Shown one piece after another: positions 1 through 64,000 of a stretch of DNA of 64,000 bases (positions within the stretch are counted from its first letter, which is position 1; every line of letters starts with the position of its first letter). The position numbers were made by a program, and so were the translations under genes. Below the pieces are notes generated by a model. The model saw only the letters and a program-made list of their open reading frames with translations. It was not told the origin of the DNA and did no database searches. The DNA is from a virus, in IMG/VR virus record IMGVR_UViG_3300045988_087221. One strand, written 5' to 3'.

Positions 1-3000
1 AATAGTATTTACAAGTAGAAGTAAATGGTCAGCTTTACTAGTTCTAGTCAGCTAGTTCAGATAAAGCCTTTATGTCTAATAACTAGACTCTCTCTATCTC
101 TAAAGCAAATATTAATTACTTATATACTTCTAGCCCTAGACCTACTATTAACTTTGATTAGATAAGTGGTAGAACTACTACATTATTTAATGATAGTCCA
201 GACTATTGGAAAGCTTCCGATGGTAAAATAATTTATAGAGTTGAGGCTAATACTAATAAAGTATTTGAAACTCCAGTTAATTTACAATTAAGTAATAACT
301 TTACTCTTGAATTTGGATTTAAATCATATAATGTAAGTAATGAAGAGTCTCCAGTAATTACATTTGGTCAAATGTTAATTAAACCAACTGTAGTATGTTG
401 GAATACATCAGCAGAATAGCTTTATAATGCTCGATTTGCACAATTTAAAGAAGATGTAGATACTCATATTACTATTACTGTATAGAAAGGATTTACTCTT
501 AATTAGAATGATCCATATTATCCTAATTATTTCTTAGCATAGGATTCTTATAATACATTAAAAGCTAATTTGGACAGTGCTAAGTTTAACTTAGTAAGAA
601 TCTATGTCAATGGAGTAATTAATAGAGAAATATCTATTGATGATGCCACTTTACTTGCATTGTAGAAGGAAGCTTAGTTACAAATAAATCCTAAGGGGTC
701 AGACTTAGACTTATATTTATTAAGAGTTTATAATTCTACAGCACTTACTTTTGATTAGATTTAGCATAACTATATTTCCTTCTTAGCTACTAGAGAATAG
801 AAAGATAGGTTCTACGATAGAAATAATATCTTAGGAACTGATGGTGCTATCTCATTCGCCAAGAGCTTTGGTAAATACAATACATTAGTATATGTATTCC
901 CTAAAGGAGGTAAGTTACCAAATAGAACTTGGCAAGGTGAAAACAATAAACCTGGAGACCAAGATAATGCAGCTAAGAAAATTAGATGTACATTATTTAT
1001 TAACTATGCTGATTAGGCAATTAATAAAATATATGGTGGTAGAATAAATAATGGTCTTGTTAAGGGTTAGGGTTCTTCTGCTATGCGTTATTTAATTTGG
1101 AATACTGCATTCTAGTTAAATAAGTTTAAAGATGGAGAAACTAAAGTAAAGAGTGTATTTACTCCTTATGAAGACTTAGATACTGCTACTAATAAGTTTA
1201 TTGCTAAACCTGCTCATGAAAAGAAAGGTTATTATAACATGCCACCTTATGACGGTTAGACTGATTCTACTGAAAAAGATTTAAAGGTAACTAAACTTGT
1301 AGGTAAAGTTAATTTTGCTTCTTCTATGTAGTCTCATAAAGAGGGAGCTTGTAAACTTTATAATGATGCATATAAAGCAGACACTGATTAGAAGGGATTA
1401 CTTAATGGAGGTCGTAAAGCAGTACATGAGGAAGCTTTCTTATACTTCTATTTAATTACTGACTTAGAGTCTGTAGCTAACTATGAATTAGCAGATTTAC
1501 TTAAGAATCCTGATGTTTAGTTTATGGGATTCTAGACATTTGGTTCAGCTAAAGGCGATAAAGCTACTTTTGGCTATGACGATGATAAAACTCCTGAATA
1601 TATCTTAATAGAAGGTGGCGAGAACTCTGACCCTCATGTTAACTTTAGAAGACCTTGGGCTGCTTTACAACGTGTAGGATTAAATTCAGCTGGCTCTAGA
1701 ACATTAACTAACTTCCCAACTGTAACAGTAGCAGAATAGCAATCATCTAATAGAGATTACTCAAAGAATCTTTGGATTTCTGATGAATCTATTGTTTACC
1801 AGAATCGTGGTTCTTGGGATGTGGACTTTGGTTTGAATGATGAAGCTACTGATTTCACAGAACCTGCTCGTAAATCATTAAATAAGTTTGGAGAGTTTGT
1901 AGACTTTGTTTATAAATATAACTTTAATTTAGTTAAGACTGGTGAAACAGATATTACTAAATGGAATACATTAAATAGATATATAGCTACTAAGGCTATT
2001 CCAGCATTTACTGGTTCTAGAGAAGGTGATATTTATCGTTATGATGAGTTTGCAGGAAGTACAAGTGCTACTGGAGAAGCTATTGGAGGCTGGGTAAGAG
2101 GAGGTACTATATATGATCCTACTACGGGTTGGTCAAGACTTAATATCTATGAAGACTTTGATATGGATTCTAGTATTAATCAGCTTGATATAGCTATTGA
2201 TGAACTTAAATCTTTATTTAAGAAGGGTATAACTAAATACATTGATGTAAATGATGTGGCTATGCATCAAGCAGTTATTAGATTCTTATCAGGTACTGAT
2301 AATAGAGCTAAAAATACTTACTTCTAGATATTTGGTAAAATCTATGAAAATAAAGCATAGACTGATGAAACTGATAATTGGTAGCCGTCAGATAAAGGCG
2401 ATTACCTAATTAGATTATATGGTGATGACTTGGATACTGTTATTGCAACTGATAATAATGGTCTGTAGTCTAAACCTTATAACTTACTTGAACCATCCTA
2501 TGTTCCTGAGACTGCCTCTCAATGGGGTGATAGTGGATTAAATGCTTTCTTCTATATGTTTGATTTGTAGTTTGAAGATATTATTAAAAATAAACTCTAC
2601 AAAGTAATTAATCAAGCATTTGGAACAGCATCTGGAGAAAATACTAACTTCTATAAATACTTCTATAGTATTCAGGCAGATAAGTATCCAGCTATTGCAT
2701 ATAATCATACTGCTCAAATTTACTATGAGAATGCTCAGATAATTAAGAATGCAGGAGCTATTGAACACTATGACAATAACCAAATTGAACCTATTGAATA
2801 GAGCCATGGTTCTTGTTTAGAGGGTGAACAATAGTTTATGGAAAAGAGAAGAAACTTCTTAGCTTCATATACTAAGTAGAGTGAAACTCCTGATTATAAA
2901 ACTGGCTCTTCTGCAGGTGGTAATGATAGGAGACCTTTATAGTTAAGATTAGAGTTTACTCCTTTCTAGGATTTCTATCCTACTTATTTCTATGATGGAA

Positions 3001-5267
3001 CTAAATATTTGATGCCTAATAGTAATACTGACTATAGACCTGATATAATTAAATATTTAGCTAAAGCCGATTAGGATTATGTAGTTAACTTAAAAGAAAC
3101 TGGTACAGCTATTAACGAAGGTTTAATATCTACAGTATTATTTAAGAAACTTAATATTACTGGTTTAGTTAACTATAGTATAGCTCCAGAAAAAGAATAT
3201 ACTAGATTAACTAACTTTACTATTGATAATAATAACTTAAAGACTTATAAAGATTTCTTTGGTGCAGATTATCCAGAGTATAGATTAGATGTATTCAGTA
3301 TGAAAGGTCCTGTATTGGAAAGTCTGACTCTCAATAACATGACTACTCTTGAAACTCTTAATCTTACAGACTTTAATAAGTTAAGAGAAGTCAATTTAAG
3401 TGGAACTACATTTAAGAGAGTTATATTATCAAGTAAAGCTGAGACTATAATTCTCCCTGAGACTATTGAGACATTAGAATTGTATAATCCAGTTAAAGAA
3501 CTTAGATTAGAAGGAACTAGTAATTTAAAGACAGTAGATTTATCTAATGTTGGACAATTTGATGTAGATTCTTTCTTAGAATAGTTAGTTGATTGCAACA
3601 GTCTTGAATCTGTTTCCTTACGTAATTTAACTATTAATGTAACTGAGCAGACTCTCTCTAAGTTACTCTCTGTTAAAAACAATATTACTGGAATAATTAA
3701 TATTGTAGATAGTACAGGTGATTTGGTAGAAATTAGTTATGATACTAAGAAGAACTTGGTAGAATAGTTTGGAGATATTGATAGTGCAACTAATAATCCA
3801 AAAGTTAATTATAAAGCATCTAGTTCAGCTTTCTCTGCTACTTGTGATTCTGAAATAACTGTATTTGGATTAGGCGATAAAGGAACTGGTAAATTTAATC
3901 TTTAGATTAATAGTAACTAGGTGGGAATAGTAAATGATCCAACTCCTAGATTACATATTGATTATTAGCTAGCTAGTTCTACTTATGATTAGTACTTAAA
4001 GGTAGACTCAAAGACAGGTAATATTACTTTAATTAGAGAAAGTACTACTGTATAGCCAGTAATTAATATTTTAGTATATAGAATTGGAAGTTCTACTCCT
4101 ACTAAACTTACATGTAAAGTTAAAATCTAGTGGACAGCTCCTCAAATTGGAGACTTTGTTTATTATGATGGTTCATATTCTAATAACTATAATGCTAATA
4201 AGACTTGTGTAGGTATGGTATATGCTGTAGAGAACACTAATGATACTAGTGGAACAGCTTATGTTATAGGTAAGGAGAATATGACTGAAAATGCTTCATT
4301 CTATCTTGGATTTAGTCCTGATGGAGGTAATAGTGGGGCAGACCGAGGTACTTTAGAATATTGCTTATTCTATGTGGGTAACTGGCTTAAGAACCAAAAC
4401 TTAATCTCAAAAGTGGATAGTTCTGACTCTAACGACTATATAGCTATGTCAGGAGTGTCTACTGATAAACCTGTAGATGAGATTACTTATACATCATATA
4501 CTGATTTCACTACAACAGGATTTACAGGTAAGGAAGATACAGCTATTTATGTTAATACTATAAATAATTCAGTTTTAAGTAAAGTTTATTCTGCATTTGG
4601 CACTGCAGTTAAAAACTATATTACTTATGATAGTGTTAATCAAAGATATAGTATTAAGAGTATGGATAAGTTAATAGCTCTGTGTAAGGGATTGACTTTA
4701 CCTTCAGTAACTATAAGTGAGTTATCTAGTTGTATATTATACCCTTATTATTACGCAGCAACTCTATATTAGCCTACATTAAGATCTACTGAAGGTACTA
4801 TTTATAGTTAGTTTGCATAGGGTAATTGGTACGTACCATCTGCTAAGTAGTTAGCAAGAATTATGTATTATAGAGGTTATAGTGCTAAGGGAACTCAATT
4901 CTTAACTAGCACTTCTGTTGCAGAAACTATTACTAAACAAAGTTCTGGTACTGAAGCTAAAAATAAAGCCATATTCTCTAATGCTAAATAGGTTATGGGA
5001 ACTAATTTCCCTTCAGTATGGTCTAATATAGCTAATAATTAGAATACAACTACTACTATAAACACCTCTTCTAATTATAATAGTTACTCATATTAGAGTA
5101 TGTGTACAGATTATAGCTGTGTTGCACATAGATATGAGTGGATTCCTGGTAAGAAGTTTACAGTTGGTTCATATGATTAGAATTAGTATTAGTATGAAGC
5201 TGCTTGGAGAGTAACTAAGCATTAGGGAGTTCCATTTACACAATTTACTTATAATAAAGGCGCTTAA
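1..5267 (+). CDS. Giant multi-domain tail fibre / receptor-binding protein, N-terminus outside window (>=1754 aa)
   Basis: With TAG read as sense, the frame with codons starting at positions divisible by 3 is open from the window edge to TAA 5265-5267. Track ORFs 1821, 3300 and 4215 all lie in this frame. Motifs by eye: LamG-like LRVYNSTALTFDQIQHNY (720-773); CotH-like FLSGTDNRAKNTYF...LYGDDLDTVIATDNNG (2281-2462); leucine-rich repeats LESLTLNNMTTLETLNLTDFNKLREVNLSG (from ~3315); DUF1566-like GNWYVPSAKQLARIM (4821-4865). Confidence 0.8.
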
Positions 5268-5268
5268 A

Positions 5269-5736
5269 ATGATTGATAAGAATTTATCTTTAAATAATCT
5301 GTTGGAGAGGGAGGACTTATTAGCTCTTCCTCTCTCTAAATGGAAAGAATTACTAATAGAAAAAGATGGAGCTTGTTTTGACTTTTAGTTAAAAGATATT
5401 TTACAAGCTAAATTAACATCTTATGATAAATCTATTGATGTAAATTCTTTCTATTATAAAGAAGATAAGAAGTGGTTGGACAAAGATACCAGAATTGGAT
5501 TATAGAATTTAATTAATTGTGGAGCTTAGACTATAACTGTTTAGTTAGGTTCTGAATTATTAGATATTTCTGCTGACAAATTAAAAGAATTCTTAAATAA
5601 GTTAGAAGTTTATGCAGGAGAATGTTTCTCTGCAACGGCTAAGCATAGAGTAGCTATTAACTAGTTAAAATCTACAGAAGAATTACTTAATTATGATTTT
5701 ACAGCAAATTATCCTAAGAAAATAAGATTACAATGA
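5269..5736 (+). CDS. Small tail-fibre-associated protein, DUF4376-like (155 aa)
   Basis: ATG 5269 lies one nt after the preceding TAA. There are 5 in-frame TAG. TGA 5734-5736 overlaps the next ATG (ATGA). The segment KKWLDKDTRIGLQNLIN...LEVYAGECFSATAKHRVAINQLKSTEELLNYDF resembles the DUF4376 family found beside phage fibres. Confidence 0.7.
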
Positions 5737-6176
5737 ATGACATAAAGATTGGACTGGGAGATAATTCCTCCTGGTCCATTTTTGTTCCACCACAGCCTGA
5801 AAAACCTCCTTCTATTCCTATTGAAATTCCTGATAAAGTGGAATTTAAAAAGACAACTATAGATAGTGGGTTTAGTTGTGATGATAAATTAACTACAAAT
5901 TGTCCCAAACCAGAATTACATACTCATCTTTGTAAAGAAAATTATTTAGGAGAATTTAAGGAAGAATCTGAGAAAGCATTAGCTAGGGATAATTTAGGAG
6001 TTTATAGTAAAGATGAAGTAAGTAAAGTTTTAGCAGATGCAGTTGCAAATCTAGACACATCTATTTTTATTACTAAAAAAGAAGTATATAATTTGGTTGA
6101 GAATTTAGATTTTGTTAACTCTGCTATTAAAGCAAATATAGATTATGAAATTCCTGAACAATTATTTAGTTTATGA
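5733..6176 (+). CDS. Tail-fibre-associated protein (147 aa)
   Basis: Intact track ORF with ATGA overlaps at both ends and no in-frame TAG. Contains the fibre-like segment ARDNLGVYSKDEVSKVL. Confidence 0.75.
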   Translation: MNDIKIGLGDNSSWSIFVPPQPEKPPSIPIEIPDKVEFKKTTIDSGFSCDDKLTTNCPKPELHTHLCKENYLGEFKEESEKALARDNLGVYSKDEVSKVLADAVANLDTSIFITKKEVYNLVENLDFVNSAIKANIDYEIPEQLFSL

Positions 6177-6754
6177 CAGAAATTAGAAGATTATTTCAAA
6201 AGGGTAAAGAATTTGTTCCTATTTCTTTAGCAGAAGCAGTTGTAGTTAATACTAATAATCTTCCGGGATTTAATTCCTTAAAGATAACGACTCTTGATCG
6301 AGTCTTATATAGTTTAACAGGAGTAGTTGGTACTAATACTATAAATATTAAAAATTTATAGGATACTAAATAGGATAAATTAACAGCTGGTAACGGTATA
6401 GTTATTAAAGATGGAGTAATTAGTACAACTGCTAATATTGGAGATATTTATAAGATTGTTTCCGTATTACCGTTGGCATCTGCAGAAGTAACTAATACTT
6501 TATATTTAGTTCCAACTACTTCAGATAATACTGAAGATGGAATGAATATATTTGTAGAATGGCTATGTGTTAAAGTAGGTGAAACTTATAAGTGGGAAAA
6601 ATTAGGAGAGTCCAAAACTACTATTGATTTATCTGATTACATAACTAGTATTCCAGTAACTAATAGTAGTGGTACTATAATTAAGGTTAACTACGAAATT
6701 CCTAAAGATTTATATGATAACTTAATGGATGGAAGTAATGTCACAACATATTGA
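6173..6754 (+). CDS. Tail-fibre-like protein (193 aa)
   Basis: Track ORFs 6173 and 6473 share a frame and are joined through TAG 6359-6361 and one more TAG. The gene ends at TGA 6752-6754. Contains the fibre-type motif KQDKLTAGNGIVIKDGVIS. Confidence 0.75.
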
Positions 6755-7082
6755 ACAACTTAAACATGGTACTACACTTATATTTCCAAGAACTTCACAA
6801 GAAGCAGTATTAGTTAATTATAAAAATAGAGTATAGACTTTAGGAGATTATATAGAAAGAACTGTAATAACTCCAAATGAAAGTCCTTAGAATCTAAAGA
6901 TTCAATATAATAAATAGGGAGAAATAATTAATGCAGAACCAGTTGAGAAATTAAACATATTTGTAAATGGAGTACAATATGTTACATATGATGGTAATAC
7001 AGAAGCTAATCTAAATTTAGGAGATGATTTTATTAACGAAAATAATAATATTAAATTAACTTGGGGAAATGGCACTACTTAA
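6738..7082 (+). CDS. Small virion/fibre-associated protein (114 aa)
   Basis: ATG 6738 overlaps the end of the previous gene. The frame is open through 3 TAG to TAA 7080-7082, and the translation looks protein-like (MSQHIEQLKHGTTLIFPRTSQEAVLVNYKN...). Confidence 0.6.
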
Positions 7083-8562
7083 TTTTATAACACAATATAA
7101 GGATGTAGCTAAATATAAAGATTTAACAGCAAGTTCTCCTAGCCTAGAAGGTTCTTAGGAAAATGATTATGTTAAATTAATATTTACAAAAGATGGACAT
7201 ATCATAACCCATGGAACTGACTATATTCCTTGGGGAAATGGAACTATTCCTATCGATAAGTTGCCTATAACGGATGGTAACAATCCAGATAATACGCATT
7301 TATGGGATTCTGCAACTATTAACTAGAAAATAAACGAGAGTTACGTAATTAATTCTGCAATGCGATTTAAAGGTACTATTGGATTAAATCCCACATATAA
7401 TGGTACCTCAGATACAAATAAATACTTAGTTAATGATGTAAAATCAGGTATACCATCTGCACAGGTGGGTGATACTTATCGAGTTACTAAGTCAGGTAAT
7501 TATGAAGGGTTTCAATGTGAAGCAGGCGACCTGTTAATGTGTATTACTGCTAGTAGTACTAATAAGGCTGCCGAATGGACAGTAGCTTAGACTAATATCA
7601 ATGGTACTATTGATTTTGTAATTAACGGTAAGGTACATAAAATATATTCTAATGATACCTCTGGCTTAACTATGTTTGCCCCAGTAAGTGCAGGTGCTAC
7701 TGGAAATATTTTGGTTTCAGGTGGAACTGGTAGTGCACCTACTTGGGCAAATCCTGCTAATTTAACTGTTGGAACAGCTAATAAAGTATCTAACTCTTTA
7801 TCTAACGGAGCAGGTATTATAGCATTCTCCTATAATGGTTCGAGTGTAAAAAAGATTGCTCTTGCTCCAGCAACTGCTACCACTATAGGGGGTGTTATTG
7901 TAGATGCAGCAGGAGATAAAGCTACTATATCAGTTGACACAAATGGTAAAATATCTTTAACTGCAGCTAATGTTAGAAATGCGTTAGGATATGACCCAGT
8001 AGGAGTAAATAATTGGCGTCCAATATATGTAGACGGAGATGAATTTCAAGGAGGTACTACAGATACAGGAAATCTTAGTATTAAACATGGCTTAGGTATT
8101 ACTATAACTAAAGACACTACTACTCATAACATTACCTTTAGTGCTAATACTAGTTACACAACTAAAGATAAGAATTATAAAGTAGAAGCAGATTCTACTA
8201 CAGGAGGTTTGTATGTTAATGTACCATGGGCAAATACTACTTATGGAGTTGTAAGTAATACTTCAAATGGTTTAGCTCCTAAAGTAATTAATACTAATAC
8301 AACATTAATTAATAGTGCTTTCTATTTATTAGCTTCTTCAAATGGAACGGCAACTCCTAGTTGGTATAAATTACCTGCTAATGCATTTACTAATACATGG
8401 AGAGATATTAAGATAGGTAATGTATCTATAGGTAGTAAAGCTTTAAATATAGACGCTTCAGGAGATATATATGTTGCTAAAACTGAGACTGATAATACAG
8501 TCACAATAGATTTTGGAATTTCATGGTATAATTTAGATACAAATGAATATGAACATGTTTAA
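7069..8562 (+). CDS. Tail fibre protein (497 aa)
   Basis: ATG 7069 overlaps the previous gene by 14 nt. Track ORFs 7360 and 7672 are in the same frame, joined by TAGs. The gene ends at TAA 8560-8562. The protein is Thr/Asn/Gly-rich and fibre-like; its C-terminal module NTWRDIKIGNVSIGS recurs in the next gene. Confidence 0.75.
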
Positions 8563-8568
8563 TAAATA

Positions 8569-11500
8569 ATGAAAATAGCATTTAATCCCTCTACGGTGGC
8601 AGCCTTAACATCTCCACCAGATAACAAAGATATTACATTTGACCTCAGAGGGCATAATATATTTGCACGAGGGGTTAAATTTTAGGGCACAGATACAAAT
8701 ACTTGGAGAGATATAAAAATAAATAATGTAAGTATAGGTTCTCATACCTTAGACTTACGTAATGGTAGTAATACTACATTAACTAATACTAATGGTGTAG
8801 TAACTATCAATTCTACTTGGAGACCAGTAGTGGATAGCTTAACTAGTAATTCCGCTACTAGTTCTCTTTCTGCTAATTAGGGTAGAGTTTTAGCAGGATT
8901 AATTAATGGTAAATCCGATTCAGACCATAATCACGATGATAGATACCTTAAGTTAACAGGTGGAACATTAACGGGCAATCTAATTGGAACTTCTGCCATG
9001 TTTAGTGGTAGATTTTATGGGGGTGGAGACGATGAAGGAATTATAATCAAACCCTCATCTAATGGATATGCAGGACTTATTTTAGGAACACATGATGGAG
9101 AGAGAAGTATTTTCTATTTTGTAAAGAACAAACCTTTTTGGAGATATAGTCATGGTTCTGATAATTTAGATATTATACACCCTAAAAAATCTGGAACCAT
9201 TGCCTTAACTTCAGACATTCCATCATCTTTAAAAAATCCGTATGCTTTAACTATTAGTTTAAATGGAACAAGTCAAGGTCCTTATGATGGAAGTGCTGCT
9301 AAGAATATAAATATTACACCTGGTTCTATAGGAGCTGCTACTAGTGATCATAATCATGATGGTAGATATGTCTATAATTATGGCGGAATCCAAATGGATG
9401 GAGCTTCTGTAAATAAGAATGCCTTAGGTATGACTACTAATAGTGGTATTACTGGAGATTGGTGGCATATTTTACAAGCAGCATGGAATGATGAATATCG
9501 TTGGAACTCATAGATAGCCTTTCCTACATAGAATAGAAATGGTATGTATTATCGTAGTGGTTTAGATGATAATACTAAATGGGGAAGTTGGGTTAAATTA
9601 CTTGATACTAATAATTACTCATCTACTCTAGATTCTCGTTATTATACAGAATCAGAAGTAAATAGTCTTTTATCTAAGAAATTAGATAGAGTTAACTTAA
9701 CTACTGGAAGTTGGAATCCTAGAGGTTATAGTTTAGCCGCTGATTATCACTATAATGGAGGAGATTTATCTATTTCAGAAAATAGTGGATAGATACATGT
9801 ATCTATTGATGGTTATTTTTGGTAGAATGAAGGTAAATATAGAGTGTTGGATACTTCTGATGTCGCAGGATTAAAAGGTGATTTAACAGTATATTAGTAT
9901 TTATCAGCTACAGATGCTACTTGGTGGCCTCTAATATGGGGAGGAAGTTCTCATGCTAATACTAATGACTCTACTGGAGCTGTTTATAAATCACATGATA
10001 AATTATCTTGGTAGGCTGGCACTTAGACATTATATGCTACTAACATTCGAACAGAGAATATAAGACACCTATCTATAGGAGGCGGTATTTATTGGAATCC
10101 TAATGTAGAGTCAGCTACAGATGGTAGTGATGCCGCTTCTATCACTTTAGTTAAATCAGGTGTAGCAGGAGGAACTACATTAGTACTTAGTTAGATGAAT
10201 GATGCTAACGATACTATATAGTTTAAAACTAATGCTGCTGCTAGATTATATCATAATAGTTATCCAATATTAACTATTTAGAATACCTATGTAAGTAATG
10301 GCAAAGGTTATATAAACGGTACTGAGATTACTTAGGTAAATAATTCAGATACTATTGATGGATGGCATAAGAATAATATTCAGTGGACAGGATACATAAC
10401 TTCTCCTAATTCTATAGCATCTTACTGGTTTAAGATGTATGATATAACTGTTACTGGGCATCAATATAATGATATAACTATTACGTTTTTAGTTAGTGAA
10501 GGTTATAGTTCACATTTTTCTATTTTCTATCTAAGAATTAGATAGAATGGAACTAATAATTCTGGAAATTATAATTTAGGTATATCTTTGTATGAGTTAG
10601 TTGGAAATTTACGAGATAAAGTAGTAGCTTATTACAATAATAGTACTGGAAATGTATAGTTATGGGGTAATACTGGTGGTATATGGAGTACCATGAACTA
10701 TACAATTCTCAAAAAAACCTTTAGAACAGATACAGACTCGGCATCTTTAGGCACATTAACTGCTTAGTCATTTAGTTCAGTATAGACACCACCATCTACT
10801 GGATACTCTAAAGTAACTATGTCTAGGGTAGGTTCTGTATCTTATTCAGATAGTACAGGCTCAGTTCATTGGAATAATGTGACTAATAAACCAAGCTCCT
10901 TCACTCCTTCTTCTCATACTCACACTTGGACTTCCATAACAGATAAAATAGTAGCTGGTAATGAGTTCAATATAGTTAATGCAGGATTTAAAGAAGACTT
11001 GTGGTTCAATTATTTACCTATAAATGATAGAAGTAAATCGGCAACTATTGATTTCTATCATCTTGGAAATGGGCATAAAGGTTATGCATCCCTTATAGCT
11101 TCAGGATTTATAATAAATGGTGGAACTAGTTAGTAGTTATTAAGAGCTGATGGCGGAGTTGCTACCTTTAATTGGACTGGTTAGTCAGGCTAGCCTACTT
11201 GGTTATGGGGAGGAAATAGTTAGCATTCTTATTATGTATATAATCCTAGCAACTTTAGAGTAGCTTACGCTGCCTCCGCTGGAAACGCAGATACTTTAGA
11301 TGGAGAACATGCATCTAATTTTGTTAGAGCTGGAAACTTTGAATCATCTGATTTAAATAAGTTAGATACTTATTCGTTTATTAAATCTGCTTATTCCACT
11401 AATAAAGATACTTCTCCTAAAGGTAATATTGGATGGTATAATGTTATTTAGGCAGTACATAGAAATGGAGCAAGTGATGGACCAGGTTATATAGGTTAGA

Positions 11501-13128
11501 TAGCATTAGGTATGACTATTAATACGGACGATATGTTCTTTAGAGGTAAGAGAACTGATCCTTGGAAAACAGTTATCCATTCAGGTAATATTGGATCTTA
11601 GTCAGTAGCATATGCTTCTAATGCCGATATGGTAGATGGATATCATGCTACTAGTAATAATAATAAGCCTTGGGGTACTATTCCAGCTATTACTCCTAGT
11701 GGATTTATGGATATAGGAAAACATTTAGAATTTCATTATGATAACACCACCGGGTCGGATTACTCAACAGCTCTTATGTGTTAGGGTAATTACAGCAATA
11801 TTGTTTATCTTCCAACGGCAAGTGGTACTCTTGCGTTAACATCCCAGGTATTAACTTGGAAGTCTTAGATTATTGACATGCGTAATTATAGTGAAAGTTA
11901 TTGGCATCCTGTCACAGTACCTCTACCTAATTTGGGATACAATAAAATTAAAGTCTCAGTGTAGCTAAATAGTGGAGATAAACCTTCTTGGGCTACTCAT
12001 AGTAACGGAATTACTTGCAATATGGAAATATGGGCAACAGCCAGTGGATGGGGAACTACTGATTCTGATACTATATGTTTAAATTATACTTATAAATTTT
12101 GTTCACAAAATCCTTGTGGTTGGATGCAGTTAGGTAATTCATCATTAGGAGTGGTCTTTTTAAGAGGAGGTTCTAGATATACCGTTTATACTGACTTTGA
12201 TGCTACTTTTACCCCTCACAATTAGAAATATACATGGGGTAGTGGCAGTTCTTCATAGGATACAGGAGGACCATATACTAGTTGCCCAGGTCTTAATTTT
12301 AATATGGGTGCAATACGTGCTGATTTAATTGCAACTCTGGTACAAGCCAGAAGGGTATGTGCAGGACATGACCCTGGGATAGACAATTCTATATCTTGTT
12401 CTAACTGGTTTAGAAGTAGTGGAAATACAGGTTGGTATAATACCACATACTAGGGAGGTTGGTATATGTCAGATACCTCTTGGATTAGGGCACATAATAA
12501 TGTAGGAATTTATACTGGTGGTCAAATTTACTCTGGTAGTTCCATTAGAATGGGTAGTATTCGTTTAGAAAGAACTAATGAAATTAATAGTAGTGATAAT
12601 CTATTTATAAATTATGGAAGTTCTACTAACGTTAGTTTATGCAACGGAGGAGGCAATGTAGGTATTGGTACTATATCTCCCACACAAAAATTAGATGTAA
12701 ATGGAAACATTACTACTAAAGGTTTTGGAATACAACCATGTTATCTATCTGAATTAAACTTATTTCCTACCATTAGCCCTGGTGATGGTTATAAATATAA
12801 ATGCTTAGAAATAGGTAGAACAATAGACATATCCTGTATTATTGCTGATAAAGCAGTCTTAATGAGTGAAAGAGGAATTTTGATAAAATTTAATAAAGGT
12901 TATGATGGTTAGATAATATTACTGAAGGATTTGTAGAGTTATGGAATTGGAAATGGCTATTTTTGGGTTATGCCTTCTGGGTGTAATATAATAAAAGCAG
13001 ATGGTAGCAGTATTCTTGTAGGTTAGAATTAGATAAGTGATATATATAATGATGGTCGTTCGCGATTTTTAGTATATTCTTCTGTACATAGCGTGTGGAT
13101 AGAATTTCTTTGTGCTAACATTAATTAA
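8569..13128 (+). CDS. Long tail fibre protein (1519 aa)
   Basis: ATG 8569. Track ORFs 8998, 9544, 10819, 12022 and 12466 all share its frame, and I read every gap between them as open apart from TAG. The first TAA is 13126-13128. Fibre motifs: SDHNHDDRYLKLTGGTLTG, SDHNHDGRY, PSSHTHTW, GWYNTTYQGGWYMSDTSWIRAHNN, NVGIGTISPTQKLDVNGNI. Confidence 0.85.
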
Positions 13129-13149
13129 CTTTTACTCTAACCCAAATTA

Positions 13150-13165
13150 ATATATAATTATATAT
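13150..13165. promoter_or_regulatory. Perfect 16-bp palindrome ATATATAATTATATAT in the intergenic spacer ahead of the TAG-free genes
   Basis: Read directly from the sequence. It sits in the 59-bp AT-rich gap between the fibre stop (13128) and ATG 13188. A regulatory role is only a guess. Confidence 0.25.
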
Positions 13166-13187
13166 GTTTAATAAAAATAAATGATTT

Positions 13188-13640
13188 ATGACTTTAAATG
13201 ATGTTTTGACAAAACAGAATCTTATTACAAAGATTCTTTTAGCCAGTAATGGCAAAGAGCTCCCTAAGGAGTTGAAAGTAAAGATTATGAGAATTAGAAT
13301 GTCTTATAATAAGATTAAGAAACAGTTTGATGAAGATACACAAGAATTTAGTAAGCAAATTGTTTCAGATGAGTTAAGAGATTTAGCTAATAAGACAGAG
13401 CGTACTCCTGAAGAGGAAACTAAGTTTAATGAGCTGAATAATAAAGCTAATGCAGAATATCAAGAATATCTTATGCAGAAGGGCAATGAAGATATTAAAG
13501 ATGCACCTGAAGATACATTTACAGAGGGTGAGTATGGTGATATTCTTGATGTAAATTCTGATGGCGAGTATGAGATTAATGGTCAGAAAGTAAAAGCTGC
13601 TGACCTTATGGAAGCTTTTTATGAATTATTTGTTAAATAA
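13188..13640 (+). CDS. Hypothetical charged (Lys/Glu/Asp-rich) protein (150 aa), TAG-free
   Basis: Intact track ORF running from ATG to TAA. All 7 Gln codons are CAA/CAG. Confidence 0.75.
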   Translation: MTLNDVLTKQNLITKILLASNGKELPKELKVKIMRIRMSYNKIKKQFDEDTQEFSKQIVSDELRDLANKTERTPEEETKFNELNNKANAEYQEYLMQKGNEDIKDAPEDTFTEGEYGDILDVNSDGEYEINGQKVKAADLMEAFYELFVK

Positions 13641-13939
13641 TGGAAATAACAAAACAGAATCAAACATTTAATATTAATGATACAACTTCTGAGGGTTGGA
13701 CTATTACCGGTTCTGCCACTCAGGATGTTGATGGTTATACAACAATTAGTTTCAATATTAATAAAGATGGAGAGTTGAACAATCAAGTAGGGTACTACAA
13801 TTATAGTATTCCTAAAGATGGAATGGCTAATGTTAATATTACATCTAATCCAGAAAGTTTAGATGCTTTTATTGACTATGCTCAGACCGCAACTCAAAAA
13901 ATTAAAGATTATCTCGCTAACCAAACAATTTCTAAGTAA
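13640..13939 (+). CDS. Hypothetical acidic protein (99 aa), TAG-free
   Basis: Intact track ORF whose start overlaps the preceding stop (TAATG). All 7 Gln codons are CAA/CAG. Confidence 0.75.
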   Translation: MEITKQNQTFNINDTTSEGWTITGSATQDVDGYTTISFNINKDGELNNQVGYYNYSIPKDGMANVNITSNPESLDAFIDYAQTATQKIKDYLANQTISK

Positions 13940-13940
13940 T

Positions 13941-14021
13941 ATGGGAAGAAAGAAACCTAATTCACCAAGAGCAGGACTCTCAACAGGTGGCAAGTGTGGT
14001 GGAGGAAAGAAGACTAAGTAA
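13941..14021 (+). CDS. Possible 26-aa basic peptide MGRKKPNSPRAGLSTGGKCGGGKKTK
   Basis: ATG lies 1 nt after the previous TAA, and the ORF ends at TAA 14019-14021. It is too short to support beyond its position. Confidence 0.25.
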   Translation: MGRKKPNSPRAGLSTGGKCGGGKKTK

Positions 14022-14396
14022 GTATCTGCATAAGGTATTACTTATAATTCTTAAGTATACTCCTATAACAATAGCTATTATAGATATATTACATACAATT
14101 TTATCTTATTTAGATATTCCTGCTGAATTACTGAGTTTTTCGGAGGAATATCTATTTTAAGTTTAATCTTTTTATATTCTGCATCTTATGCTTTTCAATA
14201 TTGTGAATTACATAGGATTCCTTTACATTATGTTGTATGCAGTAATTTAATAGGTTTATATGATACTTATGTAGGTATTCCTTGTTCAGATAAACAATTA
14301 CTTTGTTTATACCTAATTATTACAGGAATATTTATTATAATATATACTAAGTATGTTATAGCTAATAAAAAGACTATTAAAACAAATAATAGATGA
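14020..14396 (+). pseudogene. Small multi-pass membrane protein coding signal, split over two frames and lacking an ATG (disrupted or recoded gene)
   Basis: The first frame reads KYLHKVLLIILKYTPITIAIIDILHTILSYLDIPAELLSF and stops at TAA 14158-14160. The -1 frame continues from the T5 run (14136-14140) as FFGGISILSLIFLYSASYAFQYCELHRIPLHYVVCSNLIGLYDTYVGIPCSDKQLLCLYLIITGIFIIIYTKYV and ends at TGA 14394-14396. Neither frame contains an in-frame ATG. Confidence 0.35.
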
Positions 14397-14655
14397 TATT
14401 GATACGGGTAATTCTAATGTATCATATGAAGAGTAGTGTAAAATTCTTCACTTTATCTAGAATATAACAGATAAGGATTAGAGAATGAGCAAAATACAAG
14501 CATGTGATTATTTAGGTGTTAGTCGTGCTACTTTTGACAATTATGTTAAGAACGGATGGATTCCAAAAGGATATAAATAGGATGGGTTTAAGGAATTGTC
14601 TTGGATGAAATCTGATCTTGACTTTTATTTAGACACTTATTCAAATAATAAGTAA
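14353..14655 (+). CDS. Helix-turn-helix DNA-binding protein (excisionase/MerR-like HTH)
   Basis: The frame is open from ATG 14353 (an alternative start is ATG 14485) to TAA 14653-14655. The sequence MSKIQACDYLGVSRATFDNYVKNGWIPKGYKQDGFKELSWMKSDLDFYL fits the HTH_17/excisionase pattern. One TAG lies inside the HTH part, and three more lie in the N-terminal extension. Confidence 0.65.
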
Positions 14656-14668
14656 TGTTCTGATGTTT

Positions 14669-14736
14669 GAGGAGACGTAGTTAGAGGTTATTATCAATTG
14701 ATAATGCCATTAACTATGTTTCCTCTTTTTATTTTT
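14669..14736 (+). terminator. Intrinsic terminator
   Basis: A 15-bp stem pairs GAGGAGACGTAGTTA (14669-14683) with TAACTATGTTTCCTC (14711-14725), including two G-U pairs. An inner palindrome TTATCAATTGATAA lies within the loop, and the stem is followed by TTTTTATTTTT. Confidence 0.8.
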
Positions 14737-14827
14737 AGTAATGTCCGAAATTTTAAAATTTGAAGTATATAGTTGTTTAGTTCTAGAACATAAACAGATA
14801 ATTATTAAATCTTTAAATTTTTAAGCA

Positions 14828-15793
14828 ATGAGTGAAACAAAAACTTTTGTTGTTCCTGATAACTTAACAGGAAACAACGATAATCTTGCTACTATGGCAA
14901 TGATGAATGGAGGTTTTGGAGGAGGTATGTGGAATAATCCTTTTATGTATCTCGTATGGATGTACATCATGCGTTGGATGAATAATGGTTATGGAGACCA
15001 AGGCGGAGACCCTGCAGTACAAAGACAGCTTCAAACTCTCTAGGATTAGATGCAAGATAATCACAATTCAGATTTAGTTATGTAGGCGATTAAAGGTAAT
15101 AGTTAGGCACTGCAAGATTTATCTACTAGACTTAGTTGTGATGCTAATGCTATTTAGAGTGCAATTCAGAGTGTACAATCTAGTATAGCTAATGTAGGTA
15201 GTTAGGTAGGATTCTCTTCTGAAAGAATAATTAATGCAGTAAATAGTGGAGATAGTGGTATTATCCAGGCTCTTAATAACTGTTGCTGCTCTACTTAGAA
15301 AGAAATTATTAAAATGGGTTACGAGAACCAGATTAATAACTAGAATCAGACTTATTAGTTAACTAGTCAGTTAAATGGTGTAAATAATGTAATTCAGAAC
15401 GGATTTCGAGATACTAATTATGCTACTCAGCAATAGACTTGCTCTTTATAGAATACAATTAAAGACACAACTACTATTAATACTAACGCTATTTTAGCTA
15501 AGTTAGATGCTCTTAATACTACAGCTTTATAGGATAAGATTCAGTCTTTACGTGAAAAGAATAGTGAGCAGGCTACAGCTATTAATAATTCTCAGCAAAG
15601 CGCATTATTTGCTCAGATGTTAAATGCTGCAACAACTCCTATTAATGCAGCAGTTAATAATCTGACTCAAGAGATAGCTAGTATTCAGTGTAAACTTCCA
15701 AATACAGTAACTTTACCATATTCTTGTGCTACTGCAGTTCCTACTTCTTTAGCATATAATTTATATGGAGCTAATACAGGCTTTTGGGCATAA
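14828..15793 (+). CDS. Gln/Asn-rich coiled-coil protein with an aromatic/Met-rich N-terminal segment (321 aa)
   Basis: Track ORF 14828 continues through 12 in-frame TAG to TAA 15791-15793. The TAGs sit in Q-rich contexts such as LQTLQDQMQD, INNQNQTYQL and ATQQQT. Confidence 0.8.
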
Positions 15794-15794
15794 G

Positions 15795-15802
15795 AAAGGA
15801 GG
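15795..15802 (+). promoter_or_regulatory. Shine-Dalgarno-like AAAGGAGG 5 nt upstream of ATG 15808
   Basis: Read directly from the sequence. The other gene starts I inspected lack such a motif. Confidence 0.35.
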
Positions 15803-15807
15803 TATCT

Positions 15808-16131
15808 ATGATATTACTTAATCCTTATGTTTACGCAAATAGAAATGGTATTCCTAGATTAGAAGCTAATTCAGTAAATGTTGGAACCACTAATGTAACA
15901 TTTACCTTTACTCCACATAGTTTCTTAAATAAAGCTTATTCAGGATTAATTTTATTTAAATTACCTGGATTTACAGCTCCTACTACAGCAGTTCCTATTG
16001 TATTTAATACAAATGGAAAGGATTAGGATTTAACTACATTAGGTGGAGCAGCTGTTACCTCTGCAACTTTAAATTAGGCTGGTATATATTTAGCTTATTA
16101 CGAAAATAATACATTACAATTATTATCTTAA
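15808..16131 (+). CDS. Hypothetical virion-module protein (107 aa)
   Basis: ATG 15808 follows the SD-like motif and lies in the frame of track ORF 15784. The ORF reads through 2 TAG to TAA 16129-16131. Confidence 0.7.
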
Positions 16132-16135
16132 TATT

Positions 16136-16618
16136 ATGGCATTTTCTAATTTACGTAACGGTAATCAACTATTTATATTACATAAAGATAATGTACCATC
16201 ATTGGAATTAGGTAAGGTGTCTAACATAACACCGCCTGTTCCTAAGTATGGTAATGCTGGGATGTATAATCCGGAGATGATTTTAGATATTACTGCTGAC
16301 GTAAATGGAACTATGACTAATTTCTAGAAATTGCCAGCAAATAGTGAGATAGCAGATTTTGGTAATAATATAGTTATATCTTGTAATAAAGAAGCTATGA
16401 GTAGTGAAATTAATTCTATGAAATAGCGAAGTACAGATATAGTTAATAGTATTTAGTTACATAAAGATATTATTAAAGGATGTGATGAAATACTTATGCA
16501 ATTGAATCCTGAAATCTAGGAAAGACAAAGATAGGAAGCAGAGAATAAAGCTTTAAGAGAGGAAGTTAATTCTCTAAAAGAAATGTTTAAAGAATTTATG
16601 AAATCATGGCAACAATAA
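16136..16618 (+). CDS. Hypothetical protein with C-terminal coiled coil (160 aa)
   Basis: Track ORF 16136 extends through 5 TAG to TAA 16616-16618. Confidence 0.75.
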
Positions 16619-16800
16619 TTGAAGTACAAGATACAAAGTTGGATAATCTTTCTGAGTATGTAGAGAAAATGATCAATTATGGTGGAAAAGTAATGCACTG
16701 TATTGAAGAAATGTAGTCTAAGGATTACAATGAGAAGTATGGAAGACGTAGATACCCTAGAGAAGAGTATCGTGACCCTGACTATAGTAGATATTTCTAA
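16606..16800 (+). CDS. Small hypothetical protein (64 aa)
   Basis: ATG 16606 overlaps the end of the previous gene. The ORF has one TAG and ends at TAA 16798-16800. Confidence 0.55.
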
Positions 16801-16802
16801 TT

Positions 16803-17204
16803 ATGAGACAAGCTTTAGATACTTATGATGATATGCCTAAATATATGAAGTAGTATTTACGTAATTATGGTTGGCATTTCAATAAAGCTTTATGTAATTA
16901 TGCAGTATCTCTGATGAAAAAAGGAGGTCAAAAACTTGAACCAGTATCTAAAGAATATGTAGATAAGACTTTAGAACAATACAATATCCAATTAGAAAAG
17001 AATGTAGGTTGCGACTATGTATTCGTAGCTAATATGTGTAAAGCAGATTACTATGGTAGTAGTATAACCGATGAAAAACACTTTGCTCTTTATATTAAAG
17101 ACACAATAGATGATGAAGATGCAGGTGATGGTACTACTATGAGAAGATGGTATGCAACTATGGTAGCTAATGGGACAATGGTAGATTGGGAAGAGTTCAT
17201 ATGA
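16803..17204 (+). CDS. Hypothetical protein (133 aa)
   Basis: ATG 16803 is in the frame of track ORF 16914. The ORF has one TAG, and TGA 17202-17204 overlaps the next ATG. Confidence 0.75.
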
Positions 17205-17593
17205 TACATTACAAAGCTTGTTTAGAAAAATATAATTGGTCAGTTGATATTTATGTAATACAGTATAAACACGATTTAAAATACTTAGACTGTATAGCTA
17301 ATAAATATAATTTACCTAACAAAATTTATGATAAATTAACAAATAGACTAACTAATTATATTAATTCTGGATTTATTTATAATTGTGATAAAACTAATCA
17401 CAGTATTATATTTGTAGGAGAATCAGATTCTATTTATGAAGCTGCAAATACACTAGCACATGAAAAGAATCACCTAGAGATATATCTGTGTAAGCTATTA
17501 AATATAAATCCAGAATCAGAAGATGCTGCTATTCTAAGTGGAGATATTACAGAATAGTTAATAAATCCATATATAGTATAGCTAATTAAATAA
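17201..17593 (+). CDS. Small protein with an HExxH zinc-metallopeptidase-like motif (130 aa)
   Basis: ATG 17201 forms an ATGA overlap and lies in the frame of track ORF 17186. The ORF reads through 2 TAG to TAA 17591-17593. The motif AHEKNH is encoded at 17456-17473. Confidence 0.7.
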
Positions 17594-17608
17594 TTAAAAA
17601 GTAGTAAT

Positions 17609-17650
17609 AGAGGAATTTCTTAATTTTGAGGAGTTCCTCTATTTTTGTTT
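17609..17650 (+). terminator. Intrinsic terminator
   Basis: The stem pairs AGAGGAA (17609-17615) with TTCCTCT (17634-17640) and is followed by ATTTTTGTTTT. Confidence 0.75.
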
Positions 17651-17708
17651 TGCAGCAATATTTCTATTAAATATATATAGACCATAAAGTAATAAATATA
17701 TAAATACT

Positions 17709-18116
17709 ATGGGAAAATATTTTAGCATTGCAGAATTAACTAAGAGTGAAACTGCAAATAAAAGAAAAATTGACAATAAACCTACTAAAGAAGTAGAGAA
17801 ATGTCTTAATTAGTTAATAGATAATATTTTAGATCCACTGAGAGAAGCTTATGGATAGCCAATTATTGTGTCGAGTGGATATAGATGCCCTGAATTAAAT
17901 AAAGCAGTTGGAGGTGCTAGAACTAGCTAGCATACACTTGGCTAGGCTGCAGATATTCATACTAAATCTAATTCTAAGGAAAGTAATAAACAATTATTTG
18001 AACTTATTAAATAGTTAAAGCTTCCTTTCGATTAGTTAATTAATGAGTATAATTATTCTTGGGTACATGTCAGCTATTCTAATAGAAATAGAAGACAAAT
18101 TCTTAATATTAAATAA
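17709..18116 (+). CDS. Peptidase M15 (VanY / L-alanyl-D-glutamate peptidase-like) cell-wall hydrolase, probable endolysin (135 aa)
   Basis: The sequence SSGYRCPELNKAVGGARTSQHTLGQAADI matches the M15 SxHxxGxAxD zinc-binding pattern. The ORF has 7 in-frame TAG, including the Q of S-Q-H (17928-17930), and ends at TAA 18114-18116. Confidence 0.8.
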
Positions 18117-20071
18117 TGGCACAACTTTTTGGTAAAAATTATTAGGAGGCAGGTTCCTCTTCCTCCCCACTATTACTAAGAAGTAATGGAGAAATTAAAT
18201 TATAGTGGGGAAATAAATTTATAGATTTAGTTAAAAACGGAAAAATAAATTCAGAAGCTAAAGATTATATATTCACTGTAGACACTTCTGATGAAATTAA
18301 AGCAAATGGAATATATTTAGTTACAGAAGATAGTTCTATTTGGATAAATGTAGAAGGCACTAAAACTAAATTAAATGATACTAGTACTACTTATGTGTCA
18401 TTTTTAACAGAATAGGAGACAACTCCTGAATAGAAATAGCAAGCTTTAACTAATTTAGGCTTAATATATGAAAATATAGATGCCTTAAATAAAGCAAATC
18501 TCGTAACTGGCTTAGCTTATGTAGTTGAAGCCAATAAATTGTATTTAATTCAAAACAAAGTAGTTTCAGAGTATCAAGTAACATCAGCCTTACCTACTTC
18601 AGGTAAATTTGATGATTTAACTATTAGTAATTTAACTATTAAAAACAACACTGTAAATTCAAGTTAGTTGATATTAGCAATTAACAATATACCGTATTTA
18701 TAGCTAAATGATAATATACTTTGTAGTGTCCCCTTCTTAGTAGATAAACTACAATCAGTAAATTATAATTATAATAAATCTGGATTTGCATTATATCAGG
18801 ATAATGGTAAATCTGTTCTTGATGTAGACAGTTTAAATTGGAGAAATATAGAATCAGAGTTACCTAAAAATTAGAAAACTTATATCACTTATACTATTTT
18901 AGGTGACTTTAATATAGTTACTGAAGTTACTGATGTATCCTCAGAAACTGATTCTTTATATAAACTGAAATTAAAATATCCTAATAATATACCTTCAAAT
19001 TTACCTAATTACATATTAGCAGAGTTAGAAACCACTTACAATATATTTCTTTTAACTACAAAAGTATAGGTATAGGATGATGTAAGTTATAATCAAATAG
19101 TATTAGATAAAAATATTCCAGAAACACATTAGCTATATGTAAAATTTTCAGATTCTTCTACCAAACTTTATTCTAGAAATGATGCTAAATTATTTGACGT
19201 TAATTTAACAGTAGATGAAGCTTATTTATATAATAATGGTATTGATACTAGATATATAGTTGATATAGATAGTGCTCAAAAACATGATATAATTCCTTTA
19301 GAGTTTGAGGTCTGTGAGATAGATAAATATTATATAACTATTAAACTTCAAAATACTCTATTAGCACCTGATTTATTAAATTCTAACTAGTTAAAGATAT
19401 ATCAGGCAAGAGTTCCTCAATTTATTTAGGGCGAGGGATTTTTAGCATTACGTAAATGGGACTCTGTAAATAATAAATATGTTTATCATACTATTATGGG
19501 CACTTATAAGGAATCTAAGTTTGGAATATCTGATGATACTAGTGATAAATTTGGATTTTACAGTGATGATGTTAAAGTCACTGGAATTTCATTAAGTGGA
19601 GCTTAGTTTTCTGGACAATTACCTATTTTTACTGAAACTAAACCAGACACAATAGCAAATAACTAGTTTCCAACTATGGAAATAGTTAATGAAAAAATAA
19701 AGAAAGCTGTTGATGATGCAGGTGATACTAATTTAGCTTTAATTAATAAGAATGCTTTACCTAAAGGTTCTATTGTAATGTTTAATAATGCTGATAAAAT
19801 ACCTGATAAATGGTAGATTTGTGATGGAACTAATGGAACTCCTAATTTAATTGACAAATTTATAAAAGCAGGAATGACTCTTAAAGAAGAATCTATAGAA
19901 TTAACTAAATATACAAGCTCTACAACAGGGACAACTCCTCCAGAGGAAACTACTTCTGAAGGAGGTACTACTGAAACTACACCTGGAGGAACAACTCCAG
20001 AACAACCTAAAGAAGATAATAAATATAAGCTTGATGCTTATTCTTTAATATTTATAATGAAAATGAAATAA
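18116..20071 (+). CDS. Tail fibre protein with C-terminal phage tail-collar domain (651 aa)
   Basis: The start overlaps the previous stop (TAATG). The ORF shares the frame of track ORF 19874 and is open through many TAG. The collar motif LPKGSIVMFNNADKIPDKWQICDGTNGTPNLIDKFIKAG is present. Ends at TAA 20069-20071. Confidence 0.8.
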
Positions 20072-21105
20072 TGAATATGGAAAGTAATTTTGATGACTCA
20101 ATGTTTGATGTAGATGAGTTTGATGAAACTCCTACTCAAGAAAAGCAAGAACCAGATCCAAAGCCAGAAAAAACAGGTAATTAGGAGACTGATTCTACTC
20201 CTCCAAGTGAAGGAGATTAGGAAGATGATTTAACTACTGAAGTATTAAAACTTAGAGGTATTAGTAATCCAGACAAAATTAAATTTGAAGATGAGAGTGG
20301 TGCTGTTACAGAACGCTCTTGGGATTCTCTAACTAAAGAGGAGTAGATAAATATCTTAGCAGATTAGAGAGAGCATTAGGAAACTAATAATGACTTGGCA
20401 GAAGACGAAGCTGACCTTATTAATGCTATTAGAAACAGTGGAATGAGTGTTCAGGAATATATGCAAACTATTACTCCACAAATTAATCAGCCATAGGATA
20501 CAAATTAGTTTGATGCTATGTCAGATGAGGATTTATATGCTTTCGACATATTAAATAAAGTTGGTAATGATAACATTACAGATGAAGAACTTGATGCTGC
20601 TCTAGAAGCTGCTAAAGCTAATGAAACTTTATTTAAGAAAACAGTAGACGGATTAAGACAACAATATAATAGATTACAAGAAGAACAAAAACAAAACATT
20701 GCAAATCAACAATAGGCTGCGGCTCAGCAGAGATATTAGGCATTTGCTAATGTGGTTAACAATTAGATTGACAACTTTAATAGTTTTGCAGGACAACCTA
20801 TTCAATTATCTAATCAAGATAAAGACAATTTGTCTGAATTTATGTTAGCTTTAGATGAAGATGGTTCTAGTGCTTTAGGTAAGGCATTGCAAGATCCACG
20901 TCTTTTAACTAAAGCCGCTTTTTGGCTGCTTAATGAATAGGATTTAATTGCAGAATTATAGAAGCAACAACAAGATGCATATACTCGTGGTTACAATGCA
21001 GGTAAAGGAGACATTCTTAACAAATCTAAGTTCGTATTTAAACCCACAAAGCAAGCTACGAGTAAAAAGGATGAATCTATTTGGGATTCAGACGATTGGG
21101 ATTAA
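20071..21105 (+). CDS. Acidic Gln-rich protein immediately upstream of the capsid gene, candidate scaffolding protein (344 aa)
   Basis: The start overlaps the previous stop (TAATG). The ORF is in the frame of track ORF 20518 and ends at TAA 21103-21105. The function is inferred only from composition and position. Confidence 0.7.
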
Positions 21106-21126
21106 TTTTTAAATTTAATTTTATTT

Positions 21127-22548
21127 ATGTTAGTAGCAAATTTTGTAACAAACCATGCAACCATGGGAGATACAAGAACTTACGAAGATTTTAGTAAGTT
21201 TTTAGGTGAAAGACCTCACCGACTTGGAGTAGTATCAAGACTCTATCCAGAATTGACAGCTACATTCTTGACAGAGGCACTGCGAAATGTTTATTATGGT
21301 GATTCTAAACCAAGTAAGTATCAGAGTATTGATTCTACTTACTTTGAATGGGAGGTAGAAACTAATTATATTAAGCGTGTCCCATTTGCAGCTGAACCAG
21401 TTGGTGATGGAGCAAACGGTTCTGAGATTGAAATGATTTTCCCAGAGAATTATTATCGTTTGCATGAAATCTTCAAGATTGAGAGTACTGGTCAATAGTG
21501 TTTTGTTGTTTCTGACAGTGTTAGAAAGGCAGATAATATGTGGTCAGTAATGGTTCGCTTGCTTGATGATGATTATTCTTCTGTACTGGATACTGATGGT
21601 ACACATATTGGTGATTATACCTATTTTATCGGTAACGCTAAACCAGAATTGCATGAGACTGGTTGGGTTAAGTATCAGAGTAATGTAGAAAAGATGCGTA
21701 ATTATATGAGTACTATTCGTGTATAGGATACATATAGTGCTAAGTATGCATTAATGGAGGATACATTTATCAAGATTGGTAAAGGAGAGAACCAGGGATG
21801 TCTTACTGAAAAGATTTATAAGTTGGATCCTATGAAGAAGAATCTTATTGAGAACTTCTTGTATGCAAGAGAGAATATGATTTTGCTTGCTAAGGGTACT
21901 GTAGGTGTTGATGGTAAGACTACATTGGCTGATAAAGCTACAGGACAACCTATCTTTATCGGTGATGGTGCAATTCCTCAAATTGAGCGCTTTGCTAGTA
22001 AGTATTCTGCAAATAGAATTACAATTGGCACATTCCATACAATAATTTCTGATATGGTATCAAAAGCAGATAAGCCAACAGGTAATCATTTCTGCTTTAT
22101 GTGTAATGAAAAAGCTTGGGCTATCGTACAGAGAGTACTTGGTGAGTATCTTTCTACTAGAAAGACAGACGGAGCTTATCTTTGGTCTAAGCAAGGTGAA
22201 GGAAAGTATATTAAAGTAGGTGCTACATTCGATGCATATGAGTGGGGTGGTAACACTATTAGCTTCAAGGTTGATAGAACATTGTCTAGAGAATATCAAG
22301 ACCCATACTTCTTGTGTATTGATTTGACAACAGGTAAGACATCTACACAACCTCCTATTCAAATGTTCTCATTGAAGGGTAAAGATTATATCTTCAATGA
22401 AGTCCTTGGTGTAGGTGGTCGCTCAGGAGGTGAAAGCGGTGTTGTAAGTTCACCAGTAGCAGGTGGTCTTATGACAATCTGGGGATACGCAGGTATTGCT
22501 GTATTTAACCCTTATAAATCATTTATTCTTAAAGCTAAGGAATATTGA
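21127..22548 (+). CDS. Probable major capsid protein (473 aa)
   Basis: Track ORFs 21127, 21538 and 21754 share one frame and are joined by only two TAG (21496-21498 and 21724-21726). The gene ends at TGA 22546-22548. It has 11 CAA/CAG against 2 TAG, the size and position match a crAss-like capsid gene, and a strong stem-loop follows. Confidence 0.7.
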
Positions 22549-22593
22549 TTTAATTAATAGATTTAAAAAGATTATCTAATAATATTAAGATAC

Positions 22594-22619
22594 GGTAGGA
22601 GACGAGGTGCTCTCCTACC
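22594..22619 (+). terminator. Stem-loop after the capsid gene (weak terminator or RNA-stabilising hairpin)
   Basis: A perfect 9-bp stem pairs GGTAGGAGA with TCTCCTACC around an 8-nt loop. The downstream sequence is only TATTCAT, so there is no clear U-tract. Confidence 0.45.
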
Positions 22620-22644
22620 TATTCATAGAAATTTATAATGAATT

Positions 22645-23529
22645 ATGGCAAAGAAAGTTAATGATGTAAAGGACGGTGACTTAAAGAGTAATGTTGTTGT
22701 TCTTAGAAGTGTTTATGGTAAAGTTGGATAGAAATATTTTATTCAGCCACAAAGAGATCCTAAAACTGGACGTTTTCCAGAGTGTGTAAAATAGGTAAAT
22801 TCATACGGAGATATTCTTCTCACAGAAGATGAAAGAAATAGAGAAGCACAAGGTTTAGCACACTTTATTCCGGTAACTGAAGTGTTTACTATTACTGATG
22901 GTAAGTCATTTAATTTAGATGATATTTATCAAGCTGCTGAATGGGAAGCAATTAAAAACTGTGACCTTATTGCTGTAGATAGATATGCTAAGAATGATAA
23001 GGGTGATTATTTAATTGATGGTACTGTAGATAAGCATTCTACAAGACCTCGTTATGGTGCTGCTGAGTTATATGTTGATAAACCTGGTCTTGATGCATCT
23101 CGTAGAGTTACTAGAAAGAAACTTATTCATCAAGCTATTAACTTCATTCTTGATGATGAAAGAGGCTATGATGGTAGATTGCTTGTAGCTAGAGTATTGG
23201 GTAGAAATATGAAAAATCAACCTAACGCAGATGTTGAGGATTATTTAATTTCTATTGCAGAAAAGACTCCAGAGAAGATTATTAATTGCTACACTGGAGG
23301 AGATATGCAATTCCGTATGTTATTTATTGAAGCTCGTGAACATGGAGTAATTAGAAAGAAACAAGGTCTCTATGTTTTCGGTGACGATGGAAAATGTATC
23401 TTAGGAGCAACAGATGATGCTGCTATTGAATGGATGCAAAGTCCTAAGAATAGTAAAGTCATGGCTATGATTCGTAAAGATACTTATCCTGAAATGTTCG
23501 TAGATGAAGAACTCTCAGATAAGAAATAA
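22645..23529 (+). CDS. Virion structural protein (294 aa), TAG-poor
   Basis: ATG 22645 is in the frame of track ORF 22882. The ORF has 2 TAG and ends at TAA. Confidence 0.8.
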
Positions 23530-23551
23530 TAAACAAAATTAATCGTTTTAA

Positions 23552-24730
23552 ATGACAGCTAGGTAGATATTTGAAGCAACTTTAATAGAATTGAGTAAGA
23601 TTCAAGCTCCAGCTCTTAAACTGTACGAATTTAATTACCTTTTTAACAAGGCGATTAATTAGTATATTAATAAAGTATACAATGTATATGATATTAATTA
23701 GTAGACTACTGATGATTTAAGAGTATTAAAATCTACGGCTTATTTAAAACCTCATAAGTATGGTGTGACTAACTCTAACAAGACTAAGCCATACAATAAC
23801 TATACTGAAGGAGGCACCAATCCTACATATGATGGATAGAGTCCTTCTGCAGATACATAGTACGCACCTGCTAGTTCATATTTAAGTACAGCTCATTCTC
23901 AGATTCAGTCTTTGAATGGTGCTACTTATGAGGTATTTATGCCTATTGATTATTTACATATGCTTAATTGTGTATGTATCTATTATGTTGCAAAACAAAA
24001 AGACTGTTGGGATGCAGGTTCATATATTTAGATTCCTGCAACTCGACTTACAGCGGATTCTTGGAGTTAGATTGTAACTGATATTTACAATAGACCTTCT
24101 CCAATGCGTCCATATTATTATATACATAATCAAGCTTCTAGTATCACTATTCCAACAGATCCAGTTACCGGTAATGGAATACCTTCTGATACTAATCCTG
24201 CGGGATATACTGGAACTGACATGCCTATAGGTGGATATGCCGTGACAGGTGATGGAATGAAAGCTAATGGAACTAAAGATGAAACAGTAAAAGTGGCAGA
24301 TGCGGAAAATGCTGGTTCTAACTTTTAGAGAACATTTTAGCTTAAACAAGGTAAGACTACAAAAGATATTTCTTTAGTAGAGAAACCTACAGCAGTAAGA
24401 GTTGCAAATCCAAGTAATGTTCGTTGTGAAATCCGCTATGGTAAAGATGATTCACTTTTCTAGTTAGTAGAAGTGCAAATTGATTATGTAAAGAGTCCTC
24501 AATTTATTCGTTTGACACAAGAATAGATTGATTTAACTGAAGATACTTCTCAGATTATGGAGTTCCCAGATTATGTAAACCAGGAGATTATAAATGAGTT
24601 GGTACACTTAGTTATGGAGCATTCAAATGATCCAAGACTGGCAAATAATATTTAGATGACTAATACTATTGCCCGACCAACTGGACAGTAGTAGGCTGCA
24701 CCTCAATAGTAGGCAGCTCAACAGTAGTAA
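23552..24730 (+). CDS. Virion structural protein with a Q/A-rich C-terminal tail (392 aa)
   Basis: ATG 23552 is in the frame of track ORF 24104. The ORF ends CAG TAG TAG GCT GCA CCT CAA TAG TAG GCA GCT CAA CAG TAG TAA (24686-24730). Confidence 0.8.
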
Positions 24731-24753
24731 TTTTAATTAAATTATAACTAATT

Positions 24754-25764
24754 ATGGCAGGTTTAAATTTTTAGACACAAACTATTATTAATAGTAATCT
24801 GGATCCAGATTCAGGTAAAGGAGTAGTTCTCTTTGAAGGTAAGAAAGAGAAAGTTGATGGAGTTGAGAAAGATGTTCTCAAGATTAAGAGAGATTTTCTC
24901 TTTGTAAAAGATAATATTGATTGTATTCGTAGACGTAAAGGTTATGCAGCAGAGTTGTGTGAAGCAACAATTGACTTTACTAAGTTAACTTCTGTTGTAC
25001 CTACAGACCATGCAGTTAACTATTTGAGACTTGATATTTATTTAGGAGTAGATGGTGCTGAACCTTATATCTATTCGACTCCTTGGTATCATAAGGGCAA
25101 ACCTTTCTGGGTAGAATTTCTTGCTAAGAAGGGAGATAAAGCTAAGGATTTGGCGGATAGACTTGAGAAGACAATTAAGTCTAATCATATGTTTCAAGTA
25201 GATAAAGACCTTATCAAGGTAGCTAATGATGGTGCAGGTAAGATTACTCTTACTGGTGCTACAGAGTATTAGAGATTTAGAAAGGTAACTATCAACATCT
25301 TTGAGGAAACAGCTGATTATGATGATGAAGTAGCAACAATGAATCCTAATAAGGTACAAGCTACTGATCCTATCGCATTAGTTAAGTTTGGTAAGAATGC
25401 ATTTGGTACTTATTCTCAGATTATTAAAGATTTGAGACTTCCTACTGCTGCAAATTATCAATGGTCTGCCATTCGTCAGGTAGAAACTCCTATTGTAGGC
25501 GCTACATACAATCAGTATATCATTGAATATCATGCTCCTGCTAACAGTCATCCATTGAGTGTTGTTGGTGGACGTCTTAATTCTCATACAACTCATGTAT
25601 TCTGGGTTAAGAATGATACAGAGTTAGTAACTGCGTGGGAAACTGCTTTGAAGACAGTTGGTACTATTGTAGATTCTGATACCGGAGCCGCTGTAGAAGA
25701 AGTAGCAACAGAGGGACGCACAGAATCAGAATTAACTAAAGGAGTAAAAACTGTTAAGGGTTAA
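24754..25764 (+). CDS. Virion structural protein (336 aa), TAG-poor
   Basis: ATG 24754. Track ORFs 24955 and 25339 are in the same frame. The ORF has 2 TAG and ends at TAA 25762-25764. Confidence 0.8.
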
Positions 25765-26195
25765 TGGAACAAGTGTTGCTTGAATGGATTTTACCAATAA
25801 TAGGTAGTGGCGGTCTAGGTGCTGCCATTACCTATATTTTTACTTTTAATAGTAGAAAGAAACAAGCAGATGCTGAAGCCGAACAAAGTTTAGTAGAAGT
25901 AGAACATAAGAAAGAAGATTTAAAACAGGATTAGTATGATTTCCTGTAGAAGACTTGTGACAAGTATATCAAAGACTATCATGAATTAGAGAGTGATTTT
26001 AGAAAACAGCTACAAGGATTAAGAGGAGAAATTGATAAAGTTTCTTTTGAAAAATCTAAAGCTATTGCAGACAAATGCACAGAAATTGCAGAACTAAAAT
26101 CGAAAGTTACTTATTTAAAGGGTATACGTTGTTATAATTTTACATGTTAGCATAGAATTAAACAGAATCCTGAGGAAAATAAATCTAAATAGTAA
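25764..26195 (+). CDS. N-terminally membrane-anchored coiled-coil protein (143 aa)
   Basis: The start overlaps the previous stop (TAATG). A hydrophobic segment LLEWILPIIGSGGLGAAITYIFTF is followed by a charged helical region. The ORF ends TAG TAA (26190-26195). Confidence 0.7.
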
Positions 26196-26201
26196 GTATA
26201 A

Positions 26202-26900
26202 ATGTACATAGAGAAATTAGCTAGTTAGATACGAAATGATGTAGTATCAGGTTTAAGAGGTTATCACTAGAATTTATCTATGAATATAGACTAGCTCTAG
26301 GATGAAATAGTAGCTTGTCGATTATCAATAATAAATGAATTACATTCTAAAGGAATTGCTCCTATAGATGACTTATTAATGGCTATTAATTGTGTAGATG
26401 TTGATTGTGAATCTTTAGAGAGATGCTCTTGTGGTAAAAAGAGTGATGGCGACACCATTACAGCACATTTTCAAATACCACAACTTGTCACAACATACGG
26501 AACTTAGGCTATTAAATATTTAGGGGCTACTGATAGATAGAATAAATTTACTATTGTCACATCATTGTCTGAATTACAAACTATAAAATATAGAAGAAGG
26601 AGATTAACTAAACCTTATGTCTGGATTGACTTTGCGCCTAATGCAGATGGAATGTTAGATTGTTTTTTATTTAATGCTCCTTTTGTAAGACAAGTGTCTA
26701 TAGTTGCAGTATTTAAAGATCCAAGACAATTAAATAAATATAAGTGTTGCAATTTAGACGATTTAAATGGACCAGATGTAAATAACAGTTTTATTGATTA
26801 GTTAATTAAAGACAAATTAACCAAAGAGAAACTCTATTATTATAGACAAGCAGCTGCTCCTAAATTACCTAATGACTAGCAATATACTTCTGGTAACTAA
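26202..26900 (+). CDS. Hypothetical head/tail module protein (232 aa)
   Basis: ATG 26202 is in the frame of track ORF 26565. The ORF ends at TAA 26898-26900. Confidence 0.75.
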
Positions 26901-26911
26901 TTAAATACAAT

Positions 26912-27595
26912 ATGAATTTTAACTATGCAATAAGTCAAGCTAAAACAGAATATGATGTAACAGGCGATTTAGAAGATTTACAAGAAATTGGTTTAATTGC
27001 TTACGATAAAATAGGAAATAAAAATACTATACTTAAATAGGTACAGTTAAAAGTAGATTGCTCTAATGGGTCTATTTAGTTACCATGTGATGTTTCTATA
27101 ATAGAAGCAGTTACTTATTGTGGTGAAGATTATAATTATACTAGTAATGTAAAGTATGATGGAGATCCTTACTCTGCAAATGTAGAGAATTATATAGAAT
27201 CCAGAAAAGCATTTACCAATCCTTATTATATAAGTGGTAAGTTTGTTAAATATAAAAGAGTAGGTAATACCTTATATGTAAATAAAGGTTTAGATACAGT
27301 AAATTTATTATATCATGCCAATATTTTAGATGGAGATGGATTACCTGATATAAATGATAAAGAGGCGAGTGCTATAGCAGTTTATATAGCTTTTACTATT
27401 AAATAGAAAGAAGCATTTAAGACTCATAACCAAGTAATTATGTAGGAAGCTCAATATTTACGTAAAAGGTGGTTGGGTTTATTAGATGCTGCTAGAGTAC
27501 CTGACTATATTTCACAAAATGAAATGAATGATATACTAGATGCCAAATATTCTTGGGACAGAAAGGTATATAATAAATCATATAAACCAATGTAA
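26912..27595 (+). CDS. Hypothetical head/tail module protein (227 aa)
   Basis: ATG 26912. The ORF reads through 4 in-frame TAG to TAA 27593-27595, and a terminator follows directly. Confidence 0.75.
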
Positions 27596-27600
27596 TGAAT

Positions 27601-27632
27601 AGGGAGGCAATTTTGCTTCCCTATTTTTGTTT
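27601..27632 (+). terminator. Intrinsic terminator
   Basis: The stem pairs AGGGAGGCA (27601-27609) with TGCTTCCCT (27614-27622), including one G-U pair, around a 4-nt loop. It is followed by ATTTTTGTTT. Confidence 0.75.
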
Positions 27633-27653
27633 CTAATAACTAAATAAATATAA

Positions 27654-28100
27654 ATGGGTAACTTTGCAATGGGGCATTCTTTTACATGCCACGACATATT
27701 TATGAATTTTCCGGTTAGAAAGCTTAAAATGACTCCTGAATAGTGTAAAGAAGTCTATTCCGATGGGAGTAAAAGAGATTTAGCAGCTTCTATTTGGATG
27801 AGTAGTGTAAGATTAATTCTTGACGATATTATTGAGAATAATACTCAATTTAAATTACCTGGAATGGGTAGAACACAATCTTACATATAGATGAAAAGAA
27901 CAGAAGGAGATGATTTTAAAAAAGCTTTTAGACGAGGTAAATGGCGTGATGTTGATTTCATTACATCTAATTTCTGTGGTTATTAGTTATAGTTTGTAAT
28001 GGAAAGTAAGAAAAGAACAAGAAGAGAAAAACCCATTTATTTAGCTACTAGCGATAAAGATAGAATAACTGAATATACTAATTAGGGTAAATAGTATTGA
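27654..28100 (+). CDS. Basic protein, possibly HU/IHF-like DNA-binding (148 aa)
   Basis: ATG 27654. The ORF has 6 TAG and ends at TGA 28098-28100. The segment VRLILDDIIENNTQFKLPGMGRTQSYIQMKRTEG loosely resembles the HU/IHF arm region. Its position ahead of the two giant tail genes matches the crAss-like IHF-Ttub-Tstab order. Confidence 0.6.
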
Positions 28101-28141
28101 AATAGAAAACAATTTAGGACTATTATGAATAGATATTTGAG

Positions 28142-28705
28142 ATGTATCCAACTATAGCACAATCTGATATAAAAAGAATACTCTAGTATGGTTGGAAGGC
28201 TTTTTATCTACATAATAGTTATGGTGGTGATGTGCTTGTTAATTAGGGTAAATTATGGTTTTATTCAGGATATTTGATGAAAGATTCATTACGTTGGTTT
28301 GAGTATTATTAGCACAAAATGAGAACCAAGTTAAGAGTAATGTATAAACGTAAGAAAATCAAATGGGATGGATATTACTATTTTGCTCTAACTAGACCAC
28401 AGTATGAAGCTTATTTAGCTTAGAAACACACAGGTAGGGGAAGACCTAAAAAGAATTTTATATTTGAAAAAGTTATGTTTTTCAAAGTATATGATGAATG
28501 TAACATTATGTAGAATGGGCATGTGGCTATATTTAGATTTCCATATTCTTGGGATAGAGGTTTTTCTTTCTATCAAGCAAAATTAAAAACAGATAAAGCT
28601 GAATTAATATTACTTAGAGAACCTTTAAAGTTCAAAGACATATTATTATCAGAATATAATTATGAATTTATAATAGATGAACAACGTAAATATAAAAAGA
28701 AATAA
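28142..28705 (+). CDS. Basic protein with an AT-hook-like GRGRPKK motif (187 aa)
   Basis: ATG 28142 is in the frame of track ORF 28523. The motif is encoded at about 28433-28453. The ORF ends at TAA. Confidence 0.7.
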
Positions 28706-28708
28706 TTT

Positions 28709-31700
28709 ATGGCAGGTAACACTATAATGACTGCGAAAAATACCTTTGGAGATGGACTCGTCATGGATTTTGCACCTGATAATACCCAGGCTACTTGTCT
28801 TACCCATGCCCTTAATGCTACCTTATTAACTATGAATGGTAATGAATTATCATTATAGAATGATATGGGTAATGGTAGAGTGGAAACAGCTTATTTACCT
28901 GAGGGTTATATTCCAGTAGGTACTTGTGAATTTGGAGATATTGTATATATTGTCTCTTATAATCCAATAACTAATAAATCTCAGATAGGCTGTTTTCCAT
29001 CTCCAGAAAGAAATATTAGCAGTAAGGAATTAAGTGGTATTGAAACACAATTTAACTTAGACGAATTTACTAAATCAACTGACTTTGGTTTTAGAGAAAC
29101 TATAAGCAATTCTATTAAAAAGGTTATTTATAATAATAGTTTAAATCCAGGAGATAAATTTATTGTGCACTCAGGGGATATACATGATAATATGCCAAGA
29201 ATATCTGATTACGGAAATAAATCGCATATTGTAGGAGCTTTCCCTAAGCAATTTAAAATAAATGTAGTAGCCATTGAAGATTCAGGTAAAATTAATTATT
29301 TAAATAATGATTTAAAATGGTATGATGATTTTTATATAAATTAGGAATCTACTAATAATTCTGATAAACCAGATATAGATAGTTATAGAAATTTGTTAAG
29401 TTCAGGATATTCTATATTCCAATCTAAGGTTTCAGGTAAATTAGCTATTTTGATAGAATTAGAAAGAATATAGGCATTTAATAGCACCTATGAAGTATTA
29501 AAAAATAAGAATGTTACTAAAACTATCGAATCAACAACTGTTAATTATTAGTAGTATGATATTTACATCAATTTTAATTGGAAAACTAATAATCCTGATG
29601 TAAATCCAAAAAATATAGTTATATATGATTTCAAATGGGTTAGTAATTCAGGAGATGATAATAAAGCCGGATAGTATTATGTTACTGGAGATACAAAGGC
29701 TAACGTTGCCCCACTTCCTGAACTTCCTAAAATTGAGACTGAAACTGAGACTAAAATTCAACAATATATAAAATTAGCTATATCAGGACAAGCTAATAAT
29801 ACTGAGAAATACACTGATTTTTTAAATTCTAATTATTAGAAGCAATCTGATGAATATAAGGGACATACTAAGATTACTCAATCAGTTTAGAATGGTATTC
29901 CTGAAGAAGGTAAATACTATTTAGATTTACATCATATTGTAGATGGGGTTTACTATAATAATGAGGGAAAAACATTAGGAGTTGAGGAAGTATAGGATTG
30001 TATAGTAAATAACTATTTTAAATCCTCTATAACAAAAAAGGGATTTACAATAGATATTCCTAATACAGATAGTAAGGGAAATAAGATAGATAAAAGAGAT
30101 TTAATACTATCTTTTAAAGTAGCTCCTATGATGGAATATGGTGTGTTATCTGATTTAGTACAAACACACTATATAGATTTTAGTAAAATAGGAAGTGGTG
30201 AAATTAACCTAGAAGGCTATAGGTATTATATAGGAGAGAATTTATGTACCCTACAAATAGATAGTTCTATCTATCCTGAAGATAATAAAGGGGTAGCTGA
30301 AATAGAAGTATAGTTCTATGATAATCAGGGCTTATGCGCCAAATATTTTATTAATAATTTAGTTTCTTACTCAGGTATTATAACAGAATACATACCATTA
30401 AATGGTAATTCTTCAAATTATAAGTTATCTAAATAGGATGGTAAAAAGTTAATACCTCATGCAGGTCAAATGTTTACAGACGGAAAAATACCAGAAAATG
30501 TTGATACTACTTTATCTTATGTTTATTTAGATACAAAAGCAGATAAATTGAAACCCGTAGAAGTTACTTATGATAAGAAACGAAATATATTTTATAAGAT
30601 AGATGATCCAAATGAATAGGAAGTAACCATTAGTTCTACTTCTCCAATATTCTATAATGATGTAGGTACTTTGTATAGTAATATGTTATATGCTGTTAAG
30701 ATAATATATAAATATACAAGTAAAAATGTCTTAGGAGAGTATAATACTGAAGGAATTGAATGGGATAATTTTGAATGGAGATGGTTATGGACTAATACTA
30801 TGTTTAATTAGTATTACTATAATGTAAAAGACTTTAAAGATAATTAGTTTGAATTAACATTAGATATAGGAGCCTAGTATTATGCTAATTTTAAAACAAA
30901 GGATATTACTGGTTATGAAGGACCTCAAAATGATACTTCTGATATTTTTAAAGGATTAGGTTTAAATTTAAATTATATAAATAATGGGGAAATATAGTAT
31001 ACAGCAGACTTAGGATTACAGAATACATATAATTCATTCAGTTTAAAAAAAGGTTCAAGTACTGATAACATATCAATTAATATATACTCTGGAAATTCTT
31101 ATATATAGATTTAGGATAATATCTAGAATAATGAATATCTAAGACAATCTAATGATAATATAGCTCCTAATAATATCAATAAGAAGTATGAATATATTAT
31201 AAAAAGGTAGGGCACCGATATGTCAGGTATTGAAAATCCATGGGATTCTAAAGATGCTTATAAAAATTACAAACCATTATTTACTAGTACATTAGATGCA
31301 GAGGAGGCTTTAGATACAATAGAATATGTAGGTAATGATTTAAAATCTTATAACTCTTCTCTGGGTGTAAAAAGTACTTTAAAAAAATTATACACAAGAC
31401 AATCCTTAAAAATTAATCTAGTTAATCCAACTCTATATATAAAAACATATATTAATTAGACTACTGCTCATAAAGAAATGATTAATTTGATACAAAAAGG
31501 ATATGAAGAATATGGTTTAACTCTAGAAGGCAATTCTTTTAACTTTAATTATGTATATTCATTATGGGCTAATAGAAGTGGTAATGAGGGTAAGGATAAG
31601 CAAAGATATATAGTAAAATGGAATCAGAGTAAAACTTTAAGTGCTATTAATGAGGCAGTGGGGGATTTAGATTATTTTAAAAAGGATGACGCTAAAGAAA

Positions 31701-32782
31701 AGTGGGATGAAATAAATAAGATGGCAGATAAGGCTGAATTATGGTAGATAAGAAAAGCCTATGGTACTTCCCGACACTCAATCTGGAAAAGTAGTGGAGA
31801 TTATTTTTTGAGGGAGGGTAAATATGATGTAAATTCTTCTGCATCTTTTGATCTTCCAAATGGATTTTTTATTAATTTACTAAATTTTGGTACTAAGTAT
31901 ACTTATATATCAAAGACTAATGATACTAATAATGCTCTTAGAGATGGAATATTTTCAAATAATGAAGGCTTTACAGATAATACTATATATGCTTAGTTAG
32001 CGTTTAACTATGGAGGGGATATTCATTTATTAAATGATTATGTTAATATATCTGCTAAAGGTAATAATATTCCTTTAAGAACTGCTTTACAAGGTCTTGC
32101 TAGTGAGTGGGCTGGATGGTTAGCTAATACATATATATTAAATCAATCTAATATAGTTTCTAGTTTGCAATTAAATGAATTAATCTATCCCAACTCAGTG
32201 ACTACTTTTACTAAAGATATTGTTTATTGTACAAAGGTAGAAAGTAATAATAATTAGTTATTATTAAACAATTATGACTATAGTAAGTATCTAAGCTAGA
32301 TATAGAAACATAGTAATAATGTTTTTAATTCAAATGTTACTGTATAGCTTAATAATATAACTAAAAATATTCCTATATAGATTTAGTTAAAGTCCTTAAT
32401 ACCAACAAGACCACAGCAATCCCAAAATATTACAATAAAGCATTTTGCTAATAGAACTTTTGATAACGTTTACATATCTAATATATCAGCAAATAATTTA
32501 TATTGTATTTAGAATGATACAATGATACCTATTAACAATAATCAGGAAGTATATGCATTAACTAGCTATAGTGAATCTACTGCTAATTTCTCAAAGAATG
32601 TATGCAAGTTTTCTATACCTAAAACTTTCATGTATTAGGATGACTCTTTAATTCCTAGAAAATCTTCTCCAGCAGGTATTTAGCTATATTCTTAGAAATT
32701 TGTAGGATCAGGTTGGGGTGGAGCTATAGGAGACTTACTTATTTCAGATACAATACTAGTGAATGCTAAGCATGTTAAATAA
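28709..32782 (+). CDS. Giant tail structural protein (1357 aa), positional analogue of the crAss-like tail tubular protein
   Basis: ATG 28709. Track ORFs 28865, 30128, 31220, 31478 and 31808 share its frame, and I read the gaps as open apart from TAG. The ORF ends at TAA 32780-32782. Confidence 0.85.
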
Positions 32783-35700
32783 TGAGTAATATAATAAATT
32801 TTAATGTACAAACTAAGGTATTGCCTACTAAAGGTAACTTAGTATATGAGTACAATCCATTTAGAAATTATAGACTAACCTAGATTAAATATGAATATTA
32901 GGAGTAGTTATATACAGAATAGGAATTAGAAGATAATTTTAATATTTTTATAGATAGGACATATGAAGTAGTACCAAATGCAACAATAAAAGATGGTAAA
33001 AAAATAGAACTTAAAGATAGCCCAGCAATAAATATATCTATTACTGCATTTAAAGATGAGTCCTATAGGCAACACTTTAAAGTTGAAGGTAGAGATACTT
33101 CTAATCATCCTGTAACTGATGAATGTGGTAATTACCTGCCTAATGGAACTCCTGCAGTTGCTTGGGTAATACGATATAACAATAAATTATATTGGGAAGA
33201 TGATTTTCTTAGTAATATAAATTCGATATTCACATATACTATAGGAACCCAATGGCTTAAAAAGACTGTTGTTGAGGGTAAAGAAATTTATGAGCCCCTC
33301 ACTGAAAATTTACCTATATTACATGAAAAGGGAGAATTAGTAGATTTTGTAACAGATGAGTTAAAATTTGACTTAAAGCATCCAGTAAATATTGTACCTC
33401 AATATAGTTATGATGGTTCTGTTAACTTAATTATTAACGATGGTATAAATACCCCTAAACTAATTAATAGTAGGTTCAGTGCCACAGGTAAAAATACTTA
33501 TGAGATAATAGACAGAAAAGGTAATAATGACACCAATATTTATGATTAGGGAGACTAGTTTGAGATAGACACTTCATTATATAAAAGAGTAATTAGTATT
33601 CCTAAATTATCCTATGAGGGCACGTCTTCGGGTGGTAATCTTAAAGTTGGTAACTATCACTTTTATATTAAATTATCAGATGCTGATGGTAATGAAACAG
33701 ACTTTGTTGCAGAATCAGGATTAGTTAGTGTATTTATAGGATTTGGTAATCCAGATAGTTTAACTACAGGTGTTAAAAACTAGAATAGTTTTAAAACAGT
33801 AAATCTATATCTATCTAACATAGACCCAGCTTATGATTATTTATATGTTTATTATTCTAGATATACTGCAGAATAGGATGAAAATATTAACACTGAATAC
33901 ATAAAGATAGATAAGAAATTTGTAGTATCTAATTAGGGTACTTGTAATATAAGTATTAATGGATATGAACCAACTATACCTATAACTGCTAGAGATATTA
34001 ATGACTCTTTTGAGATAGTGGATGCTGCTAAAGCTCAAGTTTCTTGTCAGAATATGCTGTTTTTAGGTAATGTACATAAACCTGAAATACCCTATAAAGA
34101 ATTATCTGATTTGTCTTTACATTTTTTGCCTTATTTAAAAAATAAAGACTATGAATGTAAATTTGATCAGAACTATAATATAAATACTTCATCTTTAGGT
34201 TATTGGGATTCTTAGTACATATATAACTACGTAGGTTATTGGAATAATGAGTTTTATAGACTTGGAATAGTTTATATACTGCCTAATGGTGAATTAACTC
34301 CTGTGTTCAATATTAGAGGATGTAGCAATATAGTTGAATATGATTCGAATCTTAATTTATATTCAGATATACCATTATATCTTAATAACGAACGTAATTA
34401 TGTTAATTATAACGAAACAGATTACTAGCTAATAACTACTAATACTAGAAACAAAGAATTAAAATCTACAGCTCTTAATGAGAACGTTAAAGGAGTAATT
34501 AGATTTCAATCTGATAAAGATGCTGATACTATACATAGTTTAGATATTAGGATTAATAATGAAGCTATGTAGGAACTAAAGAAATATGTTAAGGGGTTTT
34601 TCTTTGTTCGTCAAGCTAGAATCCCAACTATATTAGCTCAAGGTATTACACTAGGACTAGATTAGAACTCCTATACTCCAACTATACCAACAGCAGGGGG
34701 TTTATTAGAACAGTTATCTAATTCTTTAGATAAAACTTATGTAACTACAGAAGATATTAATGACGTAAATTATATCTCTGAAGGATTTCTATCTAGATAT
34801 TAGTTCAAGTTTAAAAAGAAATCTTCTAGTTTATGGAGTAAAATAGGTAAAATAGCTGCTATTACTGCAGGAGTTGTAGCCTTAGGTGCTGCTACAGTAT
34901 TTACTGCAGGGGCTGCTGGAGCGTTAGTTGCGGGGTCAACATTAGCTGGAGCAGTTACCGCAGGTAGCACTACCTTAGGGGGAATCTTAGTTGCTGGAGG
35001 AGCTGTAACCACAGGACTAGGATTAGCTACTGGAGTGGCAGGAGCTTCTGCAATTATAGCTGTAGGAGCTGGAACTGCAGCGGGATTGATAACAGCTGCA
35101 ATTGCTACAGGTCAAGAAATTAAATATGGTATTTAGACTTGGTAGCATAAAAAACTAGATGGAAGAAATACTAAATGCCCTAAGGGATATAAAATAGCTG
35201 AATTAGATGAGTCTAGAAAAGTAGGAGGTGACTTTGAGAATAGAATTATAATTAAGGATAATTCTAAGAATAAAACATAGGTTATTTTATGTCCAGACTT
35301 TGAAGTAAACCAAGCTTATTTTAATTAGTTGTTTACAGGTAACGAACATTTAATAGAATCTACAAAAGCTTAGGGAAATAACTTATTATTGGGACACAGT
35401 TCTAATTATTTCTCAGAAGATGTCATTAATAACTATAGACATTATTATATGCCTGATTACTATGATACTAATTCTAGTATATCAGGAACTTACAAATTAA
35501 TTAGTGTCCCTGAAGACGTTAAGTGTGTAGGATTAGATAATTTAAAGTTTAGAAGTAGAGCTGGTTATGCAGAGGAAGCTTGGAGATATGAATCTGTAGG
35601 TGATGAATATAAAACACAAAATGATAGAAATAATAAATCAGAAACAGATGAAGAAACAATAAGTAATAAGTAGACTAATTCTGATATAGTTAGGGGTATA

Positions 35701-38700
35701 TATGGGGCTTATTTAGGAGTGGCTAATACTTCAGATAAATTAACTCCTGCGACTACTGTAAATATTTATATACCTAAATATGATAGTAGTAATACACTTA
35801 AGTATATTTAGATAAGAATGGATGATAATTCTACGTATTCTGCTATTACTGATAGAATTGACATATCAGAATCTGATAATTACTTAGTAACTAAGAAATC
35901 TTAGTTAGTTAATGATTCTACTGACTTTTATAAAAAAGGATATTAGTTTTCTGCATTTAGAGGGGATTGTTATATATGTCAATTTACTCATAGGGTAATA
36001 AGAAACTTTAATTCTCCTTCTGCTCCTTATAATGATGAAATTGTTGACGAGAATACTTGGAAAGATAACTATAATCCAGAAAAGACAGAGAGTTATGAGA
36101 ATATAAACTTGGGAGATGTTAATGCTGTTTAGTTAGGTATGTGGGTAACTTTTAGAATACGTTCATCTTACAATTTAAATATACGTACTTTAGACAGTTC
36201 TAATGTTGATGAAAAACAAATGACAGGACACTCTAGAGGTTATTTCCCATATACTCCTATGAGTGTAGAGGGCACATATAAAATTCCAGAATCTCATATT
36301 TATAATAAAGGATTTAGTAAATCCCTGAGTGATAGATGGAATAACTTATTGCCTGATGTTCCTTATATTAAGAATTGGTTTGGAACACGTATTATGTATT
36401 CTGATATTCATATTAACGATGCATATAAAAATGGTTATAGAGTATTTAGAAAGACTAATAGTGTTGATTATACTAGAGAATATGGAGAAATAACTAAGTT
36501 AATCTCGTTAAATTCCAATTTATTAATTATATTTGAACATGGAATTGCAGTTGCTCCAGTTAATTAGACAGCAGTTCAATAGGTATCAGGATAGCTTGTA
36601 ACTACTTCTAGAGTGCTTCCAGAGACTCCAACTGTTATTTCTGATATGTTTGGTAGTCAATGGACAGATAGTATTCTGAAGACTCCAGGAAAAAGAGGAA
36701 ATAATACTTAGTATGTATATGGTGTAGATACTGTAGCTAAGAAGATTTGGAAGACTGATGGAAACTCTCTAATCTGTATTTCAGACGTTAAAGTACAAGA
36801 ATTTCTAAATAATAATATTACTCTTGGAGAAAGAGAGATTACACCTACATTAGGGATTCGTAATGTAAAAACTTGTTATAATTCTTATAAAGGAGATGTA
36901 ATGTTTACTTTCTATGATAATACTACTGGTTTTTAGGAGAAAGTATGGAATTTGTGTTATAATGAATTATTAGATAAGTTTATTACATTCTACAGTTGGA
37001 TTCCTAGTTTTATGGAGAATATAAATAATATACCATTCTCATTTAATAGAGACACTTCTAAGTGGATAGCTAAATTAGGTACGAGTCATTCTACAAGTTC
37101 TTTTGCAGATGGTATTACCTTAACTAATGTAGTATTTGATCCTACTTTAGATAACGAAGTTGTTTAGAATATATCAGTACCTATTAATTATTTAACTAAG
37201 AATGGAACTTATAAAACTACCTATGGAACTGTAATGACAACAAGTTATTTTATAGGTATATTACAATTATCTAATAGAGTAATTCCTAATTACAATGTTC
37301 CATATGATATTAGTTATGAATTATGTAGAGATATTTATGGTAATTATAAAAATTTTACTCTAAAGAAGTTAAAATTCTATGATAAAGATAACCATGAATA
37401 GGATACTTTCCCTTTAAGTAATGTAAAAGATGCCTTATTCCCAACTCACGATGTTTCAGTATATGGCTTATATATAAATCCTAAATCACCATTGTATACA
37501 AGAGATTTAATGGATAATACTGGAGTTAAGAGGGTATACTTAACTACTAAAGATGAAGAACATAATAAAATAAGTAGTGTATTTATACATAAAGACATGA
37601 GATCCATGCTACTTTCTGAACTTTATTATAGAAATAAAAAGAACCATGCTTATGCTGATACAGATGTAAATAAATGGGAGCCTAATACTAAAGAAAGTAT
37701 AGACATTATAGAGTAGCAACTAACTGCGGATACTATATAGGGAGTAACTTCTGATAATTATTTAGAAAAGTTTAAAGAAACAAAGGCATATGAGGTTATC
37801 AACGATTTATATAACTAGTATGGTAAGTTATCAGCTTAGATAGAAGTATCTAATGATGTTTAGTTATCTAAATCTACTAATATTATGTCTATGTATTTCA
37901 AATGGAAGGAATTAGTTACTTACTCTGATAACATGTTTAAGTACAATGATAGTCCTATATAGGCTTATATAGTTCATGCACAAACTGTTACTTATTCAGA
38001 GTTAATTCATATTAATGCTCCTATATTCAAGAATCTACAAGGTAAAAGAGAAATGTTACCTAAAGATAAATAGATAAATCCTGATACTATAGTTAAACTA
38101 TTAAATATCAAAGCTACTATAAATGCTACTATACCTAATACTGATCAATCACTAGAAGATTATTATTATAATAAGACAGCTAGTTATAATGTAGCTACTT
38201 ATGAATCTACTGTTGCAGTTATCCCTAAATGGAATATGTAGTTTTTAAGTACAGATTTCTGGAAACATGGTTAGGCAGGTTCATTTGATATAGCAGATGA
38301 CATATATCCATGTTATTGGTATGGTAAATAGCATCAATTTGAATTCGAATTTATTGTAGTTAATGATCCTAGTGTCCATAAGATATTTACTAATTTGGAA
38401 TTAATAGCTAATAAAGCAAAACCTGAATCTTTTCATTATGAAGTAATAGGAGAGGCTTATGATTTTGCAAAAGATAAACCAAATATGTATTTTAGACAAG
38501 AGGCTATGAAAGCTCTTTGGCAATATAATGGCTGTGATATTGAGTATAATAGCGACTTCCTGAAGATTTAGACTAGACAATAGAATAAGTCGGCAGATTT
38601 ACCACATAATTATTTTGCAAGAGCTAAGCACATTAATGAAGTAGAGGATAGTTATATAATGGCTTAGGTTGGAAAACACGATTATAGACACTTATCTGGA

Positions 38701-39339
38701 GGCGAAATTGTATATTATCCAAATAGATAGGAGTTCAGAGTTTGGAATCACGTTCCTGCTATTGATGTTGATGACTAGACTGATACTTCAGCTTCTTCCT
38801 TTGGAGGAAGAGGTTTAATGGCTTCTAATATGCGTTATCTTGAGGATAGATGGAAAGTACAGATAAATCCTTTATTAATTACCTATAAAAATGAGTATGA
38901 AAGAAGGGATTCTACTAAGGCTTTATGTGCCCCAGAAAATTCTACTTGGAAAAATGGAGCAGGTACTAGAGCAGGAGATAAACTACCTCCATTACCTTTA
39001 TATAATTCACCTATTCCAGATGCAGTAAAAGAAAGAGGCGAAATAGCCATTCCAGGATATTCATCTTCTGTATTGACTGGATATTCAGAAACTACTGAAG
39101 GTAGAGATAATGCAATGTATAATTTATATAAGGTAGATTTTGAGAATGGAATACATCCATTTGATACATCCTCTTGGTTAGATGATGTGAATATTTATAA
39201 GTATAATTTTGGAAATGCTCAAAATAGAAAGGAAACTGATATGAGAGATAAATTTATAAAAATTAGAATTAGATATTCAGGTAAAGAACTAGCAATAATT
39301 GATTTTATAAATACTATATATCAAGTTAGCTATGCATAA
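32782..39339 (+). CDS. Giant tail structural protein (2185 aa) with an internal Gly/Ala-rich hydrophobic segment, positional analogue of the crAss-like tail stabilisation protein
   Basis: The start overlaps the previous stop (TAATG). Track ORFs 34018, 35389, 36139, 36952, 37492 and 38818 share its frame. The ORF ends at TAA 39337-39339. Confidence 0.85.
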
Positions 39340-40927
39340 AAAAATAAGACTAATATAGAAAGGTTAGGCAGGATTTCAGTTTACATAGTAGGGATTAGTT
39401 GGAGGATTAGTCCCTACTACAGCTGGTTCTGTATTAGATTAGAATACTATAAATGCTATCAATTAGCAATAGACTAATATATGGAAAGCACAACAAGATG
39501 AGTAGGCTAGAATAAGATAGTAGCAAATAAGTTAGGGTTATTAGACAGCTTCTAATGCTTTAAATCCCATCTCTTAGGGATTAACTAACTTCGGTATAAT
39601 GTCAGGTAATTATACTATGGCTAATCTAGGTTAGTTAGGAGGCTCTCTTAGTAGTGGTCTTTAGTTAATGTCTAATTGGAAAAGTTTATCTAATTAGGAT
39701 AAGACAGCAGGAGTAGCTGGAATTGGGGGTCAAGCAATAGATACTTTAGATAATATGTTCTTTGCTAAACAACATGCTAAAGACTCGGGTTTAACTAAAG
39801 GATTAAATAATGCTTATGATTCTATATCTAATGCTGCAATGATGTTTTCTCCTGTTGGAACTATTATTGGTGGCGCTATGAAAGCTGGAAAATTTATAGG
39901 AGATGGATTATCTGCATTAGGAATAGGAACTGATTAGATGACTACTACCGATAAAATATTAGATAGTAGCTTTATGAAACTTACTCCTGCAGGATTAATC
40001 AATGGTATAGGTGCAAAAAGAGCTAAATAGTTCTCTGCCAATAATGACACTATTGAAAAAGTTGGAGGAGACTATGCAGATTCTGTAAATACCATAGAAG
40101 ATGCAGTCTCTAAAGTAGGTAAGAAATATGGCTTATTTAGTAATGGTGCCAGGAAACGAGCTAATAGGCTTATTGATACAGCCAAAACTCAATAGAATAT
40201 TATGACTAATATATCTAATGCCTATCAAGATTAGTTAGCCAACAAATCATATTTAGCTTACACTAGATATGGACAGGATATTAATGGTGGATTATAGCAA
40301 TAGTATTTAAGAGCTGCTAAGCATGGTGCTATTCTATAGAGAATTAATCTAAGAAAACATAGAAGAGGTGGCTAGCTTAAAGATAAAATAGATATAGAAG
40401 TTAAATAGGAACAGTGGCAACCCATAATTAATCTTGAATACCCAGAAGTATCTAAATTAAAAGAAGGAGGCTAGTTAGAAGAACCTAAAGAATGGACTCC
40501 TGTAATTAGTTTAGATATATAGAAGTTAGAAGAGGGTGGTAAAACTGATAAACCTAAACAAGAACCTGAGAAGGTTGAGGAAACTAATTAGAAAAATGTT
40601 ATTCCTGAGGGTGCTTTACATGCCCATAAGCATCATATGGAAAATGCAGAAGATTTAACTAAGAAAGGTATACCAGTAGTTGATAATAAGGGTGAACAAC
40701 AAGCTGAGATAGAACGTAACGAAATTATTTTCTCTTTAGAAGTAACTAAGTAGTTAGAAGATTTGCATAAAAGATATTAGGGATATACTAATACTTAGAA
40801 AGAGAAAGATGAATTAGCTATTGAAGCCGGAAAGTTACTTGTTTATGAGATTCTACATAATACAGAAGACAGAACTGGTTTAATTAAAGAATGTAAGAAA
40901 GGAGGTACGCTAGATGGGAATAAGTGA
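39332..40927 (+). CDS. Virion/ejection-module protein (531 aa)
   Basis: ATG 39332 overlaps the previous gene. The ORF is in the frame of track ORF 39755, is very TAG-rich and ends at TGA 40925-40927. It contains Gly-rich hydrophobic stretches and a His cluster (ALHAHKHHME). Confidence 0.7.
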
Positions 40928-41576
40928 TTTATTTGTATCCTATAATTAGGTATAGGCTCCTTCTTACTTAGAGTCTCCTTAGATAGAATATACTCCAATA
41001 GGAGAAGAATTAACTAATTAGGAAAATTTAGATAGAATTTAGTCTAGAAATTAGAAAAAAGAAGGATTTGCAGGATGGAATCCTCTAGAACAAAATACTT
41101 CAGAAGACAATTCAATAAATACTTCTCATACTCCTGCAAAGGGTTCTAAGTCCTTCAATTTAGCTATGACTTCTTATTTAGCTAAACATCCTGAAGATGC
41201 TAAATATAGATAGACACTTACAGAAATAGCTGCAAAAGAATCTAATTTTAATCCTACTGTTAAAAATGCTAAGTCCTCCGCTAGTGGATATTTCTAGTTT
41301 ATAAATAGTACAAGAAAGCAATATGCACCGCATTTAACTAAAGAACAATTTTTAAATAATCCAGAGGAATAGATTTCTGCTGCAGTTAAATTACTTAAAG
41401 CTAATAGAAATATATCTAGTAAATTCGCTAATTTAAGAGGACTTAGTTAGTTACAAGTTGATTATGGAATGTGGTTTAGTCCAGCAGCTTTAAGTCAATA
41501 TCTTAAAACTGGTAAATCCAATTTTAAAGACCCACAAGGAACTAGTTTAATGACAGTACTAAATAAAATGGCTTAA
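40914..41576 (+). CDS. Lytic transglycosylase (SLT domain) protein (220 aa)
   Basis: The sequence IAAKESNFNPTVKNAKSSASGYFQFINST matches the SLT E-S...G-(L/Y)-(M/F)-Q pattern. The catalytic GAA is at 41238-41240, and the motif Q is the TAG at 41295-41297. The ORF ends at TAA 41574-41576. Confidence 0.8.
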
Positions 41577-42199
41577 TGGATAAGAAAAGAATAATTATAG
41601 GAGACAAACAATATACTGTAGAAATAGCTAAAACTGAAGAAGATAGAAAGAAGGGGCTTCAAGATAGAGAATAGTTAGCACCTGATGAAGGAATGTTATT
41701 TATCTGGTCTGAATAGTAGCCAGTTATAGAAATGTGGATGAAAAATACTAAGATTCCACTTGACTAGATAGCTATTAATAATGATGATGAAGTAACTGCA
41801 GTATATAAAGCTTAGCCCGAAGATGAAACGCTACACCCATTTCCTAATGCTAAGTATATACTTGAAGTAAACTAGAATTCAGGTATAGAAGAAGGAGATG
41901 ATTTTGAGTTTGATGAATCTGATGACCCTAATAAATATGTAATGAAGGTACTTGCTCCTGATGGTTCGACTCAGATGGATCTATAGGGTGGAGAACGCAT
42001 ATTTAGTAGAATTTCTACAAAATAGATGATTACTTGGGCTAAGAAAGCAGAAGCTAATAAAGATAATAAGGAGTTATTTAACAAATACTGTAAGAGACTT
42101 GGTAAGAGAATGTTTAAAGAATTATATGCTCAAGACCACAGAGAACCAGAATATGTAGATGCTCCTGAATCTAAGAAAGATTAGAACGATAAAAAATAA
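41576..42199 (+). CDS. DUF192-domain protein with a charged C-terminal extension (207 aa)
   Basis: The sequence KKGLQDREQLAPDEGMLFIW...MWMKNTKIPLDQIAI...YILEVNQNSG matches the DUF192 pattern. The ORF ends at TAA 42197-42199. Confidence 0.75.
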
Positions 42200-42313
42200 A
42201 TAATTACATAAGTCATCAAAATTATTTGTATTTTAGATAATTGATATGTACTATTGAAATACATAATATTATTAGATAATTAACTAGTTAATTAACAAAT
42301 TAAATTTAAACAC
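42200..42313. promoter_or_regulatory. AT-rich intergenic region with a direct repeat and a palindrome, candidate promoter/operator
   Basis: TTAGATAATT occurs at 42233-42242 and 42272-42281. The 12-bp palindrome TTAACTAGTTAA is at 42280-42291. At 114 bp this is the longest non-coding gap in the late block. Confidence 0.3.
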
Positions 42314-42601
42314 ATGCAATTTATTAAGAAGTTTCAAGAAGGTGGAGCTGCTCCAGCACCAGAGGCTGCTGCTCCACAGTAGGGTGGTGAAGACCCAACA
42401 GCTATGTTGATGCAAGGTGCTCAGCAAGCAGTACAAAATCAAGATTGTCAAATCGCTATTCAGGTATGTCAAATGGTACTCGAAATGCTCGGCGGAGGTG
42501 GTGCCCCAGCAGAAGCAGGTGGACCTGAAGCAGGTGGTGCTCCACAATCAGAACCTGTTTATCGTAGAGGTGGACGTCTTGTAAGAAGAATTTAGAAGTA
42601 A
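42314..42601 (+). CDS. Small Gly/Ala/Pro/Gln-rich protein (95 aa), locally GC-rich
   Basis: ATG 42314 is in the frame of track ORF 42404. The ORF has 2 TAG and ends at TAA 42599-42601. Translation: MQFIKKFQEGGAAPAPEAAAPQQGGEDP...YRRGGRLVRRIQK. Confidence 0.7.
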
Positions 42602-42614
42602 TCAATTTTAAACG

Positions 42615-42659
42615 TAGGGATATATCTAGATACTCATTTAGGTATATCCCTAATTTTAT
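42615..42659 (+). terminator. Intrinsic terminator-like hairpin
   Basis: A perfect 10-bp stem pairs TAGGGATATA (42615-42624) with TATATCCCTA (42643-42652). It is followed by ATTTTAT, a weak U-tract. Confidence 0.65.
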
Positions 42660-42662
42660 AAT

Positions 42663-45600
42663 ATGGCAGAATAGACTAAAAAATCGAAATATAATTTTGG
42701 AGGTCATGAATTAGATGCTAAATTATATCTCTAGAATATAAGAGATAACGCAGAAACATTTCTTAATTCTAAAACAGATTGGACTCCAGAACAAAAAGAA
42801 GAATGGAAGCATGCGTACACTAATTTTACTAATGCTTTATAGGAAGATATTAATAATGGAGGCGGAAGATTCAGTACTGATGAATTTGGGACTATAACAG
42901 ACACTAAGGGAGAATTTTCTAATACAGATTCTGATAATTACTATTATAATAATAAGGGTTAGCAAATTAGTTAGGAAGATTATGATGCTTTAAAAAAGAG
43001 AAAGCAAGGTAAGTATTAGTCTTTTGAAGCTAATAGACAATTTGCCTCTTATGCTAGTTAGATAGGTAAAGGGCTGAGAGAAGCTTTAGCTGCTAAAAAT
43101 AAAACTTCTGATGATACAAATGGATTTGACTATGCTAAGAACGGATTTGATGCTTATTGGTAGAAGAAATACAATCCAGCAGGAACAGCTAATGACCTTC
43201 AACCTTATTGGAATAAAGACAAAGAAGGAGAATACACTAATAGAGTAGCTGAAACTATGGCAGACTTAGATGATTATATGTCTAAGTAGGAAATGAATGA
43301 TGATGTTAAAGCTGCTTATACTAATTATAGAAATATTCTAGGACAATATAATCCAAGTGATAAGAATTTTAATTTAGATACTTGGAAGAACAATATGATA
43401 CTTGCTGCAAGTAGAGCAGGTATTAGTGGATGGAATAATGGATACTTTAATATCGGCTCTCAAAGTACTACACCTACAGAGGATAAAAAGTCTGAGGCTT
43501 TTGATATAAATAATGATTAGGCGGTTATTGATAAATATAAATTAGCAGACTAGATTGCTGCACATCCTGAGTAGAGAGAGCATCTTCTTGATTTAGCTAG
43601 AAGACAATATAATCAGGAATCTTAGAATATAACTGATGAGTACAATGCAGCTATTAAATAGGAATAGGAAATTGCTAATAATAAGATATGGCAGTAGTAT
43701 TTAGCTAATGAAGGTAAAAGTTATGCTAATGTAAGTAAAAGAAACTTTGGTACTGAAGTCTTTGGTAATGGTTGGCAAAACGGAAATACTGATTTTGAGT
43801 ATACTAGTAGAACTAGTCAAGAGGCAATGAGACGTTTATAGAATGCTTTTAAAACTGGAAATAGAAAAGGAGATTTTCTTAGAACAGCTATTAATATGAC
43901 AGTTAATGGAGGTAAATAGAAGATTTCTAATCTAGGTGAAGCACTTGCTTATTATAAACCATTACTCGATAAAACACAAGGTGGTTGGGATTAGTTTGAA
44001 AAAGTATAGGATGCTGCAGGTAATGAAATATATAAATTAAAAGGTTCTGAAAATGCAAAAGGGCAACCCCTTTATATATGGTTCAAAAATGGAAAAGCAC
44101 ATGCTTATAGAGACGATCCATATTCTGTAAGAAAGGCTTAGATTATCTCAAGAGCTTAGTTAGGTATGAAATTACAAACTAGAGCTGAAAAAGAGGCTGC
44201 AAAAGAAAAAGAAAATAAAAAAACTCTTAGTAATCCAAATACGCCAGAAGATAAAAAGAGACAAATAGCAAGTTAGAGAAGACCCGGAGATACTGAGTTT
44301 ACTGCCACTGATATAGCTAGAATATCTGCAGCTGGAATGGATGTAGCTTCTGCTTTATCAGCGTTTGTCCCAGTGTACGGTACTGCTATAAGTGCAGGCA
44401 CAGGTTTAATTTCTTCTTTAACTAATTTTGGTGCAGATATGTCTGATAAGTCTGTATCAGCAGGAGATATGTGGAAAAATCTTGGGACTAATATTGCTAT
44501 GGATGCCGTAGGATTGGTTCCAGGTTTTGGAGCCTCTGGAAAAGCAGGTAAAATAACTAAAACTTTAATTAAATATGTACCTAAGATAGTAACTGCCCTA
44601 TCTGTGGCTAATGCTTTATCTCCTGAATCTAGAGCATCTTGGGCTAAATTAGCTAGTAAAGAATCTCTCACAGTTAAAGATTGGCAAAATATTGCAGCGG
44701 GTTGTTCAGCTTTAGCAGGAGTTTCTAGAGGTGCAGTTGGACATTTTAATGCCCACACGATGGCTAAAGGTACTAAAACTAAGGATTTTAATATAACTGC
44801 TTCTGATGGCAAATAGTATAAGGTAACTGCAGAATAGTTAGAAACTTTAAAGAAACAAAAGTCATTAGAAGATGTAAATAAAGAATTTAAGAAGTTACAT
44901 CCTGATGCTGAATTAAGTAGTTTCTTTAGAAATGGTAAATGGTAGTAGTTAAGACATTTACACTTTAATAATCCTCAAGTTAAATCAGTTTATGATTTTA
45001 GTCGATTAAATAACTAGGGAACATTTAGTAACTCTAATATATGGAGAGTAGCTAGAGAAAATAACTTACATGGTATTAGTTTAGATGTAAAAAATCCATA
45101 TAGAAATTCATTACTTAAACAACCTACAGAATCTTCAACTAAACAGAAAATCTAGAGATTAGTCAATTCTCCTCTTAGAATAGGATTTGATAATGCACCT
45201 ATTGGTTAGTCATATATACCCCCAACTCCAAAATATGGACCTAAAACACAAGGTTAGACTTGGAGAGATTTATTTTAGAAACATGGATTCTATTTTAAAG
45301 AAGGTGGTTCGATTTAGAAATTAGCTAATGGTAATAATATAAATGGTAATCCTGCTAAATAGAATAGTGTAGGATATGCTAATGATTATAATTGGAATAC
45401 TGATGTGTTTTCCAAAAATTTAGACCATATACTTGGTAGTCTTAAATAGTATAAAGATGGTTATGCTAATTGGTTAAATACTATGTAGGACTTACATTAT
45501 AATGATTATACTAATGCTTCTAAATAGGATTATTTAAATACTAATGCATATAATAATGCAACTGTTGGTTAGTATTAGGATAAGTATAAAGCGGGATATG

Positions 45601-47033
45601 AAGACGAATGGAATGTAAGTCCTGAAGGAAATGATCCTGATGGTTTAGGATACAATACTCTTGGAATTAAATCAGCCCAAGATTCTGGAAAATTTGGTAT
45701 AGTGTCTGGAAAGGCTAATTCAGGTGATTGGTTAGGTAATGGTAATATGTATAAAACTGATAATTCATTTGGAGGAATTACTGATGCTAGAAGACTTTTG
45801 GGTCGTGAGGGTGATTTTAATGATGAATAGCTAAAACAATACTAGCAAAAATTCAAAGAATAGGGATATGATTTTTATTTAGACCCAAATACTAAATATT
45901 ATAAATTAAAACCTTACACTGACCCTTCAAAGACGACTGTAGCAGACTAGGATAAACCTAAATAGCCTAATAACTTTAGTTTAAAAGATGTTATAAATAA
46001 GATTGATGTTACTGATAAATGGGGTATTCCTAGAGCTATGTATGCTGACATAACTAATAGAAAAGTTACAGATATGTTAAAGAAGTAGCCTATATTATAT
46101 GACCCACAAGAAGACCATCGTTATATTTAGTCTGATTTAGATGCAGAAATGAATGGTCAATAGGCTGCAGCTTAGTTAACTAGAACAGCCAGTCATCCTA
46201 TTACATCTGATGGAAATTTACAATCTATGCTTTAGTTAGAGGCAACTTCTAAAGGTAATGACGCTATTACTGCAGGACGTCAATAGAGTAATTAGAGGTT
46301 AAGAGAAATGTAGGAATAGGCTTGGTAGCAGGAAGTGACTAATCACACAAGTAGACATGATGTTGCTATGAAGAATAGAGAATCTCTCTATAATACTGCT
46401 AACGAAAATAAAGCCTTAGAAGCAGCATACCTCAATTAGAAATTTACTGTATGGGATGCTTTGGCTTAGGAGAAGGAATTTAAGGATAAATCTGATTACG
46501 AGCAAATGAGAGCAAGAGCAGATTAGTTTGCACAAGGAGATATAAATAATGCTATTAAATATGGTCTTTCTAATTATGCAGATAAATATGGTTTAACTCC
46601 TGAAGATGTTTCTTTATGGAATAAGGTATATACTGATGGTACAGTTAAATTGAGCGATATTTAGAAAGATCCAGTTAAATTAAGATAGTGGAATAAGGTA
46701 TTATCAGCTACTAGACAAATTTAGCAAGATTTATTAGGAGAATATTATGGTATCCCTAAATCTAAGTATTGGACTATCAGACAATCTACCCCTTCATATA
46801 GTTACAGTACTGAAGTTAAGAAAGCTAAAAAAGGTGCTAAGCTAAATTTACGTAAAGTAAGAGAAGCAGCAAAAGGAGAAAAACTTGCAGCAGCATAGCT
46901 AAAAGCTTAGACTGCAGATGCTGATAGATTCTATAAAACTACTAAAGACCATATAGATAGAATGTATGATGCTATAAATAGACTAACTAATTATAGTAGT
47001 ACTAAGAGAAAACGTAAAAAGAAATCTAATTAA
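42663..47033 (+). CDS. Giant virion cargo/ejection-like protein (1456 aa) with an internal Ala/Gly-rich hydrophobic region
   Basis: ATG 42663. Track ORFs 43293 and 44337 share its frame, and I checked the rest codon by codon as open apart from TAG. The ORF ends at TAA 47031-47033. Confidence 0.85.
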
Positions 47034-47035
47034 AT

Positions 47036-48898
47036 ATGATATTTAAGTTTCAATAGGGAGGAGCCACTCCTCCCTTTGTTGCTTATTAGCCAGTTATAGT
47101 GTCTGATAAGCGAACAACTGCCACTTAGGAAGAGGCATTGGCAGCAAAGGCTACTAAAGAATCTGAAAGTGGTAAGTTATCAAGCAAAGATTTGTATACA
47201 ATGCTTAAAGAGAAATTGAAGGGACTTCCTAACGATGTAAATATAGCTATGAATTAGTTACAATAGCTTGAATAGCTTACATCAATGGATTTTGATGGTT
47301 CATTTACTTAGAACATTGAATCTAAGTATTTATCTACTTTACAAACTATGAATCAACTTTCATTTAGTAGAGAATAGTATGATAAAGCTTTAGATAATGT
47401 AAAATCTAATGGAGGACTTAATGAGGCTGCTATAGATTAGTATGGTCAAGTATATATGACTGATGGTAAAGACTATAAATTAATGTCTCCTGAAGAAGCT
47501 AAATAGTCTGGATGGAAACAAATGACTAATTAGGATTTACTTTATTTAAGAGCTAATGACCCTAATTTATCAGGGAAAGATGAGATATTAAATGTAGTTA
47601 ATAACGGTATAGGAATTAGTCAAGTAACCAAAATGATACAGGATAGTATTGGAAATTTAGGTACTAATAGTAATTCAGAAACTGCTTATGCTACAACTCA
47701 ATAGGGTTAGCTTATACAAGGACTTAATGATTTTATTAAAGCAGCCCAAGAAACCGGGCAATATGATGCTTCTATAGAAGATTTATATAAAGCACAAATA
47801 ATCAATAAAACACAGGCTCAGTAGGCTCAGTAGGCTATTGCTTATATATATAAAACATTACCACAGAATGCTAAATCTTTATTAAAGACTAGAACTGAAG
47901 GAGGGACTGATAAGGAAGCTTTAAACTTAATTAGTACATTAGTATTATCCAAAACTAGTGAAGATAGATCTTTTACTGCAGATTTAGAGGGTGGTCCTAC
48001 TAAAAAATCTATGTCTAAAGATGCTAATGCTGGAAGTAAGGATGATACGGAGTTGAAAACATCTCTTCCATTACAAGTTATGTAGGATATGGGAGGAGCT
48101 GATATAGCTCCAGTAACTATTGATAAAGGTGATGGAGTACAAATGTCGGTATATGGTTCATTCTTCTCTGCTATCAACGATAAAAAAGGTGAACCTATTG
48201 TTAATACTTCTCTATAGAATATGTTAGCTCAATCGGGTTTACAGGATATAGTTAAAAATGTTAGAAGTATAACTTTTGGAGATTAGAAACTTACTCCTGA
48301 GTAGTTATCTAAAATCACATATAACAATACTGGAATTGTTAGGGCTGACTTACCAGTAAATGAAGATGGAACTGTAAAACTAAGTGTTCTTGATGATTTT
48401 AATGCAGCTATGAATGAAATTAAAGGACTTGGAAATGCATCTAAGGAACAAGTAGAAGCTATTAAGGCAAAGTACCATCTTGATCAGTATCTTAAAGATG
48501 ATGGTACTCCTGATCCTAAACATACTGCTCCATTTATACTTACTGAAGGTTATACTACAGAGAAAAATGGTATTGAAGACACTGCATATGTTAAACATAT
48601 CAAAAATCCTACGGATGATTAGATACAATTAATTAAAGATTCTCTTACTGTGGGTACTGGTAAAGATGCTAAAGTTCCAGATATAGATACTTTTGATTGG
48701 TACAATCCATTTGATTGGTTTGGTACTGAAAATATTTATAAAGCAACTGTATATATTCCAATATCTAATAATGTGGGTGCTGCTGTTAGAGGAGGTAATT
48801 AGAACTTAGATTATAATGAAGCTCTTAAATATGAAATGAAGTATAGGAACTTCTAGAGAATGAATAATGCAAAAACTACAAGCGCTGACGTATTATGA
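47036..48898 (+). CDS. Virion cargo-like protein (620 aa)
   Basis: ATG 47036 is in the frame of track ORF 48410. TGA 48896-48898 overlaps the next ATG. Confidence 0.8.
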
Positions 48899-51800
48899 AC
48901 GATTGGTTAGTGGCAAATATAAATAATCCCGATTTTACAGTTTCTGACTTTAAAAATATCGCGGATATGAGTATAGATAATACACAATTTTTAAAGAAAG
49001 ATTAGTATTTAAAGTCAGATTTTATTAAGAATAATCCTGCTTTTAAAGGAAACAATGGAGACTTTGATTAGAAAAAGTTTGATAAATATTATGATTAGAG
49101 ACTTTAGGATTTCTAGTAGTTTAAAAATGATAAAACTCCAGCAGGATTTGAACTTGATGTTTTTGACACATTAAGAACTCCTAATGATAAGGTTAGAAGT
49201 AATGGTCTTAAAATAGGTAGAGGTTATAATCCTGATAGATAGAAAATTGGTATTGAAGGAGTAAATGTTTGGAGTAAACCTGAACGTAGTAGATCGGAAT
49301 TGGCTCAAACATAGAAAATATTTAATTCTGAGACTGGTAAATTTGAAAATTGGACACCAAATGATAATGCACTATTTAATGGTAAATCCGATTTTGGTTT
49401 AAGTTGGTTAAAATCTTTATTTTCAGACCCATTAGTATTGGCTCAATATGAAGAGGATACTATAGACAAAGATGGCACTAAACATAAGAAAGGAGACTAT
49501 AAATTAAATGAAGAAGGTACATATTATTATGAAACTTTAGGAGGTAGAAATCCCATTGGTAAACAAGTATTATCCTCTTTAGATACTCTTACTGTGGATG
49601 GTACTAAATTAAACAAATATGATTTCTTTGATTCTGATGATATTGAAAAGTCTGTAGGAGGGGTAATTGCTAAGAATGTAGCTACTCTTATACCTATGTT
49701 TGTAGGGGGTCCAATTGGAACTGTTTATTCTACAGCTCTTATAGCTAGGGAAATGGCTAAGTCATTACCTATGTTATATGGAATGACAACTGCTTTATTT
49801 AGTGATTCAGAAACTCCTAAATGGATGAATACCATAGCTGCTATGGGTGATAAATTTACTTCTGGAACTTCTGACTATGCTAAAGAACATACCTTTAGTG
49901 TTGAAAACTTTGGTAATCTTATTTCTGATGTAGCTTTATAGTGGGGTCAGCAAAAAGGTATTGCCTAGGCTATTAATAAACTAAAAGGTAGTAAGAATTA
50001 TATAGAAGAAGCTATGGAAGATGCAGCTAAATTATACAAGGCTAAGGCTTCTTCTATGCCTATGTAGGCATTATCTTAGACTGGCAATTGGCAAGATAGT
50101 GTTTTAGGAGCTGCTTGTATTAAAAAATACTTACCAGCAGCTGAAAAAGCTATGAAAGAATCTACTTAGCTAGGACGTGATGCTTCATTAGCTTATATGG
50201 CTATTGTATCTAATTCTGATGTATATGGGGATGCCTTACAACATGGTGCTTCTAAATAGGATGCAGCAGCTATAGCTTTAGGTAGTACTTTAGGTATGTA
50301 TGCTGTAGACAAATATGCACATCTTGGAGAGTTGTTTTTTGATGATGCTACAGAAGATAGTGTAAAGGCAGCTAGAAATGCTATTAAAAATGAATTATTA
50401 GGAGAAGCAGACGAGAAAGGTGTTAGAAAGGGAGGTTTAAAAGCTATATTTGATCAAATAAGTGCTTCTAATGATACTCCAGCTAATAAAGCAGTGTAGA
50501 AAATACATGCAGCCTTAAATAAAACTAAATCTTTTCTAGGTAACTATGCAGATGATTTAAAATACCATACTACAGGATTTTTTGGAAAGGCTGCAGGTGA
50601 AGGTTTAGAAGAAGTAGGTGAAGAATTAGTTACAGATACTGCTAAATCTATATATTAGTTAGCAGGATTTTTAGGAGCAGATACTTCAACTGCTGATGTG
50701 GGAGCTTGGGATAATGCATTGGAAAGATATTCTATGTCATTTTTAGGAGGCGCTCTTGGTGGAGGTGTATTCTATGCAAAAGAAGCTTTCGATGGTGCTT
50801 CCTACAAAAGAGATAAATCTAATGAAGAATTAGCTACTTTAACTAGAAATGGGCATATAGGAGAATTACGTGATGAAGTAGAAAAGTTACGTAAGAAAGG
50901 TAAATTAGGAAGTACTAAATTATCTGCTAGTGATTATGAAACCACTTCTAAAGGAGAAAATGTTTGGTTAACTACTAATAATGAGAATGATTCTTAGAAT
51001 TAGAAAATTGCAGACTTAATTAATGATAAAATTACAGCTATAGATACTGTAATAAATAATAATCAAGTTGGTTTAACTGATGATTAGTTATTTAATACAA
51101 TGGTATTAGGAGAACAAAGATATTAGATGTATAAAGATATTGCTCCTATAACTAATTATTATGAAGATTTTAATGAAGTCCTATCTAATTTAATTAAAGC
51201 TGAGTTAGACTACAGAACTGCTTCTCAAACATTAGATGGTTCTACAGAACTTACTGATTCTAATAAAATTACCGACTAGAAACTTAGAGCCCTAACTCCT
51301 GAATAGCAACAAAATAGAAATAATGCTCTTGCTGTATTATAGTAGAAAGTAGAGAAAGCTAGACAAGCTAAAGATGAATTTTTATCAGGAGATACTTCTC
51401 TTGATTATACTCGTAAACTAAATTTTGCTCTAGACCCTAATTTACACAGTCCGTTTATGGATATAGATGCTGAAGCATTGTGGAAAGAGTAGTTTGGGAA
51501 TAAGTCCATGGATGAAATATCTGATGAAGATAAATTACATTTTTATACAGTAGTTTTACCAGAAAAATAGAAATTTTAGACTAAGGAAGCAATAACTAAA
51601 TCTTGGGATAGATTTAAATAGATTGAAAAAGTTATTAATCCTGAGTTACATAATCTAACAGATAATGCTCCTCAGTTTAAACAATGGCATTAGAAATTTC
51701 AGCAAATAGTTAGTTAGTTAGATTCTAAGGATTTAATATCTAGCTATGCTAATTATGATACTAAATTAGATACAGAATCAGATGACGAATATAATGCTAG

Positions 51801-54800
51801 AAATAGTAAATTGATAGACCCTGTAACTGGAGCAGAAGAATCTGATTAGGATTTTATTAATCGTAAGAATAATAGAACACGTCAAATTGAAGCTCTTAAC
51901 GATTAGAAAGATGCTGAGTGGGTTAATAATATAATGTAGTAGCTAGCTGTAGTAGGTAATTAGTTAGACCCAATAGCAGCAGGAACATTAAAGAAACTTA
52001 TTCCTAAGAGAATTAAAGATGTATTAGCTAGAAAAATATAGTTGGCACCATTAAGTAATGAAGTTAAGAGTATTTTGGGTAATCTTAATACAGATTTAAG
52101 TAATACTAAGGAAGTATTAGATACTATTAAGAATAGTGCTTTAGCTAAAACTAAGAGTTTAGTTAAATAGAAAGCAGCAAGTATTCCTAAAGTTTATACA
52201 AATTTTAAAGGAGAAGAGTTAAATCCCGAAGATTTATTTACGATTGATGGGATAGAAGATATGACTATTTAGGAATTAATAGACAATCCTTCTTAGTTAT
52301 ATGATATTGACGATGATTAGAAGTAGGATATTATTAATCAACTACAAGCTATTACTGATCCAGAATTATAGGATTAGATATAGAATATCTTAGCTAATAT
52401 AAATGATCCTCAAGCTACTATATAGAATCTTAATTAGTTATAGAAATCAGCTCCTTAGTATAAATAGAAAATAAATAGTTTATTAGATTTATATGAATTT
52501 AAAATATCTAAGGAATAGTCTGATAAAGTAGTTAATAATCTTATTGATTTAGCAAGTATAATTAATCCTGATACTAGTATATCTTCATTAGTAAATGATG
52601 ATATGGGAATCTAGGATTAGTTAGATTCAGATGTTGAATCATATGTTTCAACATTAACTCAAGGTGTAAATAATGAAGTAAATTCTTTAGTTGCAGATGT
52701 AGGTAACAATGCTATAGTTAAATTACATAACTCCATATAGAGTACTATTAAGAATCCAGTAATTGAATTAGTTAAATCTCTTGCAGGAAAAGTTCTTGAT
52801 AAAACTCAAATGCCTGATGTTATTGATACTTTAACTAAATTAGACACTAATTTTGATGAAGTTGAAAATATTGGAGAATTAGTACTTGATGGAGAGCAAA
52901 TGAAAACTCTTTAGAATACTAGAGATGCTTTGGCTATGGTAGCTACATATTTATATGCAGCTTCTAGTACTCCTACAGGTAACAATGTTATAGGACATAA
53001 CAAAGTAATAAATGAGTATGCTAAAAAACATAGTGACGCTGTTCAAAACTGGGAAGAACTTCCTGAAATTGATGATGATTATGCAACTATATATTAGGAG
53101 CAACTTAATTAGTTTATAAAGACTCTTGATGCTTGGATTGATTTATCTAATAATAACGATATAAATAAGAGAAGACAATTTGAAGAAACTGATAAAGCTT
53201 TAACTAGAAGTTTTAATGGTTTATGGCAAGCTAATAAACAACATTTTGTTATCGATGTAAAAGATAAACATTATAACTTGTTAGAAGGTAGTTTGGATGA
53301 TAATGTTCCAGATGTTTCTCTATTTAATTATGAAAAGGCTTTTTATGGTAATTTTTAGAAAGCTCTATAGGAATCAGGAATGTCTGTCTCTGAGTTTTTA
53401 AAAGAATCTAATATTCTTGACAAACTAATTAGTTTTAATTAGTTAGGAGATTAGAGAAATACTCGATTAAACCCTAAAATGTAGTATGGAGATATGTCAG
53501 AATATGACAAACTCCAATATTTAGCAACTATATTATCACTTAATCCAGTTGATTTTTATAACTTTTTAAAAACTTCAGTAGGATAGAACTCTGATAAAGC
53601 ACCAATAGCTAGTCAGGAATATGCTTCAAAAGTAGCTATTGCTTAGACTACTTAGACTTATAGAGATATAATGAAATATGCTTTTGATAAGTCTGGAAGT
53701 AATTTGTATAATGCTAATAATACAGTAATAATTACTGGTGATGCTGGTAGTGGAAAAACTTCTGTAGTAGGTAAATCTGTTATTGATTTTCTAGGACCTG
53801 AGACCAAAGTACTATGTGTGGGACCAACTTCTACATAGGCTTAGGGATTACTTACCTCATTTGGAAGAGGAAAGTCAATGGATATTGAATCCTTAATGAG
53901 AAAACTTTTAGGAGACACAGTTTGGGCAGATTTAAAATCAGATTTAGATATAGAGTATAAGCCAAGTAAAAACTAGTTAGAGAAAGATTCTGAATACTTT
54001 AGTTATTCTGCAGGTGATTTTGCTTAGACTAAACTTAAAAAAGACTTTACGTTTAATTAGTTAGATGAGATTCCAAGTATATTAGCTATAGATGAAGCTA
54101 CTCATATCCCAGCTCCGGTACTCCAAGTTTTAGATACTTATATGTAGAAAAATGGAGGAACTTTAATGTTACTTGGAGATGAAAAATAGAAAGGGTATTA
54201 TAATAAAAATAATGCTATAGGCAATATGAGACCTGTAGATTTATTTGCTTCTAGAACTCCTGAATTAAGTGTATCTTTACGTGATAATAATATTTAGAAA
54301 CAAGCTAATTTGAACAGCGTAAAGACTATCTTATCTTAGGCTATTACAAATATGTATGAAATGTCAGAATCTGATTTATCATCATATTGGAAAACTATTA
54401 ATCCTTTACTTTCTAAATTGAACTTTAGAGTTTATAATTAGAATACTTTAGCAGGTGATTTAATTACCAAGACTTTATCAAATGATACCATTAATAAATT
54501 AAAAACTTCTACTAATGTGGGATTCATTGGAGATACGTCTAGTGCTGCATACTAGGCTATGAAACAAGCAGGTATGAATCCTACTGTATTATCCAAGGAT
54601 TAGATGTAGGGTTAGGAGTTTGAATATGTAGTAATTGATCAACCATTCACTAAACCCGATGCAGATTTCCATATTAGAGACTTTTTACAAGATTTATATA
54701 CTTTAATGAGTCGTGGTAAAACTGCTTCTATTTTTATCGATAATGGATTAAGTAATATCATAGGTAATAATACTCAAGATGATTATACTGCTAAAGCTCC

Positions 54801-57800
54801 TAGTCTTAAAGATAAGATTAATGGAAAAAGTACTATAGAGTAGCTAAAAGAACGTAAATTATCTATATTAGATTAGTTAGATTTATCTCCTATTGAAGGT
54901 TTAAATGAAACATCTAATTAGACTACTTAGTAGGCTATAAATCCTACAGATTTTAAAGCACCTGAATCTTTAAATATAGATAAAGATACTGAAGAAGCTG
55001 TTAATTAGTTAATTGATTCTGAAGAAGAAACTAAAGATTCACATGAAGTTGAAAATTCAATAAAAAGTGAATTTACAGTAATGTCTTGGGGAGATTGTAC
55101 TTTAGTTGGAGCTAAAGCTGTGGAAGAAACTCATAAAGGTAAAAATGGTAAAGAGTATAAAGGAAATGCATGGCATTTTGGACCCGATTAGAATGGGGAG
55201 TTACGTAATATATCAGCTTTAACAGATTAGAAATCAGTTTTCTGGTATACAGATAAGCAGACTTTAGAAAAATAGCTATATTAGGTAAAATCTGCTTTGA
55301 TTTTTAATCATAGTTATGATGAAACCATTTTAGGTACACATACTAGAGTAATGCCAACTTGTATAACTGACAACTTTAGTAAAGCTGATTGGGATGCAGG
55401 CACTTATGAATTAGAGATTCGTTCTGTTGAAGGGGAAATTCAACCCTCTTTTAAGCCTATGCCAGAAGTAGGTATGACTTATAAAGGAAATAAGTATGTG
55501 GCTAATATTATATTTAAAGTTAAAAATAAAAAAGGACAAATATGTAAATTTGACTTAGCAGGTATTAATAATCCTGAGACTTTAGCTAGCAATTTAAGTA
55601 AAATAAAAGACAGAATTAGCCAAGAACTTTCTGATCCAACTATTTCTAATGAAAGAAAATCTAAATTACAAAATATCCTTAGTACAATCGAAAATAGGTC
55701 TTAGAAATGGGCTAATTTGTTTGATTCTTGGATAAACAAATATAATAAAGAAGGTAGTTTTTCTATAGATATAAGTAAAGCAATAGTTAGATAGAAACAT
55801 ACTTGGTTTACTAAAAGAACTGGATCTGAAATAAGACTGGGAGGTAGAATTGACCCTAATGCTGTTGATAACACTAAGGATTTTAATAATATGAAAGACA
55901 GAAATCCTGGATTTGTATTTTCAGAAGTATATACTTATGCAGCTAAAGACCCTACTCTATTGAATATTGACCCTTCCTTAAAAGGAAAAGCAGTAGTATT
56001 TGTTTCTTCTGATACCTTATTAAAACCAGAAGATTTAGTTAAATAGTACATAAAACAAATTCAAGATCCAGAACATAATTAGCCTATAGTTAGAATGATT
56101 AGACTTCATAATTATGGTATGACCTTTAGTCAAATGACAAGTAATGAATTCTGTAATAAAATTTAGGGAGGAGATGATACTCGACTTCCTTATAGAGCTA
56201 ATTATCATGGAATTTAGATGTTTGTTTCCTTATGGAACTGGAGAGCTGCTTTAAGTAAATTTAATGAAGCTTTAAATAATTGGATGTAGGAAAATTAGTA
56301 CGATGCTAAGAAACTAGACACATTAATTAAAGCTCAAAATTACTTATTTAATAATAAATAGGTAGATGCAGACACTTATTTAACTAGTAAAAAATTAACT
56401 AGAGCTGATTTAAATAATTTAGAAAAGTTTAACTAGGAAGTATGTAAAGATATACCTACCTTTAGATTAGGTTACTCAAAAAAACATGACTTTCATGTTT
56501 AGCGATTTAAAGTTGCAGGTAGTTAGGCTTATAGAAATAAGTCTGAAGCTAATTTAATAGTTATAACTCCTGATAAAGCCAAGCAGTTCTATTAGTTAAG
56601 TAATAGAATATTAGGAGCCATATGTCCTTCTCCTTATGTTGATACTTTAGGTCTTTAGTTATTACATCCTGGTGCTTAGAATCCTGATGGAACTAGAGAA
56701 CCTGATACCCCTTGGGAAGAAAATGAATTTATTGATATAAATAGTGCTGATCATTAGAGAACTCTTTCTGGTTTATTTACGTCTGATTTAAGAATTGTAG
56801 AAACTAAAAAGGATAAATCTAAAATAGACATTATTTATAAACAAGGTGAGTAGTGGTCTGCAATCCCCAGATATTTAAATAATATCCTTAGAACCGTTAC
56901 ATTCTTTTAGTATAATCCTGATTAGCTTTCAGGCACCTATACAGAATCTGCTAAAGTATCTTGGGATGATAATGGAACAAAGAAAACAGTAAGTACTTAG
57001 ATAGGGGATTTATTTGGCAATGGAGGATTATTAAAAACAAGAAATGATACCAAAGTTAAATCAGGAGAACATCCTGATAGAAGTCTTGCAGATATGTTCG
57101 ACTTAATGTTCCATGGAACTACTGATGATATTCATAGAAAATATGATAAGAACAATCCATTAATGAGAGCAGATGATGCTAGATTCCCTTATGGCTTTTT
57201 TATTAATCCTGATATATCTAGAACTAAAGAGAGTGCTAGTTCTACTGATATAATTAGTATTAAAGCAGGAAAAGAAACTGTATTTTATCCTATTAAAACC
57301 TCTGATGAATTATTTACTTCCGACAATGATTTAAGAGCAGCAGGAATTGATTTATCTATTGATGAACTGTTAAATAACACAGTAAGTCCAACTAATTCTA
57401 CAAATACTTAGACTAGTACTGCTCCAGCAACTACTCAGCCTAAAATAATTCCATTAGAATAGAGAATGCCTGTAGCTGCAGAAGTTCTTAAACAGGTTAA
57501 TGACTCAGGTTTTAACTTTGATGAAGATACCCTAGAAGAGGCTGTTGATAAATTAAATGAAATTACTAAGAACTCGATAATAGATGTATTTAAAACAGTT
57601 GGTTAGGACTAGGCTTTAGAGCTGCCTATAAATTACACTTATTAGAAAACTGGAGATGTTAAGAAATAGACTTTAAAGGATATAATTAGTTCTTAGGTTC
57701 AAGGAGAATTTAATTTAAAAACTAAGAGTATTAATGGAGAATCTAAATTAATAGTGGAAAATAACGGAACTGAGTACGAATTAGATACTGAAACCTGGAC

Positions 57801-58116
57801 TCTTAAAGGCGATTAGGTATAGAAAGTCAATAATAAATTGGATGAGTTAATTAACTTTAACGGTAAAGAAGTAAAAAAATCAGTAGCCCTTAATTAGCTA
57901 TTAAATAGTTAGGAATTTAAAAATAAACTTGACGATACTAGCACTCTAGATGAATTTATATAGAAATTAAACACTCTTATAAATAATGCTAAAACTCTTA
58001 ATGAGGATTAGATTTCTGAGGCATTACATAAATTGAAAGATGACCTTAATTATGTAGATATAACTGGACTAATATATGATGATTATCCAGAGTTATATAA
58101 AATATTTGAATGTTAA
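48895..58116 (+). CDS. Giant protein (3073 aa) with an embedded SF1 (RecD/Dda-like) helicase/ATPase domain
   Basis: ATG 48895. Track ORFs 49438, 50296, 50698, 55297 and 57094 share its frame. The first non-TAG stop is TAA 58114-58116. Helicase motifs: GDAGSGKT (53737-53760), VGPTSTQAQGL, AIDEATH (DEA at 54091-54099), LLGDEKQ (Q is TAG 54187-54189), QMQGQEFEYVVID (54601-54639) and LYTLMSRGK. Confidence 0.85.
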
Positions 58117-61100
58117 TGGCAGTATGTAACTTGCTAAATACCTATAGTCCAGCAGATATAGGTAGAGCCTTAATGACTTATTCGCGTGACGAGAATGCTG
58201 ATAAATTTATTGATAGATTTATAAACAAATAGGGAATACCTAAAACAACTAGATATAAATTAGATTCGTTAGATTCTGAAGATAGTATTTAGAAATCTAT
58301 TCAAGGATTTAATAAATCTATGGATGATGCAATAGCAGCACTAACTTCTAGAAAACCGGATTTGCTTCCTAAATTTAATGAATTAAGAAGTAAAGTATTA
58401 GAAACCCTTCATGTAGACTTAGACGAACACTCGTCTGGGTCTACTCCAGAGGGAGATAGTTCTATTGAAGCTAAAACTACTTTTGAAATATTAGATAATA
58501 ATTAGTTAAGTTTAGATGAACATCTTAAAGAAATATATGGTACTGGAGCATATAATATTATTAGACAACTAAAAGAAGGATTTAATGACAACCTTTTTGC
58601 AGCATGTTATTATAATGTAGCTAATGGAGTCTTAGTTGTACAAGCAGATAATGTGTTAAATTAGAATCTTATTAATCTTAAAAATAAATATTTTAAGTAG
58701 ATAGTAGAATATTTAAAGTCAGTAGATTCTAAGTATGAAAAATTACCTAATGAATTTGTAAATGAAGAAGGATTTATAGGAGGTAAGTATTTTTATGTAA
58801 TGCAAGCTTTTTATGATCATATGAAACATATTCCTAATTTACAATAGACTCTAGATAGTTTATCCTCTAAAAGACTTAATAATTATGATAAAGTATCTAA
58901 TACACAGGCATATACTTAGGTAGTAAATGTTTTATTACAAAATCCGGATTTTAAAAAGACCCTATTTAATATTTATAGGTCTGGAAAATAGCAAGATAAT
59001 GTAAGGAATACATTGTATTTAGCAGACCATTTGTCTTCCTATTTCTATGAAGTTAAAAGATTATTAAATACTAAGAAATATCAAGATTTATTAGATACTG
59101 AAATAGACGGAAAAACAATCAAAGATATATTAGATAGTTTTGAATTAGAAAATAATGATTTATTAAATGCTGCAAATGCGTATACCTCTCTAATTCATTT
59201 TGATGAAATGCTAGTAGACTCTTTAGGAGATGCCATTGACATCAAACAGGGATAGAAAGGAATGGAGTTTGGAGACCCTACCAAATATTCATACAAATAG
59301 GAAACAGCTCATTAGAAAAAAAGTTGGCAACAAAGTGAATCAGTAGAATCAGAAAAATATATAGCAAATGTAGTTAAAGCATTCTTTAGTTAGATAAGAG
59401 TGTTAAATTATAAAACTGACCAATTTTAGAATAGAAGATTAAATAGCACTTCAGTTATTGTGGCTGCCAGAAATCTTATTGATGATGTTCTATATAATAA
59501 ACTTGATTTATTGCAATGGGCTAGGAATAACGATAATAGGGAATAGGCTGTTAATGATTTTGCTTTAGCTTTAATAGATTTACATGAGAATCCATAGAAT
59601 TAGTTATATAAAGCCTTAAGTTTGTTATTTGAACCGATAAAAGGAAGCAGTTAGAGATTAATTGACACAATTCCATTAAATAATACTACTGCGACTACCG
59701 AATATGATTTAAATATATTATATTCATTATATGAAGCTGCTTTAAATGAAAGTAATCCAAATTCTTTAAGATCTTAGGAATTAAAAAATGCTAAACAGAT
59801 AAACGGTACAGTTGCTTAGTTGTCTGCTGAAATATCGGGTATTATAGATAGGAATACTACTATGCATTATCTTGAAACGTCTTTTGATGGCAAAACTGGT
59901 ATGGTTCAAATTAAGGTAAAGAAAAGATACTTTAATAATGCAGATACTTACAAAACTAGGGTAAGAATTAATAGAAATATTAATAATGCTTCAGCTTCTG
60001 AACGTGAAGCTAGACGTAGTAAGTGGTAGTTTGACACTATTAATACTGTAGATGGCAATAAACAGTATTCTATAGTAATTGGAGATGAAAAAGTTACTTA
60101 TATATCTACTCAGATATTAAATTCCGATGGTAAATATTAGAATAATGAATTATTTAATGATTTAAATAAAATTGATTTAACTTCCTTTAGATAGAAATTA
60201 CTTAGAAATGAGGAACTCACTGAACGGGAAAGAAAATTAAAAGATCTATTATCTTTTATTGATGACCATTTAAGTTTAAAGATTCTAGATAACCCTTCAT
60301 AGAAAATTCAGCAGCTTGAGATATTTCAGTAGTTAAATAAGGATAATTTAAAGAATTTAACTACGTTAGCTATTAAAGCAGCCTATGTTAATTATCTCTA
60401 TGATGAGGCTGGAGACTAGGATTTTGCATAGTATTTATCTAATACAGGTAAAGATGGAATTTATCGAATTTATGAAAATAATAAAAAGAGCAAACTGTTT
60501 ACTAATATGTTTAATAACTTAAAAATTACAGTTGCTTCTTTTAAGGATAGTATACTTGAAGCTTGGAGTGACGCTTATTCCATGTAGTCAGGAGAAGCTT
60601 CTAAGGCTACTACTAAAAATAAAGCTGGTGATAATATTCCAAATAATAGTGTAAATAAATTAGGTACTAATATTCATCATTATTTATTTAAATAGAAAGA
60701 TACTAATGCAAATAGTTTGTTCTTTGTTCAAGATTCTACTAAAATTAAAGGTATTCAACATGACTTAGAAGCTACTTCACAGTGGCAAGAGTCTAAATAG
60801 TTAAAGAATTTTTCGTAGGGAGAGTTATTCTTTCATTCTGTATTTAATAAGTTCTGGGGAAGCTATTTACAATATGGAACATTTATAATATAGCCTACAG
60901 CTTATTCTGATAAAACTACTTTCATTAATTATGAAATTACTAAGAATCTATTTGGAGACGATATTATAAATGATGAAAATCTAAAAGACACTATAGTTAA
61001 AGAGACTATTAACACTATAGGCACCTTTTATAAAAATGTATGGAATTCAACTAAAAATAAACTGCAAAGACTAACTGATGCCTATAATAATTAGCATGGG

Positions 61101-64000
61101 ACTAACTATACATATCAATAGATGTTAGCTAATATTACTGAGCCAGAATTAATTAAACTAGCTGATTCCATTGGCGAGAAAGTTACTTTAGATGCTGATT
61201 ATCGAAAGGCAGGTAAACATTTAGCTGTAAATGAACTCTTATAGTATTATGCCGAAGAGTTATATGCTAACAAAGGCACTTTGAATGCCTTCTTAGAGCA
61301 ATAGAAACATTTATTTGTACAAAACTTTCTTGATAATAACTGCACTTATCAAGTAGTTAATTTAAATGATTCAGTAGATAATTATTATGGTGAAAAGTTA
61401 CCTGAATCTATTTCTAATAATCCTATCATGTAGACTATTTTAGGATTATATAAGAATGACTCTAAGGGTAGAAGTGCTTTCTTTAAAAACTGGGTAGATG
61501 CTAAGACAGGTAAGTTGATTTTAGCTAAATAGAATGGTTTAAACATTATATCTAATACTAAAATAGATTCTAGTAAAGATATTGTAGTAAATCCATTGCT
61601 TGATAAATTCTTCTATGTTGAAGGATTCTTAAGTAATAATTTACGTATGAGTTTAACTGGTTCTGAGATTAATCACCCGGATAAAGCTAAACAAACCACC
61701 TATAATTTAGTAAAATCTTGTGATAATTCTGTAGATTTCTTTACAAAAACTAAAATGTAGGTAGATGAAAATACTTTCTAGCAAGCTAAAGAGTTTTTAA
61801 ATACAACTAACTCTGTTGCTGACTTAAAATATACTACAATACCTGCTAATATATCAAGCTTTATAAATGATATTTATCATTAGTCTATGACTATGATAGC
61901 TAATGTAGCTTAGGGTACTTAGTTTAAGCGTAATGTAATTATACCTGCCACTTTACAGTACTGTCTACCTAAAGTTATAAATGGTATTTCTGCTAAAACT
62001 AAATGTGCAGTAATTAGAGACGAGGGCGCCTCAGTGTATAACTATAGAGGAGACCATGAAGATGATATTGATTCTGCGGATGGTTCTGCTCAAATTAATC
62101 CATTCTAGTCTATTTTGGAGAATAAAGCATTAGGTTCTCAGGCTGTAGGATTTATTAAAAAACCTATTTGGCATGCTTATGACCCAGTAACAGGTACTGC
62201 ATTCTTAGCTAAGTTTGCAACCGATACTATCACTAATGAAACTATGCGAGCTTCCTTAAATTCTCACACTAGTCTTTTTAAAATGTTTAAAAAGATGACT
62301 AACTTACCATGGAAGGGTGATGTGGATTTAATGCAATCCATAGCTTTAGGTAATCTTGATGAATCTAAAACTTTGGCTACAGTTAGGTGGTTTAATAATG
62401 TTATTCTTGGAAATGCTGACGGAATTAAAAACAATTAGTTATACTATAAAAATAAATATGGTGACTAGGTTCAAATTACTGGTTTTAATAAAACTATAAC
62501 TAAAGAAGGAAATACTCTATACTATACTACAGAGGCACCTGTAATTAAGGGTATAGAAGCTCCTTCGCATAAAGTGTATCATGTATTTTATGATTCCCCT
62601 AACTAGAAAAGTAATCATATTACTTTTGATACTTGGCAATAGGCATAGGCATTTTTAATGGATTAGTCTAATCCAGAAATGACTAATAAACATACCATTA
62701 ATTCTTTATTTGAATTACATACAGCTTTAGGAGGTATTAATTGCATTGATAGTAAGGGAAACTACTCAGAATTTAGTAACGAGGTGGTTGTTAATTTTAT
62801 GAATGCAGTTGGTCATAAAGTTAATGAAGGTACTGACAATGTTCCTCTTGATTAGGATAATTATATATAGCCTCTTAAATAGTATCATATTGGTTATGCT
62901 TTAAATAATACAGCAGTAAAAAATGGTGCATAGAATATTAATCAGTCTAGTGCTTGGTATGATGATAAAGACCTTAGTTACTTTGAAGTAGACTCAGATG
63001 GTCTTGGAATGTAGATGAATGCTGACCATGATATTATAGACTCTGAACTTACAGAGTTTTCTTAGGTTATTACTGCTACATCAGCATATGGATTTACCTA
63101 TGATAACACTGATGAAATATTTTAGGGTCTTGGAAGAGCTTCCTTAGCTACTACTAAGAAAATGAGTAAAGCTGTAGATACTTTTATTCAGAATTTTGAA
63201 GATCCAAAACAAGCTTAGTCAGATTTATATGACGCTATTGGTAGAATTGTAATGAAATCTTCTTCTATTAAAGATAGGGAGAGTTTATAGCATGTAATTA
63301 TGTAGGCAGTAGAATCTGTATTCTATAAAAGTAAAAATCACTAGCAAGATAGTTCTAAAATACCATTTAGTGACCCTAATGTATATTCTGATTTCATTGC
63401 TACATTAGCCAGTACAATTAACAAAGAAGCTATCAAACGTAAGCACCCAGGTTCTGGATGTGTTATGGTTCCTGCTTATCATATGATTCAATATTTTGAA
63501 TTTGGTGGTGAAAAATTAATGGCAACTGACATCTTAAAAAGAGCATAGGAAGATTATAAATAGTCTCTAATTACTCTATTATAGGGTCATCAGGATTATA
63601 CTCCAGAAACTAATTCTATAGGAGAGTTTTTTATAAATGGACAATCCATTAAATAGTTAGAAGATTAGGTACAAAAATTAAAAATAGAAAATCCTGATAG
63701 AATTGATACATAGGATATAACTAGTTATAATCATTAGCTTATTTAGAGATATTTAAATAGAAAGCAACAAGAAGTAGAAATAAGACCTGATAAAAGTTGG
63801 TTTATGCCTTCCGATAATGTAAATATTATTGACTCTGAAGGCAAAGTTCATACTGTAGAATTAAATTCTATGGATGACTATTACAAGTTTAAGGATGGAA
63901 TTAACGATATAGAAATAGCTAATAATGTATCTATAAAAGTTGATTATAAAAAAGGTACATATAAAATAACTTCACCTACAGCAGAGTTAAATTTAACTAA
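58116..64000 (+). CDS. Giant protein, C-terminus outside window (>=1961 aa), candidate crAss-like virion RNA polymerase
   Basis: The start overlaps the previous stop (TAATG). Track ORFs 58320, 59013, 59820 and 62115 share its frame, which stays open to the window end. Asp-rich candidate metal-binding motifs are DHEDDIDSADGSAQ (62052-62093) and MNADHDIID (63015-63041). The RNA polymerase assignment rests mainly on size and position. Confidence 0.75.

What the first reader, a model, noticed from the sequence alone, without database searches (positions are those of the whole stretch)
1..64000. TAG is a sense codon throughout the window, most likely Gln (table-15-like recoding)
Seen in the sequence: between the fragmented track ORFs the same frame stays open whenever TAG is read through. 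ATG 8569 runs to its first TAA at 13126. ATG 48895 runs to its first TAA at 58114. ATG 32782 runs to TAA 39337. All of the roughly 40 resulting genes end at TAA or TGA, often overlapping the next ATG, and none needs TAG as a terminator. TAG sits on conserved Gln positions: SLT G-Y-F-Q-F (41295-41297), M15 S-Q-H (17928-17930), SF1 helicase motif III GDxxQ (54187-54189) and Q-G-x-E-F (54607-54609). It also alternates with CAA/CAG in a Q/A tail (24686-24727). Established knowledge: TAG-to-Gln recoding is reported in crAss-like and other gut phages. Inference: this phage needs a CUA-anticodon suppressor tRNA, or a recoded host, to make its virion.
Basis: partly seen in the sequence, partly recalled or inferred. 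Interest (0 to 1): 0.8.

Follow-up and report, generated by a model that had tools for sequence, protein, structure and literature searches.

The report
Gut phage reads TAG as glutamine

Summary
With the standard bacterial code the window holds only 3,487 aa in ORFs of at least 100 aa. Reading TAG through gives 18,699 aa, all on the + strand, covering about 98% of the window. The genes contain 615 in-frame TAGs (2.9 per 100 codons, 57% of Gln-type codons). All 37 complete genes end in TAA or TGA.

TAG means Gln. In codon-level alignments to 71 related contigs and to a standard-code relative (MT835470.1), window TAGs pair with TAG, CAA and CAG far more than with anything else. Gln beats every other amino acid by 77 log-likelihood units or more.

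The mechanism was found outside the window. A canonical tRNA with anticodon CUA lies about 18 kb upstream, on the late-gene strand, among TAG-free ORFs. All 31 IMG/VR relatives that cover the site carry it. Neighbouring opposite-strand blocks are compatible with the standard code.

This matches published accounts: Zeta-group crAss-like phages (Yutin 2021), the late-gene code-switch model (Borges 2021) and proteomic proof of TAG-to-Gln (Peters 2022). ENA and Logan gene calls already translate these genes with Q.

Verdict: interpretation supported, already known, low novelty.

The parts
1..64000 (+). Part of a roughly 90-kb late (virion, lysis, cargo) gene block in which TAG is a sense codon. 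It holds 38 genes, all on the + strand, with 615 in-frame TAGs.
   Evidence: The block extends at least 13 kb upstream and about 22 kb downstream in relatives.
72..5267 (+). C-terminal 1,731 aa of a 2,124-2,128-aa gene cut by the window start; 50 TAG.
   Evidence: The full ORF is seen in L088 and L097 and in ENA gene calls.
8569..13128 (+). Tail-fibre protein, 1,519 aa, 35 TAG.
   Evidence: The identical 1,519-aa product is called on ENA contig NODE_6_length_190276 with Pfam Phage_fiber_rpt.
13188..13939 (+). Two small genes (150 and 99 aa) with no TAG; their 14 Gln codons are all CAA or CAG.
17709..18116 (+). Peptidase M15_3 (likely endolysin), 6 TAG. TAG 17928-17930 sits in the S-x-H motif.
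   Evidence: Pfam 2.6e-21. At 17928 relatives carry CAG 26, TAG 19, CAA 15.
21127..22548 (+). crAss-type major capsid protein, 473 aa. Only 2 TAG against 11 CAA/CAG; split into two ORFs under table 11.
   Evidence: Pfam Crass_capsid 4.9e-10.
23552..24730 (+). 392-aa protein with a Q/A-rich C-terminal tail (24686-24727) in which TAG alternates with CAA/CAG. The last sense codon is TAG, followed by TAA.
32782..39339 (+). crAss muzzle protein, 2,185 aa, 46 TAG.
   Evidence: Pfam crAss_MUZ 8.3e-16; 44% identical to the MT835470.1 orthologue.
40914..41576 (+). SLT lytic transglycosylase domain protein, 10 TAG. TAG 41295-41297 lies in G-Y-F-x-F.
   Evidence: Pfam SLT 5.5e-9. It aligns to G-W-F-Q-F of phiKZ gp144.
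41576..42199 (+). DUF192 protein, 9 TAG.
   Evidence: Pfam 3.8e-21. Of the seven TAG-to-residue pairings in the two PDB alignments, one is Q.
48895..58116 (+). Giant 3,073-aa protein, 121 TAG, with a P-loop NTPase region at aa 1607-1960. TAG 54187-54189 is in G-D-x-x-Q and TAG 54607-54609 in Q-G-x-E-F.
   Evidence: Weak Pfam AAA_30/AAA_19 hits. Both TAGs align to Q in standard-code MT835470.1.
58110..64000 (+). N-terminal 1,963 aa of a roughly 3,430-aa gene that runs off the window end; 68 TAG.
   Evidence: A 3,434-codon stop-to-stop open frame with 130 TAG is seen in L072.

Best explanation
The window is the late gene block of a roughly 190-kb crAss-like phage, most likely of the Zeta group, that uses two codes.

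**Proposed mechanism**
1. Early genes, on the opposite strand on both sides of the block, can be read with the host's standard code. A few of them even end in TAG.
2. The virion, lysis and cargo genes carry about 3 in-frame TAGs per 100 codons. They cannot be completed until the phage's own amber-suppressor tRNA (anticodon CUA) is made.
3. That tRNA gene lies about 18 kb upstream of the window. It is on the same strand as the late block, inside a cluster of small TAG-free ORFs, and apart from the phage's main tRNA array.
4. The tRNA is charged with glutamine, probably by the host GlnRS. It inserts Gln at UAG in competition with release factor 1. TAA and TGA remain the only terminators of late genes.

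**Shown here**
- TAG is a sense codon in the window.
- TAG corresponds to Gln.
- Relatives carry the tRNA(CUA) and have standard-code-compatible flanking blocks.

**Inferred**
- The window's own genome carries the tRNA.
- The tRNA is charged with Gln by GlnRS.
- Recoding serves to delay late and lysis proteins (the model of Borges et al.).
For: **Sense reading.**

**Gln identity**
- Window TAG pairs with TAG, then CAA, then CAG, well ahead of all other codons in three divergence tiers.
- The log-likelihood for Gln exceeds the next residue by 97-115 units in each tier. In the reverse direction, TAGs in relatives sit opposite window TAG, CAA and CAG.
- CAA differs from TAG at two positions, so mutational proximity does not explain the pairing.
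- The standard-code relative MT835470.1 is 75-100% coding under table 11 across its 10-kb bins. It gives Q at 53 of 292 aligned TAG sites, against a 3.6% background, and Gln is best by 77 units.
- The conserved GDxxQ and QGxEF sites are Q in that relative.

**The tRNA**
- ARAGORN finds a tRNA with anticodon CUA in 29 of 31 IMG/VR loci. The two missing contigs show it in a second fetch.
- 9 of 10 ENA/Logan contigs have it, and the tenth has it split. 25 metagenome contigs hold its exact 45-nt core.
- It scores 63.3 bits on the Rfam tRNA model, with a canonical cloverleaf.
- It has U1:A72 and G10. Its D-arm and A73 match the co-resident tRNA-Gln(UUG).
- It is 87% identical to the CUA tRNA that RefSeq labels tRNA-Gln in crAss-like phage cr7_1.

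**Two codes in one genome**
- Opposite-strand blocks past both ends have almost no in-frame TAG. A few ORFs there end in TAG.
- MT835492.1 shows the same split between blocks.

**Literature**
- Yutin 2021 (PMC7886860) lists subgroup zeta_4 at 181-188 kb, 'TAG|q', with one Sup CTA tRNA.
- Peters 2022 (PMC9523058) found peptides with Q at TAG in crAss-like phages, one of them 191 kb.
- Borges 2021 (bioRxiv 10.1101/2021.08.26.457843) gives the timing model.
Against: - No tRNA lies in the window, and I could not fetch the tRNA region of the exact source genome.
- The charging identity of the tRNA is inferred, not measured. Its body is about as similar to annotated phage tRNA-Arg(UCU) and tRNA-Trp genes as to tRNA-Gln. 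A73, A38 and the 2:71 and 3:70 pairs differ from the E. coli GlnRS identity set as I recall it.
- TAG sites match Gln less often than canonical Gln codons do against MT835470.1 (18% against 29%). TAGs therefore sit at less conserved positions, or a minority are read differently.
- PDB alignments of the M15 and DUF192 domains put mostly non-Gln residues opposite TAG.
- About 70 kb of the relatives' genome was not examined, so release-factor or synthetase genes were not assessed.
- MT835492.1 is TAG-recoded but shows no CUA tRNA in its 121.6-kb record.
Confidence: 0.93

Rival explanations
1. TAG is a sense codon but stands for another amino acid. Candidates are pyrrolysine (ARAGORN's default label for a CUA anticodon) or a classical amber-suppressor residue such as Trp, Tyr, Glu, Lys, Leu or Ser.
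For: - ARAGORN prints 'tRNA-Pyl'.
- The tRNA body is 85-87% identical over about 61 nt to annotated phage tRNA-Arg and tRNA-Trp genes.
- Most individual TAG sites align to non-Gln residues in distant homologues.
Against: - Gln is the best fit by 77-115 log units in four independent comparisons. The next best residues (K, E, S) have no excess over the normal substitution pattern of Gln.
- TAG exchanges with CAA and CAG in close relatives, and is not seen to exchange preferentially with AAG, GAG, TGG or TAT.
- The tRNA has an ordinary cloverleaf with a 5-bp anticodon stem and an 8-nt D-loop, unlike tRNA-Pyl.
- U1:A72 is kept in every variant.
- Proteomics on crAss-like phages found Q.
Confidence: 0.03
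2. TAG is read as Gln, but the decoding is supplied by the host (a host suppressor tRNA or a recoded host). The phage tRNA(CUA) would then be dispensable or absent from the window's own genome.
For: - The tRNA was not shown in the exact source genome.
- MT835492.1 is recoded but has no detectable CUA tRNA.
- Yutin 2021 notes an imperfect match between recoding and suppressor tRNAs in the Zeta group.
Against: - The tRNA is conserved at the same position in every relative that covers it, from 60% to 99% protein identity. That points to purifying selection.
- The early blocks avoid in-frame TAG and sometimes use TAG as a stop. A recoded host would make that unnecessary.
- From my own knowledge, no bacterium with TAG reassigned to Gln is known.
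Confidence: 0.04
3. The TAGs are not translated. The region would be made of pseudogenes or assembly errors, or the real products would be the short table-11 fragments.
For: JGI's table-11 gene calls on an identical contig give only short fragments.
Against: - TAA/TGA-free frames up to 3,075 codons long occur, against at most 198 in shuffles.
- Full-length collinear homology exists to intact genes of a standard-code phage.
- Pfam domains span TAGs.
- The sequence is identical in three independent assemblies, and the ORFs are conserved in more than 70 contigs.
- The capsid gene itself would be split.
Confidence: 0.01

Closest known systems
Zeta-group crAss-like phages with 'TAG|q' translation (Yutin et al. 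2021, PMC7886860; e.g. subgroup zeta_4, and phage_1 of Ivanova et al. 2014)
   Same: - Both come from the human gut.
- TAG is read as Gln mostly in late genes.
- There is one Sup(CTA) tRNA plus an array of about 20-27 ordinary tRNAs.
- Close relatives use the standard code.
- Intron-like and HNH inserts are present.
   Different: Membership in a named subgroup was not tested by phylogeny. None of the six contig accessions I searched from the tRNA scan appears in their supplementary tables.
The 191-kb crAss-like phage L2_026_000M1_scaffold_35 validated by metaproteomics (Peters et al. 2022, PMC9523058)
   Same: It is a crAss-like phage of the same size class, uses code 15 in its structural genes, and has an annotated suppressor tRNA. 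Peptides with Q at TAG were detected.
   Different: Sequence identity to the window could not be checked, because that genome is not among the sequences I could fetch.
crAss-like phage cr7_1 (Burzaovirus coli, Suoliviridae, NC_055895.1)
   Same: It carries a homologous tRNA with anticodon CUA, 87% identical over 61 nt. RefSeq annotates it as tRNA-Gln.
   Different: It has a 104-kb genome and belongs to a different family. Its gene content outside the tRNA was not compared.
Code-switch model for alternatively coded phages (Borges et al., bioRxiv 10.1101/2021.08.26.457843)
   Same: Structural and lysis genes form a single recoded unit. The replication genes are in standard code. A phage suppressor tRNA lies in a standard-code region.
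   Different: In their ~105-kb crAss-like phages only four gene families prefer TAG over CAA/CAG. Here TAG is the majority Gln codon across the block (57%). No RF2 gene was looked for here.
E. coli supE amber suppressor (tRNA-Gln with anticodon CUA); from my own knowledge
   Same: It is a tRNA-Gln-like body with a CUA anticodon that inserts Gln at UAG in competition with RF1.
   Different: supE is a weak suppressor of rare nonsense mutations in a cell. Here the tRNA must decode about 3% of all codons in some 90 kb of genes.

Membership tests
Phage stop-codon recoding, TAG to Gln (genetic code 15) | In-frame TAG in conserved genes; reading it through restores long ORFs and coding density | tested here: met
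   ORFs of at least 100 aa rise from 3,487 to 18,699 aa and coverage reaches 98%. The capsid, muzzle, M15, SLT and DUF192 domains span TAGs.
Phage stop-codon recoding, TAG to Gln (genetic code 15) | TAG positions correspond to Gln in homologues | tested here: met
   Gln is the best fit by 77-115 log units against three tiers of relatives and against a standard-code relative. The motif sites are Q.
Phage stop-codon recoding, TAG to Gln (genetic code 15) | TAA and TGA are kept as terminators | tested here: met
   29 TAA and 8 TGA stops; none of the 37 complete genes ends at TAG.
Phage stop-codon recoding, TAG to Gln (genetic code 15) | Suppressor tRNA with anticodon CUA encoded by the phage | tested here: inconclusive
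   Absent from the window. Present about 18 kb upstream in all 31 IMG/VR relatives that cover the site and in 10 of 10 ENA/Logan contigs, one of them split. Not retrieved from the exact source genome.
Phage stop-codon recoding, TAG to Gln (genetic code 15) | Recoding confined to late genes; early genes readable in the standard code | tested here: met
   Opposite-strand blocks flanking the recoded block in relatives are table-11 compatible, and some ORFs there end in TAG. MT835492.1 shows the same split.
Phage stop-codon recoding, TAG to Gln (genetic code 15) | Peptides with Gln at TAG | not testable with these tools
   Only literature evidence exists, for other crAss-like phages.
Crassvirales (crAss-like phages), Zeta group | crAss-type major capsid and muzzle proteins | tested here: met
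   Crass_capsid scores 38.8 bits against a cut-off of 27. crAss_MUZ scores 57.7 bits against 27.
Crassvirales (crAss-like phages), Zeta group | Genome of 145-192 kb | tested here: met
   Contigs identical to the window are 190,276, 190,320 and 190,369 bp. Relatives are mostly 178-193 kb.
Crassvirales (crAss-like phages), Zeta group | Placement in the Zeta clade of the TerL tree | not tested
   No phylogeny was run. The assignment rests on size, code and tRNA content matching Yutin's Supplementary Data 1.
Pyrrolysine decoding (the 'tRNA-Pyl' label from ARAGORN) | tRNA-Pyl architecture (as I recall it: 6-bp anticodon stem, 3-nt variable loop, very short D-loop) | tested here: not met
   The tRNA aligns end to end with the general Rfam tRNA model. 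It has a 5-bp anticodon stem, an 8-nt D-loop and a 4-nt variable loop.

The most novel reading that the evidence does not exclude
In this lineage the code switch may have extra control layers that have not been described.

1. The suppressor tRNA is set apart from the phage's main tRNA array. It is placed on the late strand near the head of the rightward gene block.
2. In at least one relative (ENA ERZ28637130 scaffold_2) its gene is split between anticodon nucleotides 35 and 36 by a 1,003-bp insert that encodes an HNH endonuclease. If the insert is a self-splicing intron, recoding of about 90 kb of late genes would depend on RNA splicing.
3. A second tRNA in more distant relatives alternates between CUA and an ochre-type UUA anticodon, although TAA remains a terminator there.
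Probability: 0.3. Interest if true: 0.5.

Novelty: already known. Interest (0 to 1): 0.2.

Why it matters
The practical consequence is for annotation. With table 11 this 64-kb block breaks into fragments; only 20 ORFs reach 120 aa, and the capsid gene is split in two. JGI's calls on an identical contig show exactly this. With code 15 the block gives 38 genes, including seven of more than 1,300 aa.

Biologically, it is a clear example of a phage that devotes about half of its genome to a code its host cannot read, with TAG as the majority glutamine codon.

The phenomenon, the amino acid, the suppressor tRNA and the late-gene restriction have all been published for this phage group. ENA and Logan gene calls already apply the recoding. 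The finding therefore adds a well-characterised instance and no new principle.

Tried and rejected
- **Megablast against GenBank phages.** A search with 24 kb of the window found nothing. Only tblastn with the capsid protein found relatives.
- **PDB alignments for the TAG columns.** M15 and DUF192 gave too few sites, mostly at variable positions. The P-loop region of the 3,073-aa protein had no PDB hit at E up to 1. The 'SF1 helicase' label therefore stays weak.
- **Jumping to the replication block.** A family A DNA polymerase profile built from MT835470 and MT835492 hit other lineages and only one distant relative of the window's family. No tRNAs lay near it.
- **Walking past the window end.** This found the end of the recoded block but no tRNA.
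- **Theta/HDV-like ribozyme next to the suppressor.** No Rfam hit at E up to 1 in L195. The only hit was weak (E 0.029), next to tRNA-Met in MT835492.
- **Group I intron model on the split tRNA gene of L239.** No Rfam hit.
- **The search of protein representatives with X at TAG.** A broad family-wide tabulation of TAG columns was therefore not done.
- **Finding the tRNA in the exact source genome.** I tried protein look-ups, but none of the TerL or 132-aa ORF proteins listed has a longest contig matching the three contigs identical to the window, so I could not pick the source genome's variant for a look-up.
- **Rejected readings.** TGA or TAA recoding gives no ORF gain. TAA is not a sense codon in the relatives that carry a UUA tRNA, because their ORFs still end at TAA.

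Full report
**1. The observation**

The window is 30.8% G+C and holds no tRNA gene. Under the bacterial code it is almost devoid of long ORFs. There are 22 ORFs of at least 100 aa on the + strand, totalling 3,487 aa, and the longest is 296 aa. Only 20 ORFs of at least 120 aa exist on both strands together.

When TAG is read through, the + strand gives 34 such ORFs totalling 18,699 aa, the longest 3,073 aa. Reading TGA or TAA through gives no comparable gain on the + strand.

I defined 38 non-nested genes, all on the + strand. Together with the nested ORFs listed, ATG-to-stop ORFs cover 98% of the window.

The genes hold 615 in-frame TAGs in 20,929 codons, or 2.94 per 100. There are 359 CAA and 107 CAG, so TAG would be 57% of all glutamine codons. 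The 37 genes that end inside the window stop at TAA (29) or TGA (8), never at TAG.

In 200 shuffles the longest TAA/TGA-free run was 198 codons, against 3,075 observed. A 4.45-kb stretch of the window is 100% identical in three independent assemblies of 190,276, 190,320 and 190,369 bp. The TAGs are therefore not assembly errors.

**2. What the region is**

Pfam identifies the following:
- a crAss-type major capsid protein (21127-22548);
- the crAss muzzle protein (32782-39339);
- an M15 peptidase (17709-18116);
- an SLT transglycosylase (40914-41576);
- a DUF192 protein (41576-42199).

The 1,519-aa protein at 8569 carries phage fibre repeats. This is the virion, lysis and cargo block of a crAss-like phage.

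The capsid protein finds 71 related IMG/VR loci, mostly on contigs of 178-193 kb. They fall into tiers of about 93%, 76% and 69% nucleotide identity to the window. It also finds two GenBank records from human faeces.

One of these, MT835470.1 (117 kb, 36% G+C), is 75-100% coding under table 11 across its 10-kb bins and has no tRNA genes. The other, MT835492.1 (121.6 kb, 29% G+C), needs TAG as sense on one strand block only.

**3. Which amino acid**

I translated the window genes with X at TAG and aligned them to ORFs of the relatives. I then mapped every aligned column back to codons.

Window TAG sites pair with TAG, then CAA, then CAG, far ahead of any other codon. This holds in all three divergence tiers. 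Among non-TAG partners Gln makes up 31-36% and the next residue about 10%.

A likelihood comparison used each amino acid's own substitution profile from the same alignments. It puts Gln first by 97 to 115 log units. In reverse, TAGs in the relatives lie opposite window TAG, CAA and CAG. CAA differs from TAG at two positions, so this is not mutational proximity.

Against the standard-code MT835470.1, 20 window genes align collinearly and 313 TAG sites are covered. Gln is the commonest partner, at 53 sites against a background of 3.6%. It is best by 77 log units.

- GDxxQ and QGxEF in the 3,073-aa protein are Q in MT835470.1.
- G-Y-F-x-F aligns to G-W-F-Q-F of the phiKZ gp144 transglycosylase structure.
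- The M15 S-x-H site is CAG, TAG or CAA in all 60 relatives aligned there, though the single PDB homologue has S-R-H.

PDB alignments of M15 and DUF192 were otherwise uninformative. The P-loop region has only sub-threshold Pfam hits and no PDB match.

**4. How it is decoded**

I walked outward from the window on related contigs.

Downstream, the recoded + strand block continues for about 22 kb. It then meets a convergent, opposite-strand block whose ORFs are intact under table 11 and almost free of in-frame TAG.

Upstream, the block continues through a 786-aa large terminase with 17 TAGs. About 7 kb before the terminase, which is about 18 kb before window position 1, lies a 73-nt tRNA gene with anticodon CUA. 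It is on the same strand as the late genes and sits among small ORFs that contain no TAG.

Evidence that this tRNA is conserved:
- It was found in 29 of 31 IMG/VR loci scanned, and the two missing contigs show it in a second fetch.
- 9 of 10 ENA/Logan contigs have it. The tenth carries it split by an insert.
- 25 metagenome contigs hold its exact 45-nt core.

The tRNA scores 63.3 bits on the Rfam tRNA model, with an ordinary cloverleaf. ARAGORN's label 'tRNA-Pyl' is only its default name for a CUA anticodon.

All sequence variants keep U1:A72 and G10, while the rest of the acceptor stem varies. The D-arm and A73 match the phage's own tRNA-Gln(UUG). The closest annotated relative is a CUA tRNA that RefSeq labels tRNA-Gln in crAss-like phage cr7_1. 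From my own knowledge, U1:A72 is the hallmark of bacterial tRNA-Gln, and a CUA anticodon itself favours GlnRS. Charging with Gln remains an inference.

The phage's ordinary tRNA array (Arg, Phe, Trp, Asn, Glu, Gln-UUG, Leu, Met and others) lies 6-10 kb further on, on the opposite strand. It sits inside a block that is table-11 compatible and in which 3 of 12 ORFs end in TAG, each followed by a TAA 5 to 25 codons downstream. On contig IMGVR_UViG_3300045988_061496 the recoded block spans about 90 kb of 180 kb.

**5. Comparison with what is known**

Yutin et al. 2021 described the Zeta group of crAss-like phages:
- genomes of 145-192 kb;
- TAG-to-Gln or TGA-to-Trp reassignment, mostly in late genes;
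- suppressor tRNAs;
- code switches at short phylogenetic distance;
- many introns.

Their Supplementary Data 1 lists subgroup zeta_4 at 181-188 kb, 'TAG|q', with 21-27 tRNAs including one Sup CTA. Peters et al. 2022 detected peptides with Q at TAG in two crAss-like phages, one of them 191 kb. Borges et al. proposed that recoding blocks premature expression of late and lysis genes.

The ENA and Logan gene calls already translate these genes with Q. The 1,519-aa fibre and the 786-aa terminase appear full-length there. The look-up tool, which uses table 11, reports that the terminase locus does not translate to the product on record.

The window fits this picture in every feature I could test. 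Clade membership by phylogeny was not tested.

**6. Verdict**

The finding is already known biology. Its value lies in correct annotation.

Minor points of interest:
- TAG is the majority Gln codon here, whereas Borges found a preference for TAG in only four gene families in smaller crAss-like phages.
- The capsid gene and a few other genes avoid TAG.
- The side observations on the suppressor tRNA are listed under things noticed in passing.

Noticed in passing
L239:1753-2828 (ENA ERZ28637130 SZOS23-1 scaffold_2): The suppressor tRNA(CUA) gene is split between anticodon nucleotides 35 and 36 by a 1,003-bp insert encoding a 272-aa ORF with a weak HNH Pfam hit. The 5' part ends in T and the insert ends in G, as in group I introns, but Rfam gives no intron hit at E up to 1.
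   Followed up: partly
L200-L206 and L211, about 550-1020, minus strand: More distant relatives carry a second suppressor-type tRNA about 2.4 kb upstream of the first, on the opposite strand. Its anticodon is CUA in L200-L202 and L211 and UUA (ochre type) in L204-L206, yet ORFs in L204 and L205 still end at TAA.
   Followed up: partly
window 21127-22548, 22645-23529, 24754-25764, 42314-42601, 13188-13939, 5733-6176: The capsid gene and a few neighbouring or small genes use few or no TAGs (TAG share of Gln codons 0-22%, against 57% overall). This may reflect selection against the suppressed codon in the most abundant proteins, or different expression timing.
   Followed up: partly
window 24725-24730 and 26190-26195: Two genes end in TAG followed directly by TAA. 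This may be a former TAG terminator now read through to a back-up stop.
   Followed up: no
L105-L107 (MT835492.1), tRNAs at L105:11783-13885: This TAG-recoded relative has six tRNAs (Asn, Asp, Thr-UGU, Met, Tyr, Ala) but no CUA tRNA in its 121.6-kb linear record. The Thr tRNA was seen only by Rfam. A weak HDV-like ribozyme hit (E 0.029) lies immediately 3' of tRNA-Met, and a GIY-YIG-like ORF sits between the tRNAs.
   Followed up: partly
L073-L075 (MT835470.1): A collinear relative (capsid protein 60% identical) uses the standard code throughout, has 36% G+C against 29-31% in the recoded lineages, and has no tRNA genes. This is consistent with TAG being gained under AT pressure.
   Followed up: partly
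L195:3266-4009 and L187:3223-4383, minus strand: A minus-strand ORF rich in TAG (16-23 in-frame) sits among the TAG-free + strand ORFs between the suppressor tRNA and the terminase. Recoding is therefore not strictly limited to one strand.
   Followed up: no
L236 (JGI 3300030343 Ga0243299_100003) compared with L229 (ENA ERZ1745351 NODE_6): The same DNA carries fragmented table-11 gene calls in the JGI record and full-length recoded calls in ENA and Logan. Public annotation of this phage is inconsistent.
   Followed up: yes
window 14353-14655: A 100-aa protein with a helix-turn-helix-like segment (…MSKIQACDYLGVSRATFDNYVKNGWIPKG…) and 5 TAGs follows a 414-nt gap, the largest non-coding stretch in the window. 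It was not analysed.
   Followed up: no

What the first reader, a model, noticed from the sequence alone, without database searches (positions are those of the whole stretch)
13129..14736. TAG-free accessory island between the tail-fibre genes and the next operon
Seen: the two genes 13188-13640 and 13640-13939 contain 14 Gln codons, all CAA/CAG. In flanking genes TAG is a large share of Gln codons: the fibre gene is TAG-dominated, and gene 14828 has 12 TAG against 22 CAA/CAG. The island opens with an AT-rich spacer carrying a perfect 16-bp palindrome (13150-13165). It continues with a tiny basic ORF, a split membrane ORF and an HTH protein, and closes with the strongest terminator in the window (14669-14736). 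Inference: these genes could be translated under the standard code, either before the code switch or in a non-suppressing cell. They look like a moron-type regulatory, exclusion or anti-defence cassette rather than virion parts. Both products are charged or acidic and have no motif I recognise.
Basis: partly seen in the sequence, partly recalled or inferred. Interest (0 to 1): 0.65.

Follow-up and report, generated by a model that had tools for sequence, protein, structure and literature searches.

The report
TAG-free gene pair behind tail fibre
In a gut phage that reads the TAG stop codon as glutamine, two small genes after the tail-fibre gene avoid TAG (the first clearly through selection), but they are a conserved, fibre-linked pair of unknown function, not a mobile accessory island.

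Summary
The core observation holds. The window is a TAG→Gln recoded late-gene block. Genes A (13188-13640) and B (13640-13939) have 0 TAG among 14 Gln codons, against a 58% TAG share in the other genes.

One genome cannot exclude chance, because per-gene TAG share ranges from 0.14 to 0.75. About 90 related loci settle it for A. Its Gln codons switched between CAA and CAG 25 times but to or from TAG only once. Flanking genes show 77 versus 136 (p=1e-9) and the major capsid gene 11 versus 10 (p=0.001). B is depleted only weakly. The downstream membrane gene is also TAG-poor, and the HTH gene is TAG-dense.

The "moron/accessory island" reading fails. A and B sit directly after tail-fibre genes in five recoded lineages, and between fibre genes in a standard-code lineage. 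A homologues also follow a large tail gene in Parabacteroides phages. One clade carries TAG at a conserved Gln of A.

Segment 13116-13659 is a sharply bounded recombination cassette, 93-95% identical between phages whose capsid proteins are 48% identical. It abuts 14 different fibre 3′ ends. No known family or fold matches A or B.

Best guess: fibre-assembly helpers kept independent of amber suppression. Pre-switch expression is not excluded.

The parts
13116..13129 (+). TAAC-N5-TTAAC motif overlapping the fibre gene's stop codon. It is the left border of the recombined A cassette.
   Evidence: Only occurrence in the window. The motif is kept at nucleotide level in all lineages although the last fibre codons differ. 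High-identity matches to lineage II start exactly here.
13129..13187 (+). AT-rich 59-nt spacer before gene A. It contains the palindrome 13150-13165 and a conserved block AAAAAT(A/T)AATGATTT just before the ATG.
   Evidence: The palindrome is exact but at chance level and not conserved. There is no RNA structure. One sigma-70-like match (13131-13158, 10/12) lies in a region where such matches are not enriched. No terminator is present here.
13188..13640 (+). Gene A: 150 aa, acidic (pI 4.7), with a helical hairpin plus small N- and C-terminal alpha/beta elements. It is TAG-free and belongs to an uncharacterised family with 147 representatives at 50% identity.
   Evidence: AF2 best-model pLDDT is 92.8. 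No Pfam, PHROG, NCBIfam, PADLOC or PDB match was found. BFVD matches are all uncharacterised phage proteins. Selection against TAG is shown.
13640..13939 (+). Gene B: 99 aa, acidic, predicted as five strands plus a C-terminal helix. Its start overlaps A's stop (ATAATG, start at 13640). It is lineage-specific in sequence and TAG-free here.
   Evidence: B-type ORFs accompany A in all recoded lineages. A 93-aa ORF next to A in the standard-code lineage aligns over its full length (hhalign E = 3.5e-4, probability 37%). TAG depletion is only weak.
13941..14021 (+). Tiny basic ORF (26 aa, pI 11.3). It overlaps, in the +1 frame, the open N-terminal extension of the membrane-protein frame.
   Evidence: It is kept as an ORF in lineages I and I′. 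In lineage IV the equivalent ATG is in frame with the membrane protein.
13987..14397 (+). Membrane protein gene: about 136 aa after repair, four hydrophobic segments by eye, GTG start assumed. It is frameshifted in this window only, by loss of one T in the run 14136-14140. The family is TAG-poor.
   Evidence: T5 here against T6 in all seven closest relatives. The ORF is intact in relatives, with 1 TAG among 59 Gln codons in 36 unique sequences. No family match was found.
14353..14655 (+). HTH protein gene: 100 aa, with 5 TAG among 7 Gln codons, four of them in the first 43 codons. Its start overlaps the 3′ end of the membrane gene.
   Evidence: The N-terminal part is conserved as protein, with TAG aligned to Gln in relatives. 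Hits are sub-threshold: HTH_17/excisionase-type (Pfam E = 0.0025, PHROG 668 E = 6.6e-5). The family's TAG share is 147/230.
14669..14736 (+). Intrinsic-terminator-like hairpin (14669-14725) followed by TTTTTATTTTT. It marks the end of the fibre-operon transcription unit.
   Evidence: dG -31.8 kcal/mol, z = -6.7, and 0 of 200 shuffles fold as well. It is the strongest such site on the + strand.

Best explanation
Shown:
- The region is the 3′ end of the late tail-fibre operon of a TAG→Gln recoded gut phage.
- A and B are an overlapping-start, probably co-translated gene pair that accompanies tail-fibre genes across deeply diverged relatives.
- Purifying selection keeps A almost free of TAG.
- The segment 13116-13659 (spacer, A, and the first 20 nt of B) is a sharply bounded recombination cassette. 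It is shared at 93-95% nucleotide identity by phages that are otherwise 25-48% identical in protein. It flanks 14 different fibre 3′ ends, four of which occur in both lineages.

Inferred:
- A is a generic helper of fibre assembly and B is its lineage-specific partner.
- A carries no TAG so that its synthesis does not depend on the amber suppressor. The helper would then be made at full yield as soon as the operon's RNA exists, while the 1519-codon fibre with 35 TAG is made only as well as suppression allows.
- Because A is constant and lies next to the variable fibre end, it also serves as the downstream homology arm when fibre modules are swapped between co-infecting phages.
For: Position:
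- A lies directly after a long fibre gene (gap 59-75 nt) in 65 loci of lineages I-IV and in lineage V.
- It lies between 1683-aa and 1231/1082-aa fibre-like ORFs in a standard-code lineage.
- It follows a >1600-aa tail gene, with DUF7841 and the endolysin downstream as in the window, in Parabacteroides phage PD691P4.

Transcription unit:
- There is no terminator between fibre and A. A strong one follows the HTH gene.

Selection against TAG:
- A versus flanks, p = 1.4e-9.
- A versus the capsid gene, p = 0.001.

Cassette:
- Borders 13116 and 13659 recur in L001, L006 and L016. L017 shares 12352-13681.
- The capsid protein is 48% identical and flanking proteins 25-47% identical between the two lineages.
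- 14 fibre 3′ types abut the cassette; four are shared by lineages I and II.

Protein:
- A is a real, conserved protein with a confident model.
Against: - No sequence or fold similarity to any known fibre chaperone or any other characterised protein.
- A does not co-vary with the fibre 3′ end, and neither does B. Any chaperone role would therefore have to be generic.
- A yield argument does not explain why the membrane gene is also TAG-poor.
- It also does not explain why A is more TAG-averse than the capsid gene. Both points fit pre-switch expression better.
- Conversely, a clade with TAG at conserved Gln92 of A shows that suppressor-dependent translation of A is viable.
- There are no expression, virion or interaction data.
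Confidence: 0.42

Rival explanations
1. Pre-switch (standard-code) module. A, B and the membrane protein would be translated before, or without, amber suppression from a promoter in the spacer. They would act early, for example in exclusion or envelope modification through the membrane protein, or in regulation. The TAG-dense HTH gene on the same RNA would be translatable only after the switch. The genetic code would then act as a timer inside one operon.
For: - Three consecutive genes are TAG-poor: A 8/361, B 10/165, TM 1/59. The next gene is the most TAG-rich of the region, at 147/230.
- A is more TAG-averse than the capsid gene.
- A membrane protein is unlikely to need very high yield.
- The spacer holds a TATATA(A/G) element also seen after two terminators. 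There are 4 in 1133 intergenic bases against about 1 expected.
- Standard-code genes beside lysis cassettes, and TAG-free integrases, are documented in recoded phages (10.1101/2021.08.26.457843).
Against: - A and B are conserved core genes, not variable cargo.
- In the standard-code relatives they sit inside the fibre cluster.
- A clade keeps TAG in both A and B.
- No defence or anti-defence model matches.
- A and B have no signal peptide or membrane segment by eye (not tested with a predictor).
- The promoter evidence is weak and the sigma-70 scan is not enriched.
Confidence: 0.27
2. Yield-only selection on abundant late proteins. A (and less so B) would be abundant structural, decoration or scaffolding-type proteins. 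They would avoid TAG for the same reason the capsid gene does, because suppression is inefficient. Timing would have no significance.
For: - Several virion-type genes in the window are TAG-poor: the capsid-like gene 2/13, gene 22645 2/11, gene 24754 2/9 and gene 42314 2/14.
- The capsid family's TAG share is 12.5%, against 44% in the fibre-side flanking genes.
- Rare, shallow TAG alleles in A look like mildly deleterious variants.
Against: - A is significantly more TAG-averse than the capsid gene.
- The TAG-poor membrane gene does not fit.
- There is no similarity to any virion protein family.
Confidence: 0.17
3. No selection on the code at all. The TAG-free state would be chance in two short genes, or a by-product of A being recently and repeatedly imported by recombination.
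For: - Within the window alone, 0/14 is not extreme if a low-share gene class is assumed.
- B's depletion is not significant by events.
- A was clearly exchanged recently between lineages I and II.
Against: - A stays TAG-free in lineages I-V at 60-99% identity, while 25 CAA<->CAG changes accumulated.
- Both known exchange partners are themselves recoded.
- The standard-code lineage's A is only 42-56% identical, so it is not a recent donor.
Confidence: 0.08

Closest known systems
Standard-code-compatible genes inside stop-codon-recoded phages (Borges et al., 10.1101/2021.08.26.457843): integrases, early genes, and the code-change operon upstream of a lysis cassette
   Same: Genes without in-frame recoded stops sit among heavily recoded late genes. 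The avoidance is statistically supported across relatives. The location is just upstream of the lysis-side operon.
   Different: Here the genes are at the 3′ end of a late fibre operon with no terminator before them. They have no link to integration or to the translation machinery. They also occur in standard-code relatives. One clade tolerates TAG in them. Expression timing is unknown.
Tail-fibre assembly chaperones encoded next to or acting on fibre genes (T4 gp57A and gp38, Mu/P2/lambda Tfa); named from my own knowledge
   Same: Small acidic proteins are encoded directly downstream of the receptor-binding fibre gene. A is largely helical and generic, as gp57A is.
   Different: There is no sequence, profile or fold match to any of them. 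There is no co-variation with the fibre tip. No functional data exist.
Morons and exclusion genes placed beside tail-fibre or RBP genes (lambda lom/bor, lambdoid cor, T5 llp); from my own knowledge
   Same: The position is at the end of the tail-fibre region. Expression independent of the late programme is possible. A small membrane protein lies in the block.
   Different: Morons are variable cargo with their own promoter and terminator and often atypical composition. A and B are conserved, compositionally typical and soluble. Only the membrane and HTH genes vary between lineages.
Modular exchange of tail-fibre genes by recombination at conserved flanks (mosaicism of phage host-range genes); general knowledge
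   Same: A conserved segment with sharp borders flanks many different fibre 3′ ends and is shared between deeply diverged genomes.
   Different: The conserved arm here is a whole protein-coding gene. That gene is also the most TAG-averse in the region. A unique TAAC-N5-TTAAC motif marks the border.

Membership tests
Moron / accessory cargo island | Presence varies between close relatives, or different cargo occupies the same slot | tested here: not met
   A and a B-type gene are present in all 65 + 2 recoded loci. Only the membrane and HTH genes are missing in lineage II and in some lineage IV and V loci.
Moron / accessory cargo island | Own promoter and terminator, separate from the late operon | tested here: inconclusive
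   The terminator after the HTH gene is strong. There is no terminator before A, and only weak promoter-like matches in the spacer.
Moron / accessory cargo island | Atypical base composition | tested here: not met
   A has GC 0.313 and B 0.310, against a gene mean of 0.310. GC3 is within about 1.3 sd.
Code-independent (unrecoded) genes of recoded phages | No in-frame recoded stop, and a stop codon valid in both codes | tested here: met
   A and B have 0 TAG and both end in TAA.
Code-independent (unrecoded) genes of recoded phages | Avoidance maintained across relatives beyond chance | tested here: met
   Met for A: p = 1.4e-9 against flanks and p = 0.001 against the capsid gene. For B it is only a trend (p = 0.08).
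Code-independent (unrecoded) genes of recoded phages | Translated before or without the suppressor | not testable with these tools
   This needs a transcriptome or proteome time course. There is no suppressor tRNA in the window.
Tail-fibre assembly chaperone | Encoded adjacent to the fibre gene | tested here: met
Tail-fibre assembly chaperone | Homology to a known chaperone family (Tfa, gp38, gp57A, intramolecular chaperone) | tested here: not met
   No Pfam, PHROG or NCBIfam hit and no PDB sequence or fold hit.
Tail-fibre assembly chaperone | Co-variation with the fibre C-terminal domain (for specific chaperones) | tested here: not met
   The same A cassette abuts 14 fibre 3′ types. B follows the lineage, not the fibre end.
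Tail-fibre assembly chaperone | Required for fibre folding or attachment | not testable with these tools
   Genetics or biochemistry is needed.
Skp/prefoldin-like 'jellyfish' holdase (a lead from memory, based on the order of secondary-structure elements) | Helical hairpin inserted in a small beta-containing body, detectable by fold or profile comparison | tested here: not met
   The element order resembles it. However, Foldseek against the PDB gave nothing below E = 1.
Anti-phage defence / anti-defence proteins | Match to a PADLOC model | tested here: not met
   A, B and the membrane protein have no hit. The HTH gene has only a weak match to the MADS HTH component (E = 0.0012).
HTH_17 / excisionase-type DNA-binding proteins (gene 14353-14655) | Profile match above the family threshold | tested here: inconclusive
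   Pfam HTH_17 scores 18.5 bits against a cut-off of 27. TIGR01764 scores 16.2 against 28.8. PHROG 668 and 66 give E = 7e-5 to 2e-4.
Intrinsic terminator | Stable hairpin followed directly by a U-run | tested here: met
baeRF_family8 (release-factor-like, PF18851) | Consistent profile match across the A family | tested here: not met
   Only 3 of 67 members match, with best E = 2.6e-4. Equally strong hits to unrelated families (Peptidase_M2, CorA, PBC) appear in the same scan. The window protein has no hit. There is no eRF1-like fold hit.

The most novel reading that the evidence does not exclude
The genetic code is used as a timer inside a single operon. The RNA that ends at the 14669-14736 terminator would give A, B and the membrane protein at any time, including before the amber suppressor is active. 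The overlapping TAG-dense HTH gene, and the 35-TAG fibre gene upstream, could be read only after the switch. A would then be an early-acting factor of a new protein family, tied to host recognition or exclusion.
Probability: 0.2. Interest if true: 0.7.

Novelty: new member of a known kind. Interest (0 to 1): 0.4.

Why it matters
Recoded phages are thought to use the code switch to separate early from late translation. So far the evidence comes from whole modules, such as replication versus structural genes, or integrases.

Here a single gene inside a late operon is shown, by counting codon changes across about 55 unique sequences, to be under stronger selection against TAG than the capsid gene. 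It sits next to one of the most TAG-dense genes of the region. This gives a concrete, small test case for asking whether TAG avoidance reports timing or yield.

The A cassette also marks a defined recombination joint for tail-fibre exchange between deeply diverged gut phages. That is relevant to host-range evolution and to engineering such phages.

The A family (147 clusters at 50% identity) has no annotation in any library searched.

Tried and rejected
- Family and fold searches. Pfam, PHROGs, NCBIfam and PADLOC gave nothing usable for A, B and the membrane protein. PDB profile searches gave nothing. Foldseek against the PDB gave nothing for A or B. Foldseek against BFVD returned only uncharacterised phage proteins.
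- Release-factor lead. Weak PF18851 hits in 3 of 67 family members were judged to be compositional noise.
- Skp/prefoldin-like holdase. Not supported.
- DGR targeting of the fibre. No TR/VR-type repeat is present in the window.
- RNA elements. No Rfam match and no tRNA.
- Palindrome as a functional site. At chance level, not conserved, and not a stable hairpin.
- Sigma-70 promoter scan. Fewer matches than in shuffles. The Bacteroidota -7 motif TAnnTTTG is absent from the spacer.
- Foreign origin by composition. Not seen.
- B as a fibre-tip-specific chaperone. B follows the lineage, not the fibre end.
- Truncated family members as a sign of hidden TAGs. The one checked is cut by a contig end.
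- Diverse-alignment scan of IMG/VR. It failed for lack of a conserved stretch. Two single-protein scans found nothing.
- Homology of the PD691P4 100-aa neighbour to B. Not supported.
Full report
**What the window is**

The 64-kb window has 30.8% GC. ORFs of at least 100 aa cover 20 kb under the standard code and 67 kb when TAG is read through; reading through TGA gives no such gain.

With TAG as a sense codon, all genes lie on the + strand. They form a late block containing:
- very long fibre-like and cargo-like ORFs;
- a capsid-like gene at 21127-22548 (PHROG 11589, E = 9e-8);
- an M15-type endolysin-like gene at 17709-18116, recognised by motif and not tested with a tool.

TAG aligns with Gln in homologues.

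Related contigs are 120-190 kb and come from human gut samples. Both the size and the mix of TAG-recoded and standard-code relatives fit the 'zeta crAss-like' group described in PMC12386605. I did not test that assignment.

**Checking the observation**

| Gene | TAG | CAA | CAG |
|---|---|---|---|
| A (13188-13640, 150 aa) | 0 | 3 | 4 |
| B (13640-13939, 99 aa) | 0 | 4 | 3 |
| Fibre gene (8569-13128) | 35 | 9 | 3 |
| Gene 14828 | 12 | 9 | 13 |

Pooled over the other genes, TAG makes up 57.5% of Gln codons, which gives P(0/14) = 6e-6. Genes differ widely, however, with shares from 0.14 to 0.75. The capsid-like gene (2/13), gene 22645 (2/11), gene 24754 (2/9) and gene 42314 (2/14) are all low. 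At such a share, 0/14 has a probability near 0.1 (my arithmetic). One genome therefore cannot settle the question.

The other features:
- The palindrome 13150-13165 is exact but unremarkable. The window has five perfect 16-bp palindromes against 2.7 expected. It is imperfect in most close relatives and absent in distant ones. It is not a stable RNA hairpin.
- The terminator is real. The hairpin 14669-14725 plus a T-run has dG -31.8 kcal/mol and z = -6.7. It is the strongest such site on the + strand.
- The 'split membrane ORF' is caused by a single missing T in the run 14136-14140. All seven closest relatives have T6 and an intact 135-aa ORF.
- The HTH gene is a conserved 100-aa ORF (14353-14655) with 5 TAG. 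The interval as a whole is therefore not TAG-free.

**Relatives**

Gene A has 1523 homologues in the protein collection. It has 147 representative clusters at 50% identity and 65 IMG/VR loci.

In all of these loci the order is the same:
1. a long, highly variable fibre gene;
2. a 59-75-nt AT-rich spacer;
3. A;
4. a B-type gene, overlapping or a few nt away.

Often a membrane protein, the HTH gene and the homologue of gene 14828 follow.

I distinguish the lineages by the identity of flanking proteins to the window.

| Lineage | Flank identity to window | A identity to window |
|---|---|---|
| I and I′ | more than 90% | 95-99% |
| II | 25-47% (capsid 48%) | 95-96% |
| III | 72-84% | about 75% |
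| IV | 38-84% | 60-74% |

Further contexts:
- A fifth recoded lineage (L094, L096) has fibre, then A, then an 87-aa B-type gene, then the homologue of gene 18116.
- A lineage of about 180 kb without any in-frame TAG (L068-L091) has a 1683-aa fibre-like ORF, a 93-aa ORF, the A homologue, and then 1231-aa and 1082-aa fibre-like ORFs. The 93-aa ORF aligns with the B family over its full length (hhalign E = 3.5e-4, probability 37%). This is suggestive only.
- Four isolated Parabacteroides phages (standard code, 40-47 kb) carry a 27-29% identical A homologue. In PD691P4, the one examined, it lies after a tail gene of more than 1600 aa and is followed by a DUF7841/PHROG 38431 gene and the endolysin, as in the window.

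A and B are therefore a conserved fibre-linked pair, not variable cargo. The membrane and HTH genes are the variable part. They are absent in lineage II and in some lineage IV and V loci.

**Is TAG avoided by selection?**

I aligned the unique nucleotide sequences of each gene by codon, built neighbour-joining trees, and counted changes at Gln codons by parsimony. The membrane-gene counts come and the capsid-gene counts.

| Gene set | Unique seqs | TAG / all Gln codons | CAA<->CAG events | Synonymous events with TAG |
|---|---|---|---|---|
| A | 55 | 8 / 361 | 25 | 1 |
| B | 42 | 10 / 165 | 6 | 3 |
| Membrane gene | 36 | 1 / 59 | not counted | not counted |
| HTH gene | 35 | 147 / 230 | 4 | 10 |
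| Seven flanking genes pooled | - | 1218 / 2763 (44%) | 77 | 136 |
| Capsid gene | 43 | 57 / 455 (12.5%) | 11 | 10 |

The comparisons:
- A also has one non-Gln<->TAG change.
- A against the flanks gives Fisher p = 1.4e-9.
- A against the capsid gene gives p = 0.001 by events.
- B against the flanks gives p = 0.08.
- A's Gln codons are 43% CAG, although CAG→TAG is a single transition that neighbouring genes take freely.

Selection against TAG in A is therefore real and unusually strong. For B, the TAG-free state in this window is at most weakly constrained. B carries TAG in L024, in L040/L047/L048, in the L054 clade, in L064 and in lineage V.

Avoidance in A is not absolute. The clade L054-L062 plus L066 has TAG at the conserved Gln of EYQEY, and L062 has a second TAG. 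A that needs suppression is thus viable.

**A recombination cassette**

Against lineage II loci, the only nucleotide similarity in 11000-16000 is 13116-13659, at 93-95% identity. The same two borders recur in L001, L006 and L016. L017 additionally shares the fibre 3′ end (12352-13681, 94%).

- The left border is the motif TAACATTAATTAAC (13116-13129), which overlaps the fibre stop codon. It is unique in the window. It is kept at nucleotide level across lineages even though the last fibre residues differ.
- The right border lies 20 nt into B.
- Upstream of near-identical A cassettes there are 14 different fibre 3′-end types. Four of them occur in both lineage I and lineage II.

Fibre modules are thus exchanged between deeply diverged phages, with A as the constant downstream flank.

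Composition of A and B is typical of the genome.

**What the proteins look like**

- A is acidic (pI 4.7). Its best model has pLDDT 92.8, while the other four models score 65-82. The model shows an N-terminal helix and hairpin, a long helical hairpin (residues 27-99), and then a helix, beta-hairpin and helix.
- B is acidic. It is modelled with low confidence (pLDDT 62.8) as five strands and a C-terminal helix.
- Neither protein matches any family or solved structure.
- A's fold recurs only in uncharacterised phage proteins. One comes from a crAss-like phage, cr106_1 (TM 0.78).

**Transcription units**

Terminator-like hairpins follow the HTH gene, gene 17201, the capsid gene, gene 26912 and gene 42314. 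None lies between the fibre gene and A. A to HTH therefore form the tail end of the fibre operon, unless the spacer holds a promoter. The evidence for such a promoter is weak.

**Interpretation**

Firmly shown:
- a conserved fibre-linked A/B pair;
- strong selection against TAG in A;
- a TAG-poor membrane gene followed by a TAG-dense HTH gene;
- a bounded recombination cassette.

The function is inferred. I favour generic fibre-assembly helpers whose synthesis is kept independent of amber suppression (0.42).

A, B and the membrane protein would form a pre-switch unit and HTH a post-switch gene on the same RNA (0.27). Two observations favour this rival: the membrane gene is also TAG-poor, and A exceeds the capsid gene in TAG avoidance. 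Three observations count against it: the pair is conserved, it sits inside fibre clusters of standard-code relatives, and one clade carries TAG in both A and B.

Yield-only selection on abundant proteins (0.17) and chance or hitch-hiking (0.08) remain possible.

Code-compatible genes within recoded phages are already described, including integrases and a code-change operon beside a lysis cassette (10.1101/2021.08.26.457843). This is therefore a new member of a known kind, with an uncharacterised protein family attached.

Noticed in passing
window 14136-14140: The membrane-protein gene is frameshifted by loss of one T in a homopolymer (T5 here, T6 in all seven closest relatives). This is either a sequencing or assembly error or a strain-specific knock-out.
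   Followed up: yes
window 13941-14021 and 13942-13986: The tiny basic ORF's ATG is one base out of frame with the membrane-protein frame. That frame is open from 13942 and is homologous there to the N-terminus of lineage IV proteins, whose ATG is in frame (ATGGAAGAA there, ATGGGAAGA here). In lineages I and I′ the membrane protein therefore needs a non-ATG start (GTG 13987) or a +1 shift.
   Followed up: partly
window 13116-13129: TAAC-N5-TTAAC overlaps the fibre stop codon. It is unique in the window and is conserved at DNA level across lineages despite different fibre C-termini. It coincides with the recombination border. It could be a protein-binding or recombination signal.
   Followed up: partly
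window 13181-13204: An out-of-frame ATG 7 nt upstream of A's start opens a 6-codon mini-ORF (MIYDFK) that overlaps A's start. The block AATGATTTATGAC is kept in nearly all recoded lineages.
   Followed up: no
window 14353-14655: The HTH gene is the most TAG-dense gene of the region (5 of 7 Gln codons, four in the first 43 codons). It directly overlaps the TAG-poor membrane gene.
   Followed up: partly
window 14111-14154: A -18.9 kcal/mol hairpin followed by TTTT lies inside the membrane gene and spans the frameshift site.
   Followed up: no
window 21127-22548, 22645-23529, 24754-25764, 42314-42601: Four other genes have a low TAG share (14-22%). One of them is the capsid-like gene, which suggests a yield-related gradient of TAG use among late genes.
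   Followed up: partly
L031 7465-8058 and L054 7467-8060: A 197-aa ORF is inserted between the HTH gene and the homologue of gene 14828. By eye it looks like a GIY-YIG homing endonuclease (not tested).
   Followed up: no
L010 about 7640-9020; L004 7637-8447: The homologue of gene 14828 is interrupted in L010 (extra sequence between two parts, possibly an intron) and split into two ORFs in L004.
   Followed up: no
L094 11419-13262; L167 and L173 3501-5540: The capsid gene is interrupted in some relatives. In L094 a 236-aa ORF with a LAGLIDADG-like motif (by eye) precedes the capsid fragment. In L167 and L173, residues 1-374 span about 2040 nt instead of 1120.
   Followed up: no
L096 87-335 and 832-1095: In lineage V a B-type ORF lies on both sides of A, and each carries one TAG.
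   Followed up: no
A family members (alignment A3); P0373: Three of 67 family members give weak Pfam hits to baeRF_family8, a release-factor-like family (best E = 2.6e-4). I judged these to be noise, but did not identify which members matched. Separately, P0373 joins an A-like N-terminus to an unrelated C-terminal domain.
   Followed up: partly

What the first reader, a model, noticed from the sequence alone, without database searches (positions are those of the whole stretch)
53640..54760. Complete SF1 (RecD/Dda-like) helicase motif set embedded in the middle of a 3073-aa late-module protein
Seen: the motifs occur in order and in one frame. They are Walker A ITGDAGSGKTS, Ia VGPTSTQAQGL, Walker B ILAIDEATH, motif III LMLLGDEKQ, the QGxEF-type motif DQMQGQEFEYVVID, and LYTLMSRGKTASIF. 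The domain lies about 1600 aa into an ORF that sits between cargo-like proteins and the presumed virion RNA polymerase. In phages, helicases of this type normally sit in replication modules as stand-alone proteins. Inference: an NTPase/helicase may be packaged and injected with the genome, to assist early transcription or DNA ejection, or this may be a fusion not yet described. I cannot tell from memory whether this architecture is already catalogued for Crassvirales.
Basis: partly seen in the sequence, partly recalled or inferred. Interest (0 to 1): 0.7.

Follow-up and report, generated by a model that had tools for sequence, protein, structure and literature searches.

The report
Helicase inside a giant crassvirus protein
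A 3,073-residue protein of an abundant gut crAss-like phage, encoded between the tail and injected-protein genes and the virion RNA polymerase gene, carries a complete and strictly conserved SF1B helicase in its middle, which suggests, but does not prove, that this phage lineage injects its own DNA-unwinding motor.

Summary
Read with TAG=Gln, window 48895-58116 is one 3,073-aa ORF, and all six cited motifs lie in order in one frame. Pfam AAA_30 and AAA_19 score above their cut-offs. A family profile hits Upf1, IGHMBP2 and RecD in the PDB. An AlphaFold model (pLDDT 93.5) matches only SF1B helicases (Dda, RecD/RecD2, nsp13, Upf1). The catalytic residues are invariant in 74 relatives that share no more than 50% identity, and the motifs are intact in 120 of 120 close relatives.

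The fusion is real. A standard-code relative has an uninterrupted 2,970-aa ORF, and the same architecture and gene order occur under three genetic codes. In 1.84 billion representative proteins, this helicase family was found only inside such giants.

The gene order is muzzle, SLT lysin, DUF192, two cargo-like proteins, the helicase giant, then the vRNAP (GSDYDIDKAYIM, matching phi14:2 gp66 and crAss001 gp50). The giant's start and stop overlap its neighbours. crAss001 and phi14:2 lack the domain.

Orthologues are already labelled "RecD-like protein" or "Helicase" (Lera phage Table S1; UniProt), but I found no discussion of the architecture. Packaging and function are inferred. The best guess is an injected helicase that supplies single-stranded template to the vRNAP.

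The parts
48895..58116 (+). Giant ORF, 3,073 aa when TAG is read as Gln (121 in-frame TAG codons; stop TAA)
   Evidence: Full-length orthologues of 3,070-3,105 aa on contigs up to about 190 kb. An uninterrupted 2,970-aa ORF in a standard-code relative.
53515..54819 (+). SF1B helicase domain (aa 1541-1975): an N-terminal helical extension plus two RecA-like domains
   Evidence: AlphaFold2 model with pLDDT 93.5 and pTM 0.92. Foldseek PDB hits to Dda/DSH9, RecD, RecD2, nsP2h, nsp13, Dna2 and Upf1, all with probability 1.00. Profile against PDB: Upf1 at 3.5e-10.
53731..53763 (+). Motif I / Walker A, ITGDAGSGKTS (catalytic K1621)
   Evidence: Lys present in 74 of 74 diverse relatives and the motif in 120 of 120 close relatives.
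53818..53850 (+). Motif Ia, VGPTSTQAQGL (P1644 and Q1648 conserved; Q1648 is encoded by TAG)
54079..54105 (+). Motif II / Walker B, ILAIDEATH (D1733, E1734)
   Evidence: D and E are invariant.
54163..54189 (+). Motif III, LMLLGDEKQ (invariant Q1765, encoded by TAG)
54274..54291 (+).
54598..54639 (+). Motif V, DQMQGQEFEYVVID (Q1905, G1906, E1908 invariant or nearly so; Q1903, Q1905 and Q1907 are encoded by TAG)
54694..54735 (+). Motif VI, LYTLMSRGKTASIF (invariant T1936 and R1940)
48895..51174 (+). N-terminal block (aa 1-760), the most conserved part of the family. It is mostly long alpha-helices and has no relative in Pfam or the PDB.
49654..49749 (+). The only strongly hydrophobic segment of the giant (aa about 254-285); a candidate membrane-interacting helix or hairpin
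   Evidence: Kyte-Doolittle scan only
32782..39339 (+). Crassvirus muzzle protein (tail tip)
   Evidence: Pfam crAss_MUZ, E=1.4e-18, 66.9 bits against a cut-off of 27
40914..41576 (+). SLT lytic transglycosylase
   Evidence: Pfam SLT, E=6.4e-11
41576..42199 (+). DUF192 protein
   Evidence: Pfam DUF192, E=1.1e-22. The same gene is present in Lera.
42663..47033 (+). 1,456-aa protein in the position of crAss001 cargo protein C1, with a hydrophobic segment at nt 44313-44411
   Evidence: The position matches gp45 of crAss001. No sequence homology was detected.
47036..48898 (+). 620-aa protein in the position of cargo protein C2. Its TGA stop overlaps the giant's ATG (ATGA).
   Evidence: A protein of about 620 aa is conserved in this position in divergent loci.
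58110..64000 (+). N-terminal 1,963 aa of the virion RNA polymerase homologue (3,434 aa in the close relative L003). Its ATG overlaps the giant's 3' end by 7 nt.
   Evidence: GSDYDIDKAYIM at aa 2432 in L003 aligns with crAss001 gp50 GSDFDVDKLYIM and phi14:2 gp66 GSDFDIDKMYVM.

Best explanation
The window comes from a TAG-recoded, roughly 190-kb crAss-like phage, most likely of the 'Zeta' group (proposed Echekviridae). Its 3,073-aa gene encodes a multidomain protein: a strongly conserved helical N-terminal block, a variable linker, an enzymatically intact SF1B helicase (aa 1541-1975) and a less conserved C-terminal region.

Shown: the domain is a real two-RecA SF1B helicase core with every ATP-binding, ATP-hydrolysis and coupling residue conserved. 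The fusion is real and ancient in this lineage. The gene is translationally coupled to a cargo-like gene upstream and to the vRNAP gene downstream, within the tail and ejection gene block.

Inferred: the protein is made late and packaged as a capsid cargo protein, as crAss001 gp47, gp49 and gp50 are. It is then ejected into the cell ahead of or with the DNA, refolds, and uses ATP to translocate on the incoming genome. The most likely job is to help the co-injected crAss-type RNA polymerase. That polymerase hardly transcribes duplex DNA but is very active on single-stranded DNA. The helicase could open the duplex to provide template, and/or strip the transcript from the template so that it can be reused.
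For: Helicase identity:
- Pfam AAA_30 and AAA_19 score above their cut-offs.
- A profile of 36 family members hits Upf1/NAM7 at 3.5e-10 across both RecA domains, then IGHMBP2 and RecD.
- The AF2 model has pLDDT 93.5, and its Foldseek hits are exclusively SF1B helicases with probability 1.00.

Active enzyme:
- Walker A Lys, Walker B Asp-Glu, motif III Gln, motif IV Arg, motif V Q-G-x-E and motif VI Thr/Arg are invariant or nearly so in 74 sequences sharing no more than 50% identity.
- All motifs are intact in 120 of 120 close relatives.

Real fusion:
- A standard-code relative has an uninterrupted 2,970-aa ORF with the same layout.
- The family occurs under three genetic codes.
- Of 173 hits in 1.84 billion representatives, every full-length one is 2,700-3,600 aa with the domain at about residues 1,400-2,200. 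The shorter hits are fragments.

Module:
- The window itself encodes crAss_MUZ, SLT and DUF192 upstream.
- The gene order is conserved in L001, L003, L005, L006 and in Lera.
- The downstream gene carries the vRNAP catalytic motif.
- Start and stop codons overlap on both sides.
- There is no excess of promoter-like or terminator-like sites.

Packaging analogy and late expression:
- crAss001 gp45, gp46, gp47, gp49 and gp50, encoded in the same positions, were detected in virions by mass spectrometry (PMC10172136; gene order).
- The gene holds 121 TAG=Gln codons, and in recoded phages such codons mark late genes (PMC9523058).

Need for a helicase:
- phi14:2 gp66 did not transcribe double-stranded M13 DNA and transcribed native phi14:2 DNA only weakly, but transcribed single-stranded or denatured DNA very efficiently.
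- Its structural relative QDE-1 needs RPA and the QDE-3 helicase (bioRxiv 10.1101/2020.03.07.982082).

Separate replication helicases exist in this lineage (Lera Table S1; Yutin 2021).
Against: - There is no direct evidence that the protein is in virions. The one metaproteome I could search holds no peptides of this phage at all.
- No sequence homology to crAss001 gp47 or any other crAss001 protein was detectable, so the equivalence is positional only.
- Cultured crassviruses manage without such a domain, so it is not a general requirement of crAss-type vRNAPs.
- Nothing here distinguishes a DNA from an RNA substrate, or the polarity.
- The ejection route requires a 350-kDa alpha/beta enzyme to unfold and refold. 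This is plausible, since the N4 vRNAP does so, but it is untested here.
- The Zeta-group assignment rests on synteny, genome size and recoding, not on a phylogeny.
Confidence: 0.45

Rival explanations
1. Genome-internalisation motor. The protein is ejected and anchored at the envelope channel through its helical N-terminal block and hydrophobic segment. The SF1B motor then reels the roughly 190-kb genome into the cell, rather than serving transcription.
For: The gene lies in the ejection module next to an SLT lysin and cargo-like proteins. There is a hydrophobic segment at aa 254-285, and the helical N-terminal block is the most conserved part of the family. Genomes of this lineage are about twice the size of those of crassviruses that lack the domain (contigs up to about 190 kb; 145-192 kb in PMC10136315). 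From general knowledge, T7 and N4 complete DNA entry by enzyme-driven translocation.
Against: No structural match links the N-terminal block to any channel or membrane protein (best Foldseek E=0.19). There is only one weak hydrophobic segment. SF1B helicases translocate on single strands, which does not fit pulling in duplex DNA. The MT835470.1 relative is a 117-kb linear scaffold that may be incomplete, so the genome-size correlation is untested.
Confidence: 0.2
2. Not packaged. It is a late-expressed intracellular helicase that works in late replication, recombination, concatemer processing or packaging, and merely happens to be encoded in the late operon.
For: SF1B helicases in phages (Dda, RecD-like) normally act in replication or recombination (general knowledge). 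The nearest NCBIfam names are RecD2 and RecD. No proteomic evidence of packaging was found.
Against: The gene is conserved in a fixed position between cargo-like genes and the vRNAP across relatives of 25-50% identity and under three genetic codes. It is translationally coupled to both neighbours. It is fused to about 2,600 aa of non-enzymatic, largely helical sequence like the crAss001 cargo proteins. The lineage has separate replication-module helicases.
Confidence: 0.17
3. Injected counter-defence factor. The helicase protects or remodels the entering DNA, for example by displacing host nucleases or restriction complexes, or by acting on DNA ends against RecBCD-like attack.
For: Being delivered before any gene expression is the ideal timing for counter-defence. 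There are weak superfamily hits to defence-associated helicases such as GajB and AbiO. Zeta phages are described as rich in adaptive and counter-defence features (PMC12386605).
Against: The PADLOC hits are weak and generic (15-25 bits, mostly Walker A regions). Strict conservation and a fixed position argue for a core function rather than an accessory arms-race function. No nuclease or inhibitor domain was found elsewhere in the protein.
Confidence: 0.1
4. Degenerate or purely structural helicase-like domain, or an artefact of reading through real stops (several genes mistaken for one).
For: UvrD_C_2 scores below its Pfam cut-off. PHROGs and a single-sequence PDB search gave nothing.
Against: All catalytic residues are invariant. 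The structural model is of high confidence. The ORF is uninterrupted in a standard-code relative. TAG codons encode the conserved Gln of motifs Ia, III and V, and Gln is the commonest residue opposite TAG positions: 17-18% against a background of about 4%.
Confidence: 0.02

Closest known systems
SF1B helicases of the RecD/Dda group (T4 Dda, D. radiodurans RecD2, E. coli RecD, deep-sea helicase DSH9)
   Same: The same motif set (I, Ia, II-VI) and the two-RecA fold. They are the top Foldseek hits at E=2e-10 to 1e-8 with probability 1.00. Pfam AAA_30 scores above its cut-off.
   Different: Sequence identity is only 11-15%. NCBIfam RecD2 and RecD scores are 14-35 bits against cut-offs of 310-670, so this is not a family member at equivalog level. 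Those helicases are stand-alone proteins of 440-750 aa in replication or repair, whereas this domain is embedded at about residue 1,600 of a 3,073-aa protein in a virion and ejection gene block. An SH3-like 2B domain was not evident from the secondary-structure string, but this was not properly tested.
Upf1-like SF1B helicases (Upf1/NAM7, IGHMBP2) and viral SF1 helicases (coronavirus nsp13, alphavirus nsP2h)
   Same: They are the best sequence-profile matches in the PDB (Upf1 at 3.5e-10 over profile positions 95-440; IGHMBP2 at 1e-5) and are also structural hits. nsp13 is a helicase that works attached to a viral polymerase complex.
   Different: Those act on RNA or in RNA-virus replication and carry CH or zinc-binding and 1B/1C accessory domains, which were not found here. 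No specific relationship beyond the SF1B core was shown.
Orthologues already in databases: Lera phage gene 191 'RecD-like protein' (PV725988; Table S1 of PMC12386605); UniProt A0A8S5TKT5 'Helicase [Podoviridae sp. ctz6O13]'; A0A8S5RTY8 'RecD-like protein [Siphoviridae sp. gcode 4]'
   Same: The same giant gene. In Lera it is 8,346 nt and lies in the same order: muzzle, a 517-aa gene, DUF192..., a 628-aa gene, RecD-like, a large hypothetical gene, then RNA polymerase. The BFVD segments match the model at TM 0.75-0.78 with 26-35% identity.
   Different: These are name labels only. The main text of the Lera paper never mentions RecD, and I found no discussion of the embedded position, the conservation or a virion role. 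Lera uses TGA=Trp, whereas this phage uses TAG=Gln.
crAss001 'RNA polymerase-associated' virion cargo proteins gp47, gp49 and gp50, and phi14:2 g065 and g066
   Same: The same genomic position (gp47 follows muzzle gp44, C1 gp45 and C2 gp46). They are giant, largely alpha-helical proteins and are virion components by mass spectrometry. The downstream neighbour here shares the catalytic motif of gp50 and gp66.
   Different: No detectable sequence homology to the giant. None has a Walker A motif or any match to the helicase profile. Even the family consensus finds no classified crassvirus among 50,697 GenBank phage records.
Helicase partners of related or analogous transcription systems: Neurospora QDE-1 with QDE-3 and RPA; from general knowledge, vaccinia virion NPH-I and NPH-II, and E. 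coli SSB recycling the template for the N4 vRNAP
   Same: The concept of a polymerase that prefers single-stranded template and depends on a helicase or SSB. QDE-1 is the structural relative of the crAss vRNAP. The poxvirus examples are helicases packaged in virions for early transcription.
   Different: There is no homology. QDE-3 is a RecQ (SF2) helicase and NPH-I and NPH-II are also SF2. Those partners are separate proteins. The functional link is not demonstrated here.

Membership tests
Superfamily 1 helicases, SF1B (RecD/Dda/Pif1/Upf1-like) core | Ordered motifs I (Walker A), Ia, II (Walker B DE), III (GDxxQ), IV, V (QGxE) and VI (arginine finger) in one polypeptide | tested here: met
   All were found in order. 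They are invariant in 74 diverse relatives and in 120 close relatives.
Superfamily 1 helicases, SF1B (RecD/Dda/Pif1/Upf1-like) core | Two tandem RecA-like domains, with closest structural similarity to SF1B members | tested here: met
   AF2 pLDDT 93.5 with alternating beta-alpha elements. The top 50 Foldseek PDB hits are SF1B helicases (Dda-like, RecD/RecD2, Upf1-like, Dna2), viral SF1 helicases and the SLFN11 helicase domain, all with probability 1.00.
Superfamily 1 helicases, SF1B (RecD/Dda/Pif1/Upf1-like) core | Nucleic-acid-dependent ATPase with 5'-to-3' translocation | not testable with these tools
   Needs biochemistry.
Pfam AAA_30 / AAA_19 / UvrD_C_2 domain families | Score at or above the gathering cut-off | tested here: met
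   AAA_30 scores 31.8 against 27 and AAA_19 scores 26.3 against 25.1. UvrD_C_2 scores 22.9 against 27.4, which is below its cut-off. AAA_30 and AAA_19 are also precomputed on nearly all orthologues.
RecD / RecD2 proper (NCBIfam TIGR01447, TIGR01448, NF008127) | Score at or above the curated equivalog cut-off | tested here: not met
   Scores are 14.4-34.5 bits against cut-offs of 310-671. 'RecD-like' therefore describes a resemblance only.
Known anti-phage defence helicases (PADLOC) | A significant full-length match to a defence-system model | tested here: not met
   Only short, weak hits (15-25 bits), mostly over the Walker A region.
Crassvirus ejected cargo / RNAP-associated virion proteins | Encoded between the muzzle gene and the vRNAP gene in the late structural block | tested here: met
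   crAss_MUZ lies upstream in the window. The vRNAP motif gene lies downstream. The synteny is conserved.
Crassvirus ejected cargo / RNAP-associated virion proteins | Physically present in purified virions | not testable with these tools
   The only accessible metaproteome lacks this phage.
Crassvirus ejected cargo / RNAP-associated virion proteins | Sequence homology to crAss001 gp45, gp46, gp47, gp49 or gp50 | tested here: not met
   blastp, and five regional family HMMs run against crAss001 40-90 kb, gave nothing significant.
Zeta crAss-like phages (proposed Echekviridae) | Crassvirus hallmark genes, a genome of about 145-192 kb, stop-codon recoding that switches between close relatives, and gene order as in Lera | tested here: inconclusive
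   The muzzle gene, contigs up to about 190 kb, three genetic codes in the family and Lera-like synteny all fit. No TerL or portal phylogeny was made, and no Zeta reference genome was available in the collections.

The most novel reading that the evidence does not exclude
Zeta-group crassviruses package and inject a dedicated SF1B helicase as part of a multi-protein, virion-borne transcription machine. The helicase is the missing factor that lets a crAss/QDE-1-type RNA polymerase, which prefers single-stranded template, start on the double-stranded incoming genome, or that also reels that genome in. As far as my searches show, this would be the first helicase known to be delivered by a tailed phage's ejection apparatus.
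Probability: 0.35. Interest if true: 0.8.

Novelty: new variant of a known kind. Interest (0 to 1): 0.55.

Why it matters
[quoted passage not shown] Single 90%-identity clusters of this protein hold 201-657 member sequences.

How the virion RNA polymerase of crassviruses starts transcription on duplex DNA is unresolved. The purified phi14:2 enzyme works well only on single-stranded DNA. A strictly conserved helicase that is translationally coupled to the polymerase gene is a concrete and testable candidate for the missing activity in one large lineage. It would also extend the list of enzymes that phages are known to inject.

More practically, the result shows that the database label 'RecD-like protein' hides a 3,000-aa ejection-module protein that is not a RecD family member. 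It also provides clean evidence for TAG=Gln, because conserved helicase-motif glutamines are encoded by TAG.

Tried and rejected
- Table-11 ORF listing and translation gave only fragments. TGA or TAA reassignment does not restore ORFs.
- No tRNA, and so no suppressor tRNA, is present in the window.
- Megablast of the gene against GenBank phages found no match.
- PHROGs gave no family for the giant and almost none for its neighbours.
- A single-sequence phmmer search of the helicase against the PDB found nothing. A family profile was needed.
- Pfam on the cargo-like neighbours and the downstream giant found nothing. phmmer of the downstream giant against the PDB found nothing meaningful.
- The N-terminal block has no relatives by PDB profile, by Pfam or by Foldseek (best E=0.19, so the ABC-transporter and MFS look-alikes are rejected as noise).
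- Homology of any region of the giant to crAss001 was rejected.
- Lera (PV725988) and p-crAssphage (JQ995537, NC_024711) are not in the collections, so Intestiviridae were tested only through the collection-wide tblastn searches.
- The supplements of Yutin 2021 held nothing on a helicase in the transcription block.
- The Peters 2022 metaproteome holds no peptides of this phage's capsid protein or of the giant. Its fully listed phage is a different, smaller crAss-like phage.
- The 2026 preprint on an amber-recoded Segatella crassvirus does not mention a helicase.
- The DFDMD motif in the window's first ORF was rejected as chance: about one such match is expected, and there is no RNAP or Pfam similarity.
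- The short 'stand-alone' hits in the exhaustive search are all fragments of giants.
Full report
**1. The observation**

Under the standard bacterial code the region is a field of stop codons. Counting stops by type shows that only reassignment of TAG restores long reading frames. The whole 64-kb window then becomes a single-strand array of large genes, including an open frame at 48889-58116.

From the ATG at 48895 this frame encodes 3,073 aa with 121 in-frame TAG codons and ends at a TAA.

**2. TAG = Gln**

- The invariant Gln of helicase motif III (GDEKQ, Q1765), the conserved Gln of motif Ia (Q1648) and the Gln residues of the QGxEF motif (Q1903, Q1905, Q1907) are all encoded by TAG.
- TAG is the main Gln codon of the gene, at 121 of 174.
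- Gln is the commonest residue opposite TAG positions, both in a 74-sequence family alignment (17.8%) and in a standard-code homologue (19 of 110). The Gln frequency of that homologue overall is 4%.
- No tRNA gene lies in the window.

**3. It is a helicase**

- Pfam: AAA_30 (E=1.5e-7, 31.8 bits against a cut-off of 27) and AAA_19 (26.3 against 25.1) cover aa 1607-1801. UvrD_C_2 covers aa 1899-1947 just below its cut-off, at 22.9 against 27.4.
- PDB by sequence: a single-sequence search found nothing. A profile of 36 family members (alignment A1) hit Upf1/NAM7 at E=3.5e-10 to 1e-8 over both RecA-like domains, then IGHMBP2 (1e-5) and RecD (1e-4).
- Structure: an AlphaFold2 model built on A1 is very confident, with mean pLDDT 93.5 and pTM 0.92. 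Foldseek against the PDB returned SF1B and related SF1 helicases throughout, all with probability 1.00. They include Dda-like DSH9, RecD in RecBCD, RecD2, T4 Dda, chikungunya nsP2h, coronavirus nsp13, Dna2, Upf1 and IGHMBP2.
- The TM-scores are only 0.3-0.4. I attribute this to inter-domain orientation and to the roughly 90-aa helical extension, but I did not verify that.
- NCBIfam gives only superfamily-level scores to RecD2 and RecD, 14-35 bits against cut-offs of 310-671. PADLOC gives only weak generic hits.
- The domain is therefore an SF1B core. It is not a member of RecD proper or of any known defence helicase family.

**4. It looks enzymatically alive**

I aligned the window's protein with 73 relatives taken from a library clustered at 50% identity. 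The following are invariant or nearly so:

- Walker A Lys (74/74)
- Walker B Asp-Glu
- motif III Gln (74/74)
- motif IV Arg (74/74)
- motif V Gln (73/74), Gly (73/74) and Glu (74/74)
- motif VI Thr and Arg (74/74)

All six motif patterns are also intact in 120 of 120 close relatives of 91-94% identity.

**5. The fusion is real and lineage-wide**

- The word-indexed search returned more than 900 relatives. The best 120 are all 3,070-3,105 aa, on contigs of up to about 190 kb.
- The exhaustive HMMER scan of 1.84 billion representative proteins, using the helicase segment alone, found only 173 hits at E<=1e-3. Every full-length hit is a protein of 2,700-3,600 aa with the domain at about residues 1,400-2,200.
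- The shorter hits are truncated within the domain and/or carry giant-specific flanks, so they are fragments. No stand-alone member of this helicase family was seen.
- A GenBank relative (MT835470.1, about 29% identity) uses the standard code. It has an uninterrupted 2,970-aa ORF with the same layout and the same neighbours of 1,556, 614 and 2,281 aa.
- Another relative uses TGA=Trp (L005), and the window and L003 use TAG=Gln.
- The 'several genes separated by real stops' alternative is therefore excluded.

**6. Genomic setting**

Within the window, Pfam identifies three genes upstream:

- the crassvirus muzzle protein (32782-39339; crAss_MUZ, 66.9 bits)
- an SLT lytic transglycosylase (40914-41576)
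- a DUF192 protein (41576-42199)

A 1,456-aa protein with one hydrophobic segment follows, then a 620-aa protein, then the giant, then an ORF that runs off the window's end.

In a 91%-identical contig that last ORF is 3,434 aa. It carries GSDYDIDKAYIM at residue 2432. This aligns with GSDFDVDKLYIM of crAss001 gp50 and with GSDFDIDKMYVM of phi14:2 gp66, the experimentally validated virion RNA polymerase. So the neighbour is the vRNAP homologue, although its catalytic motif lies about 1.4 kb past the window's end.

The 620-aa gene's TGA overlaps the giant's ATG (ATGA at 48895-48898). The vRNAP ATG at 58110 lies 7 nt inside the giant's 3' end. There is no excess of promoter-like or terminator-like sites. 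The three genes form one tightly coupled unit.

The order of a roughly 1,600-aa gene, a roughly 620-aa gene, the helicase giant and a 2,000-3,000-aa gene is kept even in the most divergent members.

**7. Comparison with characterised crassviruses**

In crAss001 the order is muzzle gp44, C1 gp45, C2 gp46, then gp47 (2,341 aa), with gp49 and gp50 nearby. All five cargo and RNAP-associated proteins were found in virions by mass spectrometry and are thought to be ejected (PMC10172136).

The window's giant therefore sits in the gp47 position. However, neither blastp nor five regional family HMMs detect any crAss001 protein. None of gp45-gp50, nor phi14:2 g065 and g066, has a Walker A motif or a match to the helicase profile.

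tblastn with the window's helicase, and with the family consensus, finds only two unannotated 'Bacteriophage sp.' records among 50,697 GenBank phage genomes. On this evidence the helicase is specific to this lineage and is not a general crassvirus feature.

**8. Which lineage, and what is already known**

Four things fit the 'Zeta' crAss-like group of Yutin et al. 2021 and the 2025 description of phage Lera:

- a contig size of about 190 kb
- code switching among relatives
- the muzzle gene
- the gene order

Lera's Table S1 lists muzzle, a 517-aa gene, DUF192, a 107-aa gene, a 931-aa gene, a 628-aa gene, 'RecD-like protein' (8,346 nt), a 2,106-aa gene, a homing endonuclease, then 'DNA-dependent RNA polymerase'. 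That is the same module. The main text of that paper never mentions RecD.

In the BFVD structure library the two best matches to my model are segments of long virome proteins. They are named 'Helicase [Podoviridae sp. ctz6O13]' (35% identity, TM 0.75) and 'RecD-like protein [Siphoviridae sp. gcode 4]' (TM 0.78).

So a helicase label already exists on orthologues. I found no paper that discusses the embedded architecture, its conservation or a virion role. The Zeta assignment itself is not proven here, because no reference genome was available.

**9. The rest of the protein**

Conservation along the family is highest in the first roughly 750 residues, higher than in the helicase itself. It is lowest at residues 1100-1250 and in the C-terminal 500 residues.

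The N-terminal block has no Pfam or PDB relatives. Its model is moderately confident (pLDDT 78.7) and consists almost entirely of long helices. It has no significant structural neighbour. One hydrophobic stretch lies at aa 254-285. No other Pfam domain is recorded on any orthologue.

**10. Mechanism**

Shown:

- an intact SF1B motor
- an ancient fusion
- a fixed place in the tail, ejection and vRNAP block
- translational coupling to both neighbours
- heavy use of the late-gene codon TAG

Inferred:

- The protein is packaged as capsid cargo, like its positional counterpart in crAss001, and is ejected with the vRNAP.
- It most likely assists early transcription. The phi14:2 enzyme did not transcribe duplex M13 DNA and transcribed the native phage genome only weakly, but it transcribed single-stranded or denatured DNA very efficiently.
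- Its eukaryotic structural relative QDE-1 needs RPA and the QDE-3 helicase.
- A co-delivered 5'-to-3' helicase could expose template and/or strip the transcript. From general knowledge, the second role would be analogous to SSB-mediated template recycling for the N4 vRNAP.

I put this at about 0.45.

Rivals:

- a genome-internalisation motor, about 0.2
- a non-packaged late replication or recombination helicase, about 0.17
- an injected counter-defence factor, about 0.1
- a dead domain or an artefact, about 0.02

The main weaknesses are the lack of any proteomic evidence, the lack of detectable homology to crAss001 gp47, and the fact that cultured crassviruses do without such a domain.

**11. 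Verdict**

The protein is a lineage-specific variant of the crassvirus giant cargo and RNAP-associated proteins, and it has acquired, or retained, an SF1B helicase. It is labelled in databases but not analysed in the literature I could search.

It is of moderate to good interest because it offers a testable candidate for how a virion RNA polymerase that prefers single-stranded template engages a double-stranded genome.

Noticed in passing
window 34828-35112 (within the muzzle gene 32782-39339): The muzzle protein carries an insert of about 95 aa made almost entirely of Gly, Ala, Thr and Val, and strongly hydrophobic (…IGKIAAITAGVVALGAATVFTAGAAGALVAGS…AIATG). Low-complexity, membrane-like sequence of this kind is unexpected in a tail-tip protein.
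   Followed up: no
window 40914-41576 and 41576-42199: An SLT lytic transglycosylase (E=6.4e-11) and a DUF192 protein (E=1.1e-22) sit between the muzzle gene and the cargo-like genes. DUF192 is in the same place in phage Lera. The lysin may be an ejected cell-wall-cutting enzyme.
   Followed up: partly
window 42663-47033, with the hydrophobic segment at 44313-44411: This 1,456-aa protein is in the position of crAss001 cargo protein C1 (gp45, which has a predicted transmembrane helix). It has one hydrophobic Ala/Gly/Ser-rich segment, but no Pfam hit and no detectable homology to gp45.
   Followed up: partly
window 58110-64000 and beyond (L003 19225-29231): The vRNAP homologue is a single ORF here and is 3,434 aa in a close relative. 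In phage Lera the equivalent region is listed as separate genes (2,106 aa, a homing endonuclease, then an 876-aa 'RNA polymerase'), which suggests that mobile elements or splitting vary within the lineage. The catalytic GSDYDIDKAYIM motif lies about 1.4 kb beyond the window's end.
   Followed up: partly
whole window (1-64000): Every large gene is on the + strand and uses TAG as a sense codon, and TAG is the majority Gln codon in the giant gene (121 of 174). Yet no tRNA gene, and therefore no suppressor tRNA, lies in these 64 kb. Four small ORFs have no TAG at all (5733-6176, 13188-13640, 13640-13939, 14127-14396).
   Followed up: partly
L001 (MT835470.1), window/L003, and L005: Orthologous giant genes occur under three genetic codes: standard, TAG=Gln and TGA=Trp. 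This gives a ready-made natural experiment on code switching within one conserved gene family.
   Followed up: partly
window 3-5267 (ORF truncated at the window's start): This 1,754-aa ORF fragment contains DFDMD, which resembles the RNAP catalytic motif. It has no similarity to crAss001 gp47, gp49 or gp50 or to the downstream vRNAP, and no Pfam hit. About one such match is expected by chance in a window of this size, and its C-terminal part looks like a tail-fibre or leucine-rich-repeat-like protein.
   Followed up: partly
window 14828-15793: This 321-aa protein, with a Cys cluster (NNCCCSTQ) and Gln/Asn-rich coiled-coil-like sequence, gives the strongest PHROG hit in the window (phrog_16490, E=1.9e-27). 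That family has no known function.
   Followed up: no
window 21127-22548: The major capsid protein is recognisable only weakly (phrog_11589, E=9e-8), and most structural genes have no PHROG family at all. This shows how far the lineage lies from catalogued phages.
   Followed up: no
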